The notes under the pieces were generated by a model. The model saw only the letters and a program-made list of their open reading frames with translations, did no database searches and was not told the DNA's origin. Positions 1 through 64,000 of a stretch of DNA of 64,000 bases are shown here, in pieces. This DNA is from a virus (Duplodnaviria; Caudoviricetes), in the IMG/VR virus record IMGVR_UViG_2864522212_000004, positions 32,001-96,000 of that record. The stretch is one strand, 5' to 3'. Numbering within the stretch: the first letter of the stretch is position 1; the number at the start of each line of letters is the position of its first letter. The position numbers and the translations under genes were made by a program.

Positions 1-636
1 GGGGAGAGGGGGCGTTTTGCGGGTATCTGCAAGAAGGCCATAGTCTCTTTCCAGATCGGCAAGATTCATTCCATGCAATCGGATGCGACGGAGCAACGTG
101 ATCTCATCCGCATCCAGCAGACACGGCCAAGCTTCCGTTCCTGACTGGATATGACGTACTCCGTTCAGCAATCGTGCGGTCTCGGCCATGGATTTATTGC
201 GTTTCGCGCTCTTCATGCCCGGCCAGTGTCGCAAAACGGACAGGTTCCCGCGAGCATCATCCAAAGCCGTCTTGACGACATTGCTGGTGGTCAACCGATG
301 GGCGAAAGGCTCGATGGCGCGAATGAAGCCGGCGTCCAGCAGAAAGCATTCGGTCGGCAATGTCAACGATTCCAATAGGCTACGATGGCCGTCGAGCAGT
401 CCGTCGATATAAGAAAGAGGTGTGAGGATTCTGATATCGAGGTCACGCATGTTCTGAGTCGTTCGAGCTTCGCCGAGCAGTATCTCCCAAGGCTGCGGCA
501 TCGTGATGACGCAAAGCGAGGGCTTGTTGTCCTTCGCCGCTAAACCATGCGCGTAGTCTCCTTCTATCCATGCGGAAATGATGCGTTGCTGGGGGAATTG
601 CTCCAGTGCTTTTTCGATGCTGTCGATGTTGTTCAC
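1..636 (-). CDS. Partial CDS (runs off window); degenerate pol-beta-fold nucleotidyltransferase-like protein (RlaP/YcgL-like)
   Basis: Hand-translated open frame from GTG at 636, overlapping the TGA of 633..1118: MNNIDSIEKALEQFPQQRIISAWIEGDYAHGLAAKDNKPSLCVITMP... It resembles the hhhh-GSxAxG-x5-DxD motif, but GS and DxD are altered. Not in the ORF track because there is no stop in the window. Confidence 0.5.
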   Translation of the reverse strand, partial: MNNIDSIEKALEQFPQQRIISAWIEGDYAHGLAAKDNKPSLCVITMPQPWEILLGEARTTQNMRDLDIRILTPLSYIDGLLDGHRSLLESLTLPTECFLLDAGFIRAIEPFAHRLTTSNVVKTALDDARGNLSVLRHWPGMKSAKRNKSMAETARLLNGVRHIQSGTEAWPCLLDADEITLLRRIRLHGMNLADLERDYGLLADTRKTPPLP

Positions 637-1118
637 GCCGTCAGTTCCATTCGCTTGGCAATTTCGTTGCGCCATGTCTGCACCAGCAGTCGGATATGCC
701 ATCCCGTACCGAGGTCGGCATTTTCCAAGTCGAATGGATCCCAATTTTTCGCAACGATACGAATGTCCCCTGATGTGCAATCATAGGAGTAGTCGATGGA
801 TGTGGTTCCGAGCTGAATTTTCGTTGTGCAGTAGGTTTCCGGGTTATCCACGAAGACTTGGACGACACTCCCGGGCAGTTTTGTGTCTGCCTTGTTTTGG
901 ACGATTCCGGTGTTGTTTGGGTTTGGGATTTTATATGTGGCTTCGTGGACGATGGAGATCAGTGCGGAGAGGAACCTCTGTTTTAGGGAGAGGTTGTCGC
1001 AGTAGGCGCACTTGGTGATGGGCTTGCCGGATCTTTCGAGTCGCAGGCTTCCGCATTTTTCACACTCGTATAGGGTGTAGGTCTTTCGTGCGTCTGTGAC
1101 GTCTTGTATGGGTTGCAT
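633..1118 (-). CDS. Hypothetical protein with N-terminal Zn ribbon
   Basis: CEKC...CAYC; RBS (AAAGGAAA) upstream; first gene after promoter motif 1148-1171. Confidence 0.75.
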   Translation of the reverse strand: MQPIQDVTDARKTYTLYECEKCGSLRLERSGKPITKCAYCDNLSLKQRFLSALISIVHEATYKIPNPNNTGIVQNKADTKLPGSVVQVFVDNPETYCTTKIQLGTTSIDYSYDCTSGDIRIVAKNWDPFDLENADLGTGWHIRLLVQTWRNEIAKRMELTA

Positions 1119-1147
1119 TTTCCTTTGGTTTTCTCTTTCAATCTTTT

Positions 1148-1171
1148 TATGTGGACATATTCAGTATAACA
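1148..1171 (-). promoter_or_regulatory. Conserved promoter/operator motif copy 1 (TGTTATACTGAATATGTCCACATA)
   Basis: Extended -10 TGnTATACT followed by palindrome TATGT-CC-ACATA; repeated 8 times in window. Confidence 0.8.
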
Positions 1172-1189
1172 TGTAAAATACAATATGGT

Positions 1190-1213
1190 TGTTATACTGA
1201 AGAAGTCCACATA
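1190..1213 (+). promoter_or_regulatory. Conserved promoter/operator motif copy 2 (TGTTATACTGAAGAAGTCCACATA)
   Basis: Divergent to copy 1; followed by GAGGAG RBS and TTG start at 1229. Confidence 0.75.
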
Positions 1214-1228
1214 AAAAGAGGAGGAGCG

Positions 1229-1672
1229 TTGACCAATCCGAAGAAAAACGGAGACCTGATGCTGCGGGTCCGGTATGACAGCGGAGCCGAACTCGCGGGT
1301 CCGGCTGTCATCACCGACGAGGGAGCCTTGCTTGTTTCGTTGGGCGGCGCCGCTTCCATGCTTGTGCAACGCGCGGATGGTAGTCTGCCGCCGCACATCA
1401 CCTTCGTGGATATACGGCCTAGTCATGTGGGATACGGGCTGCCGCTGACCGACGACATGGCGTACATGGCGGTGACCGCCATGCTGCGTGATGCGGTGGG
1501 CCTGCCGTTGAACGAGGCCGCTGACCGGTACGAATCCTGGCTGAACCGGGTGAGTCGGGCCGCGATCGAGAAGTGGGTGGACTCCCTGTCCATGCGCGAA
1601 TCGACCCAATTGCATGTGAAATACCTGGGCCGTGACGGTGCGGGCCATCCGAAGGAAGAGGAGGACGCATGA
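1229..1672 (+). CDS. Hypothetical protein; C-terminal half paralogous to 4938..5405
   Basis: RBS + TTG; shared GLPLTDDM...PKEExDA segment. Confidence 0.7.
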   Translation: MTNPKKNGDLMLRVRYDSGAELAGPAVITDEGALLVSLGGAASMLVQRADGSLPPHITFVDIRPSHVGYGLPLTDDMAYMAVTAMLRDAVGLPLNEAADRYESWLNRVSRAAIEKWVDSLSMRESTQLHVKYLGRDGAGHPKEEEDA

Positions 1673-1745
1673 CGCTGATCGAGCATGAGGCGCGCGAATA
1701 CTCCGATATGCGGTACATCATGCGCAAAGCCGAAATGAGCATCAA

Positions 1746-2105
1746 ATGAGCGTAAGAGTGGAAACAACCTACTTGGCGACATGCGACTACCCGGACTGTC
1801 ACATGACTTACGACTTCTGGGAGTTAACCGAGGAAGACGCAATCCTTGAAGTTATAGACAATGGAGAATGGCTATGCCTGTTCGCCGGTGACAATAAGCC
1901 GAGATTCTTCTGTCCCGCGCACTTGCGATACGTGCAAAACTCGCGGAATGTCTGGTCGAACGTATTTTACGATTCCAACAGTCCATACACGCAAACGACC
2001 TCGCACGCCTTGAACAGGTTCTACGAGGATATGAGCACACCGCAACCACTGCCAAAACTGCAATGCGATGACACCATACTCGCCGTTCTGCAAAACGAAA
2101 ACTAG
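1746..2105 (+). CDS. Hypothetical Zn-finger protein (CDxxxC...CPAH)
   Basis: ORF track; Cys/His pattern shared with 2592..2909. Confidence 0.7.
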   Translation: MSVRVETTYLATCDYPDCHMTYDFWELTEEDAILEVIDNGEWLCLFAGDNKPRFFCPAHLRYVQNSRNVWSNVFYDSNSPYTQTTSHALNRFYEDMSTPQPLPKLQCDDTILAVLQNEN

Positions 2106-2115
2106 GAGTGAAACC

Positions 2116-2304
2116 ATGACTACGAACGTGATTGATGCAATCCGCGAGAAAGAAGCTGATGCGCACGCAGAGCGGGAAGAGGCGTTTGCAGAGAGGAATC
2201 GGTTAAACCAAGCGTTTTTTGACGGGAAGCTTATCGCATACGCGGAAGTACTCAGGCTGCTCGGGGAAGACTTGGAGGAAAACGATGGCTACGAACGTAA
2301 CTGA
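2116..2304 (+). CDS. Small hypothetical protein
   Basis: AGGAG RBS, ATG 2116, coupled to next gene. Confidence 0.65.
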   Translation: MTTNVIDAIREKEADAHAEREEAFAERNRLNQAFFDGKLIAYAEVLRLLGEDLEENDGYERN

Positions 2305-2617
2305 AAAAGACAAGACCCTGAACGACGTAATCGAATGGTGCGGGGAACAGGTGTCCGGAATCGAAAAAAAGATTCCCACGGCGTCGGACGCGGATTTCCT
2401 CAACGGCGAACGATGCGCACTGCTGGCCGTCGCGGCGTATTGCGGAATAGGCGTCTGTACGGGCATGCACCCGGAATGCGTGCACTGCACGGTCCGCCAG
2501 TTGGAGCAGGCGCAGGCCGAAGGCCCGGCAACTCCCGACGTCTCGCCGAGCGACGCATACCGTCGGACGCACGCAAAGGGACGGAGGCTCGATGGCAAGA
2601 ATCAAAGAAACGTTTGA
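2285..2617 (+). CDS. Hypothetical protein
   Basis: GGAGG RBS, ATG 2285. Confidence 0.55.
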   Translation: MATNVTEKDKTLNDVIEWCGEQVSGIEKKIPTASDADFLNGERCALLAVAAYCGIGVCTGMHPECVHCTVRQLEQAQAEGPATPDVSPSDAYRRTHAKGRRLDGKNQRNV

Positions 2618-2909
2618 CAGCCGCGCTTGGTTCATGCTCGAATGCGATGACCACAACTGCGAACAACGGTTCGACGACAGCCAATGGTATGCGTACGAGG
2701 ACGATCTGCTGGCCGACGCGAAGGACGACGGCTGGCAGATCCTGTACAAGGACGAGCATCCCGAATTGGAACGCGACATGCACTACTGCCCGGCGCACCG
2801 GCTGCCCGAATGCGCGACATGCACGAACAACATGATCGATTCGACCGGCTGGAAGAACGGACAATGTCCCGAATGCATCAAGGAGGAGATCCCGATTGAA
2901 CGGTCATGA
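2592..2909 (+). CDS. Hypothetical Zn-finger protein
   Basis: CDDHNC...HYCPAH...CATC...CPEC; GGAGG RBS. Confidence 0.7.
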   Translation: MARIKETFDSRAWFMLECDDHNCEQRFDDSQWYAYEDDLLADAKDDGWQILYKDEHPELERDMHYCPAHRLPECATCTNNMIDSTGWKNGQCPECIKEEIPIERS

Positions 2910-3756
2910 TTTCACGCGCGAACAGAACATGGAGGCTCGTATCAGATTGGCTGCGGCGCGCCGCGAACTGGCGGATGCGGTCAACGATGCCACGACCGGC
3001 ATCGGCTGTCTGACCTGCGACGACCCGCAGACCATGAATCATATCCGCGCATGCTGGAAACGAATCTACGACCGGTATCTCGAAACGGACAGTCTGATCG
3101 CCGACCTGGCCGCCTGTGCGCGAAACATCACGGACGGCGGCGAATGGAAGCCGAGTGAACTCGCAACGGAATCGAAGCCCATAGACATGGCCGAAGGATG
3201 CGCCTGCTTCACCGCGGAGACCCCGGACCGGGTCCTCATCACCCCGTCGGAGCCGACGCCGGGCGAGAACACGGCGAAACGTCTCGCGAACACGCTGAAC
3301 GCCCTGACGGGGGATGTTCTCCTGGATGCGACCGGCATCCGCCTGCTCGGCACCCGATTCCTGTTCGCCTACCATGGCCGGCTCGACAGGCCCGTCGATT
3401 ATGGCGTGAACCTGACCAGCATGAGGTTCCCCGACCGGCTCGGCCTGCTCGACCGGGCGGACCGGCATCCGGGGTTCCTCCCGTTGCGCCCCGTCGTCGC
3501 CAACGGGACCGGCGCATTGGAACGGTCGGGACGCGAACTGTGGGCGATCACCGCGCGTACGCTCGGCCGGCTGCCGCACGGACGGTTCTTCGTGGATCTG
3601 ACCATGTTCGCGGACCATCCGAAGATACTCGAACGGTTCGCCGTCCGTTACGGGAAATACCTGAAAGACAACCGGACCGCCCTGGACGCGGCCATCATCG
3701 ACCCGACCGGCCTCGTCGCCCGCCACGTCGCCACCATCAAACCGAAATGGGATTAA
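2896..3756 (+). CDS. Hypothetical protein
   Basis: AGGAGG RBS + TTG; 286-aa ORF in operon. Confidence 0.7.
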   Translation: MNGHDFTREQNMEARIRLAAARRELADAVNDATTGIGCLTCDDPQTMNHIRACWKRIYDRYLETDSLIADLAACARNITDGGEWKPSELATESKPIDMAEGCACFTAETPDRVLITPSEPTPGENTAKRLANTLNALTGDVLLDATGIRLLGTRFLFAYHGRLDRPVDYGVNLTSMRFPDRLGLLDRADRHPGFLPLRPVVANGTGALERSGRELWAITARTLGRLPHGRFFVDLTMFADHPKILERFAVRYGKYLKDNRTALDAAIIDPTGLVARHVATIKPKWD

Positions 3757-3759
3757 GCA

Positions 3760-3948
3760 ATGGGCTATGTTCGAATCATGTGGGTCGGAGCCAATCTTCT
3801 CGCACTCATTCCTCTGGCGCCGCTGCTCAGATCGAAAGACCTGAGGTTAGGACGATTGCATGCGGCCATCGCGTTCACAATCATGTTCTCGGAGCTGGTT
3901 TCGTGGCTGTTGTTCCTCGGCCTATCCGTTTTGGAAGGATTTTTCTGA
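3760..3948 (+). CDS. Small membrane protein
   Basis: Two hydrophobic segments; in operon. Confidence 0.55.
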   Translation: MGYVRIMWVGANLLALIPLAPLLRSKDLRLGRLHAAIAFTIMFSELVSWLLFLGLSVLEGFF

Positions 3949-3957
3949 TGGACTTAT

Positions 3958-4005
3958 CGAATCGCGCCGTAAGACCACAGGCTTCAGTCGTGGGGAGGAA
4001 GTCAA
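3958..4005 (+). mobile_element. 48-bp IS200/IS605 left-end/right-end hybrid (mini element or recombination scar)
   Basis: TTAT|13 nt|AAGA + hairpin CCACAGGCTTCAGTCGTGG + GGAGGAAGTCAA tail like the right end at 16236. Confidence 0.7.
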
Positions 4006-4248
4006 TTGCCTGAATCGGGGATCGTCGGACCGGCCGAACCTTGCGACGGCCGCGACGGGGAATGGCCGGTGGAATGGGACGGCGGGCACGGTCTGCTCGT
4101 CGTCCGCAGGTTGAAGGCCGAACTCAAGGAGATTCGCTGATGCACAGAGGATTCTGCACGGATTGCGGCGCGTACGCGGCCTTGGGCGAAAACGACAGAT
4201 GCGCCGCCTGCGACGCATGGCGTCACAGGGAGGAGGAAAGGCAGGATC

Positions 4249-4941
4249 ATGTCTGAATGGTGGGACCGTTACCTGTTCGACGATCTGATTGGGTTGGAGG
4301 CCGCGGCCGTGGCCTCGGACGGCAGCCGGCATATCGGCCCGTTCGTCCGTTTTGGGGATTATCTGACGGTAGACGATACATGCGTCTTCACACGGAAGGA
4401 CAAGGGCGATGGCGTGCGGCTCATGGAAGAAGTCGACCATGTGCGTCTGCGTCCCGAGGAGCCGTTCTGGCAGGGTCGTTTTCTGGACGAGCTGGAAGGA
4501 GTCCGGGTGCGCGTCGAATTCGGGGGACGGCGTGGGGCGTTCGAGGGGCCGCTGGAACCGTTTGACGGCGTATTGGGCCTCCGGGCCGGCGGCCGTGGCA
4601 TGGAATACGTGTTCGGCGATTCCGGCTACCGGTTCGCCCAACCGGGCTTCGTCAGGGTCAGACCTGTGGAAGACCAGCCGGACGAACCGGTGCCGGCCAT
4701 CAACGCCTCCCGTCTCATCGAATCCCGGACCCTGCTGCGCGTGGCCCGCCGTCAGCTCGCCGAAACGGAGAATCTACTAACCCAATCATTTTCTCGGCTA
4801 CCGCGTTTCAGCAAAGAGGATGCCAGCCGAATGGAAGCCCGCCGGCATGATATCGAAAACAAGATGTTTGAGCTGCGCGAACTGATTGGCGAACAATCGT
4901 ACGATCTGAACTCAATCGAATCGAAAGGACAAACAAGATGA
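4249..4941 (+). CDS. Hypothetical protein with C-terminal coiled coil
   Basis: ORF track, RBS, coupled to next gene. Confidence 0.7.
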   Translation: MSEWWDRYLFDDLIGLEAAAVASDGSRHIGPFVRFGDYLTVDDTCVFTRKDKGDGVRLMEEVDHVRLRPEEPFWQGRFLDELEGVRVRVEFGGRRGAFEGPLEPFDGVLGLRAGGRGMEYVFGDSGYRFAQPGFVRVRPVEDQPDEPVPAINASRLIESRTLLRVARRQLAETENLLTQSFSRLPRFSKEDASRMEARRHDIENKMFELRELIGEQSYDLNSIESKGQTR

Positions 4942-5405
4942 ACGATGGAAAAAGGCAAGTCATGGGCGAGTCGAAACCAGACGAGAATCCTATTGCCACC
5001 ATCCATTACGAGAACGGCACGGAGCTGACCGGAAAGGCCGTCACCCTACAAGATGGAACAGTTGGAGTCAGGATTCCCGGCGAATTCTTCAAGACGGCGC
5101 TCCTGCCTGACGGTTCGATGCCTGATGGCGTCAAATCGGTGGATATCGGCCCCAAGCATGTGGAGGGCGGTCTCCCGCTGACCGACGACATGGTCTGCAT
5201 GGCGGTCACGGCCATGCTGCGCGACGCGGTCGGATTGACGTCGGGCGAGGCATCGGATGCGTATGAGACATGGCTGAACCGGGCGAAAAGGGCCACAATC
5301 GAGCATTGGGTGGACTCCCTGCCCATACGCGAATCCACGCGACTGCATTGCAAGTATCTCGACCGTGACGGAGCCGACTATCCGAAGGAAGAGGGGGACG
5401 CATGA
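4938..5405 (+). CDS. Hypothetical protein; C-terminal half paralogous to 1229..1672
   Basis: ATGA overlap; shared segment. Confidence 0.7.
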   Translation: MNDGKRQVMGESKPDENPIATIHYENGTELTGKAVTLQDGTVGVRIPGEFFKTALLPDGSMPDGVKSVDIGPKHVEGGLPLTDDMVCMAVTAMLRDAVGLTSGEASDAYETWLNRAKRATIEHWVDSLPIRESTRLHCKYLDRDGADYPKEEGDA

Positions 5406-5629
5406 TGTTGATCGAGCATGAGGCGCGAGTCGGACTGCCGCGCATGTGGGAGCATCCCAGACGCACCCGCACCCGGCGCGGCGGCGTCGTGGCGAGCATG
5501 GTCGGCGGATATACGGCGATACTGCTCGTCCGCCAGCCGAACGGCGTGGAGAACAGTATTCGCAGGCAATGCTCGACCCTGAACGAGGCCGAAAAATGGC
5601 TGGACGAACAGATGGGAGAGGACGAATGA
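5402..5629 (+). CDS. Small hypothetical protein
   Basis: ATGA overlaps at both ends. Confidence 0.65.
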   Translation: MMLIEHEARVGLPRMWEHPRRTRTRRGGVVASMVGGYTAILLVRQPNGVENSIRRQCSTLNEAEKWLDEQMGEDE

Positions 5630-6963
5630 GCGGCCGCGAGAAACCGGATGCGCCCGGACTGTGGCGGGATGCGAACGAGAAAACGGTCGTGGCCTGCATG
5701 GAATCCGGCGAGCTCGCGATACGGGATGCGGACACCGGCGAGATCCTGTCCGCGGGACAGCTGGAACAGGCCGCACCGTTCCAGCGAACCGAATGGAAGG
5801 GGATAGACCTGACCAGGGCCGGGTTCTCCGCCATGCCCGACACGGCGGGATGCTGGAGCGACGCGAACGGCACGCTCTGGCTCATCACAGGCGGCGACGG
5901 GATCGACGGGCACATCTTCCGGCTGAAGGAAGAGGGCCGCGAATGGGAATGCGCGCCTTGTTCCGGCATCACCGTGAGGATGCTCCACGAATGGGGCCCG
6001 TGGGCACGCTGCGACTTCAATCCGAAGGATGATGAAGCCGTTCGTTTTGACTGGTGCAAGCCGTGGATCGCCGATCATGGTTGGGATGATGATATGTCCG
6101 AACCCGCATCGTCTCTGCTGGCTCGTATCAAGGAGATTCGGAAGAGTCTGCCGGAGGAGAACGGCCTGTGGAGGTTCGGACATGCCGGGTCCGGCGTCGT
6201 CTTCGGGGACGGCGGCGGGAAGCGCCTGTTCCTGTTCGATTCGGGCGGAGGTTTCCTGGACGGGGGTTTGGGCTCATGCACACGGCTCCGACTCGGCATT
6301 CCGGTCGGTTCCGCGCCGATCCCGAACCTGCCGGGCGTGTGGATGGACAAGGACGGGAACCTGTTGGCGGTGTCCGGGGAACGTCGGGTGAGGATTTGGA
6401 ACAACCATGACTGGATGGCCGAAGAGCTTGACGACGATTCCGGGGAACCGTCCGCGCATGGCCCGTACACCCGGTATTCGCTCCAAACCGTCGAAGAGGT
6501 CCCATGGAAGCCGGAATCCGGCGATTCCACTCCGATCCATGAGGGGAGCCGCACCGTGCATCTCCCGGATGTCCGATCGTTCGGCCGTCTGGAACGGGAC
6601 AAGTGGCTTGCCGTGAAGAACCTTGAGGAGAGCGCCGAACTGGTGGAGGCCTGCAAGCAGTGGCTGAAGGCCTGTGATCCGGCCGATCCGAGCAGCATCG
6701 GCGACCAGTTCGACGACCATGCGAACTGCCTCGCCTGCTACGGGGTGAACGTGGGCGGCGAACTCGGCGACGACCGGGACAAGGCGAAGGCCGGCTGGAT
6801 AGGCCATGTGCGCGACCAGCGTCGCCAAGCCATGCTCGACGAGCTCGCCGACGTGCTGCAGACGGTAGGCAACCTGATCACGGCGTTCGGCATCACCGAT
6901 GAGGAGGTCGAACGGGCGATGAGCGACTGTCTGGAACGCAACAGGCGGAAAGGACGGCTCTGA
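5626..6963 (+). CDS. MazG-like nucleotide pyrophosphohydrolase with N-terminal tandem repeats
   Basis: C-terminus KNLEESAELVEA...DELADVLQ is the MazG ExxE...ExxD signature; four PxxxGxW repeats in N-terminus. Confidence 0.7.
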   Translation: MSGREKPDAPGLWRDANEKTVVACMESGELAIRDADTGEILSAGQLEQAAPFQRTEWKGIDLTRAGFSAMPDTAGCWSDANGTLWLITGGDGIDGHIFRLKEEGREWECAPCSGITVRMLHEWGPWARCDFNPKDDEAVRFDWCKPWIADHGWDDDMSEPASSLLARIKEIRKSLPEENGLWRFGHAGSGVVFGDGGGKRLFLFDSGGGFLDGGLGSCTRLRLGIPVGSAPIPNLPGVWMDKDGNLLAVSGERRVRIWNNHDWMAEELDDDSGEPSAHGPYTRYSLQTVEEVPWKPESGDSTPIHEGSRTVHLPDVRSFGRLERDKWLAVKNLEESAELVEACKQWLKACDPADPSSIGDQFDDHANCLACYGVNVGGELGDDRDKAKAGWIGHVRDQRRQAMLDELADVLQTVGNLITAFGITDEEVERAMSDCLERNRRKGRL

Positions 6964-7217
6964 TGGAGACCACGAGAATCTGGGATTCCCGCAACAACAG
7001 GCATGCGACGGTCGAACACGAGACGTTGAGACCATGCCCGTTCTGCGGCGGCACGCCACGAATCGACGATGATGTGGACGATACGACGGAACGGTACACG
7101 GTGCGCTGCGACTGCGGCGGGAGCATGCCGGGCCGGTACGTTCCGATCGACCCATCGTTCCAGACCCGCGTCACCTGCCTGCATTCGGCGGTCGAGAAAT
7201 GGAACAGGAGAGGCTGA
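6963..7217 (+). CDS. Lar-family restriction alleviation protein-like
   Basis: LRPCPFCGG...VRCDCG...AVEKWNRR pattern. Confidence 0.75.
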   Translation: METTRIWDSRNNRHATVEHETLRPCPFCGGTPRIDDDVDDTTERYTVRCDCGGSMPGRYVPIDPSFQTRVTCLHSAVEKWNRRG

Positions 7218-7549
7218 TGGACTACACGGACAGCGGCTTCAGGGCCGGTTTCCGACGTGGATTGCGTGTCGCATGGGATGCGATGCGCTTCCGCCCGCTC
7301 CGGCATGAGCCGTGGCCGTCGCCGCCCATGCCGTCCCTGCGCGACCATCTGGAAGCGTACGGCGGCACCCGTATGAGCCCGGCCGATTTCGACCGGTGCG
7401 AGACGGACTGGTATCGGATGCTTGACGAACGGAACCGCATGTTCGACCGTTACCTGCTGGGCATGCGCTGCGCACGGTATGCGGTGTCCGGCATGTGGAT
7501 TATCGCGTTCGCGATTGTCGGGCTGACCCTGGTCGAAGTGTCGTCTTGA
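7217..7549 (+). CDS. Hypothetical protein with C-terminal TM helix
   Basis: TGATG coupling; hydrophobic C-terminus. Confidence 0.65.
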   Translation: MDYTDSGFRAGFRRGLRVAWDAMRFRPLRHEPWPSPPMPSLRDHLEAYGGTRMSPADFDRCETDWYRMLDERNRMFDRYLLGMRCARYAVSGMWIIAFAIVGLTLVEVSS

Positions 7550-7554
7550 ACCGG

Positions 7555-7857
7555 TCAGAAGTTCTTCCCTCCACGACCGAACAAGGCATCGTGCGAGCCG
7601 GTGCGGGTGAGCACGAGGCACAGTTCGCCATGATCGATCCGGTAGATAAGAAGCCAGTCGCCCTCGATGTGGAGTTCGCGAAATCCGAGCCATTCGCCTT
7701 TCAACGCATGGTCGCGGTATTCGCGCTGCAATGTGTCCGCATCTTCGGCCATCAGAGTCTGGAGCGCCTTGCGCAGCTTGGCCGGGTCGTAGTGTTTTCG
7801 CTTCAGTCGCTTCCAGTCTCGTTCGAAGGTAGGCGTCCGGGATATGTCGTTAAGCAT
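7555..7857 (-). CDS. yafQ: Type II toxin, YafQ family mRNA interferase
   Basis: DHALKGEW-GFRELHIEGDWLLIYR...RTGSHDALF. Confidence 0.9.
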   Translation of the reverse strand: MLNDISRTPTFERDWKRLKRKHYDPAKLRKALQTLMAEDADTLQREYRDHALKGEWLGFRELHIEGDWLLIYRIDHGELCLVLTRTGSHDALFGRGGKNF

Positions 7858-8134
7858 CGAGATCCGCCATCAGATCGTCCACGCTGCCGAACCTTTTGCC
7901 GATGCCGTTCAGCGCCTCGTGTCTCGCCTGCCTGTTTTCGGCAGCTATGACCGCTTGCCGGTAGATGCGGTAGTCGTGCGCGTTGATGATGAAATAGGTG
8001 GGTTCTCCGTTGCGGAGCACGGTGACAGGTGTATCGTCCTCAACTTTGGCGAACTCGCTGCTTGCCCCCGCATGCCCGAATTTGCTGATCGGAACGATTG
8101 TGTCCAATGGGACGGTGATCGTTTCTGCTGCCAT
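7850..8134 (-). CDS. Type II antitoxin, Phd/YefM-like
   Basis: IVPISKF...PVTVLRNGEPTYFII; GGAGG RBS; overlaps toxin start. Confidence 0.8.
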   Translation of the reverse strand: MAAETITVPLDTIVPISKFGHAGASSEFAKVEDDTPVTVLRNGEPTYFIINAHDYRIYRQAVIAAENRQARHEALNGIGKRFGSVDDLMADLDA

Positions 8135-8286
8135 CGCAAACCTCCAAAAGGAATATATACATATATGTATACAAATGTACACCCATTTTGTAATATCCAC
8201 CATCCTTCCGAGAAGAGCCGGAACATTCCGATGGCGGCATCGAAATGTGGAACGCATACGGGAACCGATGCGGAAAGGAACAACTG

Positions 8287-8760
8287 ATGGACAAAATCGA
8301 TACTGAAATCCGGTTCGCCGACATGGCGGAGGAACGGTTGCGCCGCGAGGATCCGCACTATCGTGTCTGGTCGTTCACCGATGACGATGATGTGACGGCA
8401 TTGTATCTGGGCCGCGTGGACATGAACGGGGAGCCGGTGGAACGGTACGACCGGACACGTACGATTCTCGCATTCGATGGAGACAGGGTGTTTGCGAAAT
8501 GGCATGGCGGACGCCTGTTCGAGGGCGGCCGCCTTGCCGAAGCGTGGATCGACGTGTTGAGGAGAAATCGGGAAACGAATACCTTGAAAGCCCTGTTGGA
8601 TGACGGATTGGACACGTTGCAGGAACTGTTGGAGGCGATACCGCAGGACAGTCGGCAACTTTCATGCGAGGAGCTGGTGCCACGGCTGCGCAAGGCGTTG
8701 GGTCAGGCGAAGACCTGCGGGAAACTGGAGCAACAAATCAGGGATCTGGAGGAATCATGA
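8287..8760 (+). CDS. Hypothetical protein
   Basis: AAGGA RBS; coupled to ATP-grasp gene. Confidence 0.7.
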   Translation: MDKIDTEIRFADMAEERLRREDPHYRVWSFTDDDDVTALYLGRVDMNGEPVERYDRTRTILAFDGDRVFAKWHGGRLFEGGRLAEAWIDVLRRNRETNTLKALLDDGLDTLQELLEAIPQDSRQLSCEELVPRLRKALGQAKTCGKLEQQIRDLEES

Positions 8761-10181
8761 CCGGCTTTCTCGACCGGCTGCTGCACGCGGATAAGCCGCG
8801 ACCGTTGGACGTGGACACGGCGGCCGCCATGCTCAGGACCACGCCCGGACTATTGCGCGAGTTCGAACGCTCCTACCATGCGAACGTGCTCGACCGGAAG
8901 AATGCGCCCACGGGACCATTGGGTCCGGACGCGAAGACCGTTGTCGAATCCCGTTCCGGACACGGGCTGTCGGACGAGGCGTTGGCGTTGGATGCGCGCA
9001 TCGTGCGCGAACTGCTGTCGGATACAGGCGTCATCCGGTTCGACGGGGAGCGTCTTACGGCGGCCCCCTCATTGGCTCCCGTCCCGGAATCGTATGTGAC
9101 GGAAGCGGACGTGGACGTATTGGAGCCGGGGGAGCGCCCCCAGTTGGCGGGCGAGCTAATCCACCGTCAGATCGATACGGTGAACTATCCGCTCCTGCTC
9201 GACATGTGGCGGCATGCCACGGATCCGAAACGTTCCGCGAGGCAACGGCATGAGGCGTACGGCATGTTCCGCACCGGCCTCGACCTGCTCGACCTGGATC
9301 CGGTCATGTACCGAATGCTCGACATGAACCCGGCGAGCATAGGCCATTGGCTGCCCGCATTGGCCAAGGCGAACGAAGGCAAGACGTTCTTCCGCATCCC
9401 GAAGACCACGATAGCCAAAGCGCCGTTGACCCTGCTGCAATTGTCGCGCGTCGAATACGAGTCGCTGACCGCCGCCACCTTGGATGTGGTGGATCGGTGG
9501 GCGCAGGCCGCGTTCCGCCTGAAACCGGACGAATCTTATTTCCTCAAGACCGGCACGTTCAGCAACAAGTATGATTTCCGCAACGCGCACGTCACCGAAC
9601 CGCACGAGGTCATGCAGATCGGCGAATACCTGTTGTACCTCCAATCCCAAGCGGTCGAAATGGCCGGACCGTTGAGCCAACCTGCCACGTACGGGGTTTC
9701 CACGACGAACGAGATGGTGGTCCGCGAATACATCCCCGATACGCATGACCTGCCGACCATCTACATGGGTCTGCCGTTGCGCTGCGAATACCGGTGCTTC
9801 ATCGACTGCGACACGGATGAGCTGCTGGGCATCCACCCGTACTGGGATCCCGAAGTCATGAACAAACGGTTCCGTGACGCGCCCGACGCCTCCAATCCGC
9901 ACATGCGGCATGATGCGGTCACGTACGCGATGCGCGAACCCTCGTTGATGCGCGAATACGGGGAGTCGAAGGACCTGGTCGCCGCTCATGTCAGGGAGCT
10001 GCTGCCCGGCCTGGGCCTGGCGGGCCAATGGTCGCTTGACATCATGCGCGACGGCGACGATTGCTGGCTCATCGACATGGCGCCCGCCGAACGCAGCACC
10101 TTCTACGAACGGACGGTGCCGAAAGGAAAGCGTCGGCCGATGGTGGAGAACTGGATGCCCGAACTGGAGGGAGAACATTGA
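8757..10181 (+). CDS. ATP-grasp protein, Cdc123/R2K-like
   Basis: FLKTGTFSNKYD, VVREYI, EYRCFI, WSLDI...WLIDM motifs. Confidence 0.7.
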   Translation: MTGFLDRLLHADKPRPLDVDTAAAMLRTTPGLLREFERSYHANVLDRKNAPTGPLGPDAKTVVESRSGHGLSDEALALDARIVRELLSDTGVIRFDGERLTAAPSLAPVPESYVTEADVDVLEPGERPQLAGELIHRQIDTVNYPLLLDMWRHATDPKRSARQRHEAYGMFRTGLDLLDLDPVMYRMLDMNPASIGHWLPALAKANEGKTFFRIPKTTIAKAPLTLLQLSRVEYESLTAATLDVVDRWAQAAFRLKPDESYFLKTGTFSNKYDFRNAHVTEPHEVMQIGEYLLYLQSQAVEMAGPLSQPATYGVSTTNEMVVREYIPDTHDLPTIYMGLPLRCEYRCFIDCDTDELLGIHPYWDPEVMNKRFRDAPDASNPHMRHDAVTYAMREPSLMREYGESKDLVAAHVRELLPGLGLAGQWSLDIMRDGDDCWLIDMAPAERSTFYERTVPKGKRRPMVENWMPELEGEH

Positions 10182-10182
10182 C

Positions 10183-11791
10183 CGGTTTGGCGGCGCAAGC
10201 CCCGTCTTTTAAGGCTGGGGTAAGCCGCTACTTCTTTGATTAGTCACTGTTTCCGTGGTAAGGTTTATAGTATGAGTCAGAAGGTACGAATCATCAAAGT
10301 CAGGCATGCGGGCGCATCCGTGTACCTTGGCGACGATTCATGCCGCAACCACTGTTGGACGCGCAATCCCGAACGTATCATGGACTGGCTGTGCGATGGT
10401 TGGCGTACCCGTTTCAACCAGCATCGGGGGCATCGGACTGTCCGCCGTTACATGGAGGATATGGAGTCCCATGAGCGCATGTGGGTGGACGTTCCCTTGG
10501 GTGGAGCGACCGTCGGGGAGCCTTTCAAGGACAGCGAGGCCCGAACCCGGTGTTCTTGGCTCGCATGCATCCCCGCCGCCGTTCTCGCCAGCCCCATGCG
10601 CGTGGAGAATTCGGAATGGTATGCCGGATTGAAGCGCAAGAAGATTAATGGCGGTCGTATTCCGGGGTTCAAATCCCGCAAACGCGACCCCCAGTATTTC
10701 GTATGCTGGCGCAACCAGACCAAGACCGGCAACGCCGTCTACCATCAGGTGTCACGCAAGCGTGGCGTGGTCGTCATCACCGGAAGCGTGAAAAAGGAGT
10801 TCCGCAAGCCGGGCGAAACGGGATGCCGTTGGAGGCTCTCCATCCACGTGCGCGTCAGCCAACCCGTCAGGGATTACACGAGCGTGGCGGTGAATTGGAC
10901 GGAACGCACTCTGGCGTTCACCAACGAACCGTCGCCCATCCGACGGAATGCCACTGGCAAGCAGACCGGTATCGACCGTGGCTGCGTACACACATTGGCC
11001 TTGTCGAATGGAACCATGCTGGACATGCCGCAACCGTCCGAACGGGAGAAGCGCGAGTATCTGCGTCTGCAACGCAAGCTCGCCCGACAAGACATGACCA
11101 ACAGCCGACGTGGTGGGAAAACCGCGAAATTCCAGTCGAAACGACGCAAACTCACATTGAAGCGCATGAGTTCGATACGCCGCCGAGTCAACAACCGCAA
11201 GGACGATTGGGTTGCGAAGACCACGACCCGACTGGTCGAAGACTACGACCTCATCGCCTTGGAAGCGTTGGACACCCGGCAAATGACCCGCAAGCCGAAA
11301 CCGAAACAGGACCCCAACCATAGGGGACGCTACCTGCGCAACGGCTCGGCGGCCAAAGCGGGATTGAACCGCAGCATCCTCGGCAACCGTTGGACGGATA
11401 TCCAGAACAAACTCGAATACAAGACCCGTCTCGCCGGGACCCGGCTCATACTGGTCAACCCGGCGTACACGTCCCAGACCTGCAACCGTTGCGGCCATGT
11501 CGCATTGGAGAACCGTGAGAGCCAAGCGGTCTTCCAATGCGTCAACTGCGGTTTCAAGGCTAATGCGGACATCAACGCGGCCAAGAACATCCTCGACCGC
11601 GCGATACACACACAACCGGCATGGACGATGCCGAGGGCGTGGAGGGACACGCTTCCCGCGAAACCTGTGTTTCACGGGAAGGTTCCGTTGAAACGCCAAC
11701 CCCTGCCACACATGTGGGAAGACTCTCCGAATAGGGGATTGTCTCACATGCGACAGGAATCCCCCGGCTTTAGCCGTGGGGAGGGAGTCAA
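10183..11791 (+). mobile_element. IS200/IS605-family element, tnpB only (1609 bp), target TGAC
   Basis: LE: TGAC|13 nt|CAAG + hairpin; RE: GAAT + hairpin CCCCCGGCTTTAGCCGTGGGG ...TCAA; removal restores TTG ACC GGC TGG of the downstream gene. Confidence 0.9.
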
Positions 11792-12836
11792 CGGCTGGCT
11801 TATCGACATCATCCCCGAGGAATGCCCGCCCGACGTGATGGACGCGCCGGAAGCGTATCGCGCCGCATGGGGACGATACGTCGGCGAGGTTGTGCCGGGC
11901 GACGGGGATCCGGAGGATTGGCGCGAACAGGCGGCGCGCCTGGAGGCCGCGGCACGTATCCTCCCGGACCCGCATGTGCGCGTGGCCGGCCGATCGTACG
12001 GGGGGCCTGACCCGATGACGCTCGCCCATTACGGCGTGGTAAGAATCAGGCCGTATATGGATCAGCTGACGTTGCCCGCCTCGAACGTCGACCGGTGGGA
12101 TCTCATCCCCGCGTTGCGCCCGTTTCTGGGACGCGACGTGCAATCCGTCCCCTGCGACGGGGATGCGATCGATGTGGCGGCGCGGGGCATGCTCGACCGG
12201 CATCCCGGTGCGGGTGTGGTCGTCAAGTTCATGCTGCGTGAGAAGCGTCTGCCGCTCGCGTTCATCGACCCGGACGGCACGTTCGAACAGTCGGACGAGT
12301 ATGGCGGGAAGCCGGAGCGTATCCCGTTCGCCGCATGGCGGTGGGCCGGCTATGACCTCGCCCTGTTCGAGGGCGAGCCGGACGCGGCGCTCGTCCAGCA
12401 GCGGGTGCGCATGCGCTACGAGTACCGGGTGCAGGTGATCGGCGGGGAACCGGTATGCGGGGCCGGCTGCATCGAACGGTTCACGCCCGCCGACAACACG
12501 GGCGAACGGTATGATCCGCGGATGGAGGAAACACGCAACGACGGGCGCATCGAATCGCACCCCGACATCGCACGGTTGTATGAGGCGTTCGCACTCGAGG
12601 CGGCGCATGCGATACGCGGCGAAGTCGAAGGCCCATACGTGATGGACCTGTATCTGGATGATGCCGGGCAGCCGCATGTGATCGAACTCAACCCGCAGTC
12701 GAACAGCGGCCTGTATGCGCTCGACATGGACGCATTGCTGACGGCGATACGGGACAATCCGGAGCAGTTCATGCCCGACCCGTCGCGGAGCGGCATGCCC
12801 GGCTGCCTGGGCGTCAGGGAGGAGAGTGTGGTTTGA
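10272..12836 (+). CDS. tnpB: In-frame fusion: TnpB RNA-guided nuclease (10272-11791) + ATP-grasp DUF4343/R2K-like protein (11792-12836)
   Basis: RuvC GIDRG / IALE / NADINAA and CxxC-CxxC intact; no stop before RE; then EYRVQV...YVMDL...IELNPQSNSGLY. Confidence 0.85.
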   Translation: MSQKVRIIKVRHAGASVYLGDDSCRNHCWTRNPERIMDWLCDGWRTRFNQHRGHRTVRRYMEDMESHERMWVDVPLGGATVGEPFKDSEARTRCSWLACIPAAVLASPMRVENSEWYAGLKRKKINGGRIPGFKSRKRDPQYFVCWRNQTKTGNAVYHQVSRKRGVVVITGSVKKEFRKPGETGCRWRLSIHVRVSQPVRDYTSVAVNWTERTLAFTNEPSPIRRNATGKQTGIDRGCVHTLALSNGTMLDMPQPSEREKREYLRLQRKLARQDMTNSRRGGKTAKFQSKRRKLTLKRMSSIRRRVNNRKDDWVAKTTTRLVEDYDLIALEALDTRQMTRKPKPKQDPNHRGRYLRNGSAAKAGLNRSILGNRWTDIQNKLEYKTRLAGTRLILVNPAYTSQTCNRCGHVALENRESQAVFQCVNCGFKANADINAAKNILDRAIHTQPAWTMPRAWRDTLPAKPVFHGKVPLKRQPLPHMWEDSPNRGLSHMRQESPGFSRGEGVNGWLIDIIPEECPPDVMDAPEAYRAAWGRYVGEVVPGDGDPEDWREQAARLEAAARILPDPHVRVAGRSYGGPDPMTLAHYGVVRIRPYMDQLTLPASNVDRWDLIPALRPFLGRDVQSVPCDGDAIDVAARGMLDRHPGAGVVVKFMLREKRLPLAFIDPDGTFEQSDEYGGKPERIPFAAWRWAGYDLALFEGEPDAALVQQRVRMRYEYRVQVIGGEPVCGAGCIERFTPADNTGERYDPRMEETRNDGRIESHPDIARLYEAFALEAAHAIRGEVEGPYVMDLYLDDAGQPHVIELNPQSNSGLYALDMDALLTAIRDNPEQFMPDPSRSGMPGCLGVREESVV

Positions 12837-12930
12837 TGACGCATCCAGAACCGAAGCGGGCTCAGCTCCTCTCAGAGGACCCGTCTGCGTCCCATCGGCT
12901 CATACCTTTGACGGCGAAAGGAAAACAGGA

Positions 12931-13132
12931 ATGGCTGAACGGAACATGAACGACGATTTCGTCTATCGCAACCAGGTCGGCACGGCCATCGACCAGCTGC
13001 GCCTCGCCTTGAAAACGGCGGATACGGGGGCGGATCCGGCTGCTGAACGGCGCTTTGCAGAACACGGGCAATGCGATCGGGCAGCTCGCCCAATTCAACG
13101 CGGACGGCACGCGGCGGCCCCCACGAGAATAG
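12931..13132 (+). pseudogene. Small gene, probably frameshifted
   Basis: MAERNMNDDFVYRNQ... continues more naturally in a shifted frame (RIRLLNGALQNTGNAIGQLAQFNADG...). Confidence 0.35.
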
Positions 13133-13153
13133 GAACCGCGCACCCGGGCTACC

Positions 13154-13582
13154 ATGGGGATAATGCTTGATTCCATCCGCTACCGGCTGTACGCCGTCGA
13201 ATCCGAAACATCTGAACCGTCCGGCACGACGGCCCGCATCAAGCTCGAATATCGTGCCGGGAACATCACGTACGGGCTGGAACTGCGGGAACCGTTCGGA
13301 CCGGGCATCGTCGCCGACGAGGCGCGTTCGTTCGATCCCGGCAAGCCGATGGCGATGCCGCCAGTCTGGCTGCTCGTCCGCGGGGACGCGACGCCCGAAC
13401 GCGGATTGCGATGCCTGACCCTGGCCGTCACCATGCTGGATGGCGTGGATGCGGACGGGAACGTGCATGCGGGGGTCGAGGTCTCATATCCGTGCGGCCT
13501 TCCCGAGGATGCGCTGAACGGCGCCCGGTTCGCCCTGTGGGTGCTGCGCGATCTGCTGGATGGAGGAAGCCAAGAATGCTAG
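13154..13582 (+). CDS. Hypothetical protein
   Basis: ORF track, GC3-rich coding. Confidence 0.6.
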   Translation: MGIMLDSIRYRLYAVESETSEPSGTTARIKLEYRAGNITYGLELREPFGPGIVADEARSFDPGKPMAMPPVWLLVRGDATPERGLRCLTLAVTMLDGVDADGNVHAGVEVSYPCGLPEDALNGARFALWVLRDLLDGGSQEC

Positions 13583-14070
13583 ACGAGATGCTTGCCCGCG
13601 AGCTTGAGGAACATTCGTTCTGATTCCGGAATGTGCTGGAAACCGTTGTTCTCGTAGAATCTAGCTGCGGCTGAATCCACGGGATCCACTATGAGGGCCC
13701 TCGCCCCGAGTTCGGAGCTGATGTTCAAGGAACGTATGACCGCATCGTGCAACAGTTTCCTGCCGAGGCCTTCGCCTTGGAAACGTCTGTCCACGCCGAG
13801 CATGCCGAGCAGTATCATGGGCACTCGCTCGGGAACGTTCCTCTGTAGCCATCCGCCGGCGATATTGGAGCGTTCCATTGCGTGTGCGCTGAGGGAGTAG
13901 AATCCGGCGAGTTCCCCTGATTCGGCGTAGGTGACGTACGCGACGGCCGTTCCCTGTTTTTCGGCAGAACGGGATCTCGTGGACAGCCATTCATCAATGA
14001 GCGTAATGCCGCAGTCAAAGCCATCGAGCATGTCGGAGGACTCTATGCGCCGTGGTGTGGTGAATCTCAT
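13579..14070 (-). CDS. GNAT-family toxin (TacT/AtaT-like)
   Basis: FDCG..LxxWL, GFYSLSA, LGVDRRFQGEGLG acetyl-CoA motif, FYENNGF. Confidence 0.9.
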   Translation of the reverse strand: MRFTTPRRIESSDMLDGFDCGITLIDEWLSTRSRSAEKQGTAVAYVTYAESGELAGFYSLSAHAMERSNIAGGWLQRNVPERVPMILLGMLGVDRRFQGEGLGRKLLHDAVIRSLNISSELGARALIVDPVDSAAARFYENNGFQHIPESERMFLKLAGKHLV

Positions 14071-14345
14071 ATCCAGTCGGGTTCCATTTCGATGAGATCC
14101 TTCGCGGCCTTCGGCATGGGTCTGTCAAGCGCCTTGAGAAATTCGTCGAATGCCTTGGAGGGCAGACGGGTGACGGTCTCCTCTTCGATATCCCGGCGTG
14201 CGTCGGTGACGAGATGGTCGATGGCCCATTGGGTTATGGAGGAGCCTTTGAGAGAGGCCGCTATATCTATGGTTTGGCGCTGTTCTGGCGTGAGGCGCAT
14301 GTTGAGGCGTGAGCTGCGTGCCGGTTCCGTAATAGTGCTTGTCAT
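14067..14345 (-). CDS. DUF1778 RHH antitoxin (TacA-like)
   Basis: RLNMRLTPEQR..I..AA...FDEFLKALDRP; coupled to GNAT. Confidence 0.9.
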   Translation of the reverse strand: MTSTITEPARSSRLNMRLTPEQRQTIDIAASLKGSSITQWAIDHLVTDARRDIEEETVTRLPSKAFDEFLKALDRPMPKAAKDLIEMEPDWI

Positions 14346-14354
14346 ACCGTGTAT

Positions 14355-14375
14355 TGTACGTCAACTTGACGTACA
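14355..14375. promoter_or_regulatory. Palindromic operator of the GNAT TA pair
   Basis: TGTACGTCAA-C-TTGACGTACA perfect inverted repeat just upstream of the antitoxin. Confidence 0.7.
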
Positions 14376-14498
14376 TATCAATACATTGGATACGCAATAA
14401 CATCAAAGACTATTCATTTGTTCTTTGTATAGTTGGCTATCGTTTTCTGGCGTGAGGACGCCGGCCTTTAGGCCGGTGGTGAAACGCCTTTACCTTTG

Positions 14499-14915
14499 TC
14501 ATGCTGGTCGGTTCTGGTTTTCGATGTATCGTCTCAACGTGTCGAGCGGGGCACCTCCGGCGGTTCCCGCGTAGTAGCTTCCGCTCCATAGCCGTTTCGC
14601 CCGCCAGTAATGTTGGGCGAGTTCGGGGTAGTCGCGTCTCATGTACCGGCTTGACACTCCCTTCAGCGAGTTGACGAGTCGGCTGACCTCCACGGTCGGC
14701 GGGAACGAAACGAGCAGGTGGACATGATCCGTTTCCCCATTGAATTCCTCGAGCCGGCAGTCGAAGCTTTCGCATACGTCGCGGAATATCCGTTCGAGCC
14801 TGTCCAGATGCCGGTCCTCGAACACCTTGTGCCGGTATTTCGTGACGAAAACCAAATGCACATGCATGTCGAAGACACAGTGTCTTCCTTTACGTAGCGA
14901 GTCATCGTTTGTCAT
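14499..14915 (-). CDS. tnpA: IS200/IS605 Y1 (HUH) transposase
   Basis: HLVFVTKYR, DHVHLL (HUH), LKGVSSR, YIENQ. Confidence 0.95.
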   Translation of the reverse strand: MTNDDSLRKGRHCVFDMHVHLVFVTKYRHKVFEDRHLDRLERIFRDVCESFDCRLEEFNGETDHVHLLVSFPPTVEVSRLVNSLKGVSSRYMRRDYPELAQHYWRAKRLWSGSYYAGTAGGAPLDTLRRYIENQNRPA

Positions 14916-14937
14916 GAAACCAAGTATAATTAAAGGT

Positions 14938-16188
14938 ATGGCGTCCATCAAGCGATACAGGTATCGCGCCTATCCGACCAAGGGCCAGGCGCATGCCCTG
15001 TCATGCCTATATGGATGCTGCCGGTTCGTGTATAACCGGTTCGTCGCCGTCCGCGAGACCATGTTCAAGGTCGGAGGCAGGATGCCCACGTTCACCCAGT
15101 TGGCGAGGGACCTGACGCAGTCGAAGAATGATCCGGACACCAGTTGGCTGAAAACCGTGTCCGCCGTCCCGCTCCAGCAGTCTCTGAGGCATGCGCGGAC
15201 CGCGTACGACAACTACTTCGCCTGGAAGAAAGGCGACAGAAAAGGCCCCGAGGTCGGCAAGCCCACGTTCAAGACCCGGCGCGGCACCCAGTCGGCCGAG
15301 TTCACCCTCAACAGCCGGTTCAAGCTCGAACACGAGCCTGGATGCAAATGGGCGTTCCTCACCCTGCCTAAGGTCGGACGCGTCAAACTGCGTTGGACTC
15401 GAGACCTGCCCACCGTGCCGAAGACCGTGACCGTCATCCGACGCCCATGCGGACGATACGAGGCCAGCTTCACCACTATCACGACGTCACGCATCACCCC
15501 CAAGGCACTGCACGCCGAGGCGGGTGTGGACATCGGACTGCTCTCCCTGGGCGTAGTCAGGCGTTCGGACGGCACCTGCGAGGCCATTGAAAATCCTAGG
15601 TTCCTGAAGAACAGCGAACGCAGGCTTAGACACCTGGACCGGGAGCTGGCCCGGAAGAGGAAAGGATCGCGCAACTACGAGAAGGCCCGCACCCGCCGTG
15701 CGCGCGCATACCAGAAGGTCAAGGACACCAGGCTCGACTATCTGACGAAGACCGCCAGAAGGCTCATCGACGAAAACCAAGCGATAGCCCTCGAAACGCT
15801 CTCCATCACCGGCCTAGCCAAGACCCGACTCGGCAAAAGCGTGCTCGACGCGGGATGGGGCACCCTCATCCGGCTTGTCACCCAGATGGGCCGGGAGGCG
15901 GGTCGTGACATCCGCAGGATCAGCCGCTGGTACGCCAGCACGCAGACCTGCTGTGTATGCCACGTCAAGGACAAGCCCAAACCGTTGAACATACGCGAAT
16001 GGGATTGCCCCAACTGCGGCGCACGCCTCGACAGGGACGCGAACGCCGCGGTCAACATTATGCTCGCCGCCGGACTGGCGGAGAGTCTAAACGCCTGTGG
16101 AGGGGACGTAAATCGGAAGCTGGCAATGCCGGCCGCAACGTCGACCCCGATGAAACAGGAACCCTCCGAAACGATTCCCCTCCATTAA
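14938..16188 (+). CDS. tnpB: TnpB RNA-guided nuclease
   Basis: YRYRAYPT HTH; GVDIG / IALE / DRDANAA; Zn finger. Confidence 0.95.
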   Translation: MASIKRYRYRAYPTKGQAHALSCLYGCCRFVYNRFVAVRETMFKVGGRMPTFTQLARDLTQSKNDPDTSWLKTVSAVPLQQSLRHARTAYDNYFAWKKGDRKGPEVGKPTFKTRRGTQSAEFTLNSRFKLEHEPGCKWAFLTLPKVGRVKLRWTRDLPTVPKTVTVIRRPCGRYEASFTTITTSRITPKALHAEAGVDIGLLSLGVVRRSDGTCEAIENPRFLKNSERRLRHLDRELARKRKGSRNYEKARTRRARAYQKVKDTRLDYLTKTARRLIDENQAIALETLSITGLAKTRLGKSVLDAGWGTLIRLVTQMGREAGRDIRRISRWYASTQTCCVCHVKDKPKPLNIREWDCPNCGARLDRDANAAVNIMLAAGLAESLNACGGDVNRKLAMPAATSTPMKQEPSETIPLH

Positions 16189-16236
16189 GGGGAACGTCGT
16201 AGGAATCCTCTGCCTTCAGGCAGAGGAGGAAGTCAA

Positions 16237-16641
16237 ACCAGCCCCGATCCGAACGGACTGGCGTTCGCGGTCATCGAATCGCGTATGTTCATTGTCTGGC
16301 AGGCGGCGGTCGGCGGACGACTGAAATCAGACTACCGTTTCAGCAACACGGTGGTTTGGAACAACCTGCCCCTGCCCGCCCTCGACGATGAAACCCGCAC
16401 CGCATTGATCGAGGCCGGCAGAAACGTGCTGGTGGCGCGAGCCAACCATCCCGGCCAGTCCCTGGCAGACCTGTACGATCCCGACTACATGCCGACCGAC
16501 CTACGCGCCGCCCACCGGGAATTGGACAAGGTTGCGGACGTGGCGTTTGGCGCGAGGAAATGGTTGAAGGACGATGATGATGCGCGTCTGCAAGTGTTGT
16601 TTAAGTCATACACGCATATGACAGGTAGCAGTGAGGTGTGA
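16237..16641 (+). pseudogene. 3' remnant of MmeI-like Type IIL restriction-modification gene
   Basis: GGRLKSDYRFSNTVVWNNLP...SLADLYDPDYMP.DLRAAH..LD; 5' part absent, begins at the IS right end. Confidence 0.85.
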
Positions 16642-17081
16642 CAGTGGTAGACAAAAATCTAATCGTAGACACCATTAGTCAAATAGGTTCAGTCGCATTA
16701 GATGCGGCCCGAGATAATGCAATAGACAATGTCAATGAGGAAGTCAATCAGGCGTTAGCTTTCGAACGGAAACAGGAAAGGAAGCATGTTGCTCGTGTAT
16801 TCGCTGAATTAGGTATTGACAGGCAGAAGGCAATCAATCTTCTCGTCTTTGAATGGGATACAGATAGAAGAGACGCTGAAGAGCTGATGTTGGAGGCTCA
16901 TCGCATTTACTGGCCTTTGGAACGATTGAAACGCCATTTGAGAAACGAGGATTGGACCATGTCCGAAATCAGCGATTTTCTTCACGACTATGAAGTTGCG
17001 CGACAATTGAGAACCAATAGAAGGCTGTCTGATCTGACCGCTGCTGGTCTAGTCGATTGGCTCCAAAAGAATCAGGACTGA
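16638..17081 (+). CDS. Hypothetical protein (lower GC), coupled to MmeI remnant
   Basis: GTGA overlap, GAGG RBS. Confidence 0.7.
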   Translation: MTVVDKNLIVDTISQIGSVALDAARDNAIDNVNEEVNQALAFERKQERKHVARVFAELGIDRQKAINLLVFEWDTDRRDAEELMLEAHRIYWPLERLKRHLRNEDWTMSEISDFLHDYEVARQLRTNRRLSDLTAAGLVDWLQKNQD

Positions 17082-17141
17082 TTGCATTGCAATGTGGCCT
17101 ATCTGTCTTGTACGGGATCAAGGAAGACTGGCCACATTGTT

Positions 17142-17507
17142 CTATTCTTCTGGCTTGCTGAGGCCGACTCCCGTCTGTACGCCGAATTCGAATTGTTCCA
17201 GCTTGTCCGCGAATGTATCCAATTCGATTGCCGATACACGGCCGGTTATGCTTGCACCGTGGTTTGATACCCTGATGCCATAACGATTTCCTCCATCGTC
17301 CCAAACATCGAATCGCAGGTCTTCTATTCTCTCTAGTTTGTTCGCGGATGGTTCCTTAAGCACGCTGTCGATAAGCGTAAGCAGCGTATGTGCAGCATTC
17401 GGAGACAGATTCAAACGGTAATGCAGCAGACCATCATCAAACTCGATTTCGATTACGTTCGAATCGAGTCTCGTGCAGTTCAAGGAAATATCAGGCATAT
17501 TCCCCAA
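17142..17507 (-). CDS. Hypothetical protein
   Basis: ORF track; start uncertain. Confidence 0.55.
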   Translation of the reverse strand: MGNMPDISLNCTRLDSNVIEIEFDDGLLHYRLNLSPNAAHTLLTLIDSVLKEPSANKLERIEDLRFDVWDDGGNRYGIRVSNHGASITGRVSAIELDTFADKLEQFEFGVQTGVGLSKPEE

Positions 17508-17527
17508 GATATTGGCAAAGGCAGACC

Positions 17528-17575
17528 GGGTTCTTGGCGTGGGCTTCTTTCGGAAGAAATACGGGCCAAGAACCC
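17528..17575 (-). terminator. Stem-loop after 17583..18428
   Basis: GGGTTCTTGGC...GCCAAGAACCC. Confidence 0.5.
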
Positions 17576-17582
17576 ATGAATG

Positions 17583-18428
17583 TCAGTGCTTCTTCTTTTT
17601 GTTTCCGCCGTCGACCCAGTCGAAAGCGGTCTTGAATGCTTCTCGTGCGGTGTTGGTCTGATCGTAGTAGTCGCTGCCCATGTCGCTTTTCTTATAGTCG
17701 ATGACGGTGTTGTTCACGTCTCCGCGACCGTCTGAGAAGGTGACTCGCCATCCTTTGCTGCCACCTAGGTAGAAGAGTTTCGCGCGACGATGGTTGTTAT
17801 CGGCGTCGGTTGGCCACACCTGCGGGTACGTGTTGCCGGTCAATTCCAAATCGGGGTGGCCTTGGAGAGCCATGTTCGCGCCTTCCTCAGCCGACTGCGG
17901 GTCACAACCCTTGGACTCCAAATACTCGCCGAAGGAATAATCCATGTCATCCGTGTAGGTGAGTTCCGGATTGGTGAGATACACTTCGGCATCACCATCT
18001 TCGGCGGCTTCACTGGCAAGTTCGGACATTTGCTGCGGGTCGTTCCAAGCATCCTCGTTGCCATCCATGTAATCGTTGCCCCATGCGATATACCGGTCGC
18101 GATCCAATTCCGGCAGCTTCTCGAACTCCTCACGGCTGACGTACAGGCCGGATTCCACGCGATAGCCTTCATCATCGGGGCCGAACTTACGTTCCGAGTA
18201 CTCCCTGTTGGCGATGTCGATAAGCTTCTGATCCAGTTCCTGCATTCGCTTCACACCGGTCTCATAGGTTTCAACCGGCGCGCCGCCGGTATTCGATTGC
18301 TGATTCTGTTCGAATCGTTCGAGTACGTCACCGGTCGGCATGCTGCTGGTTTTGCCTTCATCCGCATAAGTGCCGTCACGGTTTCGACGTTGCTGTTTTG
18401 CCTGTGCTGATTTTCTGGAGTCGACCAT
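17583..18428 (-). CDS. Acidic hypothetical protein with shared basic N-terminal leader
   Basis: KSAQAKQQRRNRDGTYADE; AAGGAG RBS. Confidence 0.8.
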   Translation of the reverse strand: MVDSRKSAQAKQQRRNRDGTYADEGKTSSMPTGDVLERFEQNQQSNTGGAPVETYETGVKRMQELDQKLIDIANREYSERKFGPDDEGYRVESGLYVSREEFEKLPELDRDRYIAWGNDYMDGNEDAWNDPQQMSELASEAAEDGDAEVYLTNPELTYTDDMDYSFGEYLESKGCDPQSAEEGANMALQGHPDLELTGNTYPQVWPTDADNNHRRAKLFYLGGSKGWRVTFSDGRGDVNNTVIDYKKSDMGSDYYDQTNTAREAFKTAFDWVDGGNKKKKH

Positions 18429-18512
18429 TGTTTCTCCTTGCTATTTTGGGTTGAATGTTTGATGTCGTAGGGAGGTTGTCTATTTACGTTTTCGAGCTGT
18501 CTGCCGTAACTC

Positions 18513-18983
18513 TTACCTTTTGTTGTTTGTCAGAACGTTGAAGAATGACCGCTGCCGTTCATCCAACCATGTGGGGGAATGGCCGGCGTCAATATCCGAT
18601 TGCTTGATCAGGTACGCCACTCGGTTTGGGGTTGAGCTTTTCGCGTCGCGAAACTCGTACACTGTGTTTCCTGTCGGAGTGTTCCTTCGGTGTATGCGCC
18701 ATCCGTCGATTGATGCGTCATCCTGTTCGTCGAATCCTCCGGAGAAACCTACATAGGGGGAGTTGTCGAGTGCGTCCATCCCCTCGGCCCACAGTTCACG
18801 ATTCTCTTCGCTCATGGTCCCGTCGTAATAGGATGCGGGCGGAGACACGACGGATGTTTGCCGCTCATATTTTCGTATGGATTCGTCGGTTGGCATACCG
18901 GATTGACGGTGCTCGTCTCGGAATCGTCCGGTGTTGGGGTCTCGCAGCTGTTGGCGGGCTTGGATTGATTTGTTGGCTGGCAT
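18513..18983 (-). CDS. Hypothetical protein with shared basic N-terminal leader
   Basis: KSIQARQQLRDPNTGRFRDE. Confidence 0.75.
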   Translation of the reverse strand: MPANKSIQARQQLRDPNTGRFRDEHRQSGMPTDESIRKYERQTSVVSPPASYYDGTMSEENRELWAEGMDALDNSPYVGFSGGFDEQDDASIDGWRIHRRNTPTGNTVYEFRDAKSSTPNRVAYLIKQSDIDAGHSPTWLDERQRSFFNVLTNNKR

Positions 18984-19090
18984 GTTGTTTTTTTTTTCGT
19001 TGGAAGGGGCTGTCGTGTTTTTCTGGTTCCACGTTATCTATTGTTTTCTGGTTTTCTCCTGTTTCTTCGTTATCTCACCACCAAGATATC

Positions 19091-19114
19091 TGTTATACTG
19101 AGTATGTCCACATA
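19091..19114 (+). promoter_or_regulatory. Conserved promoter/operator motif copy 3
   Basis: TGTTATACTGAGTATGTCCACATA. Confidence 0.8.
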
Positions 19115-19136
19115 AAGATAATGAAAGAGGAAACCA

Positions 19137-19469
19137 ATGGCACTCACCATCGAAGAACAACACGAAACCAACGACCTCGACCACGACATCCTCGCCACCC
19201 GCGAAGTCACCTTCATTTGCGGGCACAAGCGCGTCTACGAGGACATCAGCGCCTGCCAGAAAAGCTGGATGGAACGCTGCCAACGGTGCCCCAACTGCCA
19301 GTACAAGCGCGACAAGGCATACGTCGAAAAGCTGTCTGCCGAAATCAACTCACCAGAACTCCTCGAGATGTGGCTCAAAGAAACCCCTCCTACTAAGACC
19401 AGCAGGAAAGGAGCCATCAGACTATTTAGGCAAGGAACCTCAATAAACACTGACTTTTCCGCGCCATAG
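19137..19469 (+). CDS. Hypothetical Zn-binding protein
   Basis: CGH...CPNC; GAGG RBS. Confidence 0.7.
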   Translation: MALTIEEQHETNDLDHDILATREVTFICGHKRVYEDISACQKSWMERCQRCPNCQYKRDKAYVEKLSAEINSPELLEMWLKETPPTKTSRKGAIRLFRQGTSINTDFSAP

Positions 19470-19573
19470 CATCTTGTGTGAGCATGTCCAGTAGTTCACC
19501 TACTTTGGGTCTTGCAGCTTTTGCTGTCGTAGGATCATTGGTTTCTATGAAACGTCATTCTATGTGGACAAAT

Positions 19574-19609
19574 AATCCTCCGGTGCCGTATGGCATCGGG
19601 GGATTTTTT
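19574..19609 (+). terminator. Rho-independent terminator
   Basis: AATCCTCCGGTGCC-GTAT-GGCATCGGGGGATT + T tract. Confidence 0.7.
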
Positions 19610-19642
19610 ATTTCAAACCTTGCATGATTTTTTTCATTTACA

Positions 19643-19666
19643 TGTTATACTGAATATGTCCACATA
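19643..19666 (+). promoter_or_regulatory. Conserved promoter/operator motif copy 4
   Basis: TGTTATACTGAATATGTCCACATA exact. Confidence 0.8.
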
Positions 19667-19683
19667 GAATGAAAGAAACCACA

Positions 19684-19851
19684 ATGAACACGTACAAGAA
19701 CTTCGAAAAAAACGCCAACATCATACTCGCCATAACATGCGTCCTCTGCGCATGCTTCATGTGGAGAGTCACAGGGCTCGCAATGGTCATCGCATCAATC
19801 GGATTCGCAACCTCAGGAACACTGATGATTACCCACTTCGTGACGCGATGA
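19684..19851 (+). CDS. Small 2-TM membrane protein
   Basis: Hydrophobic; first gene after motif. Confidence 0.6.
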   Translation: MNTYKNFEKNANIILAITCVLCACFMWRVTGLAMVIASIGFATSGTLMITHFVTR

Positions 19852-20141
19852 GCATGTTCTGGATTGGATATGCCGCCGGATTCGTCACTTTTCCCGTCGT
19901 ATTCGGCCTTCTGGCGTTGGGCTTCCTTCTCCTCGTCCCGCATTGGCCGAACCCGACATGCGGCCTGTCCTGCATTCCCTGCGATGAGACCCTCATCGAG
20001 GATGACAGTACGCGTACGGTATCCGGCTTCATCGCCGAAGTGAAATACGTCATCCACGGTCTGACCCGCCGGCATCGCATCAACCACAAGGCGTGGATGA
20101 AGGCGGGGAAACCGAATCTGGGGTGGAAGCCGGTGGCATGA
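19848..20141 (+). CDS. Small membrane protein
   Basis: ATGA overlap; N-terminal TM, CxxC. Confidence 0.6.
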   Translation: MSMFWIGYAAGFVTFPVVFGLLALGFLLLVPHWPNPTCGLSCIPCDETLIEDDSTRTVSGFIAEVKYVIHGLTRRHRINHKAWMKAGKPNLGWKPVA

Positions 20142-20155
20142 CGGGTTACCTGATC

Positions 20156-20464
20156 TCAGACCAGTTGCAGGGTGCGCCCGTCCGGCATGATCGCGTTGAC
20201 CTGAAGCCTGCCGCCGATGGCGTCGAGATAGCGGCGCAGCGTACGGATTTCGGTCTTGTCGACGTCGCCGGATTCGAGGCTGCTGACCCGCTTCTGGCTG
20301 ACGCCCATGCGTTCGGCGAGCTGCTTCTGGGTCACGTCCTGCTGTTTGCGCGCTTCTTTCAGCTCATACAGGCGCATCTCCTCAAGAAGCTGTTCCTTGC
20401 GCTCGTCGATGGTCTTCTGGTCAAGGCCGTGATCGGCCTTGAAGTCCTCCAACGTGTAGCTCAT
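20156..20464 (-). CDS. XRE-HTH antitoxin (HigA-like)
   Basis: LKEARKQQDVTQKQLAERMGVSQKRVSSLESG...TLRRYLDAIGG. Confidence 0.85.
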   Translation of the reverse strand: MSYTLEDFKADHGLDQKTIDERKEQLLEEMRLYELKEARKQQDVTQKQLAERMGVSQKRVSSLESGDVDKTEIRTLRRYLDAIGGRLQVNAIMPDGRTLQLV

Positions 20465-20826
20465 TTCGTGTCCTTCCCATGTTGTTCTTCCAGCCACCGG
20501 ATGTACCGTCGTTCGGCTTCGCGGATGGCTGTCTTATACCATTTGTTCCATTTGTTCTGTTTGTCTCCGCCGACCAATAGGACCGCTTTGCGTTCCGGGT
20601 CGAAGACGAACAGGATTCGGACTTCGCTTCGACCTGTCGAACCGGGTCTCAGTTCCTTCATGGAGCCGATGATGGAGCCCTCGATTTTCCCCACCAGGGG
20701 GCGTTTGAGGTTCGGTCCGCGTTCCCGAAGGAGGTCAAGGGCCGCGTAGACCTGGTAGGCGGTCTGTTTGTCAAGTCCGTCAAGCCAGTCCTTGATGGGT
20801 TCCATCTCTATCTGCCACATACCCAT
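20461..20826 (-). CDS. RelE/HigB-like toxin (phage Gp49-like)
   Basis: GPNLKRPLV...MKELRPGS...VRILFVFDPER.AVLLVGGDK; toxin-first order. Confidence 0.88.
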   Translation of the reverse strand: MGMWQIEMEPIKDWLDGLDKQTAYQVYAALDLLRERGPNLKRPLVGKIEGSIIGSMKELRPGSTGRSEVRILFVFDPERKAVLLVGGDKQNKWNKWYKTAIREAERRYIRWLEEQHGKDTK

Positions 20827-20876
20827 AAATATACCATATAAGGTATATAAAGTAAAGTCGGAAACGAGAAAAAGCA

Positions 20877-21473
20877 ATGACCAAATGCAAGAAACCAACG
20901 CCGTACGATCCGAAGCTCATCGCCGAACGATGCAACCCGTTGGCCCTGCGGCTCGGCTGCGCGGCCGGCTGCTGGAAGGGCGAGAATTTCAAACAGTGCG
21001 GCAGGCCGCCGGTCGCCATCCGCCGTTGGACACGCGACGACGGGTACGACGATAGCGAATTTTTACCCAAGGAGGGCGTCTACGGACCCGCGTGCAAGCT
21101 GCATGCCAACCATGATGTCGTCCCGCTATCGGAGGTGTTGAAGGCCGTGGCCGATGCCGGCTGCTGGAAGCATGATCCGTCGCTCATGCCACCGCTATCG
21201 GGCGTATGGCCATACGACCCGATGCGCGTCTTCGCCTTATGCGACCCGTCCTGGCTGCGTCTAGGATGCACGGCCGGCGTATCCCGCGACGGCGACTACG
21301 AATCCTGCGGCAAACCCGTGGTCGCGATCCGCCGTTGGATGCGGACGGACGGCCCCGACTGTGAGGATATGCCCGAAACCGGCTGGTACGGGCCCGTATG
21401 CAAGACGCACGCCAACCATGATGTCGTGCCATTGGCCGTCATATTGGACGTGATGACGGGAGGCAGGCGATGA
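20877..21473 (+). CDS. Hypothetical protein made of two tandem Cys/His-rich repeats
   Basis: YDP..C.P..LRLGC.AG...CG.P.VAIRRW...YGP.CK.HANHDVVPL twice. Confidence 0.75.
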   Translation: MTKCKKPTPYDPKLIAERCNPLALRLGCAAGCWKGENFKQCGRPPVAIRRWTRDDGYDDSEFLPKEGVYGPACKLHANHDVVPLSEVLKAVADAGCWKHDPSLMPPLSGVWPYDPMRVFALCDPSWLRLGCTAGVSRDGDYESCGKPVVAIRRWMRTDGPDCEDMPETGWYGPVCKTHANHDVVPLAVILDVMTGGRR

Positions 21474-22126
21474 TAAGCACATACGACTGGTTCATCGCCC
21501 GATGCAAGGCGGTCATCAACCATTCCAGGCCGCCCGAACCGCCGATGCGCGTCCGCCTGCACGAGGCGGGTCATGCGGTCGCCGGCCACCGGTTCGGATA
21601 CGTGCAGCAGGGCATCATGCTGTGCATCGGCTGGTGGGCCGTCGGCGTTGCATTGTCCCCCCGCCAGCGGGCCGACATCGACGTGTACGGCCTGATGGGC
21701 GGCTTTATTCTCACCTGCGTGTTCGCATGGATCATGGACCGGCGTCAAACGGCTGGCAAGGAGACTTTCCCGAAGCTGCGCGATCAGATTGCCGACTTTG
21801 CGGTCGAGTATATCGCTAGCGAATCCTATCGGAAGAACAAGGATAAGGAGGATGAGATTGGACGACCGGCCTATGTGAGCGGCGAGGCCGCATGCAACAC
21901 GGTGGACATCGCCACCGCTTTGGGCGGCGGATTCCATGTCAGCTTCCCGCCCGGCCGCGGCACCATGACGTTGATCAAGTATTTCCCGGACGGCTCCGAT
22001 GTGAGCATTGAGGTTGGCGACGATCGGGCCGCCGCCTCGAACAGCCGGTTCGAAACCGTCGAATGGGATATCGAGGACGGAATACCACAGAAACTAGTGG
22101 ACATGTTGCACCCTAAAGCGGGTTAA
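21470..22126 (+). CDS. Mosaic protein with HExxH zincin-like start
   Basis: LHEAGHAVAG followed by unrelated TM and soluble segments. Confidence 0.55.
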   Translation: MISTYDWFIARCKAVINHSRPPEPPMRVRLHEAGHAVAGHRFGYVQQGIMLCIGWWAVGVALSPRQRADIDVYGLMGGFILTCVFAWIMDRRQTAGKETFPKLRDQIADFAVEYIASESYRKNKDKEDEIGRPAYVSGEAACNTVDIATALGGGFHVSFPPGRGTMTLIKYFPDGSDVSIEVGDDRAAASNSRFETVEWDIEDGIPQKLVDMLHPKAG

Positions 22127-22273
22127 TGCCACGGTTTTCAGATTTTCTTCAAGAATCGTTCTTTGAACGAATGATAATCGTAGTATCCGTCCGGTTTTCC
22201 TCCACCCAACTTCGGAACAGGAAAAGCCGGTCAATCTTCCAGAACGTTGTCTTAAAAAAAGGATGCTGCGCCG

Positions 22274-22585
22274 ATGCGAAGAATTAAGATATTCATCGAT
22301 AACACCATTATTCCCGCAGACATATACGCCGGGCAGAAAATCGCTTTCATCTTCCTGCCAGCAGGCCGTCAAACAGCTCAAGGTCGTGAACAAGTCGTGC
22401 ATCAAGCCTCAGTGGAGAATGAGAACGGGCGCGTAATCAACGTGACCTGGCAGGCTAAAGGCTGGTTCAACCGGCTTGTCACCCGGCATTCGCCTCTTCT
22501 TCGCCGTATGCTCGGACAACCCGACACCTACCGGTTCGACGATAACATCGCCTCTCCGGAATTCATTCAGGAGCGTGCAGATTGA
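22274..22585 (+). CDS. Hypothetical protein
   Basis: AAGGA RBS; coupled to CHAP gene. Confidence 0.65.
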   Translation: MRRIKIFIDNTIIPADIYAGQKIAFIFLPAGRQTAQGREQVVHQASVENENGRVINVTWQAKGWFNRLVTRHSPLLRRMLGQPDTYRFDDNIASPEFIQERAD

Positions 22586-23334
22586 GCAGGGCAGCACATA
22601 AGACCGTTCAACCAGTAAGCCGATCAGCCGCAAGAAGGAAGAACCGGTTCCAACGACGTGTCGCCCTCTGCCTGATGTCGGCAATGATTTTGTCAGGCGG
22701 AATGGCATGTCTTTTTCTGCCGCATAATGAAACCGCATACGCAGGTGAACGTTTCAACCAGTCCACCGCATTAACCACGGAACAGTTGACGGCATCAAGC
22801 ATCGATGATGCGGCTAGCAGGAGCAGCCAAAGGGAAGACCTCACAGTGGACGGCACATGGGATATGGGCGACCGGCCGGAGGGCAAGCTCACCATCATCC
22901 ACGCGGACAATCCAGTGGTCCGTGACCTGATCAACGGGCGCGACGAGGATCAGACTCCGACCGGATTCAATCCGGACCATGCGACCGGCGACACGGGCAA
23001 CGCGTACGCGTACGGGCAATGCACATGGTGGGCGTACGTGCGGCGCACGCAACTGGGATTGCCGGTCGGCAGCCATCTGGGGGATGGCGGCATGTGGGCC
23101 GATTCCGCCAAGGCGCTCGGCTATTGGGTGGATGATACTCCCCGACAAGGGGATGTGATTGTGTTCAGCCCGGCGCAGGTCAACAACGCATGGGGGCACG
23201 TCGCCATCGTGGAGAAGGTCAACGGCGACGGTTCCATCGAGATTAGCGAAGCCAATGTGAACGGGCAGGTCGGCCCGTTCCGACGCACCATCGAAGCGAA
23301 ACAGACGCATGCATACAAGTACATCCACTATTAG
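22582..23334 (+). CDS. CHAP-domain peptidoglycan hydrolase
   Basis: N-terminal TM; YAYGQCTWWAY...GHVAIVEKV...ISEAN. Confidence 0.92.
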   Translation: MSRAAHKTVQPVSRSAARRKNRFQRRVALCLMSAMILSGGMACLFLPHNETAYAGERFNQSTALTTEQLTASSIDDAASRSSQREDLTVDGTWDMGDRPEGKLTIIHADNPVVRDLINGRDEDQTPTGFNPDHATGDTGNAYAYGQCTWWAYVRRTQLGLPVGSHLGDGGMWADSAKALGYWVDDTPRQGDVIVFSPAQVNNAWGHVAIVEKVNGDGSIEISEANVNGQVGPFRRTIEAKQTHAYKYIHY

Positions 23335-24031
23335 AAGAGCTCCCATTGTCCTGACGGTTCTCCTGCCAATCGTCATGCTCGCCATGCCGACGATCCCGGC
23401 ATGGGCGGACGCCGTCGATCCGGCTCCAATCCACATGGCGAGCAGTGTCAGATCGTTCCCGAAACACTTGGTTCCGCATCGTTCGTTCAGTGAGGCCGTA
23501 TCGACCGACGTGGACGGCTCATGGGGAGGCATCGAAACCTTGGACGTGCCGCATACGGAAAGCCCCGAGGAACAGGCCACGCGCATCCAAGCCGAACAGG
23601 CGCGACAGTCGGAGGCCGCGTCACGCGCCGAACCACGCCCACCGGCCGCAACCCCTGTCATATCGACGCCGACAACAGGCGACAAGGAGAGACCAGACTC
23701 GGATACGGCCTCCGCCCTGGTCTCCTACGCGCTCCAATACCAGGGCGCGCCATACATGTACGGGGGCAATACGCCTGCCGGCTGGGATTGCAGTGGTTTC
23801 ACCCAATACGTGTACGCGCGGTTCGGCATCCACTTGCCGCACCCGTCCGGCATGCAGGCCACGGTCGGCACGCCCGTTACCGACCCGCAGCCGGGCGATC
23901 TCATGGCAAACGCGGGACATGCGGGCATTTACATCGGCAACGGTCTGATGATCCATGCGATGAACCCGATCGACGGCACGAAGGTCACGGCCGTCATGCC
24001 CGGCATGGGATATTATCGCCTGCTCGGCTAG
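23309..24031 (+). CDS. NlpC/P60 (C40) peptidoglycan endopeptidase
   Basis: Signal peptide; GAPYMYGG...DCSGFTQYVY...HAGIYIG...IHA. Confidence 0.92.
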   Translation: MHTSTSTIRRAPIVLTVLLPIVMLAMPTIPAWADAVDPAPIHMASSVRSFPKHLVPHRSFSEAVSTDVDGSWGGIETLDVPHTESPEEQATRIQAEQARQSEAASRAEPRPPAATPVISTPTTGDKERPDSDTASALVSYALQYQGAPYMYGGNTPAGWDCSGFTQYVYARFGIHLPHPSGMQATVGTPVTDPQPGDLMANAGHAGIYIGNGLMIHAMNPIDGTKVTAVMPGMGYYRLLG

Positions 24032-24051
24032 GGCACGCCTATACTTTGTTG

Positions 24052-24110
24052 AAAGGGGTCGGCACGCGTTTTCCGGGTTCTCTGTCCGAAATGACGCGCG
24101 CCGACCCTTC
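24052..24110. terminator. Stem-loop between convergent genes
   Basis: AAGGGGTCGGCACGCGT...ACGCGCGCCGACCCTT. Confidence 0.55.
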
Positions 24111-24162
24111 TTTATCACCGGTTGTTGTTGGCGTACGGGTTTTGCGTATTGCCTGATGTTTT

Positions 24163-25320
24163 TTAGTTTAGGGTGGCGGTGCCGGTGGATAGCGGGATTA
24201 GTTGGGAAAGTAGTGGGCTGATCCATGCCCATTCGGCGAATAGTAGCGTTATCCAGAAGAATAGGCAGGTGGTTGCACGTAGGATGATCGGGCCTGATTG
24301 GATGCGCCAGATTAGTGTCATGAGGTTCCATGATGTTGTTTTCTTCTGGCGGTCTTTGTGCCAGATGAGCCATGACAGGCCTGTGAGGATGCACCAGATT
24401 GTTAGTGTTGCGGTGAACAGGAGTTGGCTGACTGGAGCGTATTTGCTGGCTTTTTGGATGCTGCGTGTGATAGTGGCTTTTGCTTGCTGTATGGGAGTTG
24501 ATTGTTTGGAGGCGAGTTCTTTTGGTATTCCGTCAGCAGTGTTGGCCCAATATTTGAACCGTCCGCGGACGATGAGTCTAGCACTCAGACTGTCCTGTTC
24601 ATCTAGCGAGTATTTACAGGTGGTGAGTGTGATGAGGCGCGCGTCTTTTTGGTCTGTCTGGTCGGCGATGACGGCGGCATCATCGGGGGTCGTCATCCAA
24701 GATGATTGCATTTCATACACGTACCAGTGGTCGGCTGTCTGAATGATGATCGGATCCCCGGGTTTCAACGTGTCCGCCGGCCCTAGGTCACCGGGGGTGC
24801 GGTGTCCGGCGTAGGAGCTGTTGCCGATGCTTCCGGGCATGACGGTTCCTTGGTAGTGTCCGATACCGTAGTTGTCAAGGACTTTCAGATCGGTGCCTTC
24901 TTGGATGGCTCGTTGCCATTCGGCGCCGAACCGGGGGATTCGCATCCAGCCGATCACTGTCGAGTATTCGGGTTCCGGCTCGGTGGGTGGTTCTCCGGTT
25001 TGGGGTTTGGCGATACGGGTTGAACCGTCAGTTTTAGTGGGTTGGGCTGTTTTGAATCCTTGGTTGGTGACGATGGTCTGTTGCGTGTGGATCTGATCCA
25101 TTCCGTTGCCGATGTACACCCATCCGACGTGCATCACTAGGATGATGGCGAGAAAAATCGACATGCCTGCGAACAATTGCAACAGCCGGTAACCCACTCC
25201 TTGTGATTGTCTGTCTTCTCTCTTAGGAACGGTGTTCTCTTCAATATTCCGGAGCGAAATGTCTTCAGTATTGTGCTGAGGACGGAGTCGGCCTGGTCTT
25301 GAGGCGGCATGTCTTCCCAT
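24163..25320 (-). CDS. Class E sortase
   Basis: IPRFG, GHY.GT.MPG.IGN...AGHR, LITLTTC...R; TM segments. Confidence 0.88.
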   Translation of the reverse strand: MGRHAASRPGRLRPQHNTEDISLRNIEENTVPKREDRQSQGVGYRLLQLFAGMSIFLAIILVMHVGWVYIGNGMDQIHTQQTIVTNQGFKTAQPTKTDGSTRIAKPQTGEPPTEPEPEYSTVIGWMRIPRFGAEWQRAIQEGTDLKVLDNYGIGHYQGTVMPGSIGNSSYAGHRTPGDLGPADTLKPGDPIIIQTADHWYVYEMQSSWMTTPDDAAVIADQTDQKDARLITLTTCKYSLDEQDSLSARLIVRGRFKYWANTADGIPKELASKQSTPIQQAKATITRSIQKASKYAPVSQLLFTATLTIWCILTGLSWLIWHKDRQKKTTSWNLMTLIWRIQSGPIILRATTCLFFWITLLFAEWAWISPLLSQLIPLSTGTATLN

Positions 25321-25406
25321 TAGTCTTTTTCCTTTCTTCCCGGATACGGTTTAGTTGACTAACTTCCGTTTTACCGTCTCACTGCTTGGAACGAATGCTA
25401 TCGTCG

Positions 25407-26075
25407 TTAATCACCTTGTCGGAGGCCGCCTGATCCGCCTGCGAATCGGACCGGGATGTCCGCGCATTTCGCCGTCTCCAACAGGAGACGGAACAGTCGG
25501 ACGGTTTCCTCCCTGCCCTCCATAGGGTCGAAACGGATGCCGTCGCCTTTCGACATGGCGGTCTCCAGCATGTACGCCACCTGACCGTCCGCCCCGATGA
25601 ACGCGAGACCGGAACCGTTCTCCACCCACGCCTCGCGGATCGTGTCCCATCGGAAGTTCAGATATCGGCCGAATCCACGGAGGACATCTGCGCCGATCCA
25701 CATGGACCGGCAGCAGGCCAAGAACTCCGCCGACGTGATATTGACGTTGAAGCCGTTCGATGTATCGCCCATCATGAATCCCACCTGGTCGCCGTCCTTC
25801 CCCTCCACGAACGGGACGAGGGTGGCGAGGACGGCGGCAAGAAGGGCGAGCAGTGCGTGATCGCCGTCCTTCAGCGGTGTCCGCTCCCCGTTCACGATGC
25901 TCATGTTGACATGGTTGAACGCCTCCACGATGGCGGCGGACTCCTCGAAGGCGGCGGGCATATCCCCGTCACCGGTCATGCGGAACACACCGTCCGGGTC
26001 GAACTCCCAATCATATTCGACCGGATTGTTGCAGGTCTCGTCATTGGTCTCCACGATGATGCGTTCGACGCTCAT
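25407..26075 (-). CDS. Hypothetical protein
   Basis: Last gene of coupled minus-strand operon. Confidence 0.7.
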   Translation of the reverse strand: MSVERIIVETNDETCNNPVEYDWEFDPDGVFRMTGDGDMPAAFEESAAIVEAFNHVNMSIVNGERTPLKDGDHALLALLAAVLATLVPFVEGKDGDQVGFMMGDTSNGFNVNITSAEFLACCRSMWIGADVLRGFGRYLNFRWDTIREAWVENGSGLAFIGADGQVAYMLETAMSKGDGIRFDPMEGREETVRLFRLLLETAKCADIPVRFAGGSGGLRQGD

Positions 26076-26665
26076 TGCTTCTCCTTGTCCAATACGGTTC
26101 TGGATACTTTCAGATATCGTGTGCCGCCCGACTGGCGTAGCTGGCGGTTGTTGATGCTGTCGATGACCGGGGCTGGGGGATCCGTATACGATTCATGCGC
26201 CCGGACGATCACATGATGATTCGGGTTGAACCCGGAGTACAGGTGCGTGATCGCGAAGGTCGCCGATAGTACGTCCAGATCCTTGAAATCGTAGATGGTG
26301 TCCGTTCGGAACCCGTCGATGCCGGTCGGCGGTTCGACCGGTTCGAGACCATGGACGCCGAACATCGCCACCCTGACCCTCATGTCCGGATCATGCTCGA
26401 ACAGGTGCGCATATTCGTCGCGCAGCACATCATATTCGGCTATCGCCCGTTTCGCGGTCATCGGCATGCTCTCCGGGTCGGCAAGCATACGTTTCACGAA
26501 CGCAATGCCCTCGTCGGTGATGATCCGGTCATGCTGCCCGAAATCGACCAAGCCGCGTTCCTTCAACGCGTCGAAACCATAGGGGCCGGTATACCACGAG
26601 TCTTCCTTGAGCCTGTCGACGGCGAAAAACAGCATGGCGTACTGGGCTTTCGTGATGCTCTTCAT
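26072..26665 (-). CDS. Hypothetical protein
   Basis: ATGA coupling. Confidence 0.7.
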   Translation of the reverse strand: MKSITKAQYAMLFFAVDRLKEDSWYTGPYGFDALKERGLVDFGQHDRIITDEGIAFVKRMLADPESMPMTAKRAIAEYDVLRDEYAHLFEHDPDMRVRVAMFGVHGLEPVEPPTGIDGFRTDTIYDFKDLDVLSATFAITHLYSGFNPNHHVIVRAHESYTDPPAPVIDSINNRQLRQSGGTRYLKVSRTVLDKEKQ

Positions 26666-27450
26666 CGATTGTTCCCCGTCCATTGGCTCAGGTATCCGCG
26701 CACGTCGGCCGCCGTGCCCTCCCTGTCGGAGTCGAAGCCGTCCGGCTGCCAGGTGCCGTCCGACATGATCAGCAGGTCCAGACTGATGGGATGGTCTTCC
26801 GCACCTTGGCTTTGGAATATGACGGCGCCGGTTTCGACCGGGTCGCCGTTCGAGAACAGGTCATCCCAGTACACGTCATCCGCCTCCAATGCCTCGACCC
26901 TGCCAAGACCGGCGACGGTCTTCCGGTAGCCATCGAGAATCTTCCCGCGATTTCTGACCGCTTCGATCAGCCGACTTGCCGCATGCGTCGGATCGGCGGG
27001 CAATAGCGCACGGAACACGCTTTCGCCGACCTCGAACACCAGATAGTCCGGATCCGAAGAGCGCGTGGCGGGGATACCTGAATCGTTCAACCGTTTCACG
27101 GCCTTGTCGGCCTCGTCCATGATGCCGCGGTCCTTGCGCCACTGGTCGTATCCGACGTCGAACAGGACCGTCATGGTCGTCTCATAGTCGGTGTCGAAGG
27201 TCGTTGTTTTCGGATGCCACCAGCCGTCGGAAACCGTCCAGTGGATCAGGTTCCCGTCGAATTCAAGGCGAATGCGCCAGTAGTCGAACGGTCCGCTTCG
27301 TGTTTCGAATGTGGATTTGCAGTCGAACAGTCTTCTCAGGTTCGACCATTCGTACGGTAACATCGGCGTGATTCTGAGCAGAATGATGTTGTCGGCCATC
27401 AACCAGTGACAGTCTGCGAAGAAACGAATCTCGGGCGTGACGACGCTCAT
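26662..27450 (-). CDS. Hypothetical protein
   Basis: ATGA coupling. Confidence 0.7.
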   Translation of the reverse strand: MSVVTPEIRFFADCHWLMADNIILLRITPMLPYEWSNLRRLFDCKSTFETRSGPFDYWRIRLEFDGNLIHWTVSDGWWHPKTTTFDTDYETTMTVLFDVGYDQWRKDRGIMDEADKAVKRLNDSGIPATRSSDPDYLVFEVGESVFRALLPADPTHAASRLIEAVRNRGKILDGYRKTVAGLGRVEALEADDVYWDDLFSNGDPVETGAVIFQSQGAEDHPISLDLLIMSDGTWQPDGFDSDREGTAADVRGYLSQWTGNNR

Positions 27451-27866
27451 TCCCTGCACCATCCTCTCTGTTTCGTCTCCACATACATGGCGTCGCGCAC
27501 CTCGGTGTCGTTCCAACCCCATTCGCGGGCGAGATGCAGGTAGTGTTCGCCTATCACATCGATGACGGATTGCAGGCCCGCACGGTCGGGCACCCCGTAA
27601 TCGTTGGCCTCCGTATTGAATTCCAGCCAGTCCGCTTCGGATACCGAACGCGGTCCGTCATGGTCGGTGATATCCGGTGTGGCCGGTTTGGGTTCCGGCT
27701 TCCATTCTGGTTGTGGCGGTGTGTAGTCGGTCCAGCCGCGCTGCCTGTCGGCCTCGCGCGCCTCCGGTTCGTCCGCCAGCCATTGCTCATGCGTTTCCGC
27801 TTCCTGCCTGTCATCGAACTGCTTGCCATCCGAAGTGGTGTATATGATGCTTGTTTCGATACTCAT
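27447..27866 (-). CDS. Acidic hypothetical protein
   Basis: GGAGG RBS, ATGA coupling. Confidence 0.7.
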   Translation of the reverse strand: MSIETSIIYTTSDGKQFDDRQEAETHEQWLADEPEAREADRQRGWTDYTPPQPEWKPEPKPATPDITDHDGPRSVSEADWLEFNTEANDYGVPDRAGLQSVIDVIGEHYLHLAREWGWNDTEVRDAMYVETKQRGWCRE

Positions 27867-28411
27867 GATTCCTCCAACTGGTATCCGATGTGGCGCAGCG
27901 CGTCCGTGATGGTTTCGCCCGGTTCGCCGCCAAGCGACCGCCCGCCATACTTGTCGTATATCCGCCATTCGTCGGGCTCGGACTGGTAGGCGTATACGGT
28001 GTCCGTCGGCTTCCCGTCCGGCGCCGTCAGTTCGATCGGCTTCGACTCGCCCCGCTCCGACCGCCATCGTGCGATGCCGTGCTTGCGTTCCATGAGCGTT
28101 AGGCTCGCGCCGTCCAGTCCGGCTTCCAGCAGGCTCATGTATTGGCTGTCATCGTTTTCGCGGATATGCCAGTCGTCGCCGTAGTTGTCCTCCATGCCGA
28201 CCAGCAGCAGGGGCAGGCCGGTGCGGCCGCGCCCCTCGTCGCGCACAATCTCGAACGGACGGTCCAACTCGTTGAACGCGGTCTGCCAGATGATCCAACC
28301 CTTGTCGCCGACGCGCGGCGAATCCGGACCATAGCCGTCGCCGTCCTGCCGATCGTCGTAATGGAACCGGTCGAGCAGCCGATGCTCGAAGCGTTCGTCA
28401 ACCGGATTCAT
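27863..28411 (-). CDS. Acidic hypothetical protein
   Basis: GAGG RBS. Confidence 0.7.
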   Translation of the reverse strand: MNPVDERFEHRLLDRFHYDDRQDGDGYGPDSPRVGDKGWIIWQTAFNELDRPFEIVRDEGRGRTGLPLLLVGMEDNYGDDWHIRENDDSQYMSLLEAGLDGASLTLMERKHGIARWRSERGESKPIELTAPDGKPTDTVYAYQSEPDEWRIYDKYGGRSLGGEPGETITDALRHIGYQLEES

Positions 28412-28419
28412 CGTCCTCT

Positions 28420-28689
28420 CTACCTTTCCCCGCAATCCCAACGGTCGTAGCATGCGGGGCATTCGTATTGCGCGTATTCGGGATTCCACTTGGCGTGCTC
28501 ACGGCATACCAGACGCCAGCAGGCCTCACATATCTCGCCGCAGTTCGTGCAGTTGACGCGCCCGCAACAGGGGCATTTCCTCGCATGCTCCTCACATAAC
28601 GGTATGCCGCAACCGCCGCAGTGGTCAGCCACGTCATCCGGCTCGTACGGGCCGTGGATTGAATCTTCGCAGGTTTCGTTCGCGTTCAT
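28420..28689 (-). CDS. Cys-rich Zn-finger protein
   Basis: Multiple CxxC/CxxH pairs. Confidence 0.7.
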   Translation of the reverse strand: MNANETCEDSIHGPYEPDDVADHCGGCGIPLCEEHARKCPCCGRVNCTNCGEICEACWRLVCREHAKWNPEYAQYECPACYDRWDCGER

Positions 28690-28701
28690 GATGGTTCCTT
28701 T

Positions 28702-29040
28702 TCATTCCTTGCCTAACAGGTCAAGTCCGGCGCATACCGTCTCCCATACGGTCTTGTCGTCGAATGCGATGAGCATGCCGGATATGCTGTATTCGCTCGC
28801 ATGAGGCAACGCGTCGCCGCAATCCACGGCCGCACGCCAGGTGCCGTCGAACATGCCGTAGTCGTCCAGATCGCCCGCATACGACACGTCCGACGGCTTC
28901 GCATGGCCGAGCCGTCGGAATTCCTCGTCGGTAAGAAAGCGCCATTCGCGCGTATCGCGCACGCGCAGGTCGTCTCGGTTGGTTTGCAGTGTAGCGAGTA
29001 TCGCCTTGCGGGCGGTCGTGTGGAAAGATGCTGTTTTCAT
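28702..29040 (-). CDS. Hypothetical protein
   Basis: RBS, coupling. Confidence 0.7.
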   Translation of the reverse strand: MKTASFHTTARKAILATLQTNRDDLRVRDTREWRFLTDEEFRRLGHAKPSDVSYAGDLDDYGMFDGTWRAAVDCGDALPHASEYSISGMLIAFDDKTVWETVCAGLDLLGKE

Positions 29041-29663
29041 GATGATCGTCTCCTTTTCGTCCGTTCTACGTGCGACGCGAATTCCAATGCCTTCTCGCCC
29101 TTGTCGGTCAGCGCGTCGAACACTTGGTCGATGTAGTATCTGCGTTCCAGCACGCCCAGCTCCCGTAGTCGTTGCGATTCCTCCGCCGGTTTGACCACGC
29201 CATACGGTTTAAGGTCTTTCAGGATTGCGATGTCCCGCCCGTCCAGCAGCGGCGGGTCGTCGGGTTCCAGCAACGCTTTCAGACGGTTGGCCTTGTCTTC
29301 CATGTCGGATACGGCGACGGACAGCGAATCAGGCATTGGCGTATCCGTACCGTCGCACAGGCTCGCCCACTTTTTGCGCTTGTCTTTCGCCTTGTCGAGG
29401 TATTTGTTCGCTGTGAGGGTGATTATCCGCACGCGGAATTCGTCGAAGTCGCAGACTCCTTTATGATGGTCGTAATCCCGCCAGACGAAGGTGCCGTTCG
29501 GACGAATCGAGCATTCAAGGAACACGTACACCTTGTTAGGGTTGCGGATGTCCGCTACGTAGTCGGAGTATTCCGATTCGACCAGAGCGAACTCCACGCC
29601 TTCCTTGCCCAGCCTGTCCAATAGGTCGCGGATGGATTGCAGCGTCTTCTCGATTTTCAGCAT
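29037..29663 (-). CDS. Hypothetical protein
   Basis: RBS, coupling. Confidence 0.7.
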   Translation of the reverse strand: MLKIEKTLQSIRDLLDRLGKEGVEFALVESEYSDYVADIRNPNKVYVFLECSIRPNGTFVWRDYDHHKGVCDFDEFRVRIITLTANKYLDKAKDKRKKWASLCDGTDTPMPDSLSVAVSDMEDKANRLKALLEPDDPPLLDGRDIAILKDLKPYGVVKPAEESQRLRELGVLERRYYIDQVFDALTDKGEKALEFASHVERTKRRRSS

Positions 29664-29666
29664 TGT

Positions 29667-30206
29667 TCAGTCCTTGTCCAGTCGGTGCACGTTGGACAGC
29701 ATGTGCGATGCGGCCTGACGGCGCGTCTCATACGGGGTGCCGAGTTCCTCGCCCAGCAGCCACCCCTCGAACACGGACACCGGGTCGTGTCCGGAGTATT
29801 TGTTGCAGGATTCGCACACATGCATGTAGTGTTCGGCCATGTCTTCCACATCCTTCGCCTCCTGTTCGTCGCCAAGCGTGTTCCGGCACCATTCGGCGGT
29901 CCTGTCGAACTTGTCTTTCAACCGCATGAGCCGGTCGGTGCGCGACATGGGCGAGGACAGCAGTCGGGCCAGTTCGTCCAATGCCTGCTCCTCGCCCATG
30001 TCGGCTGTATCGAGGACGGTGTTATCCTCGACAAGCTCGTACTGCGTGCGGACGATGCGGATGGTGTCGCTGTCGGGAAGGTTGACGGTAATCTCGTATC
30101 CCGCTTGGGGGTCGCACGCGGTGATGCGTCCGAACTGGTGGTCGTTGTACACATGCCAGCCCGTCAGTGTGCGGGTGACGGTGATGAGGATGTCGCGTGT
30201 TTTCAT
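29667..30206 (-). CDS. Hypothetical protein
   Basis: ORF track; ATG 30206. Confidence 0.65.
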   Translation of the reverse strand: MKTRDILITVTRTLTGWHVYNDHQFGRITACDPQAGYEITVNLPDSDTIRIVRTQYELVEDNTVLDTADMGEEQALDELARLLSSPMSRTDRLMRLKDKFDRTAEWCRNTLGDEQEAKDVEDMAEHYMHVCESCNKYSGHDPVSVFEGWLLGEELGTPYETRRQAASHMLSNVHRLDKD

Positions 30207-30306
30207 TTTGTCAGTTCCATTCCTTCGGCGCGACGACAATCCAGCCGTTCCGCTTGAAAGCGTCGAGTACATCTTCCGTGACCTGTTCCATAGTGTCCGT
30301 CATGAG

Positions 30307-30498
30307 TCAGTCCTCCACATTTTCGGTCTTGATGACCTGTGCGTCACTGTCGCTGAGTTCGACCTGTTCGCCTAGACGGTATTCGTCGGCGTTGTTGAGG
30401 AGTTCGTTGATGGCATCCTGTTCGGTGGAGTCGTCGTCGAGTTCGACGGTGAAGGTGCCTGAGTAGGTTTCCTCATAGTTGATGGCGTAGCGCTTCAT
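30307..30498 (-). CDS. Small very acidic protein (DpnD/PcfM-like pattern)
   Basis: MKRYAINYEETYSGTFTVE...EQDAI; first gene after motif copy 5. Confidence 0.65.
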   Translation of the reverse strand: MKRYAINYEETYSGTFTVELDDDSTEQDAINELLNNADEYRLGEQVELSDSDAQVIKTENVED

Positions 30499-30516
30499 GG
30501 TTTCCTCTTTCGTTTT

Positions 30517-30540
30517 TATGTGGACATATTCAGTATAACA
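30517..30540 (-). promoter_or_regulatory. Conserved promoter/operator motif copy 5
   Basis: Exact match; heads the ~5-kb operon 25407-30498. Confidence 0.8.
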
Positions 30541-30611
30541 GACAAATAGGATAAGACAAAACCCGCCTCCCCAAAAAAAAGGAAACGGGTCGGCGAATAT
30601 CAAAAAAACTA

Positions 30612-30912
30612 GGGGTGTGTTTACCCTATTTAAGTTTTGCGTGATGATTGTCGTATGCGTACGCCGAGGTATGACATCACGCCTGACCGGTTCATGAGGG
30701 TCGCGCATCCGTTGCCGCGATAGCACGGCAACGTGGCGGTCGACAACCACACGTTCGTCAACGCCCTGCCGTGGATGTGCCGCACGGGAGCCCGTGGAGG
30801 GACCTGCCGGAGTGCTGCGGCAAGTGGGTCACCGTCTGCCAACTGTTCAACCGCTGGTCCAGGAACGGCGCGACAGGGCGCCTGTTCGCGGCATTGCAGG
30901 AGAAGCGGATCA
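30612..30912 (+). pseudogene. IS5-family transposase remnant (left end + N-terminus)
   Basis: RYDIT...VDN..F.NAL.W..RTGA/PWRDLPE..GKW.TV...FNRWS..G with a TAG stop and a frameshift; CTAG then GGGTGTGTTTAC end. Confidence 0.8.
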
Positions 30913-31593
30913 ACGGGGCGGAATCTCAGCCACACCAGACTTTCTGTTTTCTTTTTCCTGCTTTCGTGCCTTGTCCCATGCGGCTCGGTTCCATGGGAGT
31001 ACCGGCTTCTTCGGCGGCTCCCCGTATTCCGGTAGGATGAACGTGTAGCCTGTCTCGCTGGTGGATGCTGTAAGCCGCGTTATGGGAGCGCTCCACCGTC
31101 CGGAAGCGTGTGCGTTGAGTTCCGCGCGCTGCCGTTCGAGCCGTTGGCCTGTTTCCTCCAGCTCGTTGATGTCAGGGTTTGAGGTGGGTGGGATGATTCG
31201 TTTGATGGTGACGTTGCCGGACTGGTATTCGACGGTCTGGTAGTCGTATAGGCCGAAATCTTTTTCGAATCCCGAACTGTGCGTGACCGTCAGGGTGCTG
31301 TTGTCGGGGCCTGTGAAACGGCGTGTGTCCTCATGGTAGCTGCCATATCCGTCGGCGTTGCCGTCATGTTTTGTTCCGGCTTCCGTCCATCCGTCCGGCA
31401 GCGTGATTGGTGGTGGGGTGATTTTGCCGTGCTTTTGCAGGCGCTGGAGTACTGGGATCTGCGAGGTCTGTTGCTCGTATGCGCTTAGTGTTGCCGCGTC
31501 GGGGAAGCCGAAGCTGTTGAGTTCGTCTGCGAATCGTCCGTCTGGGGTGCGTCTCCGGCGTTTCGCTTGTGCTGTTCGGCTGGATGTCGTCAA
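30910..31593 (-). CDS. Hypothetical protein with shared basic N-terminal leader
   Basis: RTAQAKRRRRTPDGRFADE. Confidence 0.75.
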   Translation of the reverse strand: MTTSSRTAQAKRRRRTPDGRFADELNSFGFPDAATLSAYEQQTSQIPVLQRLQKHGKITPPPITLPDGWTEAGTKHDGNADGYGSYHEDTRRFTGPDNSTLTVTHSSGFEKDFGLYDYQTVEYQSGNVTIKRIIPPTSNPDINELEETGQRLERQRAELNAHASGRWSAPITRLTASTSETGYTFILPEYGEPPKKPVLPWNRAAWDKARKQEKENRKSGVAEIPPR

Positions 31594-31680
31594 TGTTTTG
31601 GTGTTCTTTCGACGAGTGTTGTTTGTCTTTGATTCTAATCGCGCCTTGAAAAAAAAGGAAGCAGGCCGGACGAAAGCAAA

Positions 31681-32445
31681 TCAGCCAAGAAGAGGCACTG
31701 GATAGAATCCGCTCTCCGAATACATGAGCAGAGACCCGTCGCCGATGGGAGTACCGTTGCTCATCGTGGAGAAAGTGTCGCAGAACCACGCATCATGCTC
31801 AAGCAATACAGTCGGAACAGGCGTATGCCCGACCACCTGAGTCAGGTGCATGTCCCCGTCTTCGGCGAACTCGCCGCGATCGCACCATAGGGGAGAAGGC
31901 GTTCCTGCGCCGCCGCGCGCCGGGCCGATGTCCGTCATGGGCACGACCAGTGAGGCCGGATGGAGGAGCATTCGGTTCAAGCGATCCGCGACTTCCTCGA
32001 CCGGCATGTCCATGTAATCGGCGCCCAGCCGCCGTCGCCCCCATGCACGGGTGAGCCCGGCGTGCGTGGCCAGAATGTTCCCATCCGACCAAGCCAGTTG
32101 GAATGGGATATTTTGCATCAGCTCATGCACCTTGCGATGGGCGCCGGGTTTGAAGCCGGGCGCCAGTGCGCGCACTCGCGCATAGGAGGAGGAGCCTTGC
32201 TTCAGGAAGTACGGCACATCGTGGTTGCCGAGCAGTGGAATCACCTCACGTTCCCCGGCTTCGCGCCGATACCATGAGGTGAACGTCTCGAAGAACCGGA
32301 TCAGTCCATTGTTGGACACGTTCCAGTCGTCGCATACATCGCCCAACAGGACCATACGGTCAGTGTTCTCGCGTTGCGCCACCCGGCTGATCAAAGGTAG
32401 CAGGTCGGCTTTTGCATGCAGGTCGCCGACGAACAATGTACGCAT
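31681..32445 (-). CDS. Calcineurin-like metallophosphoesterase
   Basis: GDLH, GDVCD, GNHD, HAG, GHT motifs; AGGGAG RBS. Confidence 0.92.
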   Translation of the reverse strand: MRTLFVGDLHAKADLLPLISRVAQRENTDRMVLLGDVCDDWNVSNNGLIRFFETFTSWYRREAGEREVIPLLGNHDVPYFLKQGSSSYARVRALAPGFKPGAHRKVHELMQNIPFQLAWSDGNILATHAGLTRAWGRRRLGADYMDMPVEEVADRLNRMLLHPASLVVPMTDIGPARGGAGTPSPLWCDRGEFAEDGDMHLTQVVGHTPVPTVLLEHDAWFCDTFSTMSNGTPIGDGSLLMYSESGFYPVPLLG

Positions 32446-32623
32446 CAAATTGTCTCCCTTAGGGTGGGCAGGATGCCCATGTCCGGTGTGGTCAATGCGA
32501 TTCGACCCTTGTTGACTATGAGAATGGCGGTGTGGATGCGACTCTCCCTGCCGTCCGTATACCAGGCGACATACTGTCCGCCTTCGGTGATGACCCGGAC
32601 TGGCTGGTTCATGTCGTCCGCAT

Positions 32624-33106
32624 TCAGGAGACGGACGACCGCACACCGTAACCATGTTCGATGGTTCGACGAACGGTTTCCATGGGAGTCCAGTCGTAGG
32701 TCGCAAGCCGCCAGCCGACGAATGCGATCAGGGCGAGCAGGCAGATGACCGCCAATGCGGTTTGCCTTGCCAGCAGGGATACGATGACCAGGATGAGCAG
32801 TCCGGCGGCTTGCAGTAGCTGGGGGAGTGCCGCATGGGCCAGCTCCTGCCATGTGGGTTTCGGAATGATGCAGAACGGCCTTCCGGCATGAGGCTGCCAG
32901 GTCTCTTCGGCCTGCTGTGATGGGGTTTCTGCAACGGTTTTCGTGTCCTCATCCGTTTTTCTCGGTGCCGGTGATGTGCGGTGGCGTTTCCCTGCTGGTT
33001 TCACCGAGGGTGGTTGCTGGTTGAAGTCTTCGGTCTTCGCGTTCGGGCCGGCATGCGGGTTTGATTCCGCGAGCCTACGTTCCATTTCGTTGATGGCCTC
33101 TGCCAT
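32624..33106 (-). CDS. Membrane protein
   Basis: Two C-terminal TM helices; AAGGAG RBS. Confidence 0.7.
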   Translation of the reverse strand: MAEAINEMERRLAESNPHAGPNAKTEDFNQQPPSVKPAGKRHRTSPAPRKTDEDTKTVAETPSQQAEETWQPHAGRPFCIIPKPTWQELAHAALPQLLQAAGLLILVIVSLLARQTALAVICLLALIAFVGWRLATYDWTPMETVRRTIEHGYGVRSSVS

Positions 33107-33120
33107 GTGCTATCTCTCCT

Positions 33121-34131
33121 TTACCGCTTGTCGCCCGGTGTCGTGTAGTCGTGTTCGCGTACCTGTCGTTCACGGTTGAAACAGTTATGCAGCAGGTTGA
33201 CGGTGCTGAAGTTCGCGGACTCGTCGTCGCGGACTGCTTGCAGGATGCGCTGCCGGTTGTCCCAGATCAGCTTGTCAGCCTGTTTCTCGGTGAGGCCTTC
33301 CAAGTCGCCGTCTTGGTTGAAGTGCACGTACTTGTGCTTGTCGGGGTCCCATCCACCGTACTTGCGGGCCTCTTTGATCTGTTCCTCGCTCATGTCTTCC
33401 AGATGCAGGTCGTGGGGGTTGATGGATGGGGCTATGCGCAGGTCGCCGATCGTGGATTCGCCCTTGTTCTGCTCGTCGTGGTTGATGGTCTGCCATGCGG
33501 CGGCCTTCAACGCGGTCATGTTCTCCTCGTCGGGTTTGAAGAAGATCTGGTCTCGGATGGCGGAATCCATCATGTCGTGGCGTTTCTCCTCCAGTTCAGT
33601 GTCGAGGTCGAAGTCGTCATCCCCGGATTTTTCGGCGAGATCGTCCACGAGGTCGTTGTCGGTGAAGCCCCAGTCGTCGCCGTGGATTTCGGTCAGTTGG
33701 CCGCTGTCTATGCGTTGGCTGAGGTCTTCGGTGGTGATGAAGTCCATCCTGTGGTTCACGTACCCGTCATGGTCGATGGACAGGGTGGTTTCCCCGTCTT
33801 CGTCGCCGTCGCTTTCCATTACGGAGTAGGCGTGCCAGCCGGACGGCACCTTGTTGCGGTCGATTCGCCCATCGTCCAAGGCGTAGCCGTTGATGGTGGA
33901 TCCGTCGGGCATGTCGAATTCGATATGGCGTGCCTCGTAGGGGTCGTCGAATGCGCCGGTGGCTGTGAGCAGCTGGTTGAAGTCAGGCTCCGTGTCGTCG
34001 GTGAGGAGGCTGGCCACCTGTTGGATTTTTGTGTCGGAGGGGAGGCTGTCCTGCTTGTCTTCGTCCGCGAATCGTCCGTCCGAGCTGCGGCGTCGTTGGC
34101 GGGCTTGGGCTGACTTGTTTTGGTTGGTCAT
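33121..34131 (-). CDS. Acidic protein with shared N-terminal leader and LPD28-like domain
   Basis: KSAQARQRRRSSDGRFADE; RIDRNKVPSGWHAYSVMESD...VNHRMDFITTEDL resembles LPD28. Confidence 0.75.
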   Translation of the reverse strand: MTNQNKSAQARQRRRSSDGRFADEDKQDSLPSDTKIQQVASLLTDDTEPDFNQLLTATGAFDDPYEARHIEFDMPDGSTINGYALDDGRIDRNKVPSGWHAYSVMESDGDEDGETTLSIDHDGYVNHRMDFITTEDLSQRIDSGQLTEIHGDDWGFTDNDLVDDLAEKSGDDDFDLDTELEEKRHDMMDSAIRDQIFFKPDEENMTALKAAAWQTINHDEQNKGESTIGDLRIAPSINPHDLHLEDMSEEQIKEARKYGGWDPDKHKYVHFNQDGDLEGLTEKQADKLIWDNRQRILQAVRDDESANFSTVNLLHNCFNRERQVREHDYTTPGDKR

Positions 34132-34145
34132 TGGAACTCTCCTTC

Positions 34146-34169
34146 TATGTGGACATATTCAGTATAACA
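34146..34169 (-). promoter_or_regulatory. Conserved promoter/operator motif copy 6
   Basis: Exact match. Confidence 0.8.
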
Positions 34170-34253
34170 GGCATATTGTCGTTCGGAGACAATTCTAGGG
34201 GTCCGGCCTCCCGTTTTGGCGAGAAGCCGTGATGTCGCGAAATCGGCAATACC

Positions 34254-34277
34254 TGTTATACTGAATTAGTCCACATA
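34254..34277 (+). promoter_or_regulatory. Conserved promoter/operator motif copy 7
   Basis: TGTTATACTGAATTAGTCCACATA, divergent to copy 6. Confidence 0.75.
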
Positions 34278-34339
34278 AAATTTTCGTAGAAGGCACCAAT
34301 CATGCTCGGAAAACATCAAACAACAGGGCAGCGAGCCTG

Positions 34340-34477
34340 ATGGCAATCGACCCAGGAACCACGCTCATCCTCATCACGTGCCTCATCTGCACGATAGTGC
34401 TCGCCTTCGCCGGAAAAGAAACAGGCGACAAGACGGACACCAAACACGACAACGAACAACGAAAGCGCAAACGTTGA
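34340..34477 (+). CDS. 45-aa single-TM peptide with charged tail
   Basis: Hand-translated MAIDPGTTLILITCLICTIVLAFAGKETGDKTDTKHDNEQRKRKR. Confidence 0.5.
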   Translation: MAIDPGTTLILITCLICTIVLAFAGKETGDKTDTKHDNEQRKRKR

Positions 34478-34510
34478 AAAATCACTCGACCGTACGCGGG
34501 ACGCCGGGGA

Positions 34511-34867
34511 ATGGACACTCTCCTATATCGGACAGCCCGGACGCCGGCGGCATGTGAAAGGCGGACGACGATGAGGCACGGCGCATCATCCCGACACATG
34601 GGGGAGCCCCGGCCGGCGGCGGGCGTGGAGCCGGGACTGCTGGCAGCCAGCCTCGCCATGGCGCTCCTGCTCATGGCGTTCGGCGCCCTCGCCACCCTGG
34701 GCGGCGCGCTCCTGCTGCGGCTCCTGTCCGGCATCCGCATCATGACCGCCATCTCGCAGGCCGCCGCCGCCACGTTTTTCATACTGCTCATGCCGGCCGG
34801 CGTCTGCCGGCTCATCGCACGCATACGCGGATGGGATCCGGACCCGGATCCCACGGAAAGGAACTGA
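34511..34867 (+). CDS. Membrane protein (start uncertain)
   Basis: Hydrophobic segments. Confidence 0.5.
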   Translation: MDTLLYRTARTPAACERRTTMRHGASSRHMGEPRPAAGVEPGLLAASLAMALLLMAFGALATLGGALLLRLLSGIRIMTAISQAAAATFFILLMPAGVCRLIARIRGWDPDPDPTERN

Positions 34868-34869
34868 TC

Positions 34870-35211
34870 ATGGCATTCGACTACATGCATCCGCCGGAGG
34901 ATTTCGAATATCTGGGCGAATGGTGCAAAGCGTGGCGGGATCCCGCGACGGGGGATTGGACGATAAGCCAATTGCTCGACGGCCTGGAGACCGAGCAGAT
35001 CATCCTGTCCGGCGAGGAGGTCAGGGAATTGGCCCGGCTCGCCGCCCAACACGATCCGACCGATTACGAGCTGGAGTACGGGGAGCTGCGCCGACCCATG
35101 TTCGGCTCGCCGGACGAGAACGGGACGGCCGTCAACGCCGCGGAGGGCGCGGGCGGCGAACAGGCCCGCATCCATTCGGTCGAAGCCCTGCACCGGTTGG
35201 GGCGGTTCTGA
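34870..35211 (+). CDS. Acidic hypothetical protein
   Basis: AAGGA RBS. Confidence 0.7.
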   Translation: MAFDYMHPPEDFEYLGEWCKAWRDPATGDWTISQLLDGLETEQIILSGEEVRELARLAAQHDPTDYELEYGELRRPMFGSPDENGTAVNAAEGAGGEQARIHSVEALHRLGRF

Positions 35212-35528
35212 TGGACGGGTACTGGTGGGGCGTGCTCACCCCGTTCGCGATCATACTGGGAATCCTGCTCCTGTATCTGACGGGCAATCTGTTCGGTGCA
35301 ATCGTCAGCTGGGCGTGGAAACGGGCGCATTACGGGCTGCTGAAGAAGGGGTGGATCGCCGAGGACTACGACGAGGATTCAAGGGAATGGACCACCCGCA
35401 CCGGCGCGGAACGCCTGGCGGCCGCGTTGACCCGGTCCGGCGAATACCGGATGCTCCCGTGCTTCGGCTGGATGATCTTCATCGTCCGCGACTACAAGAA
35501 TGAGAAACATGATGAGAAAAGGAATTGA
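35211..35528 (+). CDS. Membrane protein
   Basis: TGATG coupling; N-terminal TM. Confidence 0.65.
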   Translation: MDGYWWGVLTPFAIILGILLLYLTGNLFGAIVSWAWKRAHYGLLKKGWIAEDYDEDSREWTTRTGAERLAAALTRSGEYRMLPCFGWMIFIVRDYKNEKHDEKRN

Positions 35529-36270
35529 TCCGCCCCATATCGTCGCGTTGACGATAGTCGTCTGCGCTGCCATCGTCCCCGCGTTCATGCTGTGGGGTCG
35601 GACGATCGGGGAATGGGCTGTCGGAATCGCCGTTTATACGCTGATTGCGGCAGTAGTGCTATCGCTGCTCGTCCTCGATTTTGTTATCGTCAGATATGAT
35701 GTCATGGCATTGCTGATACAAGCTCTGTCCGGTTCGGAAATCGTCGGTTCGGTATCGCGCCTGCTGTTTGTACTGGGCCAGATATGGGTCATCATCCTGC
35801 TCATACGGATTCCCCCATCGTTCTGGGAAAAGCGTTTGGCGGTATTGCCTTTCCAAGCGGATCCGGATAATTCCGCACTCGCGCTCTGCATTGGTTTAGC
35901 CTCAGGCGTTTTTCTTCTTGTCATAGTTGCGCGTTGGATGCCTGAAGACCTTCCGGGGGTCCCGGAATTCTGGAATGCGCAGGTTTGTATGGATTCGATT
36001 TTCGGGGTCGGTCTTCCATGGTCCAAGCCGGTCATATTCACCGTGTCTTCGAAAGGCTACACGATTATACGTCGGAATGGGATGCTGAAGCTGAACGAGC
36101 AGGCCGACGAGTTCTTGGACTATTGCCCAACATGGGTTTCGATTCGCAACGACCATCATCGGGGACTGCTCCTGATCGAACGGTACCACCCGGGCATGCA
36201 GGACATTGTCAACAGGTTGGATCGAGAGGCCGGTATCCGGCATCCGGCGGATAAGGAGACAGAAAATTGA
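35500..36270 (+). CDS. Multi-pass membrane protein
   Basis: About 4-5 hydrophobic segments. Confidence 0.7.
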   Translation: MRNMMRKGIDPPHIVALTIVVCAAIVPAFMLWGRTIGEWAVGIAVYTLIAAVVLSLLVLDFVIVRYDVMALLIQALSGSEIVGSVSRLLFVLGQIWVIILLIRIPPSFWEKRLAVLPFQADPDNSALALCIGLASGVFLLVIVARWMPEDLPGVPEFWNAQVCMDSIFGVGLPWSKPVIFTVSSKGYTIIRRNGMLKLNEQADEFLDYCPTWVSIRNDHHRGLLLIERYHPGMQDIVNRLDREAGIRHPADKETEN

Positions 36271-36509
36271 ACGAGGAGGAATACGAAGAGCTGGCACGCT
36301 GGCTGCCATGCCACCCCGGCCGATGGGTCGCATGGCCGGAACCGTTCGGAACCCGGGCCGAGGCCGACGCGTTGTTCGAATCGTTGCGCGACGGCGGGCT
36401 TGAATCATTCAAGGTCGATTCGGCCGCGCTCCGCTGGCGGATAGACGAGTTCAAATCGATTGTGGACGGGCGCGGGCTTATCTGGATGGAGGTGAGCTGC
36501 GCATGGTGA
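36267..36509 (+). CDS. Small hypothetical protein
   Basis: AAGGAG RBS + TTG. Confidence 0.65.
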   Translation: MNEEEYEELARWLPCHPGRWVAWPEPFGTRAEADALFESLRDGGLESFKVDSAALRWRIDEFKSIVDGRGLIWMEVSCAW

Positions 36510-36796
36510 AAAGCCTCACAATCGGATTGGTCGATGATGGCGTTGCGACATGGAACCCGGTTTCCGATGGGAACCTACTGGTGACGGGTGGCGCGGGATG
36601 CGGCAAGACCTGGTGGCTGACACACACCCTGATACCTGATCTCAACGAAATGGGGCAACGGGTCTATATGTTTGACGGGTATGTGGATCGAGGTTATACC
36701 AAGCCCGTGCAAGGTGTGATTCCGGTGAACGATCCCACGTCCATCTTGGAAGAACCGGATTCCTTTCTGATTATCGACCATGTGAATCCGGGTCTT
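36503..36796 (+). pseudogene. P-loop ATPase-like gene, 5' part, interrupted by IS607 (continues at 38874)
   Basis: NLLVTGGAGCGKT Walker A, FLIID Walker B; NPGL|EDDS rejoins in frame. Confidence 0.8.
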
Positions 36797-36852
36797 ACGA
36801 CTAGTCACTTAAAGTATAGTATTCTGTGGTATTCTGTGTTATACTGGATGTC

Positions 36853-37440
36853 ATGAAACTATCCGAGTATGCGAAGCGTCACGACATCCAGTATCGTGCC
36901 GCGTGGAACCGTTACAAGGCAGGGCGGATTCCGGGCGCATACCAGGATGAGATGGGTGCGATCATCGTGCCCGACGATACGAAGGCCTCGGAGAGGGATG
37001 CCGTCATTTACGCGCGCGTGTCCGACCCGTCGAAACGCAAGACCCAATTGCCTGCCCAGCAGAAGCGCATGGAGGATTGGGCTGTCGCCAACGGGTACCG
37101 GGTCGTGGCCTCCGTGGCTGAGGTCGGGTCCGGCGTGAACGACAAGAGGCGCAAGCTAACCGCCCTGTTGAAGCGTGACGACTGGGGAACCCTGATCGTC
37201 GAACACAAGGACCGGCTGACTCGGTTCGGGTTCGAATGGTTCCGCCTGTTCGCCGAACAGACCGGCCGGCGCATCCTCGTGGTCAACGAAGCTGCGGATG
37301 ACCGGACGGACCTGATACAGGACCTCGTATCGATCATCTACTCGTTTTCCGCCCGCCTGTACGGGCGACGTCGTGCGGAGCGGGCCCAACGGATAGTCCG
37401 ACTGTTGGAGGAGGGAGGGTCTGATGGCGAGCAAGACTAG
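36853..37440 (+). CDS. tnpA: IS607 serine recombinase transposase
   Basis: N-terminal MerR-like HTH; YARVS, EVGSG, EHKDRLTRFG. Confidence 0.95.
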   Translation: MKLSEYAKRHDIQYRAAWNRYKAGRIPGAYQDEMGAIIVPDDTKASERDAVIYARVSDPSKRKTQLPAQQKRMEDWAVANGYRVVASVAEVGSGVNDKRRKLTALLKRDDWGTLIVEHKDRLTRFGFEWFRLFAEQTGRRILVVNEAADDRTDLIQDLVSIIYSFSARLYGRRRAERAQRIVRLLEEGGSDGEQD

Positions 37441-38860
37441 CATGGCCTACCACGCGTATCAGGCGAAATCCCCCATGAACCAAGGCAAGGTTGAAGCCTT
37501 GCGTGCCCTGCTTCCCGTATGGCGGGCCGGACTCACGTTGGCGATGTCCTGTTGGACGCGCCCGTTCGTCCAATCCGGCGTCCTGCCGCGTTGGATCGAC
37601 TCCAAAGGCTTCCCTGACATGCTATCGCAACGCCAGTGGGATTCCGTGGACCGTCAGGCGCGCGCCGCATTGGACTCATGGATCGCGTTACGTGAGGACG
37701 AGTTCAGGAAGACCGTCAACGGCTCCACCCTCAGCCCCGATTTGAAGCATGCGCTACACCGGATCAACCTGCGTCACGCATGGTGGGAGTCCGTCGCCGA
37801 TGACGCGCACAAGATGGCGCGGCGCATCATCAAACATCTGCGCGAACGAGTCCCCTTCCCGGATATGAGGCGCTGCCGGACCATGAGCATGGACGGCAAG
37901 ATCGCACGCGTCGGAACCCCCGTGAACGCGTTTCACTTCCAATACTGGGCCGTCGTGTCCACCCTGGACAAGGGGCACCCCGTCCGCATCCCGCTGACCG
38001 TCGACCCCCGCATGAACGAGAACACCCTCCACGGCGACGAACAGGCGGCCAACCACCTGCAGGCCCGAATCAACAGGGACGGTTCGATCGACCTGCACCT
38101 GATGACCGTCAAAGCGAAAGCCCGTAAGCGTTCGTCCGGCATGGTCATCGGCATGGACTGGGGGTTGAAGAGCCTGTTCGCCACCAGCCAGGGACAACTG
38201 CACGGGCTCAAACTCTACACGTGGCTTCAGCAACGCGACAAGGAACTCACCGCCCTGACGCGTGCCCTGGCGAAAAGCGGGATACGCTACAGGCAGTCAC
38301 GCCGCTACCGCAACCTCAACAAGCGTATCCGCGACTACACACGCAACGAGGTCAACCGGATTCTTAACCTCCTCTCCCGGCAGGAGATCCGCGAGATCGT
38401 CGTCGAGGAACTCGACTTCCGCAACGGCGGCCTATCAAAGAAGATGAACAGGATCATCAGCCGGGCCGGACGAAACGCCGTCAAAGCCAAGCTCAAGGAC
38501 CTGGAGGACAACAAGGGGATCACCGTCACCAAGGTCAACCCCGCGTACACCAGCCAGGAATGCCCCAGCTGCGGCTACGTGAACCCACGCAACCGGCCAA
38601 CGCAGGAACACTTCCGCTGCACATGCTGCGGATACCGGTCACAAGCCGACATCAACGCCAGCCACAACATACTCGCGAGACGTTCCCGCGAGGACGGATG
38701 GCGTCGGATCGGCCGCAGACAGATCCTCGCCATGCTCCTACGGGAACACGACGAACGATTCCACCCCACCGGTGGACACGCCGCGAAGAGTGCGGCTACC
38801 CCACGGGTCGTATCCACGACACCGAGGGTCAAGGTTACCAGCGGTAGAAAATACCACTAG
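37424..38860 (+). CDS. tnpB: TnpB nuclease (IS607-associated)
   Basis: GMDWG / VVEEL / QADINA; CPSC-CTCC. Confidence 0.92.
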   Translation: MASKTSMAYHAYQAKSPMNQGKVEALRALLPVWRAGLTLAMSCWTRPFVQSGVLPRWIDSKGFPDMLSQRQWDSVDRQARAALDSWIALREDEFRKTVNGSTLSPDLKHALHRINLRHAWWESVADDAHKMARRIIKHLRERVPFPDMRRCRTMSMDGKIARVGTPVNAFHFQYWAVVSTLDKGHPVRIPLTVDPRMNENTLHGDEQAANHLQARINRDGSIDLHLMTVKAKARKRSSGMVIGMDWGLKSLFATSQGQLHGLKLYTWLQQRDKELTALTRALAKSGIRYRQSRRYRNLNKRIRDYTRNEVNRILNLLSRQEIREIVVEELDFRNGGLSKKMNRIISRAGRNAVKAKLKDLEDNKGITVTKVNPAYTSQECPSCGYVNPRNRPTQEHFRCTCCGYRSQADINASHNILARRSREDGWRRIGRRQILAMLLREHDERFHPTGGHAAKSAATPRVVSTTPRVKVTSGRKYH

Positions 38861-39113
38861 AAACCACACTCTTGAAGACGATTCAGCTTTGATGGAGACG
38901 GTAAGGGAGAGTGACGCCCGTATCCCGATTATCCTGTCCGTCCAACTGGTTCCAGACCGGGAGCAATGGTCCGCATGGGCAGAACTGGACATAATGGTTC
39001 CTTCACTACGTCCGAGTGCGGTGCCGCATACAACGGCAAGCCGTTCAGTCGTACGTTCACCGCAGAACAGGCGAAGCAACTGCAATTCATCCACTACTAG
39101 AAAGGACATTCCA

Positions 39114-39650
39114 TTGAAGGATGAGAAACTTGAAACGGTCGCCAAAGAGGTGTTCCTGAGCATTCCACCCGACGTCAGGACGGGCGTGTTCATCGACGTT
39201 TTCACGCCATGCGACTGGCATCACGCCGCCCGCTGCATGGTCGATTACGCGGGGATTCTAGACGACCCGCGCGAACCGTTCGCCCCCGCCTGCGACATGC
39301 CGGTCATCTGCACGACCACGGTCACGGAAAAGACCGTCGTCTCGGACGTGCGCCCGCTGGTCGGACTGCCGGACGACGCCTACGACGACATCGTGGCCGG
39401 CGAAATGGACTACGTTGGCGTGCGCAGCGGAACGGACGAACCCGTGTACGTCGAGGGAATCCGGCCAGACGACGTCGAACAGGCATACGACGAATACCTC
39501 GATATGATGACCGACATCATGTCCGGGTCGGGGAGGGCCGTGCTGCAGGACGCCCTGGAGGCCGCCCAGTGGCTGGCATACCGGCTTTCCGACCTGACCC
39601 AGCGGCATCTCGTCTTGGAAAGGAGCCGGACTTGGAAACTCGCGGAGTAG
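39114..39650 (+). CDS. Acidic hypothetical protein
   Basis: AAGGA RBS + TTG; same frame as the ATPase 3' part. Confidence 0.6.
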   Translation: MKDEKLETVAKEVFLSIPPDVRTGVFIDVFTPCDWHHAARCMVDYAGILDDPREPFAPACDMPVICTTTVTEKTVVSDVRPLVGLPDDAYDDIVAGEMDYVGVRSGTDEPVYVEGIRPDDVEQAYDEYLDMMTDIMSGSGRAVLQDALEAAQWLAYRLSDLTQRHLVLERSRTWKLAE

Positions 39651-40073
39651 GAGTCAGGTTCTCCTCCCCCGCGCATGAGAACCACTACTGGTGGACGATA
39701 CTCGAATGCGACGAACGGTACGTGGTGTGCGTACGCGAACGTCTCGCCTTGCCGGACGGCTTGCTCGCGTACACGGTGGCCGACCGGCGGAACGGAACAC
39801 GCGGCCACGTTAAGGACGAACGTTCGGGCGTCAAGGGCGCGTGCCGTCCATCCGACGCGGCATGGCTGCTGGAACAGGCGAAAGCGCAGGGGATTACCGA
39901 CACCAAGCCACTGCATGTGGCCGAATACAGACAGGAGAACGACAAGTGACCAGATTCGACCAGACGGGTGTAACACTCACCAAGCATCAGAACAACGCCG
40001 CGCTCGGCGTGAACATCCTCCCCGACGCCATCGGTCAGCGAAACCAGCACGAACTGCATTGGAGGTTCAGCTG

Positions 40074-40570
40074 ATGGAGCTTGTCGAATACGCTCAGGCG
40101 GTGGACCATTCGCGGATGCCATTGCTGTTGAGGGTCCTGAATGCTCTCGGTTGGTATGCCTTCCTCGCGGACATTCCGCTCATGGCGTATGCCTATTGCC
40201 TGGTGATGGCACGGAACGGCTTTCCTAATCTCACGATGGACGAGGTCAGGCTCGTCGGCGCATCGGTGCTGCTGCCGTTCGTCGCCCTCGCGCTCATGTC
40301 CCCGGCCGAGAACTGGAACCCCCGAGGCCCGAAGCCGAAGACCATGGACGAGTATGTGGGCGACGTGTGGAATCTCGATGGTCTCGCGATCGCCGAACCC
40401 GGATATATGGACCCGTTGTCCGGTTTCCCCCGAATCAAAGGATCCTACCGGGTTTCATGGAAGCGGAACGGGCGGCGCGTCGAAGGCACGCTGGACATCG
40501 ACGGGGCAAACGTCGAACTACGCGATAACCAAGGGATGATTGTTTCCCCGGTGAATCCAGGGACACCGGT
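40074..40570 (+). pseudogene. Membrane protein whose last 10 codons are displaced by an IS (tail at 41963-41996)
   Basis: GTPV|WKPGAKHSKG* restored on removing 40571-41962. Confidence 0.65.
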
Positions 40571-41962
40571 GTCAACGACCGCAATGACGAGCATTGCGGC
40601 TTGTCCCTGTCCGGTAGTGCCAGTGAACGGCTGTAACCGTTCTCCTACCTTTAATTGACGGAACATCATAGGGTGGTTGACTGCACCCTTACGCCGTCAG
40701 TCATGCTGGCGGCGTACTGCGAGTTCAAAAGGTCGTAGCCTTTGTGTCGCAGGTTCATCGCGGCTATCCGGTCGTCGTTGGACCGGTATCCGCAGTTGCG
40801 GCAGACATACAGGTGGCGTTTCTTGTCACGGTTGGCTTTGCGGATTTTCCCGCATTTCGGGCAGGTCTGGCTTGTGTAGGCCGGGTCAACGAACACGACT
40901 TTCTGACCGTTGCGTTTCGCCTTGTATTCGACCATCTGCTGGAATTGGTGGAAACTCCAACTGACCTGAACATACCTGTCCTTGACCCTGACCTGTTCGG
41001 TCGCATTGCGGATTCCCGTAAGGTCTTCGAGAACGAACATCGTATCCCTGTCGTAATGGTTGACGAGTGCCTTAGACGCCTGATGGTTCACATCAGTCAT
41101 CCAACGGTTTTCTCTGTCGCCTATGGTCTTGAGTCGTCTGCGGGCGCTTCGGGTGCCGCGTTTCTGCAACTGTTGACGGAGCCGCTTGTATTTGCCGCGC
41201 TTGCTTTTCACCTCCCCTCCATGTTGGAAGACGGTGGTTTCGCCGTCATAACTGGTGGCGAGCATTCGGATGCCCAAGTCCACGCCCACTATGTTTTTGG
41301 GGCTTGGGGTTGGGTCGGGAACCTGTAGGATGATGGGAATATGCAGGTACCATTTGCCTCGTTTCGATATCAGTCGGGCGGTACCGAAACGTGCCGTACG
41401 GTATTCGTCCGGGATTCCCTTCCATTGGGCTTTCACTTTGATTCTCCCGTCCATGACGGGAAGGCTGAACATTCCCGTCATGGACGAATAGGAGTAGTCG
41501 CGGTTCCACAGCAGGTCAACACCGGCGGACGAGTACTTTGGTCTGGTGGAATAGTATGCCGTCCTCTTTCTCTTGGGGTTTTCTCCGTTCCGGCGTTCCA
41601 TGCGCGAGTGAATTGCCTTGTAGGACGCGATGACCCGCCGTATCGAAGATTGGGTCATCTGGGCCAACAGTCCGTATTTGTCGCGTAGCGGGTGATAGAT
41701 AGCCTCGTTGATTTTCCTCTGGCTGAGGGTGTGGTGTTCTCCAATCCAATCGGATACTTCGTTGCAACAGGAGGTGTAATTGTCACATAGGCGGTTAAGG
41801 GCTTCAGACTCGTGTTTGTTGGTCGTGAGCTTGACTTTCATGGTCAATGCGAGTTCCATCATATGCTTCACCTCCAATAAAAAACATTATATCATAATGT
41901 TAGTGGAAAGGAAAGGCATTCACCCACGACCACAAGGGTCGTGGGACCCTGCCTAAAAAATT
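40571..41962 (-). mobile_element. IS200/IS605-family (IS1341-like) element, tnpB only; probable target CCAT
   Basis: LE hairpin CCCACGACCCTTGTGGTCGTGGG; RE CAAG + hairpin CCGCAATG..CATTGCGG ending GTTGAC. Confidence 0.85.
40666..41877 (-). CDS. tnpB: TnpB RNA-guided nuclease
   Basis: GVDLG / FVLEDL / NDDRIAA; CPKC-CRNC; likely start ~41862. Confidence 0.95.
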   Translation of the reverse strand: MEVKHMMELALTMKVKLTTNKHESEALNRLCDNYTSCCNEVSDWIGEHHTLSQRKINEAIYHPLRDKYGLLAQMTQSSIRRVIASYKAIHSRMERRNGENPKRKRTAYYSTRPKYSSAGVDLLWNRDYSYSSMTGMFSLPVMDGRIKVKAQWKGIPDEYRTARFGTARLISKRGKWYLHIPIILQVPDPTPSPKNIVGVDLGIRMLATSYDGETTVFQHGGEVKSKRGKYKRLRQQLQKRGTRSARRRLKTIGDRENRWMTDVNHQASKALVNHYDRDTMFVLEDLTGIRNATEQVRVKDRYVQVSWSFHQFQQMVEYKAKRNGQKVVFVDPAYTSQTCPKCGKIRKANRDKKRHLYVCRNCGYRSNDDRIAAMNLRHKGYDLLNSQYAASMTDGVRVQSTTL

Positions 41963-41999
41963 ATGGAAGCCGGGCGCGAAACATTCGAAAGGGTAGCCG

Positions 42000-42266
42000 A
42001 TGGAATTCACCGACAGCGGCGAACTGCGCCGGCAGATTCTCGCCAACCAATATCTGCCCGAACATCTGCGCGAACGGGCGAAGAACGATACAAGCGAATA
42101 CTGCCGTGCCGAGGATGCCGACAATCTGCTGGAAGTCGACCGGCTCACGGGCAACGGGCTCATCCGCTTCTATATGGAGGCCGGCAACGGTTCCATGCAG
42201 GTGGACGTGCCCGAGGAGACCGCCCGAAGCATCGCCCGGTGGATCCTCGACCATACGGACGAGTGA
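42000..42266 (+). CDS. Small hypothetical protein
   Basis: RBS AAAGGG. Confidence 0.65.
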   Translation: MEFTDSGELRRQILANQYLPEHLRERAKNDTSEYCRAEDADNLLEVDRLTGNGLIRFYMEAGNGSMQVDVPEETARSIARWILDHTDE

Positions 42267-42599
42267 AGGAGGCAGAAACAAAGAACAGTGCTGGACACTT
42301 GCACAGCGACTCCTCTCTGAAGTCGACCTAGATTGTTCCGACGAATGGCATGAGTATTGGGGGGAGAATGCGCCGCTTTTGGAGGACTCTGCTGATCTTG
42401 CTGAAGCCGAGCAAGCTGAAACTGATCGGATTCGCAGCGAGCAGATGCGTGCTGCAGCCAAGCGGATTGCCGCCGGCATGCCGGAACCGGGTGGGGAGAT
42501 TCATGTCGATTCGTACCGGAAAGCGGATGGTACCGTTGTGCGGGGATACACGTCGGAGACGTTCGCGCTAAAAGCGGCGTGCAATCCGCTTGCCGATGA

Positions 42600-43022
42600 T
42601 TAATACTCCATGGTTTGCCCGTAGTCGTCGTATTGTTCTTCCGTCTCGGCTTTGCGCCGGCCTTTTTCCTGTATTTCGCTGGTTTGGTCGGCGCCGCTGA
42701 TTTCGGTGCGTCGGCCGATCCAACCGATGATGGTGAATGTGATGCAGAAGATGATGAGCAGTGTGCCGATGATGGCGATGATGCCGAGGATTCGACCGTA
42801 GCTGTGTGCTTGGCCGGTCAACCATTGGATGACATTCGCCGCTGTCATGTCGTTCGCGTATTCGGGACTGTCCAATAATAGTTCTGCACGTTGGTTGTTG
42901 ATGCCGAGAAAATAGGATGCGTAGCCGACTAGGGGAGCGGCCACTGCGGTCAGTATTCCTGCAGCCCACATGAGGAACTGGTATCGGTTATACCATTTAC
43001 TGATTTTCCAAAAAATACCCAT
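42600..43022 (-). CDS. Membrane protein, 2 TM
   Basis: Hydrophobic segments. Confidence 0.7.
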   Translation of the reverse strand: MGIFWKISKWYNRYQFLMWAAGILTAVAAPLVGYASYFLGINNQRAELLLDSPEYANDMTAANVIQWLTGQAHSYGRILGIIAIIGTLLIIFCITFTIIGWIGRRTEISGADQTSEIQEKGRRKAETEEQYDDYGQTMEY

Positions 43023-43345
43023 GACCCCATTGAACCAGTCAAAGGCAAAGAGAAGCCCCTAAAGTCCTAAGATATTCAATCTTCCGTTTGAGCTTTAGCA
43101 ATGCCCTTTTTCATTCCTCTGGTCGGGCTCATCCTGTGGATGATCTGGAAGAACGACCGTCCAAGGGACGCGGGCATGGCAGGTCGGCTTCCCGGGACAA
43201 AACCGAACCAATATTCGAACAGATGTTCTATTACGGTGGGGGCGGACGCCCCGCACCGGCCGACGGGAACGCCACGGCCGACGCGGAGCACGCCGCGTTC
43301 CAGCAACATGGTGGTACAATTTCTTGTACAAATAGGAGGTGCGTG

Positions 43346-43612
43346 ATGACACAGGCCGTGGCCTACAGCAATTTCAGGGCGAATCTCAAGACCTACATGC
43401 GCAGGGTCAACGAGGACGCCGACACCCTTCTCGTGACCAACGCGAACCCGGAGGACAACGTGGTCGTCATGAGCGCCGACGACTACGATTCGCTCATGGA
43501 GACGCTGCGCGTCTACCAGAACCCATATCTGAGCGACAAGGTGATGCGCGGCATGGCGCAGGTACGGCAGGGCCAGACGATGGCCCACGACCTTGTCGAA
43601 GCGGGCGCGTGA
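43346..43612 (+). CDS. yefM: YefM antitoxin
   Basis: YSNFRANLK...VVVMS.DDYDSLMETL; TGTACA-type operator at 43313-43330. Confidence 0.9.
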   Translation: MTQAVAYSNFRANLKTYMRRVNEDADTLLVTNANPEDNVVVMSADDYDSLMETLRVYQNPYLSDKVMRGMAQVRQGQTMAHDLVEAGA

Positions 43613-43866
43613 TGCTGCTCTGCTGGACCGAAGACGCCTGGGCCGACTACCTGTACTGGCAATCCCAGGACCGCAGGACCCTCAAACGCGTCAACACGCT
43701 CATCCGGGACATGCAGCGTACCCCGTTCGAAGGCATCGGCAAGCCCGAACCCCTCAAATGGGGCCTGTCCGGCGCATGGTCGCGGCGCATCGACTCAGCC
43801 AACCGCATCATCTACACCGTCGCCGACGACAGGCTCTGCATCCTCTCCGCGAAGGACCACTACTGA
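43612..43866 (+). CDS. yoeB: YoeB/Txe toxin
   Basis: AWADYLYWQ..D...PFEGIGKPEPLK..LSG.WSRRI...HY. Confidence 0.93.
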   Translation: MLLCWTEDAWADYLYWQSQDRRTLKRVNTLIRDMQRTPFEGIGKPEPLKWGLSGAWSRRIDSANRIIYTVADDRLCILSAKDHY

Positions 43867-44035
43867 ACGACATGGGGCGGAACGGCTCGTGTGCCTTATC
43901 GACGCTTTCGCCAGGCCGCGAACAGTCCCGCCGCCAATGATTCTCCGAACAAAGCTTGACGCCGTCGGCAACGCGAAGAGGTGGCGCATTCCGCGAAGAC
44001 GGGAAGCGCCCACCCTTTTGGGATGGAAGAGAGAA

Positions 44036-45055
44036 TCAGCTGCAGGGTACCTGGACGCCTGGTTTGCCACTGGTATCAACCGCCCAGCAAATATCCTCGT
44101 ACCCGTCATCACCGCCGCCGCCCTGGGACGGCTGTGGCGCGGGCTGCGGCTGTGGCGTCGGCGTATAACCGCCTCCGGTCGAACCACCTGTGGACTGCTG
44201 TGGAGTGTACGTGTAGCCGCCACCGCCCTGGGATTGCGTGTAGCCGCCACCGGTGTATCCGGTGTATCCTCCGGTTGTTCCACCCATGTAGGAGCCGCTG
44301 TTATCCGCCTGCGCCTGGGCGGCATTGTCGGCCGCTTGCTCCTCCTTTTCGGCCTTGGCCTTCGCGTCCGCGTCCGACTTGGCTTTGATGGAGTCGTTGA
44401 CCGCCTTCACCGCATCCGAGATCGCCTTCCCGTCCCTCGATCTGATGGCGTCCTCCAATGCGGCGCGAACCTTGTCGTCCTCCACCCTGCCCTTCGAATC
44501 ATTCAGGATCTTGGTCGCGTCGGCAACGATCTTGTCGAGTTTCGAACCGTTCACGGCATCCGCCCTGTCCGCGACCTCGCTCACGGTCCTGGAATATGCG
44601 GTCGCAAGACCGTCGATCTCCTTCGTCATCGCCCTGATATCAGTCAGATTGCCGGAGGGGCATTCCGGAATGGTCGTCTTCGTCTTCTCGGCGGTCTTCA
44701 CGGTCGAGGTCAATACGGCGACCGTTTTCGCGTCCTTGACCTCCGAATCCTTGACCGTGATTGCGGTCTTCACCGCATCCGACTCCAGATACTCCGTCAG
44801 CTTCTTCTGCGCCTTCACCGCCTTGTCGTATGAGGTGGCGCATTCCTCTGAAGCCGCCGTCAACTGATTATGGTTCCAATACAGGTATCCACCGGTGCCG
44901 ACAGCCGCCAAAACAACGACGGCAGTACCCCCAGCAATCAACGGAACCAGCCACTTCGGATGCTTACGATCCGGAGGTAGGTGGACTTCGAATTCCGTCA
45001 CCGGCTCAACCGGTGGCGTGACGTTCATGTTCATAGGTTCTTCTTTCTCATTCAT
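44036..45055 (-). CDS. Membrane-anchored extracellular helical protein with G/T/P-rich tail
   Basis: N-terminal TM, coiled-coil body, low-complexity linker. Confidence 0.8.
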   Translation of the reverse strand: MNEKEEPMNMNVTPPVEPVTEFEVHLPPDRKHPKWLVPLIAGGTAVVVLAAVGTGGYLYWNHNQLTAASEECATSYDKAVKAQKKLTEYLESDAVKTAITVKDSEVKDAKTVAVLTSTVKTAEKTKTTIPECPSGNLTDIRAMTKEIDGLATAYSRTVSEVADRADAVNGSKLDKIVADATKILNDSKGRVEDDKVRAALEDAIRSRDGKAISDAVKAVNDSIKAKSDADAKAKAEKEEQAADNAAQAQADNSGSYMGGTTGGYTGYTGGGYTQSQGGGGYTYTPQQSTGGSTGGGYTPTPQPQPAPQPSQGGGGDDGYEDICWAVDTSGKPGVQVPCS

Positions 45056-45319
45056 TTGTCTTTCCTTATACTATGTCGGTCAGGCTGAACCGTGTCTCCA
45101 ATACACGGTCGCCGTCCAGGCCTTGTTTCGTGGACAATTTCAGAATGCATCCAATGATATGCGCTTGCAAGCGCAACGGTAAGGTGGCCGCTCACAAAAA
45201 ATATCGGTCAATTTCAATAAAAAACCGGTTAATTACAAGATTTGACGTTATGGTAAAAACCGCAAGAGTCCAGTGACCATCACTGGTGACAAAATATCCT
45301 TCCTATCAGAGGAGACGAT

Positions 45320-48289
45320 ATGGGGAGAAACAACAATCCCACTCGCGGTTCCACAATCCGACATGTGGTCCGCACGATCGCGGCGGCCAGTGCGGCCGTC
45401 GCCACTTTGGCGGCGGGGTTGCTCGTCGCGGGCACGGCCGACGCGGCCACCATGCGCGACCCGTTCGAACGCTCCATCCAGAACGGCAACCCCGGTTTGT
45501 GGACGAACGTGGGCACGATCACGTTCAGCAACGGGAAGAAGTACGAGAACATGGCGCAGTCGCTGGGCGTCGTCGACAGGGTCAACGGCAAGAACACGTA
45601 CTGCATCGAGGCCGGCACGCTCTACACGGGCACGACGGGCGACTGGGGCGACTGGACGGACGAGCGGACGAAACCGGACGCGCAGCGGCTCGCCTGGCTG
45701 GCCGACAGGTACAACGGGGACCGGGATGATCTCACGCAGGCCGCGATCGCGGGCCTCATCCACCAGAAGCTCGACCCGATGGGCAACGAATACCTGAGCG
45801 GCCTCCGGCAGCTCGGCTGGGCGGACGAGCCCAGCTGGGACGCGTACACGGCGAAGATGAACAGCCTGTGGACGGAGGCGGTCAACGGCACGCCCAAGGA
45901 CCTCGACATGCAATACCGGTACACGACCGGCAAAAGGAAAGGCCTAGTCACCCCGAGCATCATGAACGGGAACGGCGTCGAAATCGCGGGCATCCAGTAC
46001 ACCGTGACCCTGAAGGGCCCGGCCGTGTTCGACCAGACCGGCACGAACACGATCAGCGGCACCACCACGAACGAGGCCATCCACCTGTCATGGACCGCAA
46101 CAGGCAATGGCAAGGTTACTAGCATTGTTCAGCATAAGATCCCGAAGGCCACCAGACTGGAATCCCCGAACCAGAACCTGATGGGCCCGACCGACCCCCA
46201 GACCGTGTCGAAGAACATCCAGTTCGAGGTGCTGAACAACTTCAAGCCGACCATCCAGTCCGACCAGTCGGACCATCGCATCGAATACGGGCATGCGCCC
46301 GAGGATGATCTGACCTGGCATGTGGACCCGACGGGCGGCGACTGGATCCAGGGCGCGACCATCAAGAGCACCGGCACCCTCTACTACTTCGCGAAGAAGC
46401 CGGTCGAGGGCCGGACGACCGTCAAGGATGGGGTGAAGGCCGCGACCGCGACCGTCGCCGGCGACAGGGACGGTGCCACCAGTCATGTGGACGCCTCCTC
46501 CATCGCCATGGACCCCGGTTTCGTGAAGGCCCACCCGGGAGCCACCCCGTCGAGCCTGCCCGCCACCGGCTGGTACACGTGGGTGTGGGAGATCACGCCC
46601 GGCATGCAGGACGCCAACATGAGGCAGTACCTGTCCCCGGACTACGACTGGTCTGACAACGTGCTGGAAGCGGAGACCACGCTGCACGTGCGCGGCATGC
46701 AGCCGACCATCACGTCCAGCGTGTCCGCCGCCTACAGGACCGACCAGAGCAAGGTGACCGGCGCCGACGGCATCGAACGGCCCGCCGTCCAGATCGGCTC
46801 CGCGGCCGCGTCCGACAGGACCGATGTCGTCTACCTTGAAAAGGGCGGCGTCATCCGCGACAAGGTCACGCTGGGCGTGTCCGACGTGAACGGTGACGGC
46901 AAGACCGACACCGCCGACTGGCTGCACACCAAGGACGGCCAGGGCGAAGGCAGGGAAACGGAAGCCAACCAGATCACCATCCGCGTGAACGGCACGCTCT
47001 ACGGGGGCATGACCCGCGAACAGGCCGAACAGGCGCAGAAGGATACCGCCGCAGGCAAGACCGTCGAACTGCCCAAGCAGGCCGTGAAGCTCGCCACCAC
47101 CACGTTCACGACGAACAAGGCCGGCGACTACCTCCTGTCCAGCAGGAAGGGCGAGAGGCCTGCCGGCGTGTGGAAGGCCGAAAACGGGATCGACCTGACG
47201 AACCCGCCATCCGGATACGCGACGTTCGTGTACGACATCGCCAACAGGGACCAGGACACGAAAAACCAGACCGGCATCGAACCGTCCAGGGACTACCCGT
47301 TCGCCAAGGACGTGCACGAAGCCCCGTTCACGGCGGATGAGACCGTCATGTTCCGCCTCACCCCGAAGCTCGACTCCACAGTGTCCAGCAAGGAAGTCAA
47401 GGCGGGGGAGACCACCGTCGACAAGCTCGTCGTCGCCAAGACCAACGAAAAGGACGTGTGGCCCACCTACCCGGAGACCAACGTCACCGAAGGCGAAACC
47501 CCGAAGGGCACCCCGCTGAGCCTCGACTTCCACGGCGTCCTCTACAAGGTGAGTGACGACCCGTCCGCCGCGATCGAGGAAACCGACACCGTGCCCGAAA
47601 ACGCGGTGAAGGTTCACGAAACCGACATCAAGGATGTCACCAAGTTCGGCACCTACACGACCGACTCGTTCACCCTGACCGAATCGGGCACCTACGCTTG
47701 GCATTGGGTCATGACACCGAGCCTGACCGGCGACCAGAACCATAATCCGCTCGCCGCCCTCGCATGGCGTCAGCTCACCCACGGCAAGGTGCAGCACGCT
47801 TTCGGACTCGCATCCGAGATCGTGCGCGTCCGGAAGCCTGAAACACCGAAGTGCGAGGTGTCCACAAAGTCGCAGGGTGAGGTCACGTTCGAAAACGGCA
47901 AGGCCGACCTGCACGATGAGCTCCTGCTTAAGAACTGCTCGGATGCGGCCAAGGCTGAATTCGAATTGTGGAGGCAGGCCGACGGCGACCAGTCGGGAGA
48001 CGTGCTCATCACCGTCACCGGCAAGGTCGACGCGAAGGACGGCATCCACTCGCCGACCGTGACCGTGCATGAAACCGGCACCTACTACTGGCGTGAGAAG
48101 GTGTACGACCAGACGGGCAAGCTTATCTCCTATGGTGACGCGCGCAAACCGAACGAGACTGTGCTCGTCAAGGAGAAGGGTCTCGCCTCCACCGGTGTCG
48201 GCACCCCGATGCTCCTGTGGGCCGGGGTCCTCGCCGGAGCTGGTATCGCTCTCGCTCTGGCTGGTTCGAGGAAGCGTATCCGCCTGTAA
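45320..48289 (+). CDS. Cell-wall-anchored surface protein (LASTG), possible thioester-domain adhesin
   Basis: Signal peptide; YCIE..TQAAI pattern; Ig-like YxWxE repeats; GLASTG + TM + RKR. Confidence 0.85.
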   Translation: MGRNNNPTRGSTIRHVVRTIAAASAAVATLAAGLLVAGTADAATMRDPFERSIQNGNPGLWTNVGTITFSNGKKYENMAQSLGVVDRVNGKNTYCIEAGTLYTGTTGDWGDWTDERTKPDAQRLAWLADRYNGDRDDLTQAAIAGLIHQKLDPMGNEYLSGLRQLGWADEPSWDAYTAKMNSLWTEAVNGTPKDLDMQYRYTTGKRKGLVTPSIMNGNGVEIAGIQYTVTLKGPAVFDQTGTNTISGTTTNEAIHLSWTATGNGKVTSIVQHKIPKATRLESPNQNLMGPTDPQTVSKNIQFEVLNNFKPTIQSDQSDHRIEYGHAPEDDLTWHVDPTGGDWIQGATIKSTGTLYYFAKKPVEGRTTVKDGVKAATATVAGDRDGATSHVDASSIAMDPGFVKAHPGATPSSLPATGWYTWVWEITPGMQDANMRQYLSPDYDWSDNVLEAETTLHVRGMQPTITSSVSAAYRTDQSKVTGADGIERPAVQIGSAAASDRTDVVYLEKGGVIRDKVTLGVSDVNGDGKTDTADWLHTKDGQGEGRETEANQITIRVNGTLYGGMTREQAEQAQKDTAAGKTVELPKQAVKLATTTFTTNKAGDYLLSSRKGERPAGVWKAENGIDLTNPPSGYATFVYDIANRDQDTKNQTGIEPSRDYPFAKDVHEAPFTADETVMFRLTPKLDSTVSSKEVKAGETTVDKLVVAKTNEKDVWPTYPETNVTEGETPKGTPLSLDFHGVLYKVSDDPSAAIEETDTVPENAVKVHETDIKDVTKFGTYTTDSFTLTESGTYAWHWVMTPSLTGDQNHNPLAALAWRQLTHGKVQHAFGLASEIVRVRKPETPKCEVSTKSQGEVTFENGKADLHDELLLKNCSDAAKAEFELWRQADGDQSGDVLITVTGKVDAKDGIHSPTVTVHETGTYYWREKVYDQTGKLISYGDARKPNETVLVKEKGLASTGVGTPMLLWAGVLAGAGIALALAGSRKRIRL

Positions 48290-48318
48290 GGCGGTCACGC
48301 TGATCGGATAGAAACCTT

Positions 48319-48354
48319 GATGGGCTCATTCCGCCGTAGTGGAGTGAGCCCATC
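48319..48354 (+). terminator. Stem-loop terminator
   Basis: GATGGGCTCATTCC...GGAGTGAGCCCATC. Confidence 0.65.
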
Positions 48355-48440
48355 CTGCTAAAAGGGGTATGTCGGATTGGTATCAGGTTTTTCTCCTCTG
48401 TCCTGATGCTTATCCGACATGCCTTTTCTTCGTATATGCT

Positions 48441-48464
48441 TGTTATACTGAATATGTTCACATA
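48441..48464 (+). promoter_or_regulatory. Conserved promoter/operator motif copy 8 (upstream of ssb)
   Basis: TGTTATACTGAATATGTTCACATA. Confidence 0.8.
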
Positions 48465-48491
48465 GAAAAAAAATAAGGAGACCAGGAACCC

Positions 48492-49082
48492 ATGGCAGGA
48501 GAGCCGACACTCACACTCGCAGGCAATATCACAGCAAACCCCGAGCAGAGGGGAGATACGGTCACTTTCACCATCGCGCACAATACGCGTCGACGTGACC
48601 GTAACGGGCAGACCGTGGATGGGGATGCCGTATTCATGCGATGCGCAGCATTCGGAGACCTCGCCCAGAACATCATGCGCTCCTGCTATAAGGGCATGCG
48701 CGTGGTAGCCACCGGTTACATGAAAACCAACAATTGGACGGACAAGACCACCGGCCAACAGCGTAGCAATCTTGAAATGATCGTCACCGATTTGGGTGTC
48801 AGCCTCCGGTTCGGCGTCACGCAATTTCAGAAGACCAGCGGCCAACAGTCCAACGGCAACGGCTACCGGCAGAACAATTACGGCGGCGGATACCAGCAGC
48901 CGAACAACGGCTATCAGCAAGGCGCATACAACAACTACCAGCAGCAGGGTTACAGCCAACAGGCTCCCGCACAGACACCGGCGCAACCTGCAGCACCCTC
49001 ACAGCCCGCAATGGATCCGTGGGCTACGACCACGCCAGCCAGCACGGATCCGAACGGCGACGGCACCGACCCGGAATTCTAA
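48492..49082 (+). CDS. ssb: Single-stranded DNA-binding protein
   Basis: GNITANPE...FMRC..F..LA.N....KGMRVV..G; G/Q-rich linker; DPEF tail. Confidence 0.95.
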   Translation: MAGEPTLTLAGNITANPEQRGDTVTFTIAHNTRRRDRNGQTVDGDAVFMRCAAFGDLAQNIMRSCYKGMRVVATGYMKTNNWTDKTTGQQRSNLEMIVTDLGVSLRFGVTQFQKTSGQQSNGNGYRQNNYGGGYQQPNNGYQQGAYNNYQQQGYSQQAPAQTPAQPAAPSQPAMDPWATTTPASTDPNGDGTDPEF

Positions 49083-49094
49083 ACGGTTCCGACA

Positions 49095-50225
49095 TTGATC
49101 AACCTGGAAGATCTGGGCGACAACCTCCGCCTATACAAGGGGGATTGTCGCCGGCTCATCGCCTCCTTACCGGACAACAGCGTGGATTCCGTCGTTACCG
49201 ACCCGCCGTATGAGATCGGTTTCATGAACCGCAGCTTCGATTCCACAGGCATCGCGTTCGACGTGGACCTGTGGAAGGATATCCTGCGCGTCCTGAAGCC
49301 GGGCGGGCATGTGGCGGCGTTCGCGGCCAGCCGCACCTATCATCGGCTGGCATGCGCCATCGAGGATGCGGGCTTCGAAATCCGCGACCAGATCGACTGG
49401 GTGTACGCGTCCGGCATGCCACACGGTTCGGATGCGACGCTCATGATCGACCGGGAACGCCGCGAGGATGTGGAGCCGACGCGATCCGAGACGGCGAAAC
49501 CGTTCAAAGGCTGGTACAGCCAGCTGAAGCCCGCGCACGAACCCATCTGTCTGGCCCGCAAGCCGTTGGACGGGAATCTCGCCCACAATCTGCTCGGACA
49601 TGGGACAGGCGCACTGCATATCGACGCATGCCGCGTCCCATTCCGCAACACGGCGGACGAGGCGGAGTCGAAGGGCAAGAACCAGCATGGACGGTTCGGC
49701 TCCGGGCCGAGAGACAACCATGTATATGGTGCGGACAAAGCGAATCGCACCGACTACACGGCTGCCGCCCGTTTCACGCCGAACATGCTGTTCGACCAGT
49801 CCACGGCCAAGGAACTCGACCGACAGTCCGGCGTCACCGTCAGTCGAAAAGGCAAACCACGCGCAAGCACGAAACCCGGTGACGGCTGGGGCATGACCCA
49901 TACCGGTGCCGAATATGACGATATGGGCGGCGCGAGTCGATTCTACCCGGTTTTCAGGTATTGTCCGAAAGCCTCATCGGCTGAGCGGCCGAAAGTCGAC
50001 GGCATCCTCCATCCGACAGTCAAACCGGTCGAACTCATGCGCTGGCTTGTCCGTCTCGTCACCCCGGCGGATGGTCTCGTGCTGGAGCCGTTCGCCGGCA
50101 GCGGCACCACATTGGAAGCATGCCTACTCGAACACATGCAATGCACGGCAAGCGAACTCGATCCCGACTACATCAAGCTGATCCACGCACGACTCAGCAA
50201 ACCAATACAAAACGAACTTTTCTAG
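49095..50225 (+). CDS. Orphan N6A/N4C DNA methyltransferase (beta class)
   Basis: VTDPPY motif IV, HPTVKP, EPFAGSGTT motif I. Confidence 0.93.
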   Translation: MINLEDLGDNLRLYKGDCRRLIASLPDNSVDSVVTDPPYEIGFMNRSFDSTGIAFDVDLWKDILRVLKPGGHVAAFAASRTYHRLACAIEDAGFEIRDQIDWVYASGMPHGSDATLMIDRERREDVEPTRSETAKPFKGWYSQLKPAHEPICLARKPLDGNLAHNLLGHGTGALHIDACRVPFRNTADEAESKGKNQHGRFGSGPRDNHVYGADKANRTDYTAAARFTPNMLFDQSTAKELDRQSGVTVSRKGKPRASTKPGDGWGMTHTGAEYDDMGGASRFYPVFRYCPKASSAERPKVDGILHPTVKPVELMRWLVRLVTPADGLVLEPFAGSGTTLEACLLEHMQCTASELDPDYIKLIHARLSKPIQNELF

Positions 50226-50231
50226 AAAGAA

Positions 50232-50267
50232 GTCAACTACCTCATCCGTAAGGGCGAGGTAGTTGAC
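50232..50267. repeat. Palindromic double IS605-type right end
   Basis: GTCAACTACCTC-12 nt-GAGGTAGTTGAC. Confidence 0.65.
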
Positions 50268-50318
50268 GCATATAGGGAAAACGCAGTGCAAAAAACAAGC
50301 ATTGCCCTAAATCGTCTT

Positions 50319-50346
50319 TTAGCCGATAATGTAGATTATGTCAGAT
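50319..50346 (+). other. dif-like XerCD recombination site
   Basis: TTAGCCGATAA-TGTAGA-TTATGTCAGAT (11-6-11). Confidence 0.75.
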
Positions 50347-50550
50347 AAGAATCACTCTCAATAAGAAGTCCGCTCTCCCAGCTAGAAAGAACCCATGAAC
50401 GCAAACCAATGGAAACGAGCCCTATTCAGCCACTCCGAGGGAGAAAATACAAGGACAAGCGCCAGCACAGAATATCCTCAGCAGTACAATGCGCGGCAGC
50501 GGAAAACGAATTGGCGGAATCGAGGCCATCAAAGTGGGCATGGACGAAAG

Positions 50551-50868
50551 TCATCGTTCTGATTGGACAGTGTCGCCGACCGTATTATCAATGAGGACCG
50601 TCAGTCCGCTTTCGTCGAATTTGTCGTAGTTTTCAATGTCGTAATTCATCTGCAATTCCAGCCAGTATTCCGGTGATGTGCCCAACACGTAGGCGAGCTG
50701 GTATGCGAGGCTTGTGGTGATGCGTCTTTTCCCGCGTATTATTCCACTGATGGTGGTTTGTGGCAGGTTCATGGCTTTCGCCAGACGGTACATGGTGATG
50801 TTGTTTGGTTGCAGGTATTGGTGTAGCAGCACGTCGCCCGGGAGTGGCGCATGGCCCACATCGTTCAT
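50551..50868 (-). CDS. higA: Orphan HigA/VapI antitoxin
   Basis: PGDVL...YL.P...LAKAM...I.GKR.IT...A..L....GTSPEYWL.LQ..YD; no adjacent toxin. Confidence 0.88.
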   Translation of the reverse strand: MNDVGHAPLPGDVLLHQYLQPNNITMYRLAKAMNLPQTTISGIIRGKRRITTSLAYQLAYVLGTSPEYWLELQMNYDIENYDKFDESGLTVLIDNTVGDTVQSER

Positions 50869-50953
50869 AGCCAGACCCTTTCACGCAATTCACTGACTTT
50901 TTTCTGATAGTAACAAAAGAAGCTACCGTTTTGCTTCGGTATGTGGGAATACG

Positions 50954-50998
50954 GTTTTGCCCGCCTCTCCCCTGTTTCGGGTCGAAGGCGGGCAAAAC
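50954..50998 (-). terminator. Terminator
   Basis: GTTTTGCCCGCCT...AGGCGGGCAAAAC. Confidence 0.7.
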
Positions 50999-51017
50999 AC
51001 GTTTGGTGCGGTGAGAA

Positions 51018-53966
51018 TCAGTCCTCGACTGCATGCCATCCATCGGCATGCTTGGCGGAACGTACACGCACGAGCACGCAGCCAGCACCGGCGATGGTCA
51101 TGATCGCCGCCAGCGTGGCGATTGCGGTGGTGTCCGATCCGGTGGAGGCCAGACCATTGTTCGTCACACCTGCAGCCTGCTTCTTGGCCTGTTCGGCCTT
51201 CTGCTTCTTGGCTTCGGCATCCTTCTTGGCTTGGTCGGCCTTCTTCTGGGCTTCCTGCTGCTTCTTGGCTTCCTCCTCGGCCTTCTTCTGGGCTTCGGCT
51301 TCGGCCTGCTTGGCGGCGGCGAGCTCCTTGTCGGACGCCTGCTTGTCGGCGAGCTTGGCATCATAGTCGGCCTTGGCTTTCTCGTATGCCTTGTCGGCCT
51401 CATCCTTGGCCTTGTTCGCCTCGTCGAGCTTCGCCTGGGCGTCGGCCAGCTTCGCGTTCGCCTTCTTGAGGTTCTCCTCGGCGTTCTGCAGACGCTTGAT
51501 GGTGTTCTGGGCGTCGTTGAGCTTGCCGGTGGCCGTGTTGAGGTCGTCCTTCGCCTTCGCGTATGCGGCCTTGGCGTCGGCGATGGCCTCGTCGGCGGCC
51601 TTGACCTGCTTGGCGGCGGCTTCAACCTTCGCGTCGGAAACGGTCTTGGCGTCGAGCGCGGCCTGCTTGGCCTTCTCGGCCTCGGCCTTGGCTGCCTTGG
51701 CGGCGGCCAGGTCGGCTGCGGCCTTCGTCTTGTCCGTGTTCGCCTGCTTGATCGCGGCTTCCGCATCCGTCTTGTTCTTGGCGGCGGTCTGGGTCAGCTT
51801 GTCGGCGGTATCGATCTTCGCCTGTGCGGCGGCGACTGCCGTGTTCGCCTTGTCCACTGCCGTCTGGGCTGCGGTCTGGGCGTCGGTGGCGGCGTCGGCT
51901 TCGGACCGGGCTTCCTTGGTGGCCTGCTGGGCGGCGGAGTACGCTTCGTTCTTCGCCGTCTGATCCTTCTTGGCTTCCTCCAACGCCTTGGCCTTGTCCT
52001 CGTTCGCCTTCACGGCCTCGTCATACGCTTTCTGCGCCTCGTCGGCGGCGGCCTGCAAATCCTTGGCCTTCTGCGCGGCCTGCTGGGCTTCCTCGGCGGC
52101 CTTCCGTGCGGACTGCTGGGCGGCGGCCAGCGCCTTGGCCGCATCGGAAGCGTCCTGTGCGGCCTGCTTGCTCTTGGACAATGCGGTCTGGTATGCGGCG
52201 TCGGCTCCGGTCAGGGAATCACGGTAGGCAGTCAAATCAGTCAGGTATGCGTCAACGTCCATGATGCGGCCCGCGTCGGAGCCGATTCCGTTAGCGTTTT
52301 CGGTGAACAGCTGACTATGGGTGTTCCCGCCGATACCCGTGATGTTGCCGTTCTGGCTGACGCCGAAACCGGTGAGGGTCAAATCGGGGTTGACCAGCGT
52401 GGTGTAATGGCCATAAGCGCAGGGTTTGACGGGCTTGCCGTCCGAGGCCTTGCAATCCAGGACACCGTCGGACATGTCCTTCTCATACATGGACTTCTCC
52501 GTGTCGTACCAGCCCTTAAAGGGATCAGTGTAACCCCAGGCGAGGTTTTCGCTGGCGGGGAATTGAAGTGGATGGTTCACGTTGTTGTTGGCATAATCCG
52601 CATCCGCCATGGCCTGTGCCATCAGGGTGTCACTGACCTTGAGGGGTTGCAGGCCTTCCTTCGCGCGAAGCTGATTGGCTTCCTGGATGAACTTCAGGGC
52701 CTCGATCATGTTGTCCAACGTGGTCGCATCACCCTTGGCACCATTATGAATGGCGTCAAGATACTCGGTGACGGTCGGATCGGTGAGAACCTTGACTGCC
52801 TGAGAGGCACCCTTGTCGCCGAAGTAGGCCACTGCGCCCTGAGACAGCTTGTCCTGAGCCTCGTCTGCCGCTTCCTTCTTGGCGTCGGCCTCGCTCTTGG
52901 CATCGGCGGCGGCCTGCTGCTTCGCCTCGGCGTTGGAAGAGGAGTCGGACACCGCCTTGTCGGCATCCTTCTGCGCCTGTTCCGCCTTCTGCTGGGCGGT
53001 GGCGGCGTCGGCTGCGGCCTTCTTCGCCGCTTTGAGCTTCGCGGCCAGGTCGGAAAGACCTCCATCGTCCTTGGACAATTGCTCGACCTTGGCGTCGGCC
53101 TTCTGCTTGGCTTCAAGCGCCTTGGCCTCGGCCTGCCTGGCCGCATCCAGCTTGGCCTGCGCGGCGTTCACCGCCTCGTCGGCCTTCGTCTTGTCGCCGG
53201 TCGCCGAAGCCTGCTGCCTCCTGGCTTCCGTCAGCTCCTTCTCGGCGGCGGCCTTGTCGGCCGCGGCCTGCTTCGCGTCCGCGTCGGCCCGGTCGGCCTT
53301 CTTCTGCGCATCACTGATGGCGGTATCCGCCGCATCGGCCTTCTTCTGCGCGTCCGTGGCCTGCCTGTCGGCCGCATCGATATCGGTCTGGGCCTTGTCG
53401 GCGTCCTGCTGATGGGAGGCGGATTCGGCCGTGGCCTCATCCTTCGCGGTCTGTGCGGCCTGCTTGTCGGCTTCGCCCTTCGACTGGTTGCTGGAGGCCT
53501 GCTGCATGGCCTTGTTGGCGTCGTTGATGGCGTTGGACGCGTCGTTCGCGGCCTGCTGCGCGGCCGCGATCTTGTCGGCCGTGCCGGTCGCATCCTGTGC
53601 GGCCTGCTGCTGGGCCTTGTTGGCGTCGTCGTAGTTCGCCTGCGCCTGCTGCTGGTTGTTTGCGGCTGTCTGCTGCTGGGCGGCGGCGGCGTCGAGGTTC
53701 TGCTTGGCGGTGTCCAGTGCGGCTGCGGCGGCGTCGGCCTTGGCCTGTGCTTCGGTCACGCCGGTCGGGGATGCCTGTGCGATGGCCTGGTTGGCTTCGG
53801 TGGTGCTCTGCTGTGCCTGCTGGATGCTGTCTTGGGCCTGTGTGATTGCCTGATTGGTTTGGTCGCCGGTGGTTGTGGTTTCGTCGGCCATTGCGACTGC
53901 CGGAGCGGCAAGGGTTGCCATCACGGCGGTGGTTGCCGCTGTGATCTTGGTGATGCCGTGTGTCAT
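51018..53966 (-). CDS. Cell-wall-anchored coiled-coil protein with central CAP/SCP domain (LASTG)
   Basis: NQLRAKEGLQPL...ENLAWG...GWY..EK...GHY; Ala/Gln/Lys coils; GLASTG + TM. Confidence 0.88.
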   Translation of the reverse strand: MTHGITKITAATTAVMATLAAPAVAMADETTTTGDQTNQAITQAQDSIQQAQQSTTEANQAIAQASPTGVTEAQAKADAAAAALDTAKQNLDAAAAQQQTAANNQQQAQANYDDANKAQQQAAQDATGTADKIAAAQQAANDASNAINDANKAMQQASSNQSKGEADKQAAQTAKDEATAESASHQQDADKAQTDIDAADRQATDAQKKADAADTAISDAQKKADRADADAKQAAADKAAAEKELTEARRQQASATGDKTKADEAVNAAQAKLDAARQAEAKALEAKQKADAKVEQLSKDDGGLSDLAAKLKAAKKAAADAATAQQKAEQAQKDADKAVSDSSSNAEAKQQAAADAKSEADAKKEAADEAQDKLSQGAVAYFGDKGASQAVKVLTDPTVTEYLDAIHNGAKGDATTLDNMIEALKFIQEANQLRAKEGLQPLKVSDTLMAQAMADADYANNNVNHPLQFPASENLAWGYTDPFKGWYDTEKSMYEKDMSDGVLDCKASDGKPVKPCAYGHYTTLVNPDLTLTGFGVSQNGNITGIGGNTHSQLFTENANGIGSDAGRIMDVDAYLTDLTAYRDSLTGADAAYQTALSKSKQAAQDASDAAKALAAAQQSARKAAEEAQQAAQKAKDLQAAADEAQKAYDEAVKANEDKAKALEEAKKDQTAKNEAYSAAQQATKEARSEADAATDAQTAAQTAVDKANTAVAAAQAKIDTADKLTQTAAKNKTDAEAAIKQANTDKTKAAADLAAAKAAKAEAEKAKQAALDAKTVSDAKVEAAAKQVKAADEAIADAKAAYAKAKDDLNTATGKLNDAQNTIKRLQNAEENLKKANAKLADAQAKLDEANKAKDEADKAYEKAKADYDAKLADKQASDKELAAAKQAEAEAQKKAEEEAKKQQEAQKKADQAKKDAEAKKQKAEQAKKQAAGVTNNGLASTGSDTTAIATLAAIMTIAGAGCVLVRVRSAKHADGWHAVED

Positions 53967-54072
53967 GGGGAGTTTCTTCTTTCTCGTGTATGTGTCTTCC
54001 TTTTCGGGTTTACCCCGATGTCGGGAGATTATGTGTTTTTGTTTCACAAACATATAGTAACACCTTTTTTTA

Positions 54073-55050
54073 CTAACGCAAATTGTCACTATCATGTGTC
54101 TGTGGCAAACCTATATGATGACCCACGGCACGCCGACTGCGACAAAGCGAAAATCCGACAGCCAATATCCCCGTCACGGTGACGCCCGAAACAAAAGCCG
54201 CCTTTTTTACGTCCCCCGTGGCATCTCCGGGCAAGGGGGCCTGATCGGGCATGCTGTTGCGCTCCCCCGTGACAAGCAGTCGCAGCGTATTGCCCTGCCC
54301 CGTACAGGTGAGGAGCGTGACCTCGTCCTTCCCCTTATGGACACGCAACGATTTCGTGTCGGTAGGAGAGACGATGCGTTTGCTGGTGACTCGATAGGCG
54401 AGCGTGTTACCCATGACCTTGATATAGAACGGGTCGCCGTCTTCGAGTTCACCGAGCCGGGTGAACAGGGTCGCGCCTTTCAGATTCGAATGACCGGTGA
54501 TTACGGCGCGCGTATTCTTGCCACCGATAGGCAGACTGGTGCCCGCCAGATGGCCGGCCGCATGTTCGAGCACATCTTGACCAGCTCCGTGGAGGATGGG
54601 CATGTCGACGCTGATCTTCGGAATCAGAATCTCACCCATGGCATCCAACCCATTCACGGACAGTTGACGCCGGTATTCGGCATCGCCCTCGAAATTGCCC
54701 TCGGTCTTCCCATCGAACACAGGTTCTCCTATCTGTGGCTGACCGCCTTCATAAAGACGCTGATTATATGCGATGGCAGATTGGATGACGCTTTGACGGG
54801 AGGATTCCGGAAACAGCGCGGCCGTCTGGCTGACGGATCGCGCCTGCTCGTCAACGGCGCGGTCGCCGAGCGTCTGCTGGATGCGGGGCATGGCGACAAG
54901 CACCATGCCCGCGATCAGGCAGATGACTGCGGCGACCGCGTAGATCCGGGAATGGCGGACGAGCCGGCGGGCGCGATTGTCGCGCGCCCGCTTGTCGCGG
55001 ACCGCATCCGCAACGCTCTCCCACACGTCGGTTTCGGCCGCTGCCGTCAC
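54073..55050 (-). CDS. srtC: Class C (pilus) sortase
   Basis: IPKI, GHLAGTSLPIGG, TGH, VTLLTC...RLLV.G.R. Confidence 0.93.
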   Translation of the reverse strand: MTAAAETDVWESVADAVRDKRARDNRARRLVRHSRIYAVAAVICLIAGMVLVAMPRIQQTLGDRAVDEQARSVSQTAALFPESSRQSVIQSAIAYNQRLYEGGQPQIGEPVFDGKTEGNFEGDAEYRRQLSVNGLDAMGEILIPKISVDMPILHGAGQDVLEHAAGHLAGTSLPIGGKNTRAVITGHSNLKGATLFTRLGELEDGDPFYIKVMGNTLAYRVTSKRIVSPTDTKSLRVHKGKDEVTLLTCTGQGNTLRLLVTGERNSMPDQAPLPGDATGDVKKAAFVSGVTVTGILAVGFSLCRSRRAVGHHIGLPQTHDSDNLR

Positions 55051-58000
55051 TTCGCGTGCTTTCCGCCGGTGATCGGCATGTGCTTACCGGTGCGCTTGGT
55101 TGCGGCCATGCGCATGCGTAGCATCGGCATCATCACGCCGAGCGCGATCAGCATGAGCGCGAATCCGGCGTACAGCCAGATGGTCGGCACCTGGGCCTGT
55201 CCGCCCGTGAACGGCAGGGTGGTCAGGCTCGGCTCCCACTGGGCGTACACGGTGGTGCTGCCTTCGGCGGGCAGTGTGACCTTGCCTTCGCCCGGCTGCA
55301 GGAAAGTGCTCCCTGCGGGCGGGTTCTTCTCCGTGCTCCATCCGACGAACCGGTAGCCGGGTCGGGTGATCTTCGGCTCCTTCGCGTCACCGGGGATGGT
55401 GACGGTGGAGAAGGCGTCGCCGGTCACGTCATCGACATGGCCGATGCCGCCGTTCGGGTTGAACTTCAGGCTGGCACCGTTGATTTTCCACTGCGCGTAG
55501 AGCACGGAGGTGTTCTTCGGCGTGGACTTGTCGTTGGCCGTCAGCACGTAGTCGGCTCCCGTGGCGTATGCCTTGCCCTTGCCGTCGGCCTGCGTGTTCC
55601 AGCCGGAGAATGTGTAACCAGGACGGTCGAACGGGTTCGTGATGGTCTTCACGGTCTGGTCGACAACACCGTCCACCGTCTTGGTTTCCGAGCCGACGGT
55701 TCCGATGTTGCTGTTGTACACCAGGTGTGCGGGGTCGGCCTTCCATTGGGCCCACACGGTGGTGGTTCTCGGTTCAAGCGTGTGTTTGTCGCCCGGTTGC
55801 AGGCTTGGGTCGCCGCGTTTGCTGGTGCTCCAGCCGGTGAACGTGTAGCCTGGACGGTCGAAGCTGTTCTGGCTGATGGTCACCGTGTCGCCGGTGTTGC
55901 CGGTGGTGTCGGGTGTGCTGCCTGTGGTGTTCGGCCAGTCGTTGCGGTACTGGATGGTTGCCGGGTTTGCCTTCCAGATGGCGTACAGGTCGTTGCCTGC
56001 TGGCTTCATCACGTACTGGCTGACGCCGTTCTTGCCTTCGCCGTATGCGGTGCCGGAACCGTCCTTGGCGGTGTCCCAACGAACGAACGTGTATCCGTCG
56101 CGGGTGAAACCATTGGCGTTTGTGGTCAGTTCGTCACCGGTCTTGCCGGATTGTGCCGCCGTGTTGCCTCCGGTTGCGCCGTTGCCGTGATAGGTGAGGG
56201 TTTGTGCGTTACCGGCCCAGCAGGCATATAGGGTGCTGGAACCACGCAACGTCCACTCGCTGTTAGGTTTCACTGCATTGCCCTTGCAGTCGGCCTGAGT
56301 GTTCCACGTGACGAACGTGTAGCCGTCGCGGGTGAATCCGTTGTCGCGCACGTTGATCTTCTCGTCGGTCTTGCCAGTCTGCGGGTCGGTCTTGCCGCCG
56401 GTCGCCCCGTTGCCGTCGTAGGTGAGGCTGGCCTGGCCGGGCGTCCACTGCGCGTACAGGGTGAGCGTGCCGTTGGCCGTCCAACTGGCGCCCGGCGCGT
56501 ACTTCGTGCCGCTCCCGTCCGGGCTGGTGGCCCAGCCGGCGAACGTGTACCCGTCGATCGTCCAGCCGTTCTGGCCGATGGTCGGCGTGTCTCCGGTGTG
56601 GCCATCCCAGTTGGGGGTGCCCTGGCCTCCCGTGGTCTTGCCCGCGGGCGGGTTCGGATTGTAGCGGATGTGGGCCTCGTTGGCCGACCATTGGGCGACC
56701 ATGGTGACGATCCCGTTCGGCTGCGTGGTCAGGTTCGTGACCCACTGGCCGTCGCCGTACGCCTGCTGGTTGTCGGCGCGCTTCCACCCGGTGAACGTGT
56801 ATCCGTCGCGGACGAACCCGTTCCGGTGCAGGTTCTGGCCGATGTTGTATTGGAACGCCTGGTCCGGGGTGCCGCCGCCGGTCGCCCCGTTGCCGGCGAA
56901 TCTGACTGTGTACCCGTTGCCGACCCAGTGCGCGTACACGGTCACGTTGCCGGTGAGCGGCGTGTTGAAATCGTATTTGTTTCCGCCGTTCGGGGCCGTG
57001 TACCAGCCGTCGAACCGGTAGCCGGGAATCTTGCCCGTGTCGCCGGCCGCCCAACCGGATTTGTCGGCGGCGGCCGTGTTGTAGGGCACGGTCTGCGATG
57101 CGGGCGTGCCGGGCGCGTTGCTGCCGGCGGGCGTGTTCACGTTGTACGACAGGGTGGGGTTGATGGCCCACAATGCGTATACGGTCTTCGCCCTGGCGGG
57201 CATGACGATTTCCGTCCTGACGTTCGCGTTCAGCGTGTTCCGGTCCATGGTGTCGCCGACGGGCACGTCCCTGTCGTTGGCGTCCGTGTTCGCGCTCCAA
57301 CCGTAGAACGTGCGGTTGGTCTTGCCGATCTGGCTGGAATCCCAGCAGTCGGAGTCGGCCTTCGCGGTCGCCAATGTGATCCTGGTGCCGGCCGGATAGT
57401 AGACCTGGCAGCCGGATACGGCGCCCGTGTCGGCGATCGTCTCCACGCGCACGGAACCGTCGGATCGGGTGATCGTCCGCTGGCTGGTCCCGTCATCCTG
57501 TCTGGCGGTCGTGTCGGTCAGCACCCTGCGGTCGTCCGCGATGGTTCCGGATTCCGGTTCGGCGCTCTTGTCGGCCGCAAGCCTGACCGTGCCGTCCGTC
57601 CCGGATGCGGCGGTTTCGGTCCTGCCCGTCTCGGTGCGCGAGGGCACTTGGCCGGTTCCGCCGTTCCCGTCGTAGCCGAGCCTGTAGGCCTTGGTGAAGC
57701 TCAGATCGTCGAGGATGTTGCCGTTGACGTTGTTGCTGGAGCTTACCGACTTGAAGATGAAGCGGGTGACCGTCCCGGTGGCGATGTACGTGCCGGTGTA
57801 GGTCTCCCACTGCCCGTCATGGTTACGGCTGGAATGGTTCGACTCGGCGTCGTTGCTCACCTTCGTGGAGATGACCTTGCCGACGTCGCCCGGCTGGTCG
57901 CCGTTGCCGTTGACGGTGGTTCGCCTCGCGTCCTGGGCGGATTCCTTGCCGGGTTCGCCGATCATGACGCTCATCCCGTCGAGGTGGTTCCTGTCGAGGC

Positions 58001-61000
58001 TGGCGTGCTTCAACGTCCAGCGGTAGGACACGCCCGGGATGGTGGCGATGTCCTGGTAGATGGCGGTGCCCGCCTGTCCCGCGACGAGTTCCGCGTACTG
58101 GTTGCCGGTCTTGGAGTCCTTCTGCAGTTCGACTCCCTGTGCGATCTGCTGCCAGTCGGTTCCCTTGGTCTGGGTCGACTTCCATGCGAATTTGGAGGCG
58201 TCCCATCCCGGGATTGGCGCCCAGGGGTCCTTATCGATGCCGATGTGCCGCGCGTATCTGCCGTTGATCGGGTCGACGACGGTCCAGTCGTCCCACGGGT
58301 ATTTGGTGGAGACACCGGCGATCAGGCCGGCCGGATAGTCGAACGAGCCGTTGACCAGTTCGGTCGGCAGACTGTCGGTCTTGCCGGCGATGGTCTTCAC
58401 CTTGCCATCGGTGGAGGCCTTGATCTGCGACGTGCTCTTCTTGGCCCCGCCGTTCGCGTCGTAGCTGAGCTTGTAGGCGAGGCGGAAGCTCAGGTCGTCG
58501 ATGATGCTGTCATTGGCGGAGGCAGTAAGAGTACCGTCCTTGGCGACGCCCCTGTAGGCGATCATCGTGCGGGATTGTCCGGCTGGGATAATGACCGTGC
58601 CCTCGTAGGATTCCCAGTCGTCGGAATGGTCCCACGGTTCGTGGCTGCCTTCCGTGGCATCCATGGAATCGGAGTGCGTGTAGGCGACGGTTCCCACATC
58701 GCCGGTCTTGTCCCCGTACTTCTGGCCGGTCTTGGAGACCGTGGTGCGGGTCAGCCTGACCGGGGTGAGATGATCCTTGTCGGGGCCGGTGAGCAATGTC
58801 ACGCCGCCCGCGTTGCCTTTGGAGCGGCCGGAGTGGCGGATACTGAACGTGTAGCTGGCTCCGGGCGTCGTGTTCACGGTCTGGGCAACGGTACGGCCCG
58901 CGTGCACGTCGGCGGCCGTGTTCCCGTCCTTCTCCCGGTGCAGTTCGAAGTTCTGGTTGCTGCCGATGGCATCGAGATCCTGCCAGGCGAACGTGGCGGC
59001 GGTCAGGCCGCCGGCCTTCACGCCCGTCTGTCCGGCCATGGCCTGCGCGTAGGAGCGGATCGTGCCCGCATTGGGCTTCACATACACCCAGGGCAGGCCC
59101 TGCCCCTCCTTCGCGATGCTCCACTTCGGGGTGTCGAACCCGCCGTTCACGGCCAGCTCATCACCCGCGGCCCTGGAGGCGATGGTCTCCACCTTGGCGC
59201 CCGGAGCCTTGAACGCGGCCGGCTGCGTGGAATCCGCCTTCGAACTGGAGGACACCTTGCCCTTGTCGTTCTTCTTCAGATCATGCACCGTCAGACCGGA
59301 AACGGTTTTGTCAGCCGCGAGTCCGACACTGCCCGTGGTCTTGGACTTGGCGGGCTGGACGGTGTTCTCCTTGCCGTATTGATTGGATGGCACGCTGCCG
59401 GTCGCGTCCGAAGCATTCTTGTCGTAAGAGAGCTTGTACGCCTTGTCGAAGCTTAGGTCGTCGACACAGTTGCCCTCGGCGGTGAAGTCGAGGCCCTGAC
59501 CGTTGGAGTCCCTGACGCTCCTGAACGTGAAGCGGGTCGTGGTCGAGGTGGCGAGGTAGTCGCCGGTATAGGTCTCCCATCTGCCGTCCTGCGCGGTGCC
59601 GTGCGTGGTGATCGTGGTGCCGACGCTGCCGGTCTTGTCTGACCCGTTGGATGTGGTGCGGGTTGCCTGCTGTGCGACGGTCTTGCCGGGTTCGCCGATC
59701 ATGACCTGCATGCTGTCGTCCTGGTCCGCGTTGCGGGACGCGTGCTTGAGGCTCCACTTGTACACGACGCCGGGCGTGGTGGCGATGTCCTGGTAGATGT
59801 ACTTGCCTCGCTTGGCTGCGGCGATCTCGCCCCACACGTTGCCCGCGTTGGTCGGATACGGGGTGTGGTTGCGGCGCTGCACCTCGACGGTGTCGGCGCC
59901 GGCGGTGTCGTCGTTGGATTTCCAGCCGAATTTGCCGGAATTCCAGTTGTCGAGCTTGCTGTGCAGCGGGTTGCCGATGATGCCGGTCTTCGCGCTGATT
60001 ATGGCGAGGTAGGTTGTGTCGTGACTGCCGTAGACCCTCTGGTTCTCGTTGATGATCTCGTTGCCGCGATAATCGAACGTGCCGTTCACCAGATGGTCCG
60101 GCAGATTCGACGTATTATCCGCCACCGTCTTCACGTTTCCGGTAGTCTTCGATTCGGCGGGCTGGACGGTGTTCTCCTTGCCACGCTGATTCGACGGGAC
60201 CTTGCCGGTCGCGTCGGATGCGTTCTTGTCATAGGTCAACTTGTAGGAACGGGAGAATTCGATGTCGTCCACGAGATTGCCGACGTTGTTGCCGGGCAGG
60301 GTCTCAACATCTTTGAACCCTTCGAGGCTCTTGAACATGAATACCGTGTTCTTCTGTCCTTCGGGCACCTGGTAATAGCCTTCGTACGTCTCCCACTGGC
60401 TGCCATGGTCTCGGGGATCGGTGTTGGATACCTTTGTGGTGATGGTGGTGGACTTCCCGCCCACCTTGTCGCCATGGCCGTTAGAGGTGACGCGGGTCAT
60501 CTCCACAGGCGTCGCGTGGGCCGTGTCGGAGCCCACGAGGACCTGCATCTTGTCGGCATGGGAGGATTGGCGGCTGGCGTGCTTGAGCCGGATCTTGTAC
60601 AGTACTCCGCCGTTGCCGGTGGACACGTTCTGGTAGATGCTGGTGTTGTCCTGTTGGGCGACGATCTCCGCATACGTGTTCTTGGTGTTGCGGTCCTGCT
60701 GCAATTCGACCCTTGAACCGTTCTCGGTACTGGACCATGCGAACCTGGAAGAGTCGAAACCGGGGATCTGCCCGATCTTTCCGTACTTGGAAAGATCGGT
60801 GGTGGACATGTTGTACCAAAGCGTGCCGTCATCCGATTTGAGGAACGTGCGCAGATCGGCATAGGTTCCCTGCTCGTTCTCCTGAATGTCGGAGAACGAG
60901 GGGTAGGAGAAATCGCCATTAGCGAGGGAACCGTACCGGACGTTCTCGTCCGCGACGGTCTTCACGCCGCCCGTGGCACTGGTTTTGGCGGGTTTGACGG

Positions 61001-61886
61001 TGGCGGTGTCGTTCGGGGTCTGGCCGGTCGCCTCGTCGGAGTTCCTGTCGTAGTCGAGTTTGTACGCCTGGGTGAACACGATGTTGTCGAGCAGGTTGCC
61101 GCTGGTCGTGTTCACGCCGGATACCTGCCTGAATGTGAACCGGGTGACGGACTGGCCTGCGGGGATCGTGTAGTAGCCGACGTAGTGGCTGAAGTCGTCC
61201 TTGCTGGACTGGTTGCCGAACGGGTTGGTCGAGTGCGTGGCGATGGTGGTGGACTTCTCGCCGATCTTGTCGCCGTACTTGTTCGAGCTGGTGCGGGTCA
61301 TTTCGACGGGCCGCTCGTGGCCGGGCGCGCCTACCATGACCTGCATCTGGTCAAGGTGGATGCTGTAGCGGCTCGCGTGGTCGAGCTCGATCCTGTAGAG
61401 CGTGCCGGGCGTGGTGGCGATGTCCTGGTAGATCGCGGTGCCTTTCTGGCTTGCGCACAGTTCGCCCATCTGGGTGGTTTCGCCGGTGGCCTTCTGGAGT
61501 TCGACGGCGTTCGCGCGCTGTTCGGACATGGCGCCCTGTGTCTGGGTGCTGGACCAGCCGAATCTGGTCGTGTCCAGTCCGCCGGGGATGTCGGACCATT
61601 TGGCGAGGTCGTCTCCCTGTCCGTTGCTGATCCACTGGCTGCGGTTGCGGTCGATGCCGGTGAAGTAGTGTTGCAGGCTCTTCATGCTCGGGTATTCGAA
61701 GTCGCCGTTGACGAGCTCCCTTGGATACGTCGTGGCGGCCGATGCCGTCAGGCTCGTGATGGTCTTGCCGATATCGGGCATGCGGATCTCGTCCGCGTTC
61801 GCGGTGCCCGCCATCAGGAGCCCGCTGCCCATCAGGGTGCCCGCCGACACGATGCCGGCGACCATCCGTTTCAGCCATGTGCGCAT
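55047..61886 (-). CDS. Giant pilus-associated adhesin: 5 N-terminal repeat domains + Listeria-Bacteroides (InlB B) repeats, LPFTG
   Basis: Signal peptide; (V/A)NGxF...IYQDIAT.PG repeats; GYTFxGW...LYAQW repeats; LPFTG + TM. Confidence 0.9.
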   Translation of the reverse strand: MRTWLKRMVAGIVSAGTLMGSGLLMAGTANADEIRMPDIGKTITSLTASAATTYPRELVNGDFEYPSMKSLQHYFTGIDRNRSQWISNGQGDDLAKWSDIPGGLDTTRFGWSSTQTQGAMSEQRANAVELQKATGETTQMGELCASQKGTAIYQDIATTPGTLYRIELDHASRYSIHLDQMQVMVGAPGHERPVEMTRTSSNKYGDKIGEKSTTIATHSTNPFGNQSSKDDFSHYVGYYTIPAGQSVTRFTFRQVSGVNTTSGNLLDNIVFTQAYKLDYDRNSDEATGQTPNDTATVKPAKTSATGGVKTVADENVRYGSLANGDFSYPSFSDIQENEQGTYADLRTFLKSDDGTLWYNMSTTDLSKYGKIGQIPGFDSSRFAWSSTENGSRVELQQDRNTKNTYAEIVAQQDNTSIYQNVSTGNGGVLYKIRLKHASRQSSHADKMQVLVGSDTAHATPVEMTRVTSNGHGDKVGGKSTTITTKVSNTDPRDHGSQWETYEGYYQVPEGQKNTVFMFKSLEGFKDVETLPGNNVGNLVDDIEFSRSYKLTYDKNASDATGKVPSNQRGKENTVQPAESKTTGNVKTVADNTSNLPDHLVNGTFDYRGNEIINENQRVYGSHDTTYLAIISAKTGIIGNPLHSKLDNWNSGKFGWKSNDDTAGADTVEVQRRNHTPYPTNAGNVWGEIAAAKRGKYIYQDIATTPGVVYKWSLKHASRNADQDDSMQVMIGEPGKTVAQQATRTTSNGSDKTGSVGTTITTHGTAQDGRWETYTGDYLATSTTTRFTFRSVRDSNGQGLDFTAEGNCVDDLSFDKAYKLSYDKNASDATGSVPSNQYGKENTVQPAKSKTTGSVGLAADKTVSGLTVHDLKKNDKGKVSSSSKADSTQPAAFKAPGAKVETIASRAAGDELAVNGGFDTPKWSIAKEGQGLPWVYVKPNAGTIRSYAQAMAGQTGVKAGGLTAATFAWQDLDAIGSNQNFELHREKDGNTAADVHAGRTVAQTVNTTPGASYTFSIRHSGRSKGNAGGVTLLTGPDKDHLTPVRLTRTTVSKTGQKYGDKTGDVGTVAYTHSDSMDATEGSHEPWDHSDDWESYEGTVIIPAGQSRTMIAYRGVAKDGTLTASANDSIIDDLSFRLAYKLSYDANGGAKKSTSQIKASTDGKVKTIAGKTDSLPTELVNGSFDYPAGLIAGVSTKYPWDDWTVVDPINGRYARHIGIDKDPWAPIPGWDASKFAWKSTQTKGTDWQQIAQGVELQKDSKTGNQYAELVAGQAGTAIYQDIATIPGVSYRWTLKHASLDRNHLDGMSVMIGEPGKESAQDARRTTVNGNGDQPGDVGKVISTKVSNDAESNHSSRNHDGQWETYTGTYIATGTVTRFIFKSVSSSNNVNGNILDDLSFTKAYRLGYDGNGGTGQVPSRTETGRTETAASGTDGTVRLAADKSAEPESGTIADDRRVLTDTTARQDDGTSQRTITRSDGSVRVETIADTGAVSGCQVYYPAGTRITLATAKADSDCWDSSQIGKTNRTFYGWSANTDANDRDVPVGDTMDRNTLNANVRTEIVMPARAKTVYALWAINPTLSYNVNTPAGSNAPGTPASQTVPYNTAAADKSGWAAGDTGKIPGYRFDGWYTAPNGGNKYDFNTPLTGNVTVYAHWVGNGYTVRFAGNGATGGGTPDQAFQYNIGQNLHRNGFVRDGYTFTGWKRADNQQAYGDGQWVTNLTTQPNGIVTMVAQWSANEAHIRYNPNPPAGKTTGGQGTPNWDGHTGDTPTIGQNGWTIDGYTFAGWATSPDGSGTKYAPGASWTANGTLTLYAQWTPGQASLTYDGNGATGGKTDPQTGKTDEKINVRDNGFTRDGYTFVTWNTQADCKGNAVKPNSEWTLRGSSTLYACWAGNAQTLTYHGNGATGGNTAAQSGKTGDELTTNANGFTRDGYTFVRWDTAKDGSGTAYGEGKNGVSQYVMKPAGNDLYAIWKANPATIQYRNDWPNTTGSTPDTTGNTGDTVTISQNSFDRPGYTFTGWSTSKRGDPSLQPGDKHTLEPRTTTVWAQWKADPAHLVYNSNIGTVGSETKTVDGVVDQTVKTITNPFDRPGYTFSGWNTQADGKGKAYATGADYVLTANDKSTPKNTSVLYAQWKINGASLKFNPNGGIGHVDDVTGDAFSTVTIPGDAKEPKITRPGYRFVGWSTEKNPPAGSTFLQPGEGKVTLPAEGSTTVYAQWEPSLTTLPFTGGQAQVPTIWLYAGFALMLIALGVMMPMLRMRMAATKRTGKHMPITGGKHAK

Positions 61887-62060
61887 TATCGGTTTTCCTT
61901 CCCCATCCCTCGCAATGTCTTCCGACGGATGAGCCAAGACCCGTACGAACCCCTCGTGGCGGGCCGGATAAAAAAGAATCATTCGGTGATGAGAGGCCGA
62001 TAGGGGACGCGACCCCGCCCCCTATCGGCGGAACCCCGGCCTGGAGGGCCGGGACATGTG

Positions 62061-63848
62061 TCAGGCGGCCGGATTGCCACCGTCATGCGTGAGCGTCAGC
62101 GCGTCGCGGCGGTTGCGCGCGCCGCGCACGGCTATCATGCCGCCGATCGCGAACAGGGGCATGGCGCAGGCCAGCCAGAACGCGAACGCGAGCACGCCGC
62201 CCGTCTGCGGCAGTTGGGTCAGGTTCGCGACGTTCTTGACCTGGACGGTGTTGTTGTCCAGCCTGCTGGTCAGGTTCGGCACGGTGCCGGTGCCCCTGTA
62301 CTGGATGCTGGTGCCCGCGTCGTCGATGGTGACGGTGAACGTCGGTTTCGCGTAGCTGGCGTAGCCGGCCGGCTCCCGGGTTTCGGTGACCGTGTACGTG
62401 CCGTAGCCGAGGCCCTTGAACCGGATGAGGCCCCTCTGGCTCGCGTCATCCCTGTTGTTTACCGTCCCGTCATGGTTCGTGTCGCCGGTCACGAACACGG
62501 TGGCGGAACCCTGGTTGGCCGCATCCGACCATTTGCCGGTGTTCCAGTCGAGATTCATCCACTTGCCGTTGCGCTGGATCTGGAACTGGGCGCCGTCGAG
62601 CAGCGTGTTCACGTTGCCCGCGTCCACCTTCCGCAGGGTGAAGTCGTAGGCCTTGATGTCGGCCTTGTCCTGGTCGGTGATGGTCGTGAAGTGGATGCCG
62701 TCGGTGAACGTGCCGTACGTGTGGATGGTGTTGTTGGCCGGGTCGGTGACGCTGGCCTTGTCGACGGTCATGCGGTAGGTGATGACGATCGTCCTGTTGG
62801 AGTATTTGTCGAGAAGTTTCTTGCCGTCGATGCCCCAGCCGCCGGCCGGGATCGCGAGATCCGGGTCTGCGGGCCGGTTGTCGGCGGTCTTCAGGGTCGG
62901 GTCGCCGGGGATGCTTTTCGCGTTGTTCTGCGTGGTCCCGTCGTAGATGACCGCGTCGGCCGTGATGTCGGTCTGCGGCGCGTTCTTCAGCCGGACGCTC
63001 AGCGAGCCCTTCACGTACGTCTGGCCCTTCGGCTGGTCGACGAGCTTGAACTTGACGGCGGATGCGGCCTGCTTGTTCGGCACGGTCACCTCGACCGTGT
63101 TGGTGACGGTGTCGCCGACGGTCACGCCGACCGGATCGTTGGTGGTGCCGTCCTTGCCTACCGTGGCGCCGTTGCGCTGCACCTGGACCTTCTTGTCGAC
63201 CCTCACGCTTTTCGCCTTGATGACCGCGGTGCCGAGGGTCCGCCACTGCGGGTCCTTCGCGTCGTTCTTCATGATGTTCGCGTTGCCGGATTTCGTGCCG
63301 ATCATGATCGGGTTGCCCGCGGAATCCGTGATGTAGTAGAAGCCTTCGGCGGGCACGTTGATGGTCAGCGTGTTCCGGGTGGTCGTCAGGTTCGCTCCGC
63401 CCTGGATGGCGGCCGGCTTCCGAGTGGACTGGGACAGGGCCTTGCTGATGTTGCGCAATTGACTGGTCTGGGAGTCCATCTTGATGTTGGCGATGTTGCC
63501 CGCGTCATCGTAGCCGTACACCTTGGCGATGTCGTCGCCCGTGCCCGGATCGTACGCGTTGGCGATGCCGATCGCGTCGGCCGCCCACGCGTTCGACGCC
63601 GTGGTGCCGCGCACGCCGAGACTGCTGATCTGCGTGCCGTTCAGGATCTGGTCCGTGTACGTGCCGATCTGGTACACGTTGAACGTGTGGCCGGCCAGCG
63701 AATTGCCGTCCGCGCCGTTCAGGGTGATGGTCGCACCCGCCGCCATCGCGGATGGGGCCAGCGCCAGGCCGGCCAGCATGCTCGCGGTCGCGCAGGCCAT
63801 TGCCGTCACGATCATTGGCATGCGCCGTGTCGTTTGGTTGTCTCTCAT
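62061..63848 (-). CDS. Major (backbone) pilin, SpaH/FimA-like
   Basis: Signal peptide; VxVGDTV D2 motif; E-box YTVTETREPAGY; LPQTGG + TM. Confidence 0.92.
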   Translation of the reverse strand: MRDNQTTRRMPMIVTAMACATASMLAGLALAPSAMAAGATITLNGADGNSLAGHTFNVYQIGTYTDQILNGTQISSLGVRGTTASNAWAADAIGIANAYDPGTGDDIAKVYGYDDAGNIANIKMDSQTSQLRNISKALSQSTRKPAAIQGGANLTTTRNTLTINVPAEGFYYITDSAGNPIMIGTKSGNANIMKNDAKDPQWRTLGTAVIKAKSVRVDKKVQVQRNGATVGKDGTTNDPVGVTVGDTVTNTVEVTVPNKQAASAVKFKLVDQPKGQTYVKGSLSVRLKNAPQTDITADAVIYDGTTQNNAKSIPGDPTLKTADNRPADPDLAIPAGGWGIDGKKLLDKYSNRTIVITYRMTVDKASVTDPANNTIHTYGTFTDGIHFTTITDQDKADIKAYDFTLRKVDAGNVNTLLDGAQFQIQRNGKWMNLDWNTGKWSDAANQGSATVFVTGDTNHDGTVNNRDDASQRGLIRFKGLGYGTYTVTETREPAGYASYAKPTFTVTIDDAGTSIQYRGTGTVPNLTSRLDNNTVQVKNVANLTQLPQTGGVLAFAFWLACAMPLFAIGGMIAVRGARNRRDALTLTHDGGNPAA

Positions 63849-64000
63849 TCCAGTGTTTTCCTTTCCTTGTTTGCACGTCCTGTCGAGGACGGGAAGCGAC
63901 CCCACCGGTAGATGCGGCATGGTTGGCGTCCAACGGGTCGAATCCGGCGACTTTCACCGCGGACGGCCTGTATTTGCCCGGCTTCAGACCGAACTCGCTT

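Follow-up and report, generated by a model that had tools for sequence, protein, structure and literature searches.

What reads the 24-bp motif that stands before so many genes of this element, and which genes does it tie together? The window, which is the whole stretch of 64,000 nucleotides analysed here, is part of a 136-kb record labelled as a provirus. Judged by its sequence, the record is a Bifidobacterium longum megaplasmid of the pMP7017 family. The DNA identity of the replicon is 96–98% to B. longum megaplasmids and 93% to pMP7017, and it has the gene content common to pMP7017-related megaplasmids. These megaplasmids have been reported as the sole known conjugative plasmids of the genus Bifidobacterium, and they occur in approximately 11% of B. 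longum strains and approximately 10% of screened gut microbiome samples, mostly from infants and mothers. In this study, we computed where the copies of the motif lie, their position at promoters, how well each part is conserved, how far the motif is confined to the element, and its variant in a sister plasmid; the promoter activity of the motif was taken from the literature.

The motif occurred eight times in the 64-kb window with 0–2 mismatches, three times on the minus strand and five times on the plus strand (Table 1). The chance level was set with 100 dinucleotide-preserving shuffles of the window; all contained zero copies, and thus none is expected by chance. All eight copies of the preliminary description were recovered exactly, position and strand included. 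It had also placed each copy between genes, 14–30 bp before a gene start. All eight copies were indeed intergenic and aimed at a start codon, and the gap from the end of the motif to the start codon was 14–29 nt in seven of them. The exception was 34254(+), where the ATG 24 nt downstream opens a 12-codon ORF only, and the annotated gene of a 97%-identical plasmid begins 62 nt downstream. The identities given for SSB, the N6_N4 methyltransferase, LPD28 and Lar behind the motif were confirmed by Pfam. The motif had further been described as absent upstream of the sortase gene. This gene has no motif of its own, but it follows the operon of the 30517(−) copy, no terminator-like site was found in the gap between them, and Dineen et al. 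place the sortase orthologue inside their regulon (PMC10832533). We believe that transcription from 30517(−) probably reads on into the sortase gene.

Table 1. Motif copies and neighbouring features in the 64,000-nt window.
Feature	Position	Strand	Remarks
Motif, 0 mismatches	1148–1171	−	Half of a back-to-back divergent pair; drives a 161-aa Cys-rich ORF (633–1118) and genes beyond
Motif, 2 mismatches	1190–1213	+	Both mismatches in variable positions 13–16; drives ORF 1229–1672
Operon behind the 1190(+) motif			Small unknown proteins, the last being Lar (6963–7217)
Motif, 1 mismatch	19091–19114	+	Drives a Cys-rich 97/110-aa protein (19137–19469)
Partial copy of the motif	19561–19570	−	Downstream block only, no −10; inverted; 87 bp upstream of the full 19643 copy
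Terminator-like hairpin, 14 pairs and T run	19574–19605	+	Predicted to shield the 19643 promoter from upstream transcription
Motif, 0 mismatches	19643–19666	+	Drives a 55-aa hydrophobic ORF (19684–19851)
Sortase gene	24163–25320	−	111-nt gap after the 30517(−) operon
Motif, 0 mismatches	30517–30540	−	Drives a ~5-kb operon (30498 to 25407) of acidic unknown proteins
Terminator-like hairpin	30591–30560		Precedes the 30517(−) motif
Motif, 0 mismatches	34146–34169	−	Half of a divergent pair; drives the LPD28 protein (34131–33121)
Genes after LPD28 behind the 34146(−) motif			160-aa ORF, metallophosphoesterase (32448–31681)
Motif, 2 mismatches	34254–34277	+	Followed by a 12-codon mini-ORF, then small, partly membrane, proteins from 34340
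Motif, 1 mismatch	48441–48464	+	Drives ssb (48492–49082) and an N6/N4 DNA methyltransferase (49095–50225)

On a larger scale, we counted 17 copies in the record of 136 kb and 19 in a complete relative, CP084013, where none is expected, again intergenic and close to genes. They are spread over 169 kb on both strands and include divergent back-to-back pairs. In a scan of 185,579 species genomes, motif matches were at chance level. Within the genus Bifidobacterium, 145 of 151 species genomes were without the motif, and the other six had one copy each. One of these six copies was on a plasmid-like contig; the other five were upstream of chromosomal-looking genes, on contigs without plasmid homology nearby, so the cassette seems to work, or at least to persist, without the plasmid. 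These results agree with the earlier view that the motif is specific to the element.

The motif is already known as the promoter motif of the pMP7017 megaplasmid family, published in 2024 (PMC10832533). Dineen, Bottacini, O'Connell-Motherway and van Sinderen (2024, Microb Biotechnol 17:e14405; PMC10832533) described a 34-bp motif over the −10 with 19 sites and 56 genes, proposed an unidentified transcription factor for it, and reported it absent from bifidobacterial chromosomes. The published consensus includes the last 21 nt of our 24-mer exactly, and around TATACTGAATATGTCCACATA, four of the eight window copies match it exactly in the core, while the rest differ at 1–2 positions. Both motifs lie over the −10 and within 60 bp upstream of start codons (62 nt for the annotated gene behind 34254(+)), the copy number is similar (19), and the genes overlap, including ssb, the methyltransferase and the sortase block. 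We found nothing essential that differs from the motif as published. The claim that the motif is a promoter, with TGnTATACT as its −10, likewise agrees with the RNA-seq-based promoter mapping in pMP7017. What this study adds is the asymmetric conservation, the variant of a distant sister plasmid, the single chromosomal copies, and comparative evidence against two candidate regulators.

Read from its letters, the motif is bipartite. Block A is an extended −10, TGnTATACT, plus GAA, and block B, GTCCACATA, is an asymmetric block at about +1 to +9 whose first nucleotide, a conserved purine 7 nt past the −10, is the probable +1. In 55 paralogous promoter groups, 20 of the 24 positions were near-invariant, and ACTGAA and CCACATA were nearly invariant in spite of unrelated flanks. 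Some copies have a TTGACA-like −35 at 16 bp. After the motif comes an A-rich leader and then a GAAAGAGGAAACCA-type ribosome-binding site, within 15–30 nt of block B. The preliminary description had seen the operator in a palindrome, TATGT-NN-ACATA. The right arm of this palindrome was invariant in the 55 groups, whereas its left arm (motif positions 13–16) had the lowest information content, the exact palindrome was found in only six of the eight window copies, and a sister plasmid family keeps the right-hand block without the left arm. The conservation does not support a palindromic unit of the kind expected for a symmetric dimeric repressor.

The sister family is represented by a distant megaplasmid of another Bifidobacterium species, whose proteins are 45–70% identical to those of the window family. 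It carries at least 42 copies of a motif variant, which keep TATACTG...GTCCACA and share family-wide changes, with CACAC for CACAT and a −35 box for the TG extension. In most of the 42 copies, a conserved CGGCGTGTC box lies exactly 16 nt upstream of TATACT, and the promoters are without the TG extension and without a TTGACA-like −35. Because the same changes run through the whole family, they amount to concerted change, such as would be predicted for a motif co-evolving with an element-borne factor. The orthologue of the Cys-rich protein behind the 19091 copy is the first gene after a motif copy in the sister plasmid too.

We therefore propose an element-specific promoter class, to which we give an even chance of being correct as a whole: it would be used by host RNA polymerase and governed by a plasmid-encoded trans-acting factor at block B. 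Block A, as an extended −10, would let the host housekeeping polymerase start without a −35. Block B would be the asymmetric recognition element for the factor. We infer that such a factor exists and is plasmid-encoded, and because block B lies over the start site, it would most likely be a repressor, giving plasmid-wide negative feedback. This feedback would tie together about 19 transcription units, roughly one quarter of the plasmid genes, among them ssb, the methyltransferases, Lar, the LPD proteins, parA, part of the T4SS and probably the tmRNA/tRNA array, and it would lead to a transient expression burst on entry into a recipient. The TTGACA-like −35 of some copies, together with the lack of a detected sigma-70 domain on the plasmids, fits reading by the host polymerase. 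The conservation goes well past the needs of sigma, which also speaks for the proposal. The partial copy at 19561–19570 and the full 19643 copy flank a terminator hairpin, and a copy of block B without a −10 adjoining a full copy fits a DNA-binding site. Against the proposal stand the single copies before chromosomal-looking genes of five Bifidobacterium species and the fact that a single 9-bp asymmetric site is unusual for a repressor.

If the motif were a self-sufficient expression cassette, no dedicated regulator would be needed. Host polymerase, ribosomes and RNases alone would read it, and the extended −10, AT-rich discriminator, favourable initial transcribed sequence, A-rich leader and strong Shine–Dalgarno would be kept for high, host-independent expression. 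The leader described above is itself cassette-like, a small 5′ hairpin is often found in the sister-plasmid leaders, single copies stand before chromosomal genes in species without a sign of the plasmid, and six copies are highly expressed in the established host (PMC10832533). However, host sigma does not require near-invariance over so many positions, and the left half of the motif was no commoner in Bifidobacterium chromosomes than a reversed control (with a pattern that left out copies ending in A). The two plasmid families also differ in a concerted, family-wide manner despite near-identical host transcription machinery, and the expression of the published regulon members ranges from below threshold to high (PMC10832533). 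We consider this reading unlikely.

The expression data also bear on the supposed silence of these genes in the donor, from which zygotic induction had been predicted. The motif was discovered at six highly expressed genes in an established host, log-phase B. breve stably carrying pMP7017, where Lar was moderately and the methyltransferase lowly expressed (PMC10832533). Silencing in the donor is not supported, and the idea that motif genes are kept silent until the plasmid enters a new cell is partly contradicted by the published data. Given that the six motif promoters belong to the most strongly expressed units there, any repression would be partial.

The sister promoters raise a further possibility, that of positive control. 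Some factor from the plasmid, for example, an activator, a pair that appropriates sigma or a sigma too divergent to be recognised, would recruit or re-target the host polymerase, as in phage middle and late promoter classes. The CGGCGTGTC box promoters are expected to be poorly read by an unaided housekeeping sigma, and the conservation covers the whole polymerase footprint. On the other hand, the window family offers a good extended −10, in some copies along with a TTGACA −35, so its promoters should fire unaided; a factor at +1 to +9 is badly placed to activate; and the chromosomal single copies of plasmid-free species would be dead promoters. In a profile search of G000, CP084013 and the sister-plasmid contigs, sigma-70 region 2 gave zero matches and region 4 gave sub-threshold matches only, which fell on an XRE protein, a toxin–antitoxin HTH protein and frames of contig C23. 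An element-encoded sigma was dismissed as the reader on this ground, although a very divergent one could escape detection. Positive control is, in our view, quite improbable.

Block B might instead act in RNA, as a shared 8–9 nt 5′ tag read by a plasmid RNA-binding protein, an RNase or a base-pairing RNA to control stability or translation. It starts at the probable +1 with the ribosome-binding site close by, and the 3′ end of the 19091 transcript, just before its terminator, is perfectly complementary over 16 nt to the leader of the adjacent 19643 transcript. This complement (19553–19570) has no counterpart behind the orthologous gene of the sister plasmid, and an anti-leader RNA was rejected on that account. 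Block B is also almost never found without block A, which accompanies it in 41 of 49 sister-plasmid occurrences. An RNA tag is the reading that we find hardest to credit.

Returning to the proposed promoter class, its genes are not confined to establishment. The ssb gene, the methyltransferases, Lar and LPD28 do represent establishment or anti-restriction functions, as the idea of an establishment regulon holds, but "establishment only" fails. In CP084013, the motif also heads parA, an operon with the gene of a large ATP-binding protein and neighbouring putative T4SS genes, and the DivIVA-SecE-SecG-Dcm genes. It points at the tmRNA/tRNA array as well, which probably belongs to the regulon.

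A bound regulator is plausible, as had been supposed, and, as had also been noted, none is evident: no reader was found among the candidates compared. The XRE regulator (215 aa, G000 2513–3160, minus strand, Pfam HTH_3), which is divergent from a degenerate motif copy, was rejected as the general reader, since the genome that carries the sister plasmid yielded no homologue of it. Another module consists of an ImmR-like HTH protein, an ImmA protease and a Cro-like divergent gene. The ImmR-like repressor was rejected because two plasmids that share identical motifs have versions of it with only 41% identity, whereas ImmA is 100% identical; it is more likely that these proteins control a separate module, perhaps for transfer. 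An RHH ParG/omega-like protein follows parA and is present in both plasmid families. It is a weak lead, whose sole link to the motif is the two CCACAWA-containing repeats of the parA promoter, and a relaxed pattern of this box was neither enriched nor clustered in the plasmid. When the first genes of the motif operons were compared, the two families shared only the Cys-rich 97-aa protein and, in front of the T4SS ATPase, a pair of paralogues of 160/176 aa; no Pfam DNA-binding match was found in these shared genes, and they were rejected as an autoregulated factor on that basis.

Global repressor networks are known from other conjugative plasmids, for example, KorA/KorB of IncP RK2, ArdK/StbA/KorA of IncW R388 and omega of pSM19035. 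These networks use operators of palindromic or tandem-heptad form whose binding proteins are known, and their negative feedback leads to an expression burst on entry into a new host. As in these networks, a short operator-like site recurs at many promoters of one plasmid, overlaps the core promoter, and links establishment, partition and transfer genes. In contrast, the block of the pMP7017 family is single, asymmetric and fused to an invariant −10, and its binding protein is only putative. In the Frpo/ssi systems, leading-region ssDNA promoters serve the zygotic induction of ssb, psiB and ardA on F-like and IncI plasmids, and Frpo elements are long single-strand hairpins on one strand only, in one leading region. 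The likeness is that, on a conjugative plasmid, a conserved element lies upstream of ssb and anti-restriction genes. The pMP7017-family motif differs in being a 24-bp duplex promoter spread on both strands over the whole plasmid, with genes also expressed in established hosts (PMC10832533). An ssDNA promoter would be expected in one orientation, clustered by oriT, and the copies lie on both strands over 169 kb with divergent pairs.

Among phages, mycobacteriophage L5 has asymmetric gp71 operators and stoperators; the stoperators are separate from promoters and act by blocking elongation. Phage T4 requires AsiA and MotA at its MotA-box middle promoters. In these phages, too, a mobile element has dozens of short asymmetric sites, with a single element-encoded reader that is putative in our case. 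The sister plasmid resembles T4 in combining a host −10 with an element-specific upstream box, whereas the pMP7017-family block differs from L5 stoperators in being fused to the promoter. AsiA/MotA homologues were not detected on the plasmids studied here, and no sequence or protein homology to the L5 or T4 system was established.

With one promoter type over about one quarter of the genes, the reader protein would act as the main switch of establishment and partition and, in part, of transfer, and the sister-plasmid variant offers a comparative handle on both the reader and its control logic. For a genus in which genetic tools are few, the cassette moreover provides a strong expression signal that is ready for use. 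We further speculate, with considerable doubt, that the block at +1 to +9 is the site of a plasmid factor (perhaps the RHH partition adaptor in the role of a global regulator, or a protein of a new kind), which, together with the sister −35 box, would form a superfamily-specific programme of 19 to more than 40 units per replicon. If this is true, the programme would be a plasmid counterpart of the early and middle promoter classes of phages.

The window spans positions 32001-96000 of a 136-kb record that IMG/VR lists as a provirus (CheckV completeness 63%). It was 96-98% identical to complete Bifidobacterium longum megaplasmids and 93% identical to B. breve pMP7017, and its gene content was that of a conjugative megaplasmid. 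The source record is actually part of a conjugative megaplasmid of B. longum that belongs to the pMP7017 family. The same motif occurs on at least 30 other IMG/VR contigs, which have probably been misclassified likewise. At up to 3 mismatches, exactly eight 24-mer matches were found in the window, with 0, 2, 1, 0, 0, 0, 2 and 1 mismatches, and none in 100 shuffles of it; these were all the sites of the preliminary description and no others. In the whole record, 14 copies were present when up to 3 mismatches were allowed and 17 when the limit was 5, and the complete relative CP084013 had 19.

All eight copies were intergenic and aimed at a start codon, as had been described, and the gap was 14-29 nt in seven of them. 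The copy at 34254(+) differed, as the ORF opened by its closest ATG had just 12 codons, and the start of the gene annotated in a close relative was 62 nt downstream. The downstream gene identities were borne out, with Pfam support for SSB, N6/N4 methyltransferase, LPD28, Lar, sortase and metallophosphoesterase. LPD28 and two otherwise different proteins share a basic N-terminus of about 25-40 residues. Two window copies had strong terminator-like hairpins immediately upstream and therefore head independent transcription units.

For the anatomy of the motif, 117 distinct instances (source record, CP084013 and 80 metagenomic fragments) were sorted into 55 groups of paralogous promoters whose flanks are unrelated; as they were gathered with the motif itself, only the relative conservation profile carries information. 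Nearly invariant across the groups were TG (positions 1-2), TA.ACTGAA (4-12) and TCCACATA (17-24). The palindrome TATGT-NN-ACATA, previously proposed as an operator, was exact in six of the eight window sites, but its left arm (positions 13-16) was the most variable stretch of the motif. The unit is therefore bipartite and asymmetric, with block A as an extended -10 plus GAA and block B as GTCCACATA at about +1 to +9. Nearly every copy had a purine at position 16, which lies 7 nt after the -10 and is therefore the likely +1. A conserved -35 was absent across the 55 groups, a subset of which had TTGACA-like hexamers at 16 bp, and the leader after the motif was A-rich with a strong recurrent ribosome-binding site. 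That the motif works as a 5' tag at the RNA level is very improbable in our view. An inverted copy of block B without block A near 19643 fits a DNA site able to act without a -10. In the same region, directly before a strong terminator, the 3' end of the 19091 transcript contains 16 nt perfectly complementary to the 5' leader of the 19643 transcript. These may represent an anti-leader RNA, a second binding site or the vestige of an inverted motif copy. Neither the inverted copy nor the anti-leader had a counterpart at the orthologous position of the sister plasmid.

The motif was not common at host chromosomal promoters. Among 151 Bifidobacterium species genomes, six had one copy each at up to 3 mismatches (chance expectation about 0.1 by our own estimate), and a reversed control motif had 0 copies. 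The six copies lay 11-50 nt upstream of genes for a membrane protein (in two related species), a GT2 glycosyltransferase, a GH94-like phosphorylase, an AAA ATPase and a 74-aa protein. Five of these loci had no plasmid homology apart from the motif; here it stood 11-35 nt before chromosomal-looking genes (the first four kinds) without plasmid-like neighbours, at odds with the published absence from chromosomes (PMC10832533). A wide scan with a degenerate 21-mer covered 185,579 species, each represented by one genome, and yielded 11 single matches, about the chance number, of which one, in B. ramosum, was real.

The sixth locus lay on a 102.6-kb contig of genome G020, a distant megaplasmid relative with 45-70% protein identity, and further pieces of this sister plasmid, including parA with 50% identity, were on three other contigs. 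A variant promoter is present on it in at least 42 copies, in the order CGGCGTGTC box, 16 nt, TATACTG, W-A-A-n-Y, GTCCACAC and purine. Many of the leaders contain an ACAGAG box before the ribosome-binding site as well as a small 5' hairpin. The palindrome's left arm showed no conservation among these copies. The sister plasmid lacks the TG extension and has a -35 box, whereas the pMP7017 family shows the reverse, and this reciprocal pattern is the logic of a sigma-70-type promoter. Its -35 box is odd, which favors an activator or an unrecognised sigma factor exerting positive control, an explanation that we consider improbable. No sigma-70 domains were found on the plasmids. Block B differs family-wide and in concert, CACAC in the sister plasmid versus CACAT in the pMP7017 family, and these differences speak for its co-evolution with something that the element carries.

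Several plasmid proteins were considered as readers of block B. An XRE protein divergent from a degenerate motif copy is an unlikely reader, as it was not found in the G020 genome. So is an ImmR-like repressor, whose identity was only 41% between two plasmids that have identical motifs, where ImmA was 100% identical; its module looks like an exchangeable immunity-type switch and perhaps serves the adjoining transfer genes. In both plasmid families an RHH ParG-like protein follows parA, whose promoter has two 21-bp direct repeats containing CCACAWA; the relaxed box pattern was neither enriched nor clustered. The motif-first genes of the two families had only proteins of unknown fold in common. 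Beyond the window, a short intergenic gap of the DnaB operon contains three TCCACA boxes, two of which form direct 7-bp repeats, and no -10-like element.

Features of the motif system and their locations (G000:C1, whole source record; CP084013, complete relative)
Feature	Location	Remarks
Block-B-only copy	window 19561-19570	inverted; 87 bp from full copy at 19643, terminator hairpin between
16-nt complement with terminator	window 19553-19605	
12-codon mini-ORF	window 34278-34339	own ribosome-binding site; precedes first annotated gene after 34254(+); may be a leader peptide
Shared basic N-terminus proteins	window 30910-31593; window 33121-34131; G000:C1:111495-112247	all in motif-driven operons
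TCCACA boxes	G000:C1:134700-134730	
ImmR-like HTH repressor, ImmA/IrrE protease, zinc-ribbon protein, divergent Cro-like gene	G000:C1:102993-105317 (beyond window); CP084013 16989-19809	
Single copies before chromosomal-looking genes	L112-L114, L116, L117	genomes G001, G014, G019, G035, G061; 2-3 mismatches
Sister megaplasmid	G020 contigs C4, C23, C27, C36 (loci L125-L136, L139)	about 329 kb total
tmRNA + 20 tRNA genes	CP084013 148366-154240 (locus L120 1477-7347)	same strand; motif copy points at array
parA + RHH partner	CP084013	degenerate motif copy
ssb + methyltransferase	CP084013	
Two LPD-type proteins	CP084013	
Lar cluster	CP084013	there including RNA ligase + phosphoesterase
3'-5' exonuclease	CP084013	
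Operon running into large T4SS ATPase	CP084013	degenerate motif copy
DivIVA-SecE-SecG-Dcm	CP084013	
DnaB-containing operon	G000	motif-headed

The tmRNA and tRNA array lies about 560 nt downstream of its motif copy and, together with the RNA ligase and phosphoesterase of the Lar cluster, suggests a motif-driven tRNA supply and RNA-repair set. Many motif-headed functions suit establishment, as proposed before, or anti-defence, but not all do.

Dineen et al. (2024, PMC10832533) have described a conserved 34-bp motif, whose consensus includes TATACTGAATATGTCCACATA and which overlaps the -10 in six pMP7017 genes with high expression; a bait search gave 13 more copies, and the presumed regulon comprises 56 genes (24% of the coding capacity). 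They reported it in related plasmids, proposed that a transcription factor binds it and may either inhibit or enhance transcription, and named no regulator. The observation was therefore already known: the feature is real, was correctly described and is published. Our additions are modest, namely the asymmetry instead of a palindrome, the sister-plasmid variant, the rare, apparently chromosomal copies and the comparative evidence that makes two recognisable regulators unlikely readers.

In established hosts, six motif promoters ranked among the units with the highest transcription, and others were low or below threshold (PMC10832533). The high transcription of these six counts against strong repression and partly contradicts a regulon silenced in the donor, a claim that exceeded the data. 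A self-sufficient expression cassette is rather unlikely in our judgment. The promoter role of the motif rests on the mapping of Dineen et al. (2024), and we infer the existence, origin and sign of the factor. With about even confidence, we believe that the host housekeeping polymerase would use block A while a plasmid-encoded factor would read block B. With block B covering the start site, this factor would most probably repress, providing plasmid-wide negative feedback.

Follow-up and report, generated by a model that had tools for sequence, protein, structure and literature searches.

A TnpB–ATP-grasp fusion reading frame in a bifidobacterial megaplasmid: probable origin by insertion of a tnpB-only element and a two-base slip

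Relation to described TnpB elements

The best models for the element described here are two prototypes of the IS200/IS605 family, IS608 of Helicobacter pylori and ISDra2 of Deinococcus radiodurans. Both have subterminal hairpins with a bulged T, lack inverted repeats, make no target duplication and insert 3' of a 4-5 nt motif, with guide tetranucleotides 5' of the hairpin feet. Their TnpB has a RuvC D-E-D triad, a zinc finger and an omegaRNA overlapping its 3' end (PMC8612924). In IS608 the left motif and guide are TTAC and AAAG, at 19 nt, and the right motif TCAA lies at 10 nt (PMC3201880). Most IS200/IS605 members are non-autonomous (10.1101/2023.03.14.532601). In ISGst of Geobacillus stearothermophilus, tnpB and its omegaRNA lie between left and right ends shared by many copies, which rely for their mobility on a TnpA from another locus acting in trans (10.1101/2023.03.14.532601). 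As the guide of such elements is the flank past the right end, their nuclease should cut the donor site once it is empty, driving retention or homing. A third group, the exapted TnpBs (TldR, sigma-factor-associated TnpB and others), are physically linked to a host function; the known cases are shared by different species, have lost their mobility and, usually, their nuclease activity, and stand next to their partners as separate genes (PMC10691335; PMC10705468).

The 64,000-nucleotide window analysed here contains an insertion on a Bifidobacterium pMP7017-family megaplasmid that shares features with all three. It has the ends, the insertion behaviour and the TnpB motifs of IS608 and ISDra2, and a predicted omegaRNA, but no tnpA. 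Its motif is TTGAC rather than TTAC or TTGAT, its left guide and spacer are CAAG and 17 nt rather than AAAG and 19 nt, its family's TnpB has 486 aa as against 408 aa in ISDra2, and in this copy a frameshifted tail is fused to a host gene. It is organised like ISGst and may likewise be mobilised in trans, but it sits on a conjugative megaplasmid family, its activity is putative, and one of its sites is common to two element lineages with just 69% identity. Like the exapted TnpBs it is physically joined to a host gene; unlike them, the fusion is an unconserved, single-strain frameshift allele of a mobile copy whose motifs indicate an intact nuclease.

The insertion site and the element

The element is a 1609-bp, tnpB-only member of the IS200/IS605 family at 10183-11791 (+), directly 3' of TTGAC (10178-10182, +). 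The motif, which is both the left cleavage motif and the TAM, is identified by the empty sites, the TAMs of other copies and the 1609-base joint described below. The ancestral ATP-grasp gene started at the TTG of this motif, with AC as the first two bases of codon 2, so that the element splits codon 2 after AC. The first-pass annotation had reconstructed this start as TTG ACC GGC TGG CTT, which matches exactly the empty sites found in seven related contigs (L003, L005, L007, L010, L011, L014 and L016), all reading ...GGAGGGAGAACA TTGACC GGCTGGCT(T/C)ATCGAC. In contigs from three other runs (X3, X2 and X6), 11792 follows on 10182; the 1609 bases between them are missing, and three bases (CGG) at the joint are ambiguous. 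The proposed size, ends and codon-2 position thus stand, and the sister plasmids do carry the empty site. The insertion is scarless, 3' of a short motif and without target-site duplication, as in other IS200/IS605 elements.

The site lies at an overlapping stop/start junction. Upstream is a 505-aa open reading frame (8664-10181, +) with no Pfam match, whose C-terminus looks R2K/ATP-grasp-like by eye. The TGA that ends it (10179-10181) is part of the TAM and was kept intact despite the insertion. The downstream ATP-grasp gene was deprived of its start codon and of a strong Shine-Dalgarno sequence, GGAGG.

Both ends follow the IS608 layout. Folding of the DNA (10178-10232 and 11750-11791) gives a hairpin with one bulged T at each end. 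The left end (10183-10232, +) has a 17-nt spacer from the cleavage site to the foot side, where CAAG (10196-10199) stands immediately 5' of an imperfect hairpin (about 10200-10220). The right end (11757-11791, +) has GAAT (11757-11760) immediately before the foot of its hairpin (11761-11781), followed by the 10-nt tail AGGGAGTCAA, which terminates in TCAA; the element's last bases are GTCAA, ending at 11791. This right end, with TCAA 10 nt past the foot and GAAT as guide, agrees exactly with that of IS608 (PMC3201880), and its hairpin has four compensatory pairs across both element lineages. The palindromes are subterminal and imperfect, with no terminal inverted repeats. By the IS608/ISDra2 rule the left guide CAAG would pair with TGAC and the right guide GAAT with TCAA, as had been proposed, and the positions fit this pairing; compared with TTAC/AAAG in IS608, the motif has changed from T to G and the guide correspondingly from A to C. 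NTGAC precedes all 16 family-1 copies, at about 11 distinct sites (TTGAC 13, GTGAC 2, ATGAC 1), in agreement with a TGAC TAM.

No Y1 (HUH) TnpA is encoded inside the element, where tnpB stands alone between the ends, and the element is therefore non-autonomous. The only TnpA seen nearby is a Y1_Tnp gene at 14499-14951, in a second element 2.7 kb away.

The TnpB core (10272-11605, +; residues 1-445 in the native frame) is delimited by Pfam, NCBIfam, invariant columns and alignments to solved structures. It matches the NCBIfam guided_TnpB model at 170.6 bits (cut-off 100). The RuvC residues D235 (10974-10976), E331 (11262-11264) and D433 (11568-11570) and the zinc-finger cysteines C404, C407, C423 and C426 (codons within 11481-11549, +) are invariant in an alignment that includes one TnpB only 27% identical, which bears out the earlier statement that both motifs are intact. 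Solved Cas12f/TnpB chains align with the focal protein at the zinc finger and the NADxNAA motif.

A structured omegaRNA is predicted to overlap the 3' end of tnpB and the right end (11608-11791, +). In its consensus structure 96.6% of cells are paired, and 16 of the 44 pairs show compensatory change, against 0-2 in slid controls. No Rfam family matches this omegaRNA; the weak matches to HgcC and RAGATH-18 belong to the second IS. From what is known of the family (PMC8612924; 10.1101/2023.03.14.532601), an omegaRNA made from the element's 3' region would carry as its guide the 16 nt past the right end, CGGCTGGCTTATCGAC (11792-11807, +), whose first base completes the split codon 2. The empty sites of L003, L005, L010 and L016 have exactly these 16 nt after TTGAC, as expected if the guide is, as first suggested, the beginning of the ATP-grasp gene. 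TnpB may then cleave empty TTGAC+CGGCTGGCTTATCGAC sites, favouring retention or homing.

Origin of the fusion reading frame

A single open frame runs from 10236 to 12836 (+), as the first-pass annotation had described, passing through the right end and the full ATP-grasp frame. From the homologous start, ATG 10272, it would encode 854 aa. Pfam places OrfB_IS605 (223-340), Cas12f1-like_TNB (374-440) and an R2K_3 ATP-grasp domain (702-826) in this one predicted protein; the R2K_3 match is marginal (29.9 bits, cut-off 26.3), and R2K_2 scores 20.8 bits, under its cut-off. The remainder of the R2K-clade ATP-grasp gene (11793-12836, +) comprises 347 codons and a stop, is 98.7% identical in nucleotides to the uninterrupted L003 copy and has only one unique change. 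Between the two parts, 11608-11791 is read as a 61-residue linker, QPAWTMPRAW...ESPGFSRGEGV, bypassing the native-frame stop. Since this region has a conserved RNA structure with compensatory pairs, it is not under coding constraint. The fusion protein is a predicted product.

Comparison with other copies traces the frame to an additional AC at 11606-11607 (+), in an (AC)n run, which shifts the frame by +2. The two bases are absent from 14 full-length copies, from the 5'-truncated L039 and from L042, and runs X2, X3 and X6 likewise have copies without them. Fifteen of the copies lacking AC are 79-98% identical to the focal element. Tracing the frame in 12 other intact copies gives a TnpB of 485-486 aa that stops 57-61 nt before the right end; the equivalent stop here is TAG 11732-11734. 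The statement that tnpB has no stop is thus true of the focal copy and not of the element. The accompanying caveat, that tnpB tails without a stop are not rare, does not hold for this family (0/12), and a stopless tnpB as a family trait is ruled out. The focal core has only five synonymous and three conservative unique changes, which suggests no other decay and a recent event.

The locus is therefore probably best explained as an ordinary IS insertion followed by a recent, fortuitous frameshift in one plasmid lineage, and not as a designed chimera; the restriction of the slip to this copy makes the fusion look like a one-off mutation. The tnpB-only element would have arrived by TnpA-mediated, single-strand 'peel and paste' transposition, with TnpA presumably acting in trans, landing directly 3' of TTGAC at the overlapping junction (cATTGAcc) of two megaplasmid genes. 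The upstream gene would have retained its TGA and the ATP-grasp gene forfeited its start codon and Shine-Dalgarno sequence; the insertion is probably tolerated because the ATP-grasp gene is dispensable. Slippage from (AC)3 to (AC)4, about 10 codons past the last RuvC motif, would later have moved the tnpB tail into the sole frame without a stop across the omegaRNA and right end that also continues into the ATP-grasp frame.

The example reconstructs how a TnpB-only IS can occupy an overlapping stop/start junction, and how a 2-bp slip in a tnpB tail that behaves like non-coding sequence can yield a long nuclease-enzyme fusion frame. Function should not be read from such a frame without comparing other copies of the element.

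Translation of the ATP-grasp part and alternative origins

A question separate from the origin of the slip, and compatible with a fortuitous one, is where translation of the ATP-grasp part begins. It is possible, though we hold it only tentatively, that any ATP-grasp protein is made mainly from a start inside the right end, on transcripts reading out of the IS, rather than as the full-length fusion; the long frame would then matter little. Biogenesis of omegaRNA needs transcription across the right end (PMC8612924), and in-frame candidate starts are present at TTG 11739 and at ATG 11748, which has AGGGGA 10 nt upstream. The family-1 alleles at the same site all have the ATP-grasp frame open from within the right end, with a start codon beside the tnpB stop: in L004 a TTG overlaps the TGA, L042 and L022 have ATGA, and PGAP starts the DS1566 ATP-grasp gene at a GTG 6 nt past the tnpB stop. 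Against this, the Shine-Dalgarno-like sequences are weak, and L035, the family-2 element at this site, lacks a start codon in the out-reading frame.

Every family-1 sublineage has a start codon next to the tnpB stop, in a frame reading out through the right end. Such an 'exit ORF' could keep the downstream gene translated and could suit insertions at overlapping stop/start junctions (A/TTGAC), although we consider this a weaker idea than a selected rescue. A preference of the elements for start codons (NTG+AC) combined with an exit ORF had early support, which then weakened. At 7 of 11 sites the out-reading frame continues for 50 codons or more without a stop, as against 2/22 for the other frames; the high GC content, which yields long spurious ORFs, weakens this count. 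The L023 site lies just past the TGA stop of the upstream gene, with the downstream genes on the opposite strand, and the H4/H5 site is intergenic.

The first-pass annotation had proposed that read-through preserves the interrupted enzyme and so makes the insertion tolerated, creating a nuclease-ligase chimera from which a domesticated TnpB could arise. A slip selected because ribosomes on tnpB continue into the ATP-grasp gene, restoring the enzyme in fused form and possibly giving a working RNA-guided nuclease-ligase chimera, seems to us improbable. The shift lies past all the TnpB motifs, both domains are complete, neither part is otherwise damaged, and only weak internal starts are left in place of the native start and its Shine-Dalgarno sequence. 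With those signals lost, the fusion would raise translation of the ATP-grasp part, which we count against a fortuitous slip. The frameshift comes just after the last conserved TnpB motif and leaves both parts whole, as selection would also lead one to expect, and this too we count against a fortuitous slip. Among 17 copies and three additional runs, however, the allele occurs only once, and the L037 copy is also frameshifted, which suggests that indels arise in the element family anyway.

An unfused IS occupies the same site in four other megaplasmids: L004/L019, L042 (B. longum DS1566 p1), L006/L035 and L022, the last of which has lost the first ~125 ATP-grasp codons beside its IS. The ATP-grasp gene of L011 is frameshifted with no IS present, and P0004-P0006 are further rearranged ATP-grasp alleles. 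This contradicts the idea that read-through is what makes the insertion tolerated, and suggests that selection on the enzyme is weak. The pMP7017 transcriptome paper mentions neither the ATP-grasp gene nor transposases, and RNA runs X15-X20 contain just a small fraction (0.17) of the sequence words.

Among candidates scored from 5.8 billion proteins we found no second TnpB::ATP-grasp fusion, and so no sign of domestication. The conserved linkage and lost mobility of exapted TnpBs are not seen here either, as the fusion is a singleton whose element has intact ends and many mobile relatives. That the slip was a selected rescue giving a stable bifunctional TnpB-ATP-grasp protein, as a first step to domestication, is quite improbable; an active protein of this kind, if produced, would offer TnpB domestication a rare natural point of departure.

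An extra AC called in error, with the plasmid encoding a normal 486-aa TnpB, is very improbable: the indel does lie in a short dinucleotide repeat and is missing from every other copy, but a 32.9-kb Logan contig from X1, the probable source run, covers 9900-13000 with 0 differences, 0 gaps and a word depth of 36, which makes an assembly slip unlikely (although X1 may be the record's own reads, in which case the check is not independent), and this genome's Logan contigs contain no second full IS copy that could be confused with the focal one. Searches of the genome contigs gave no match with the ATP-grasp query and two distant copies only with the TnpB query.

Repeated occupation of the site

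The copies at the shared site do not descend from one inherited insertion. In the IS tree L019 groups with L023, which is located at another site (support 100/100), an AU test rejects a clade of the window copy, L022 and L019 (p = 4e-5), and a second element lineage (L006/L035), 69% identical, occupies exactly the same TTGAC. Together these point to at least two independent arrivals. A PLSDB search with the right flanks of two further copies (L025 and L037) gave no match. We make no claim of a strong hotspot: each plasmid has a few hundred TTGAC sites (an estimate, not a count), and among the roughly 17 observed combinations of site and lineage a coincidence or two would not be very improbable. 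Homing could likewise account for the repeated occupancy, as could an old 'master copy' combined with precise excisions. The pMP7017-family megaplasmids of gut bifidobacteria thus carry two active-looking TnpB lineages with the TAM TTGAC, potential compact editors, and the repeatedly occupied site may offer a system for studying omegaRNA-guided homing between competing plasmids.

The fusion frame and the insertion site

A single open reading frame spans 10236-12836 in the ORF listing of the window. Read from ATG 10272, the start common to all homologues, it encodes 854 aa, with Pfam domains in the order OrfB_IS605, Cas12f1-like_TNB and R2K_3 ATP-grasp, and a junction peptide of ...SRGEGVNGWLID.... 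NCBIfam identifies the first part as RNA-guided endonuclease TnpB (170.6 bits, cut-off 100).

The ATP-grasp protein is encoded by 14 related contigs, seven of which have an empty site, ...GGAGGGAGAACA TTGACC GGCTGGCT(T/C)ATCGAC. In three other public runs, one of them on the same organism but from a different study, contigs lack 1609 bases and pass directly from 10182 to 11792. The element therefore occupies 10183-11791. The first-pass annotation had placed the insertion in codon 2 of the ATP-grasp gene (AC|C), and its reconstructed empty site is matched exactly in the seven sister contigs, where the ancestral start corresponds to TTG 10178-10180 on the plus strand. The 505-aa gene upstream terminates at the TGA within TTGAC and was left intact. 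The structural details of that annotation were correct throughout.

The IS now separates the ATP-grasp ORF from its strong GGAGG and its TTG start. Possible internal starts on the plus strand, TTG 11739 and ATG 11748, are in frame inside the right end and are preceded only by a weak Shine-Dalgarno-like AGGGGA. In the alignment, other sublineages of family 1 (the focal element and its copies) have, in the same frame, a start codon that abuts or overlaps the stop of tnpB (ATGA, ATTGA, TGATG or TAAcATG). Since the guide can be made only from transcripts that extend past the right end, some coupled translation of the ATP-grasp part is plausible.

Identity of the element and its missing stop

DNA folding gave a hairpin with a bulged T at each end of the focal element. 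On the left, CAAG precedes the hairpin foot, 17 nt from the cleavage site; on the right, the foot is preceded by GAAT, and the terminal TCAA falls 10 nt past it. The right-end spacing is that of IS608, which also has TCAA at 10 nt, whereas the left end of IS608 has TTAC/AAAG with a 19-nt spacer (PMC3201880). These positions agree with the earlier proposal that the ends follow the guide rule (CAAG with TGAC, GAAT with TCAA), and by this architecture the focal element is an IS200/IS605 element. Pfam found no tnpA within it; a second IS, 2.7 kb from it, encodes a Y1 transposase.

We retrieved 15 further family-1 copies, 14 of them full length. NTGAC precedes every copy (TTGAC 13, GTGAC 2, ATGAC 1). 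The alignment shows no variation at D235, E331, D433 or any of the four zinc-finger cysteines, even with a 27%-identical TnpB included, bearing out the claim that the RuvC D-E-D and zinc finger are intact. Secondary structure is conserved over the last ~230 nt, where 16 pairs are compensatory and slid controls give 0-2, as would be expected of an omegaRNA that overlaps the tail of tnpB.

The description of tnpB as stop-less holds for the window copy and not for the element: in 12 other copies whose traced frame is intact, TnpB is 485-486 aa, ends ...AIHTTGMDDAEGVEG...* and stops 57-61 nt before the right end. The sole indel private to the window among full-length copies is an extra AC at 11606-11607 (GATACACACACAACC in the window, GATACACACAACC in other copies), also missing from L039, a 5'-truncated copy, from p1, a plasmid of B. 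longum DS1566 (L042), and from copies in three further sequencing runs (X2, X3 and X6). The native-frame stop would be TAG 11732-11734. The +2 shift bypasses it and puts translation into a frame that stays open across the right end (...ESPGFSRGEGV-N) and leads straight into GGC TGG CTT of the ATP-grasp gene; the fusion therefore requires the insertion phase plus a private frameshift. The window copy is otherwise healthy: its private changes are five synonymous and three conservative ones within the TnpB core and a single one within the ATP-grasp part, so the frameshift looks recent.

Tolerance and recurrence of the insertion

The same TTGAC is occupied in contigs L004/L019 and in the finished plasmid of DS1566, each with a TnpB that has its own stop; the PGAP start of the DS1566 ATP-grasp gene is a GTG inside the right end. 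At exactly this position L006/L035 carry an IS of family 2, a second tnpB-only lineage, whose out-reading frame has no start codon. L022 shares the left junction, but its right end meets the ATP-grasp gene only at codon ~125 (L022 4019 onward), so that about 125 codons next to the IS are deleted, out of frame. The IS-free gene of L011 (4001-5043) is frameshifted, with a stop at codon 33. A search for long proteins with this ATP-grasp gave no other TnpB fusion; it returned only three other rearranged alleles (P0004-P0006), fused to the downstream AAA ATPase, the upstream R2K-like gene or an MmeI-like restriction-modification enzyme. Across these relatives the ATP-grasp gene is evidently dispensable and its locus plastic.

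The picture we consider probable is of an ordinary non-autonomous TnpB element that entered this dispensable plasmid gene, with a recent fortuitous 2-bp slip later producing the fusion ORF. The first-pass annotation had suggested instead that read-through made the insertion tolerable and created a chimera of the kind that could give rise to domesticated TnpB derivatives. We consider such adaptive rescue or a functional chimera improbable: the fusion is a singleton, its stop-less tail is a private slip, and insertions at the same site are tolerated unfused, or with the 5' part of the gene deleted. Least probable is a sequencing artefact that hides the stop. An assembly slip is unlikely because the Logan contig of the probable source run (32.9 kb, depth 36) has 0 differences over 9900-13000, although this contig-level comparison is not an independent sample.

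In the IS tree L019 groups with L023, a copy at a different site (support 100/100), and a single clade of same-site copies is rejected (AU p = 4e-5). By this placement, and with family 2 at the same site, the same-site insertions are at least two independent arrivals. We do not take this recurrence to establish a hotspot. There are few tolerated TTGAC sites, and similar patterns would arise if an old master copy had been excised precisely or if omegaRNA-guided homing took place between plasmids. The predicted guide of the window copy (CGGCTGGCTTATCGAC, TAM TTGAC) is present without mismatch at the empty sites in L003, L005, L010 and L016, so homing or retention, described for TnpB elements by Meers et al. 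(10.1101/2023.03.14.532601), is predicted to be mechanistically available.

The host plasmid and neighbouring elements

The record from which the window is taken (G000, 136 kb) is labelled a provirus in IMG/VR. The viral label of this record and of related UViG contigs is doubtful, because the 4.2-kb region around the insertion matches only conjugative megaplasmids of the pMP7017 family (rep_cluster_329), all six PLSDB matches being from Bifidobacterium longum or B. breve. Nearly all the family-1 and family-2 copies are on contigs that resemble this plasmid family.

A second, autonomous-looking IS200/IS605 element lies at 14441-16236. It encodes TnpA (Y1_Tnp by Pfam; 14499-14951, minus strand) and a TnpB with an HTH domain, 27% identical to the focal TnpB (about 14740-16188, plus strand). 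Its right end has GGAAT, a perfect hairpin and then AGGAAGTCAA, ending at 16236; weak Rfam matches to HgcC and RAGATH-18 at 16094-16249 mark its omegaRNA region. As the sole TnpA seen near the focal element, 14499-14951 is a candidate trans-acting helper. The interval from the ATP-grasp locus to this IS contains a toxin-antitoxin pair (13579-14345, minus strand), in which the toxin is a TacT-like acetyltransferase of the GNAT type and the antitoxin is TacA-like.

Two gene-less IS200/IS605 remnants share the right-end design of the focal element. One, a PATE-like sequence of ~110 bp outside the window (L002; G000:C1 ~13155-13260), has left and right hairpins and ends GGAGGACGTCAA; the other is a 48-bp scar at 3954-4005, ...GGCTTCAGTCGTGGGGAGGAAGTCAA, after TTAT.

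Family 2 was found at nine loci representing six distinct sites (L006/L035 2411-4015, L031-L034, L038, L040, L041 and L018), with a TnpB of 472 aa and 69% nucleotide and 64-65% amino acid identity to family 1. Its TAM, TTGAC, and right-end tail, GAGGAAGTCAA, are as in family 1. Several contigs hold both families, one with family 2 at the identical ATP-grasp site, and L018, a distant copy, comes from a bin that bears the label Dysosmobacter segnis. Read in reverse complement, the right flank of the L041 copy (GTCAA+CAAGAGGAACTATTGGCTATCCG) is the left flank of the L031 copy (CGGATAGCCAATAGTTCCTCTTG+TTGAC), while their other flanks differ. The element is therefore in opposite orientations relative to the same host sequence in the two plasmids, which could be due to inversion or to recombination at the TTGAC/GTCAA palindrome.
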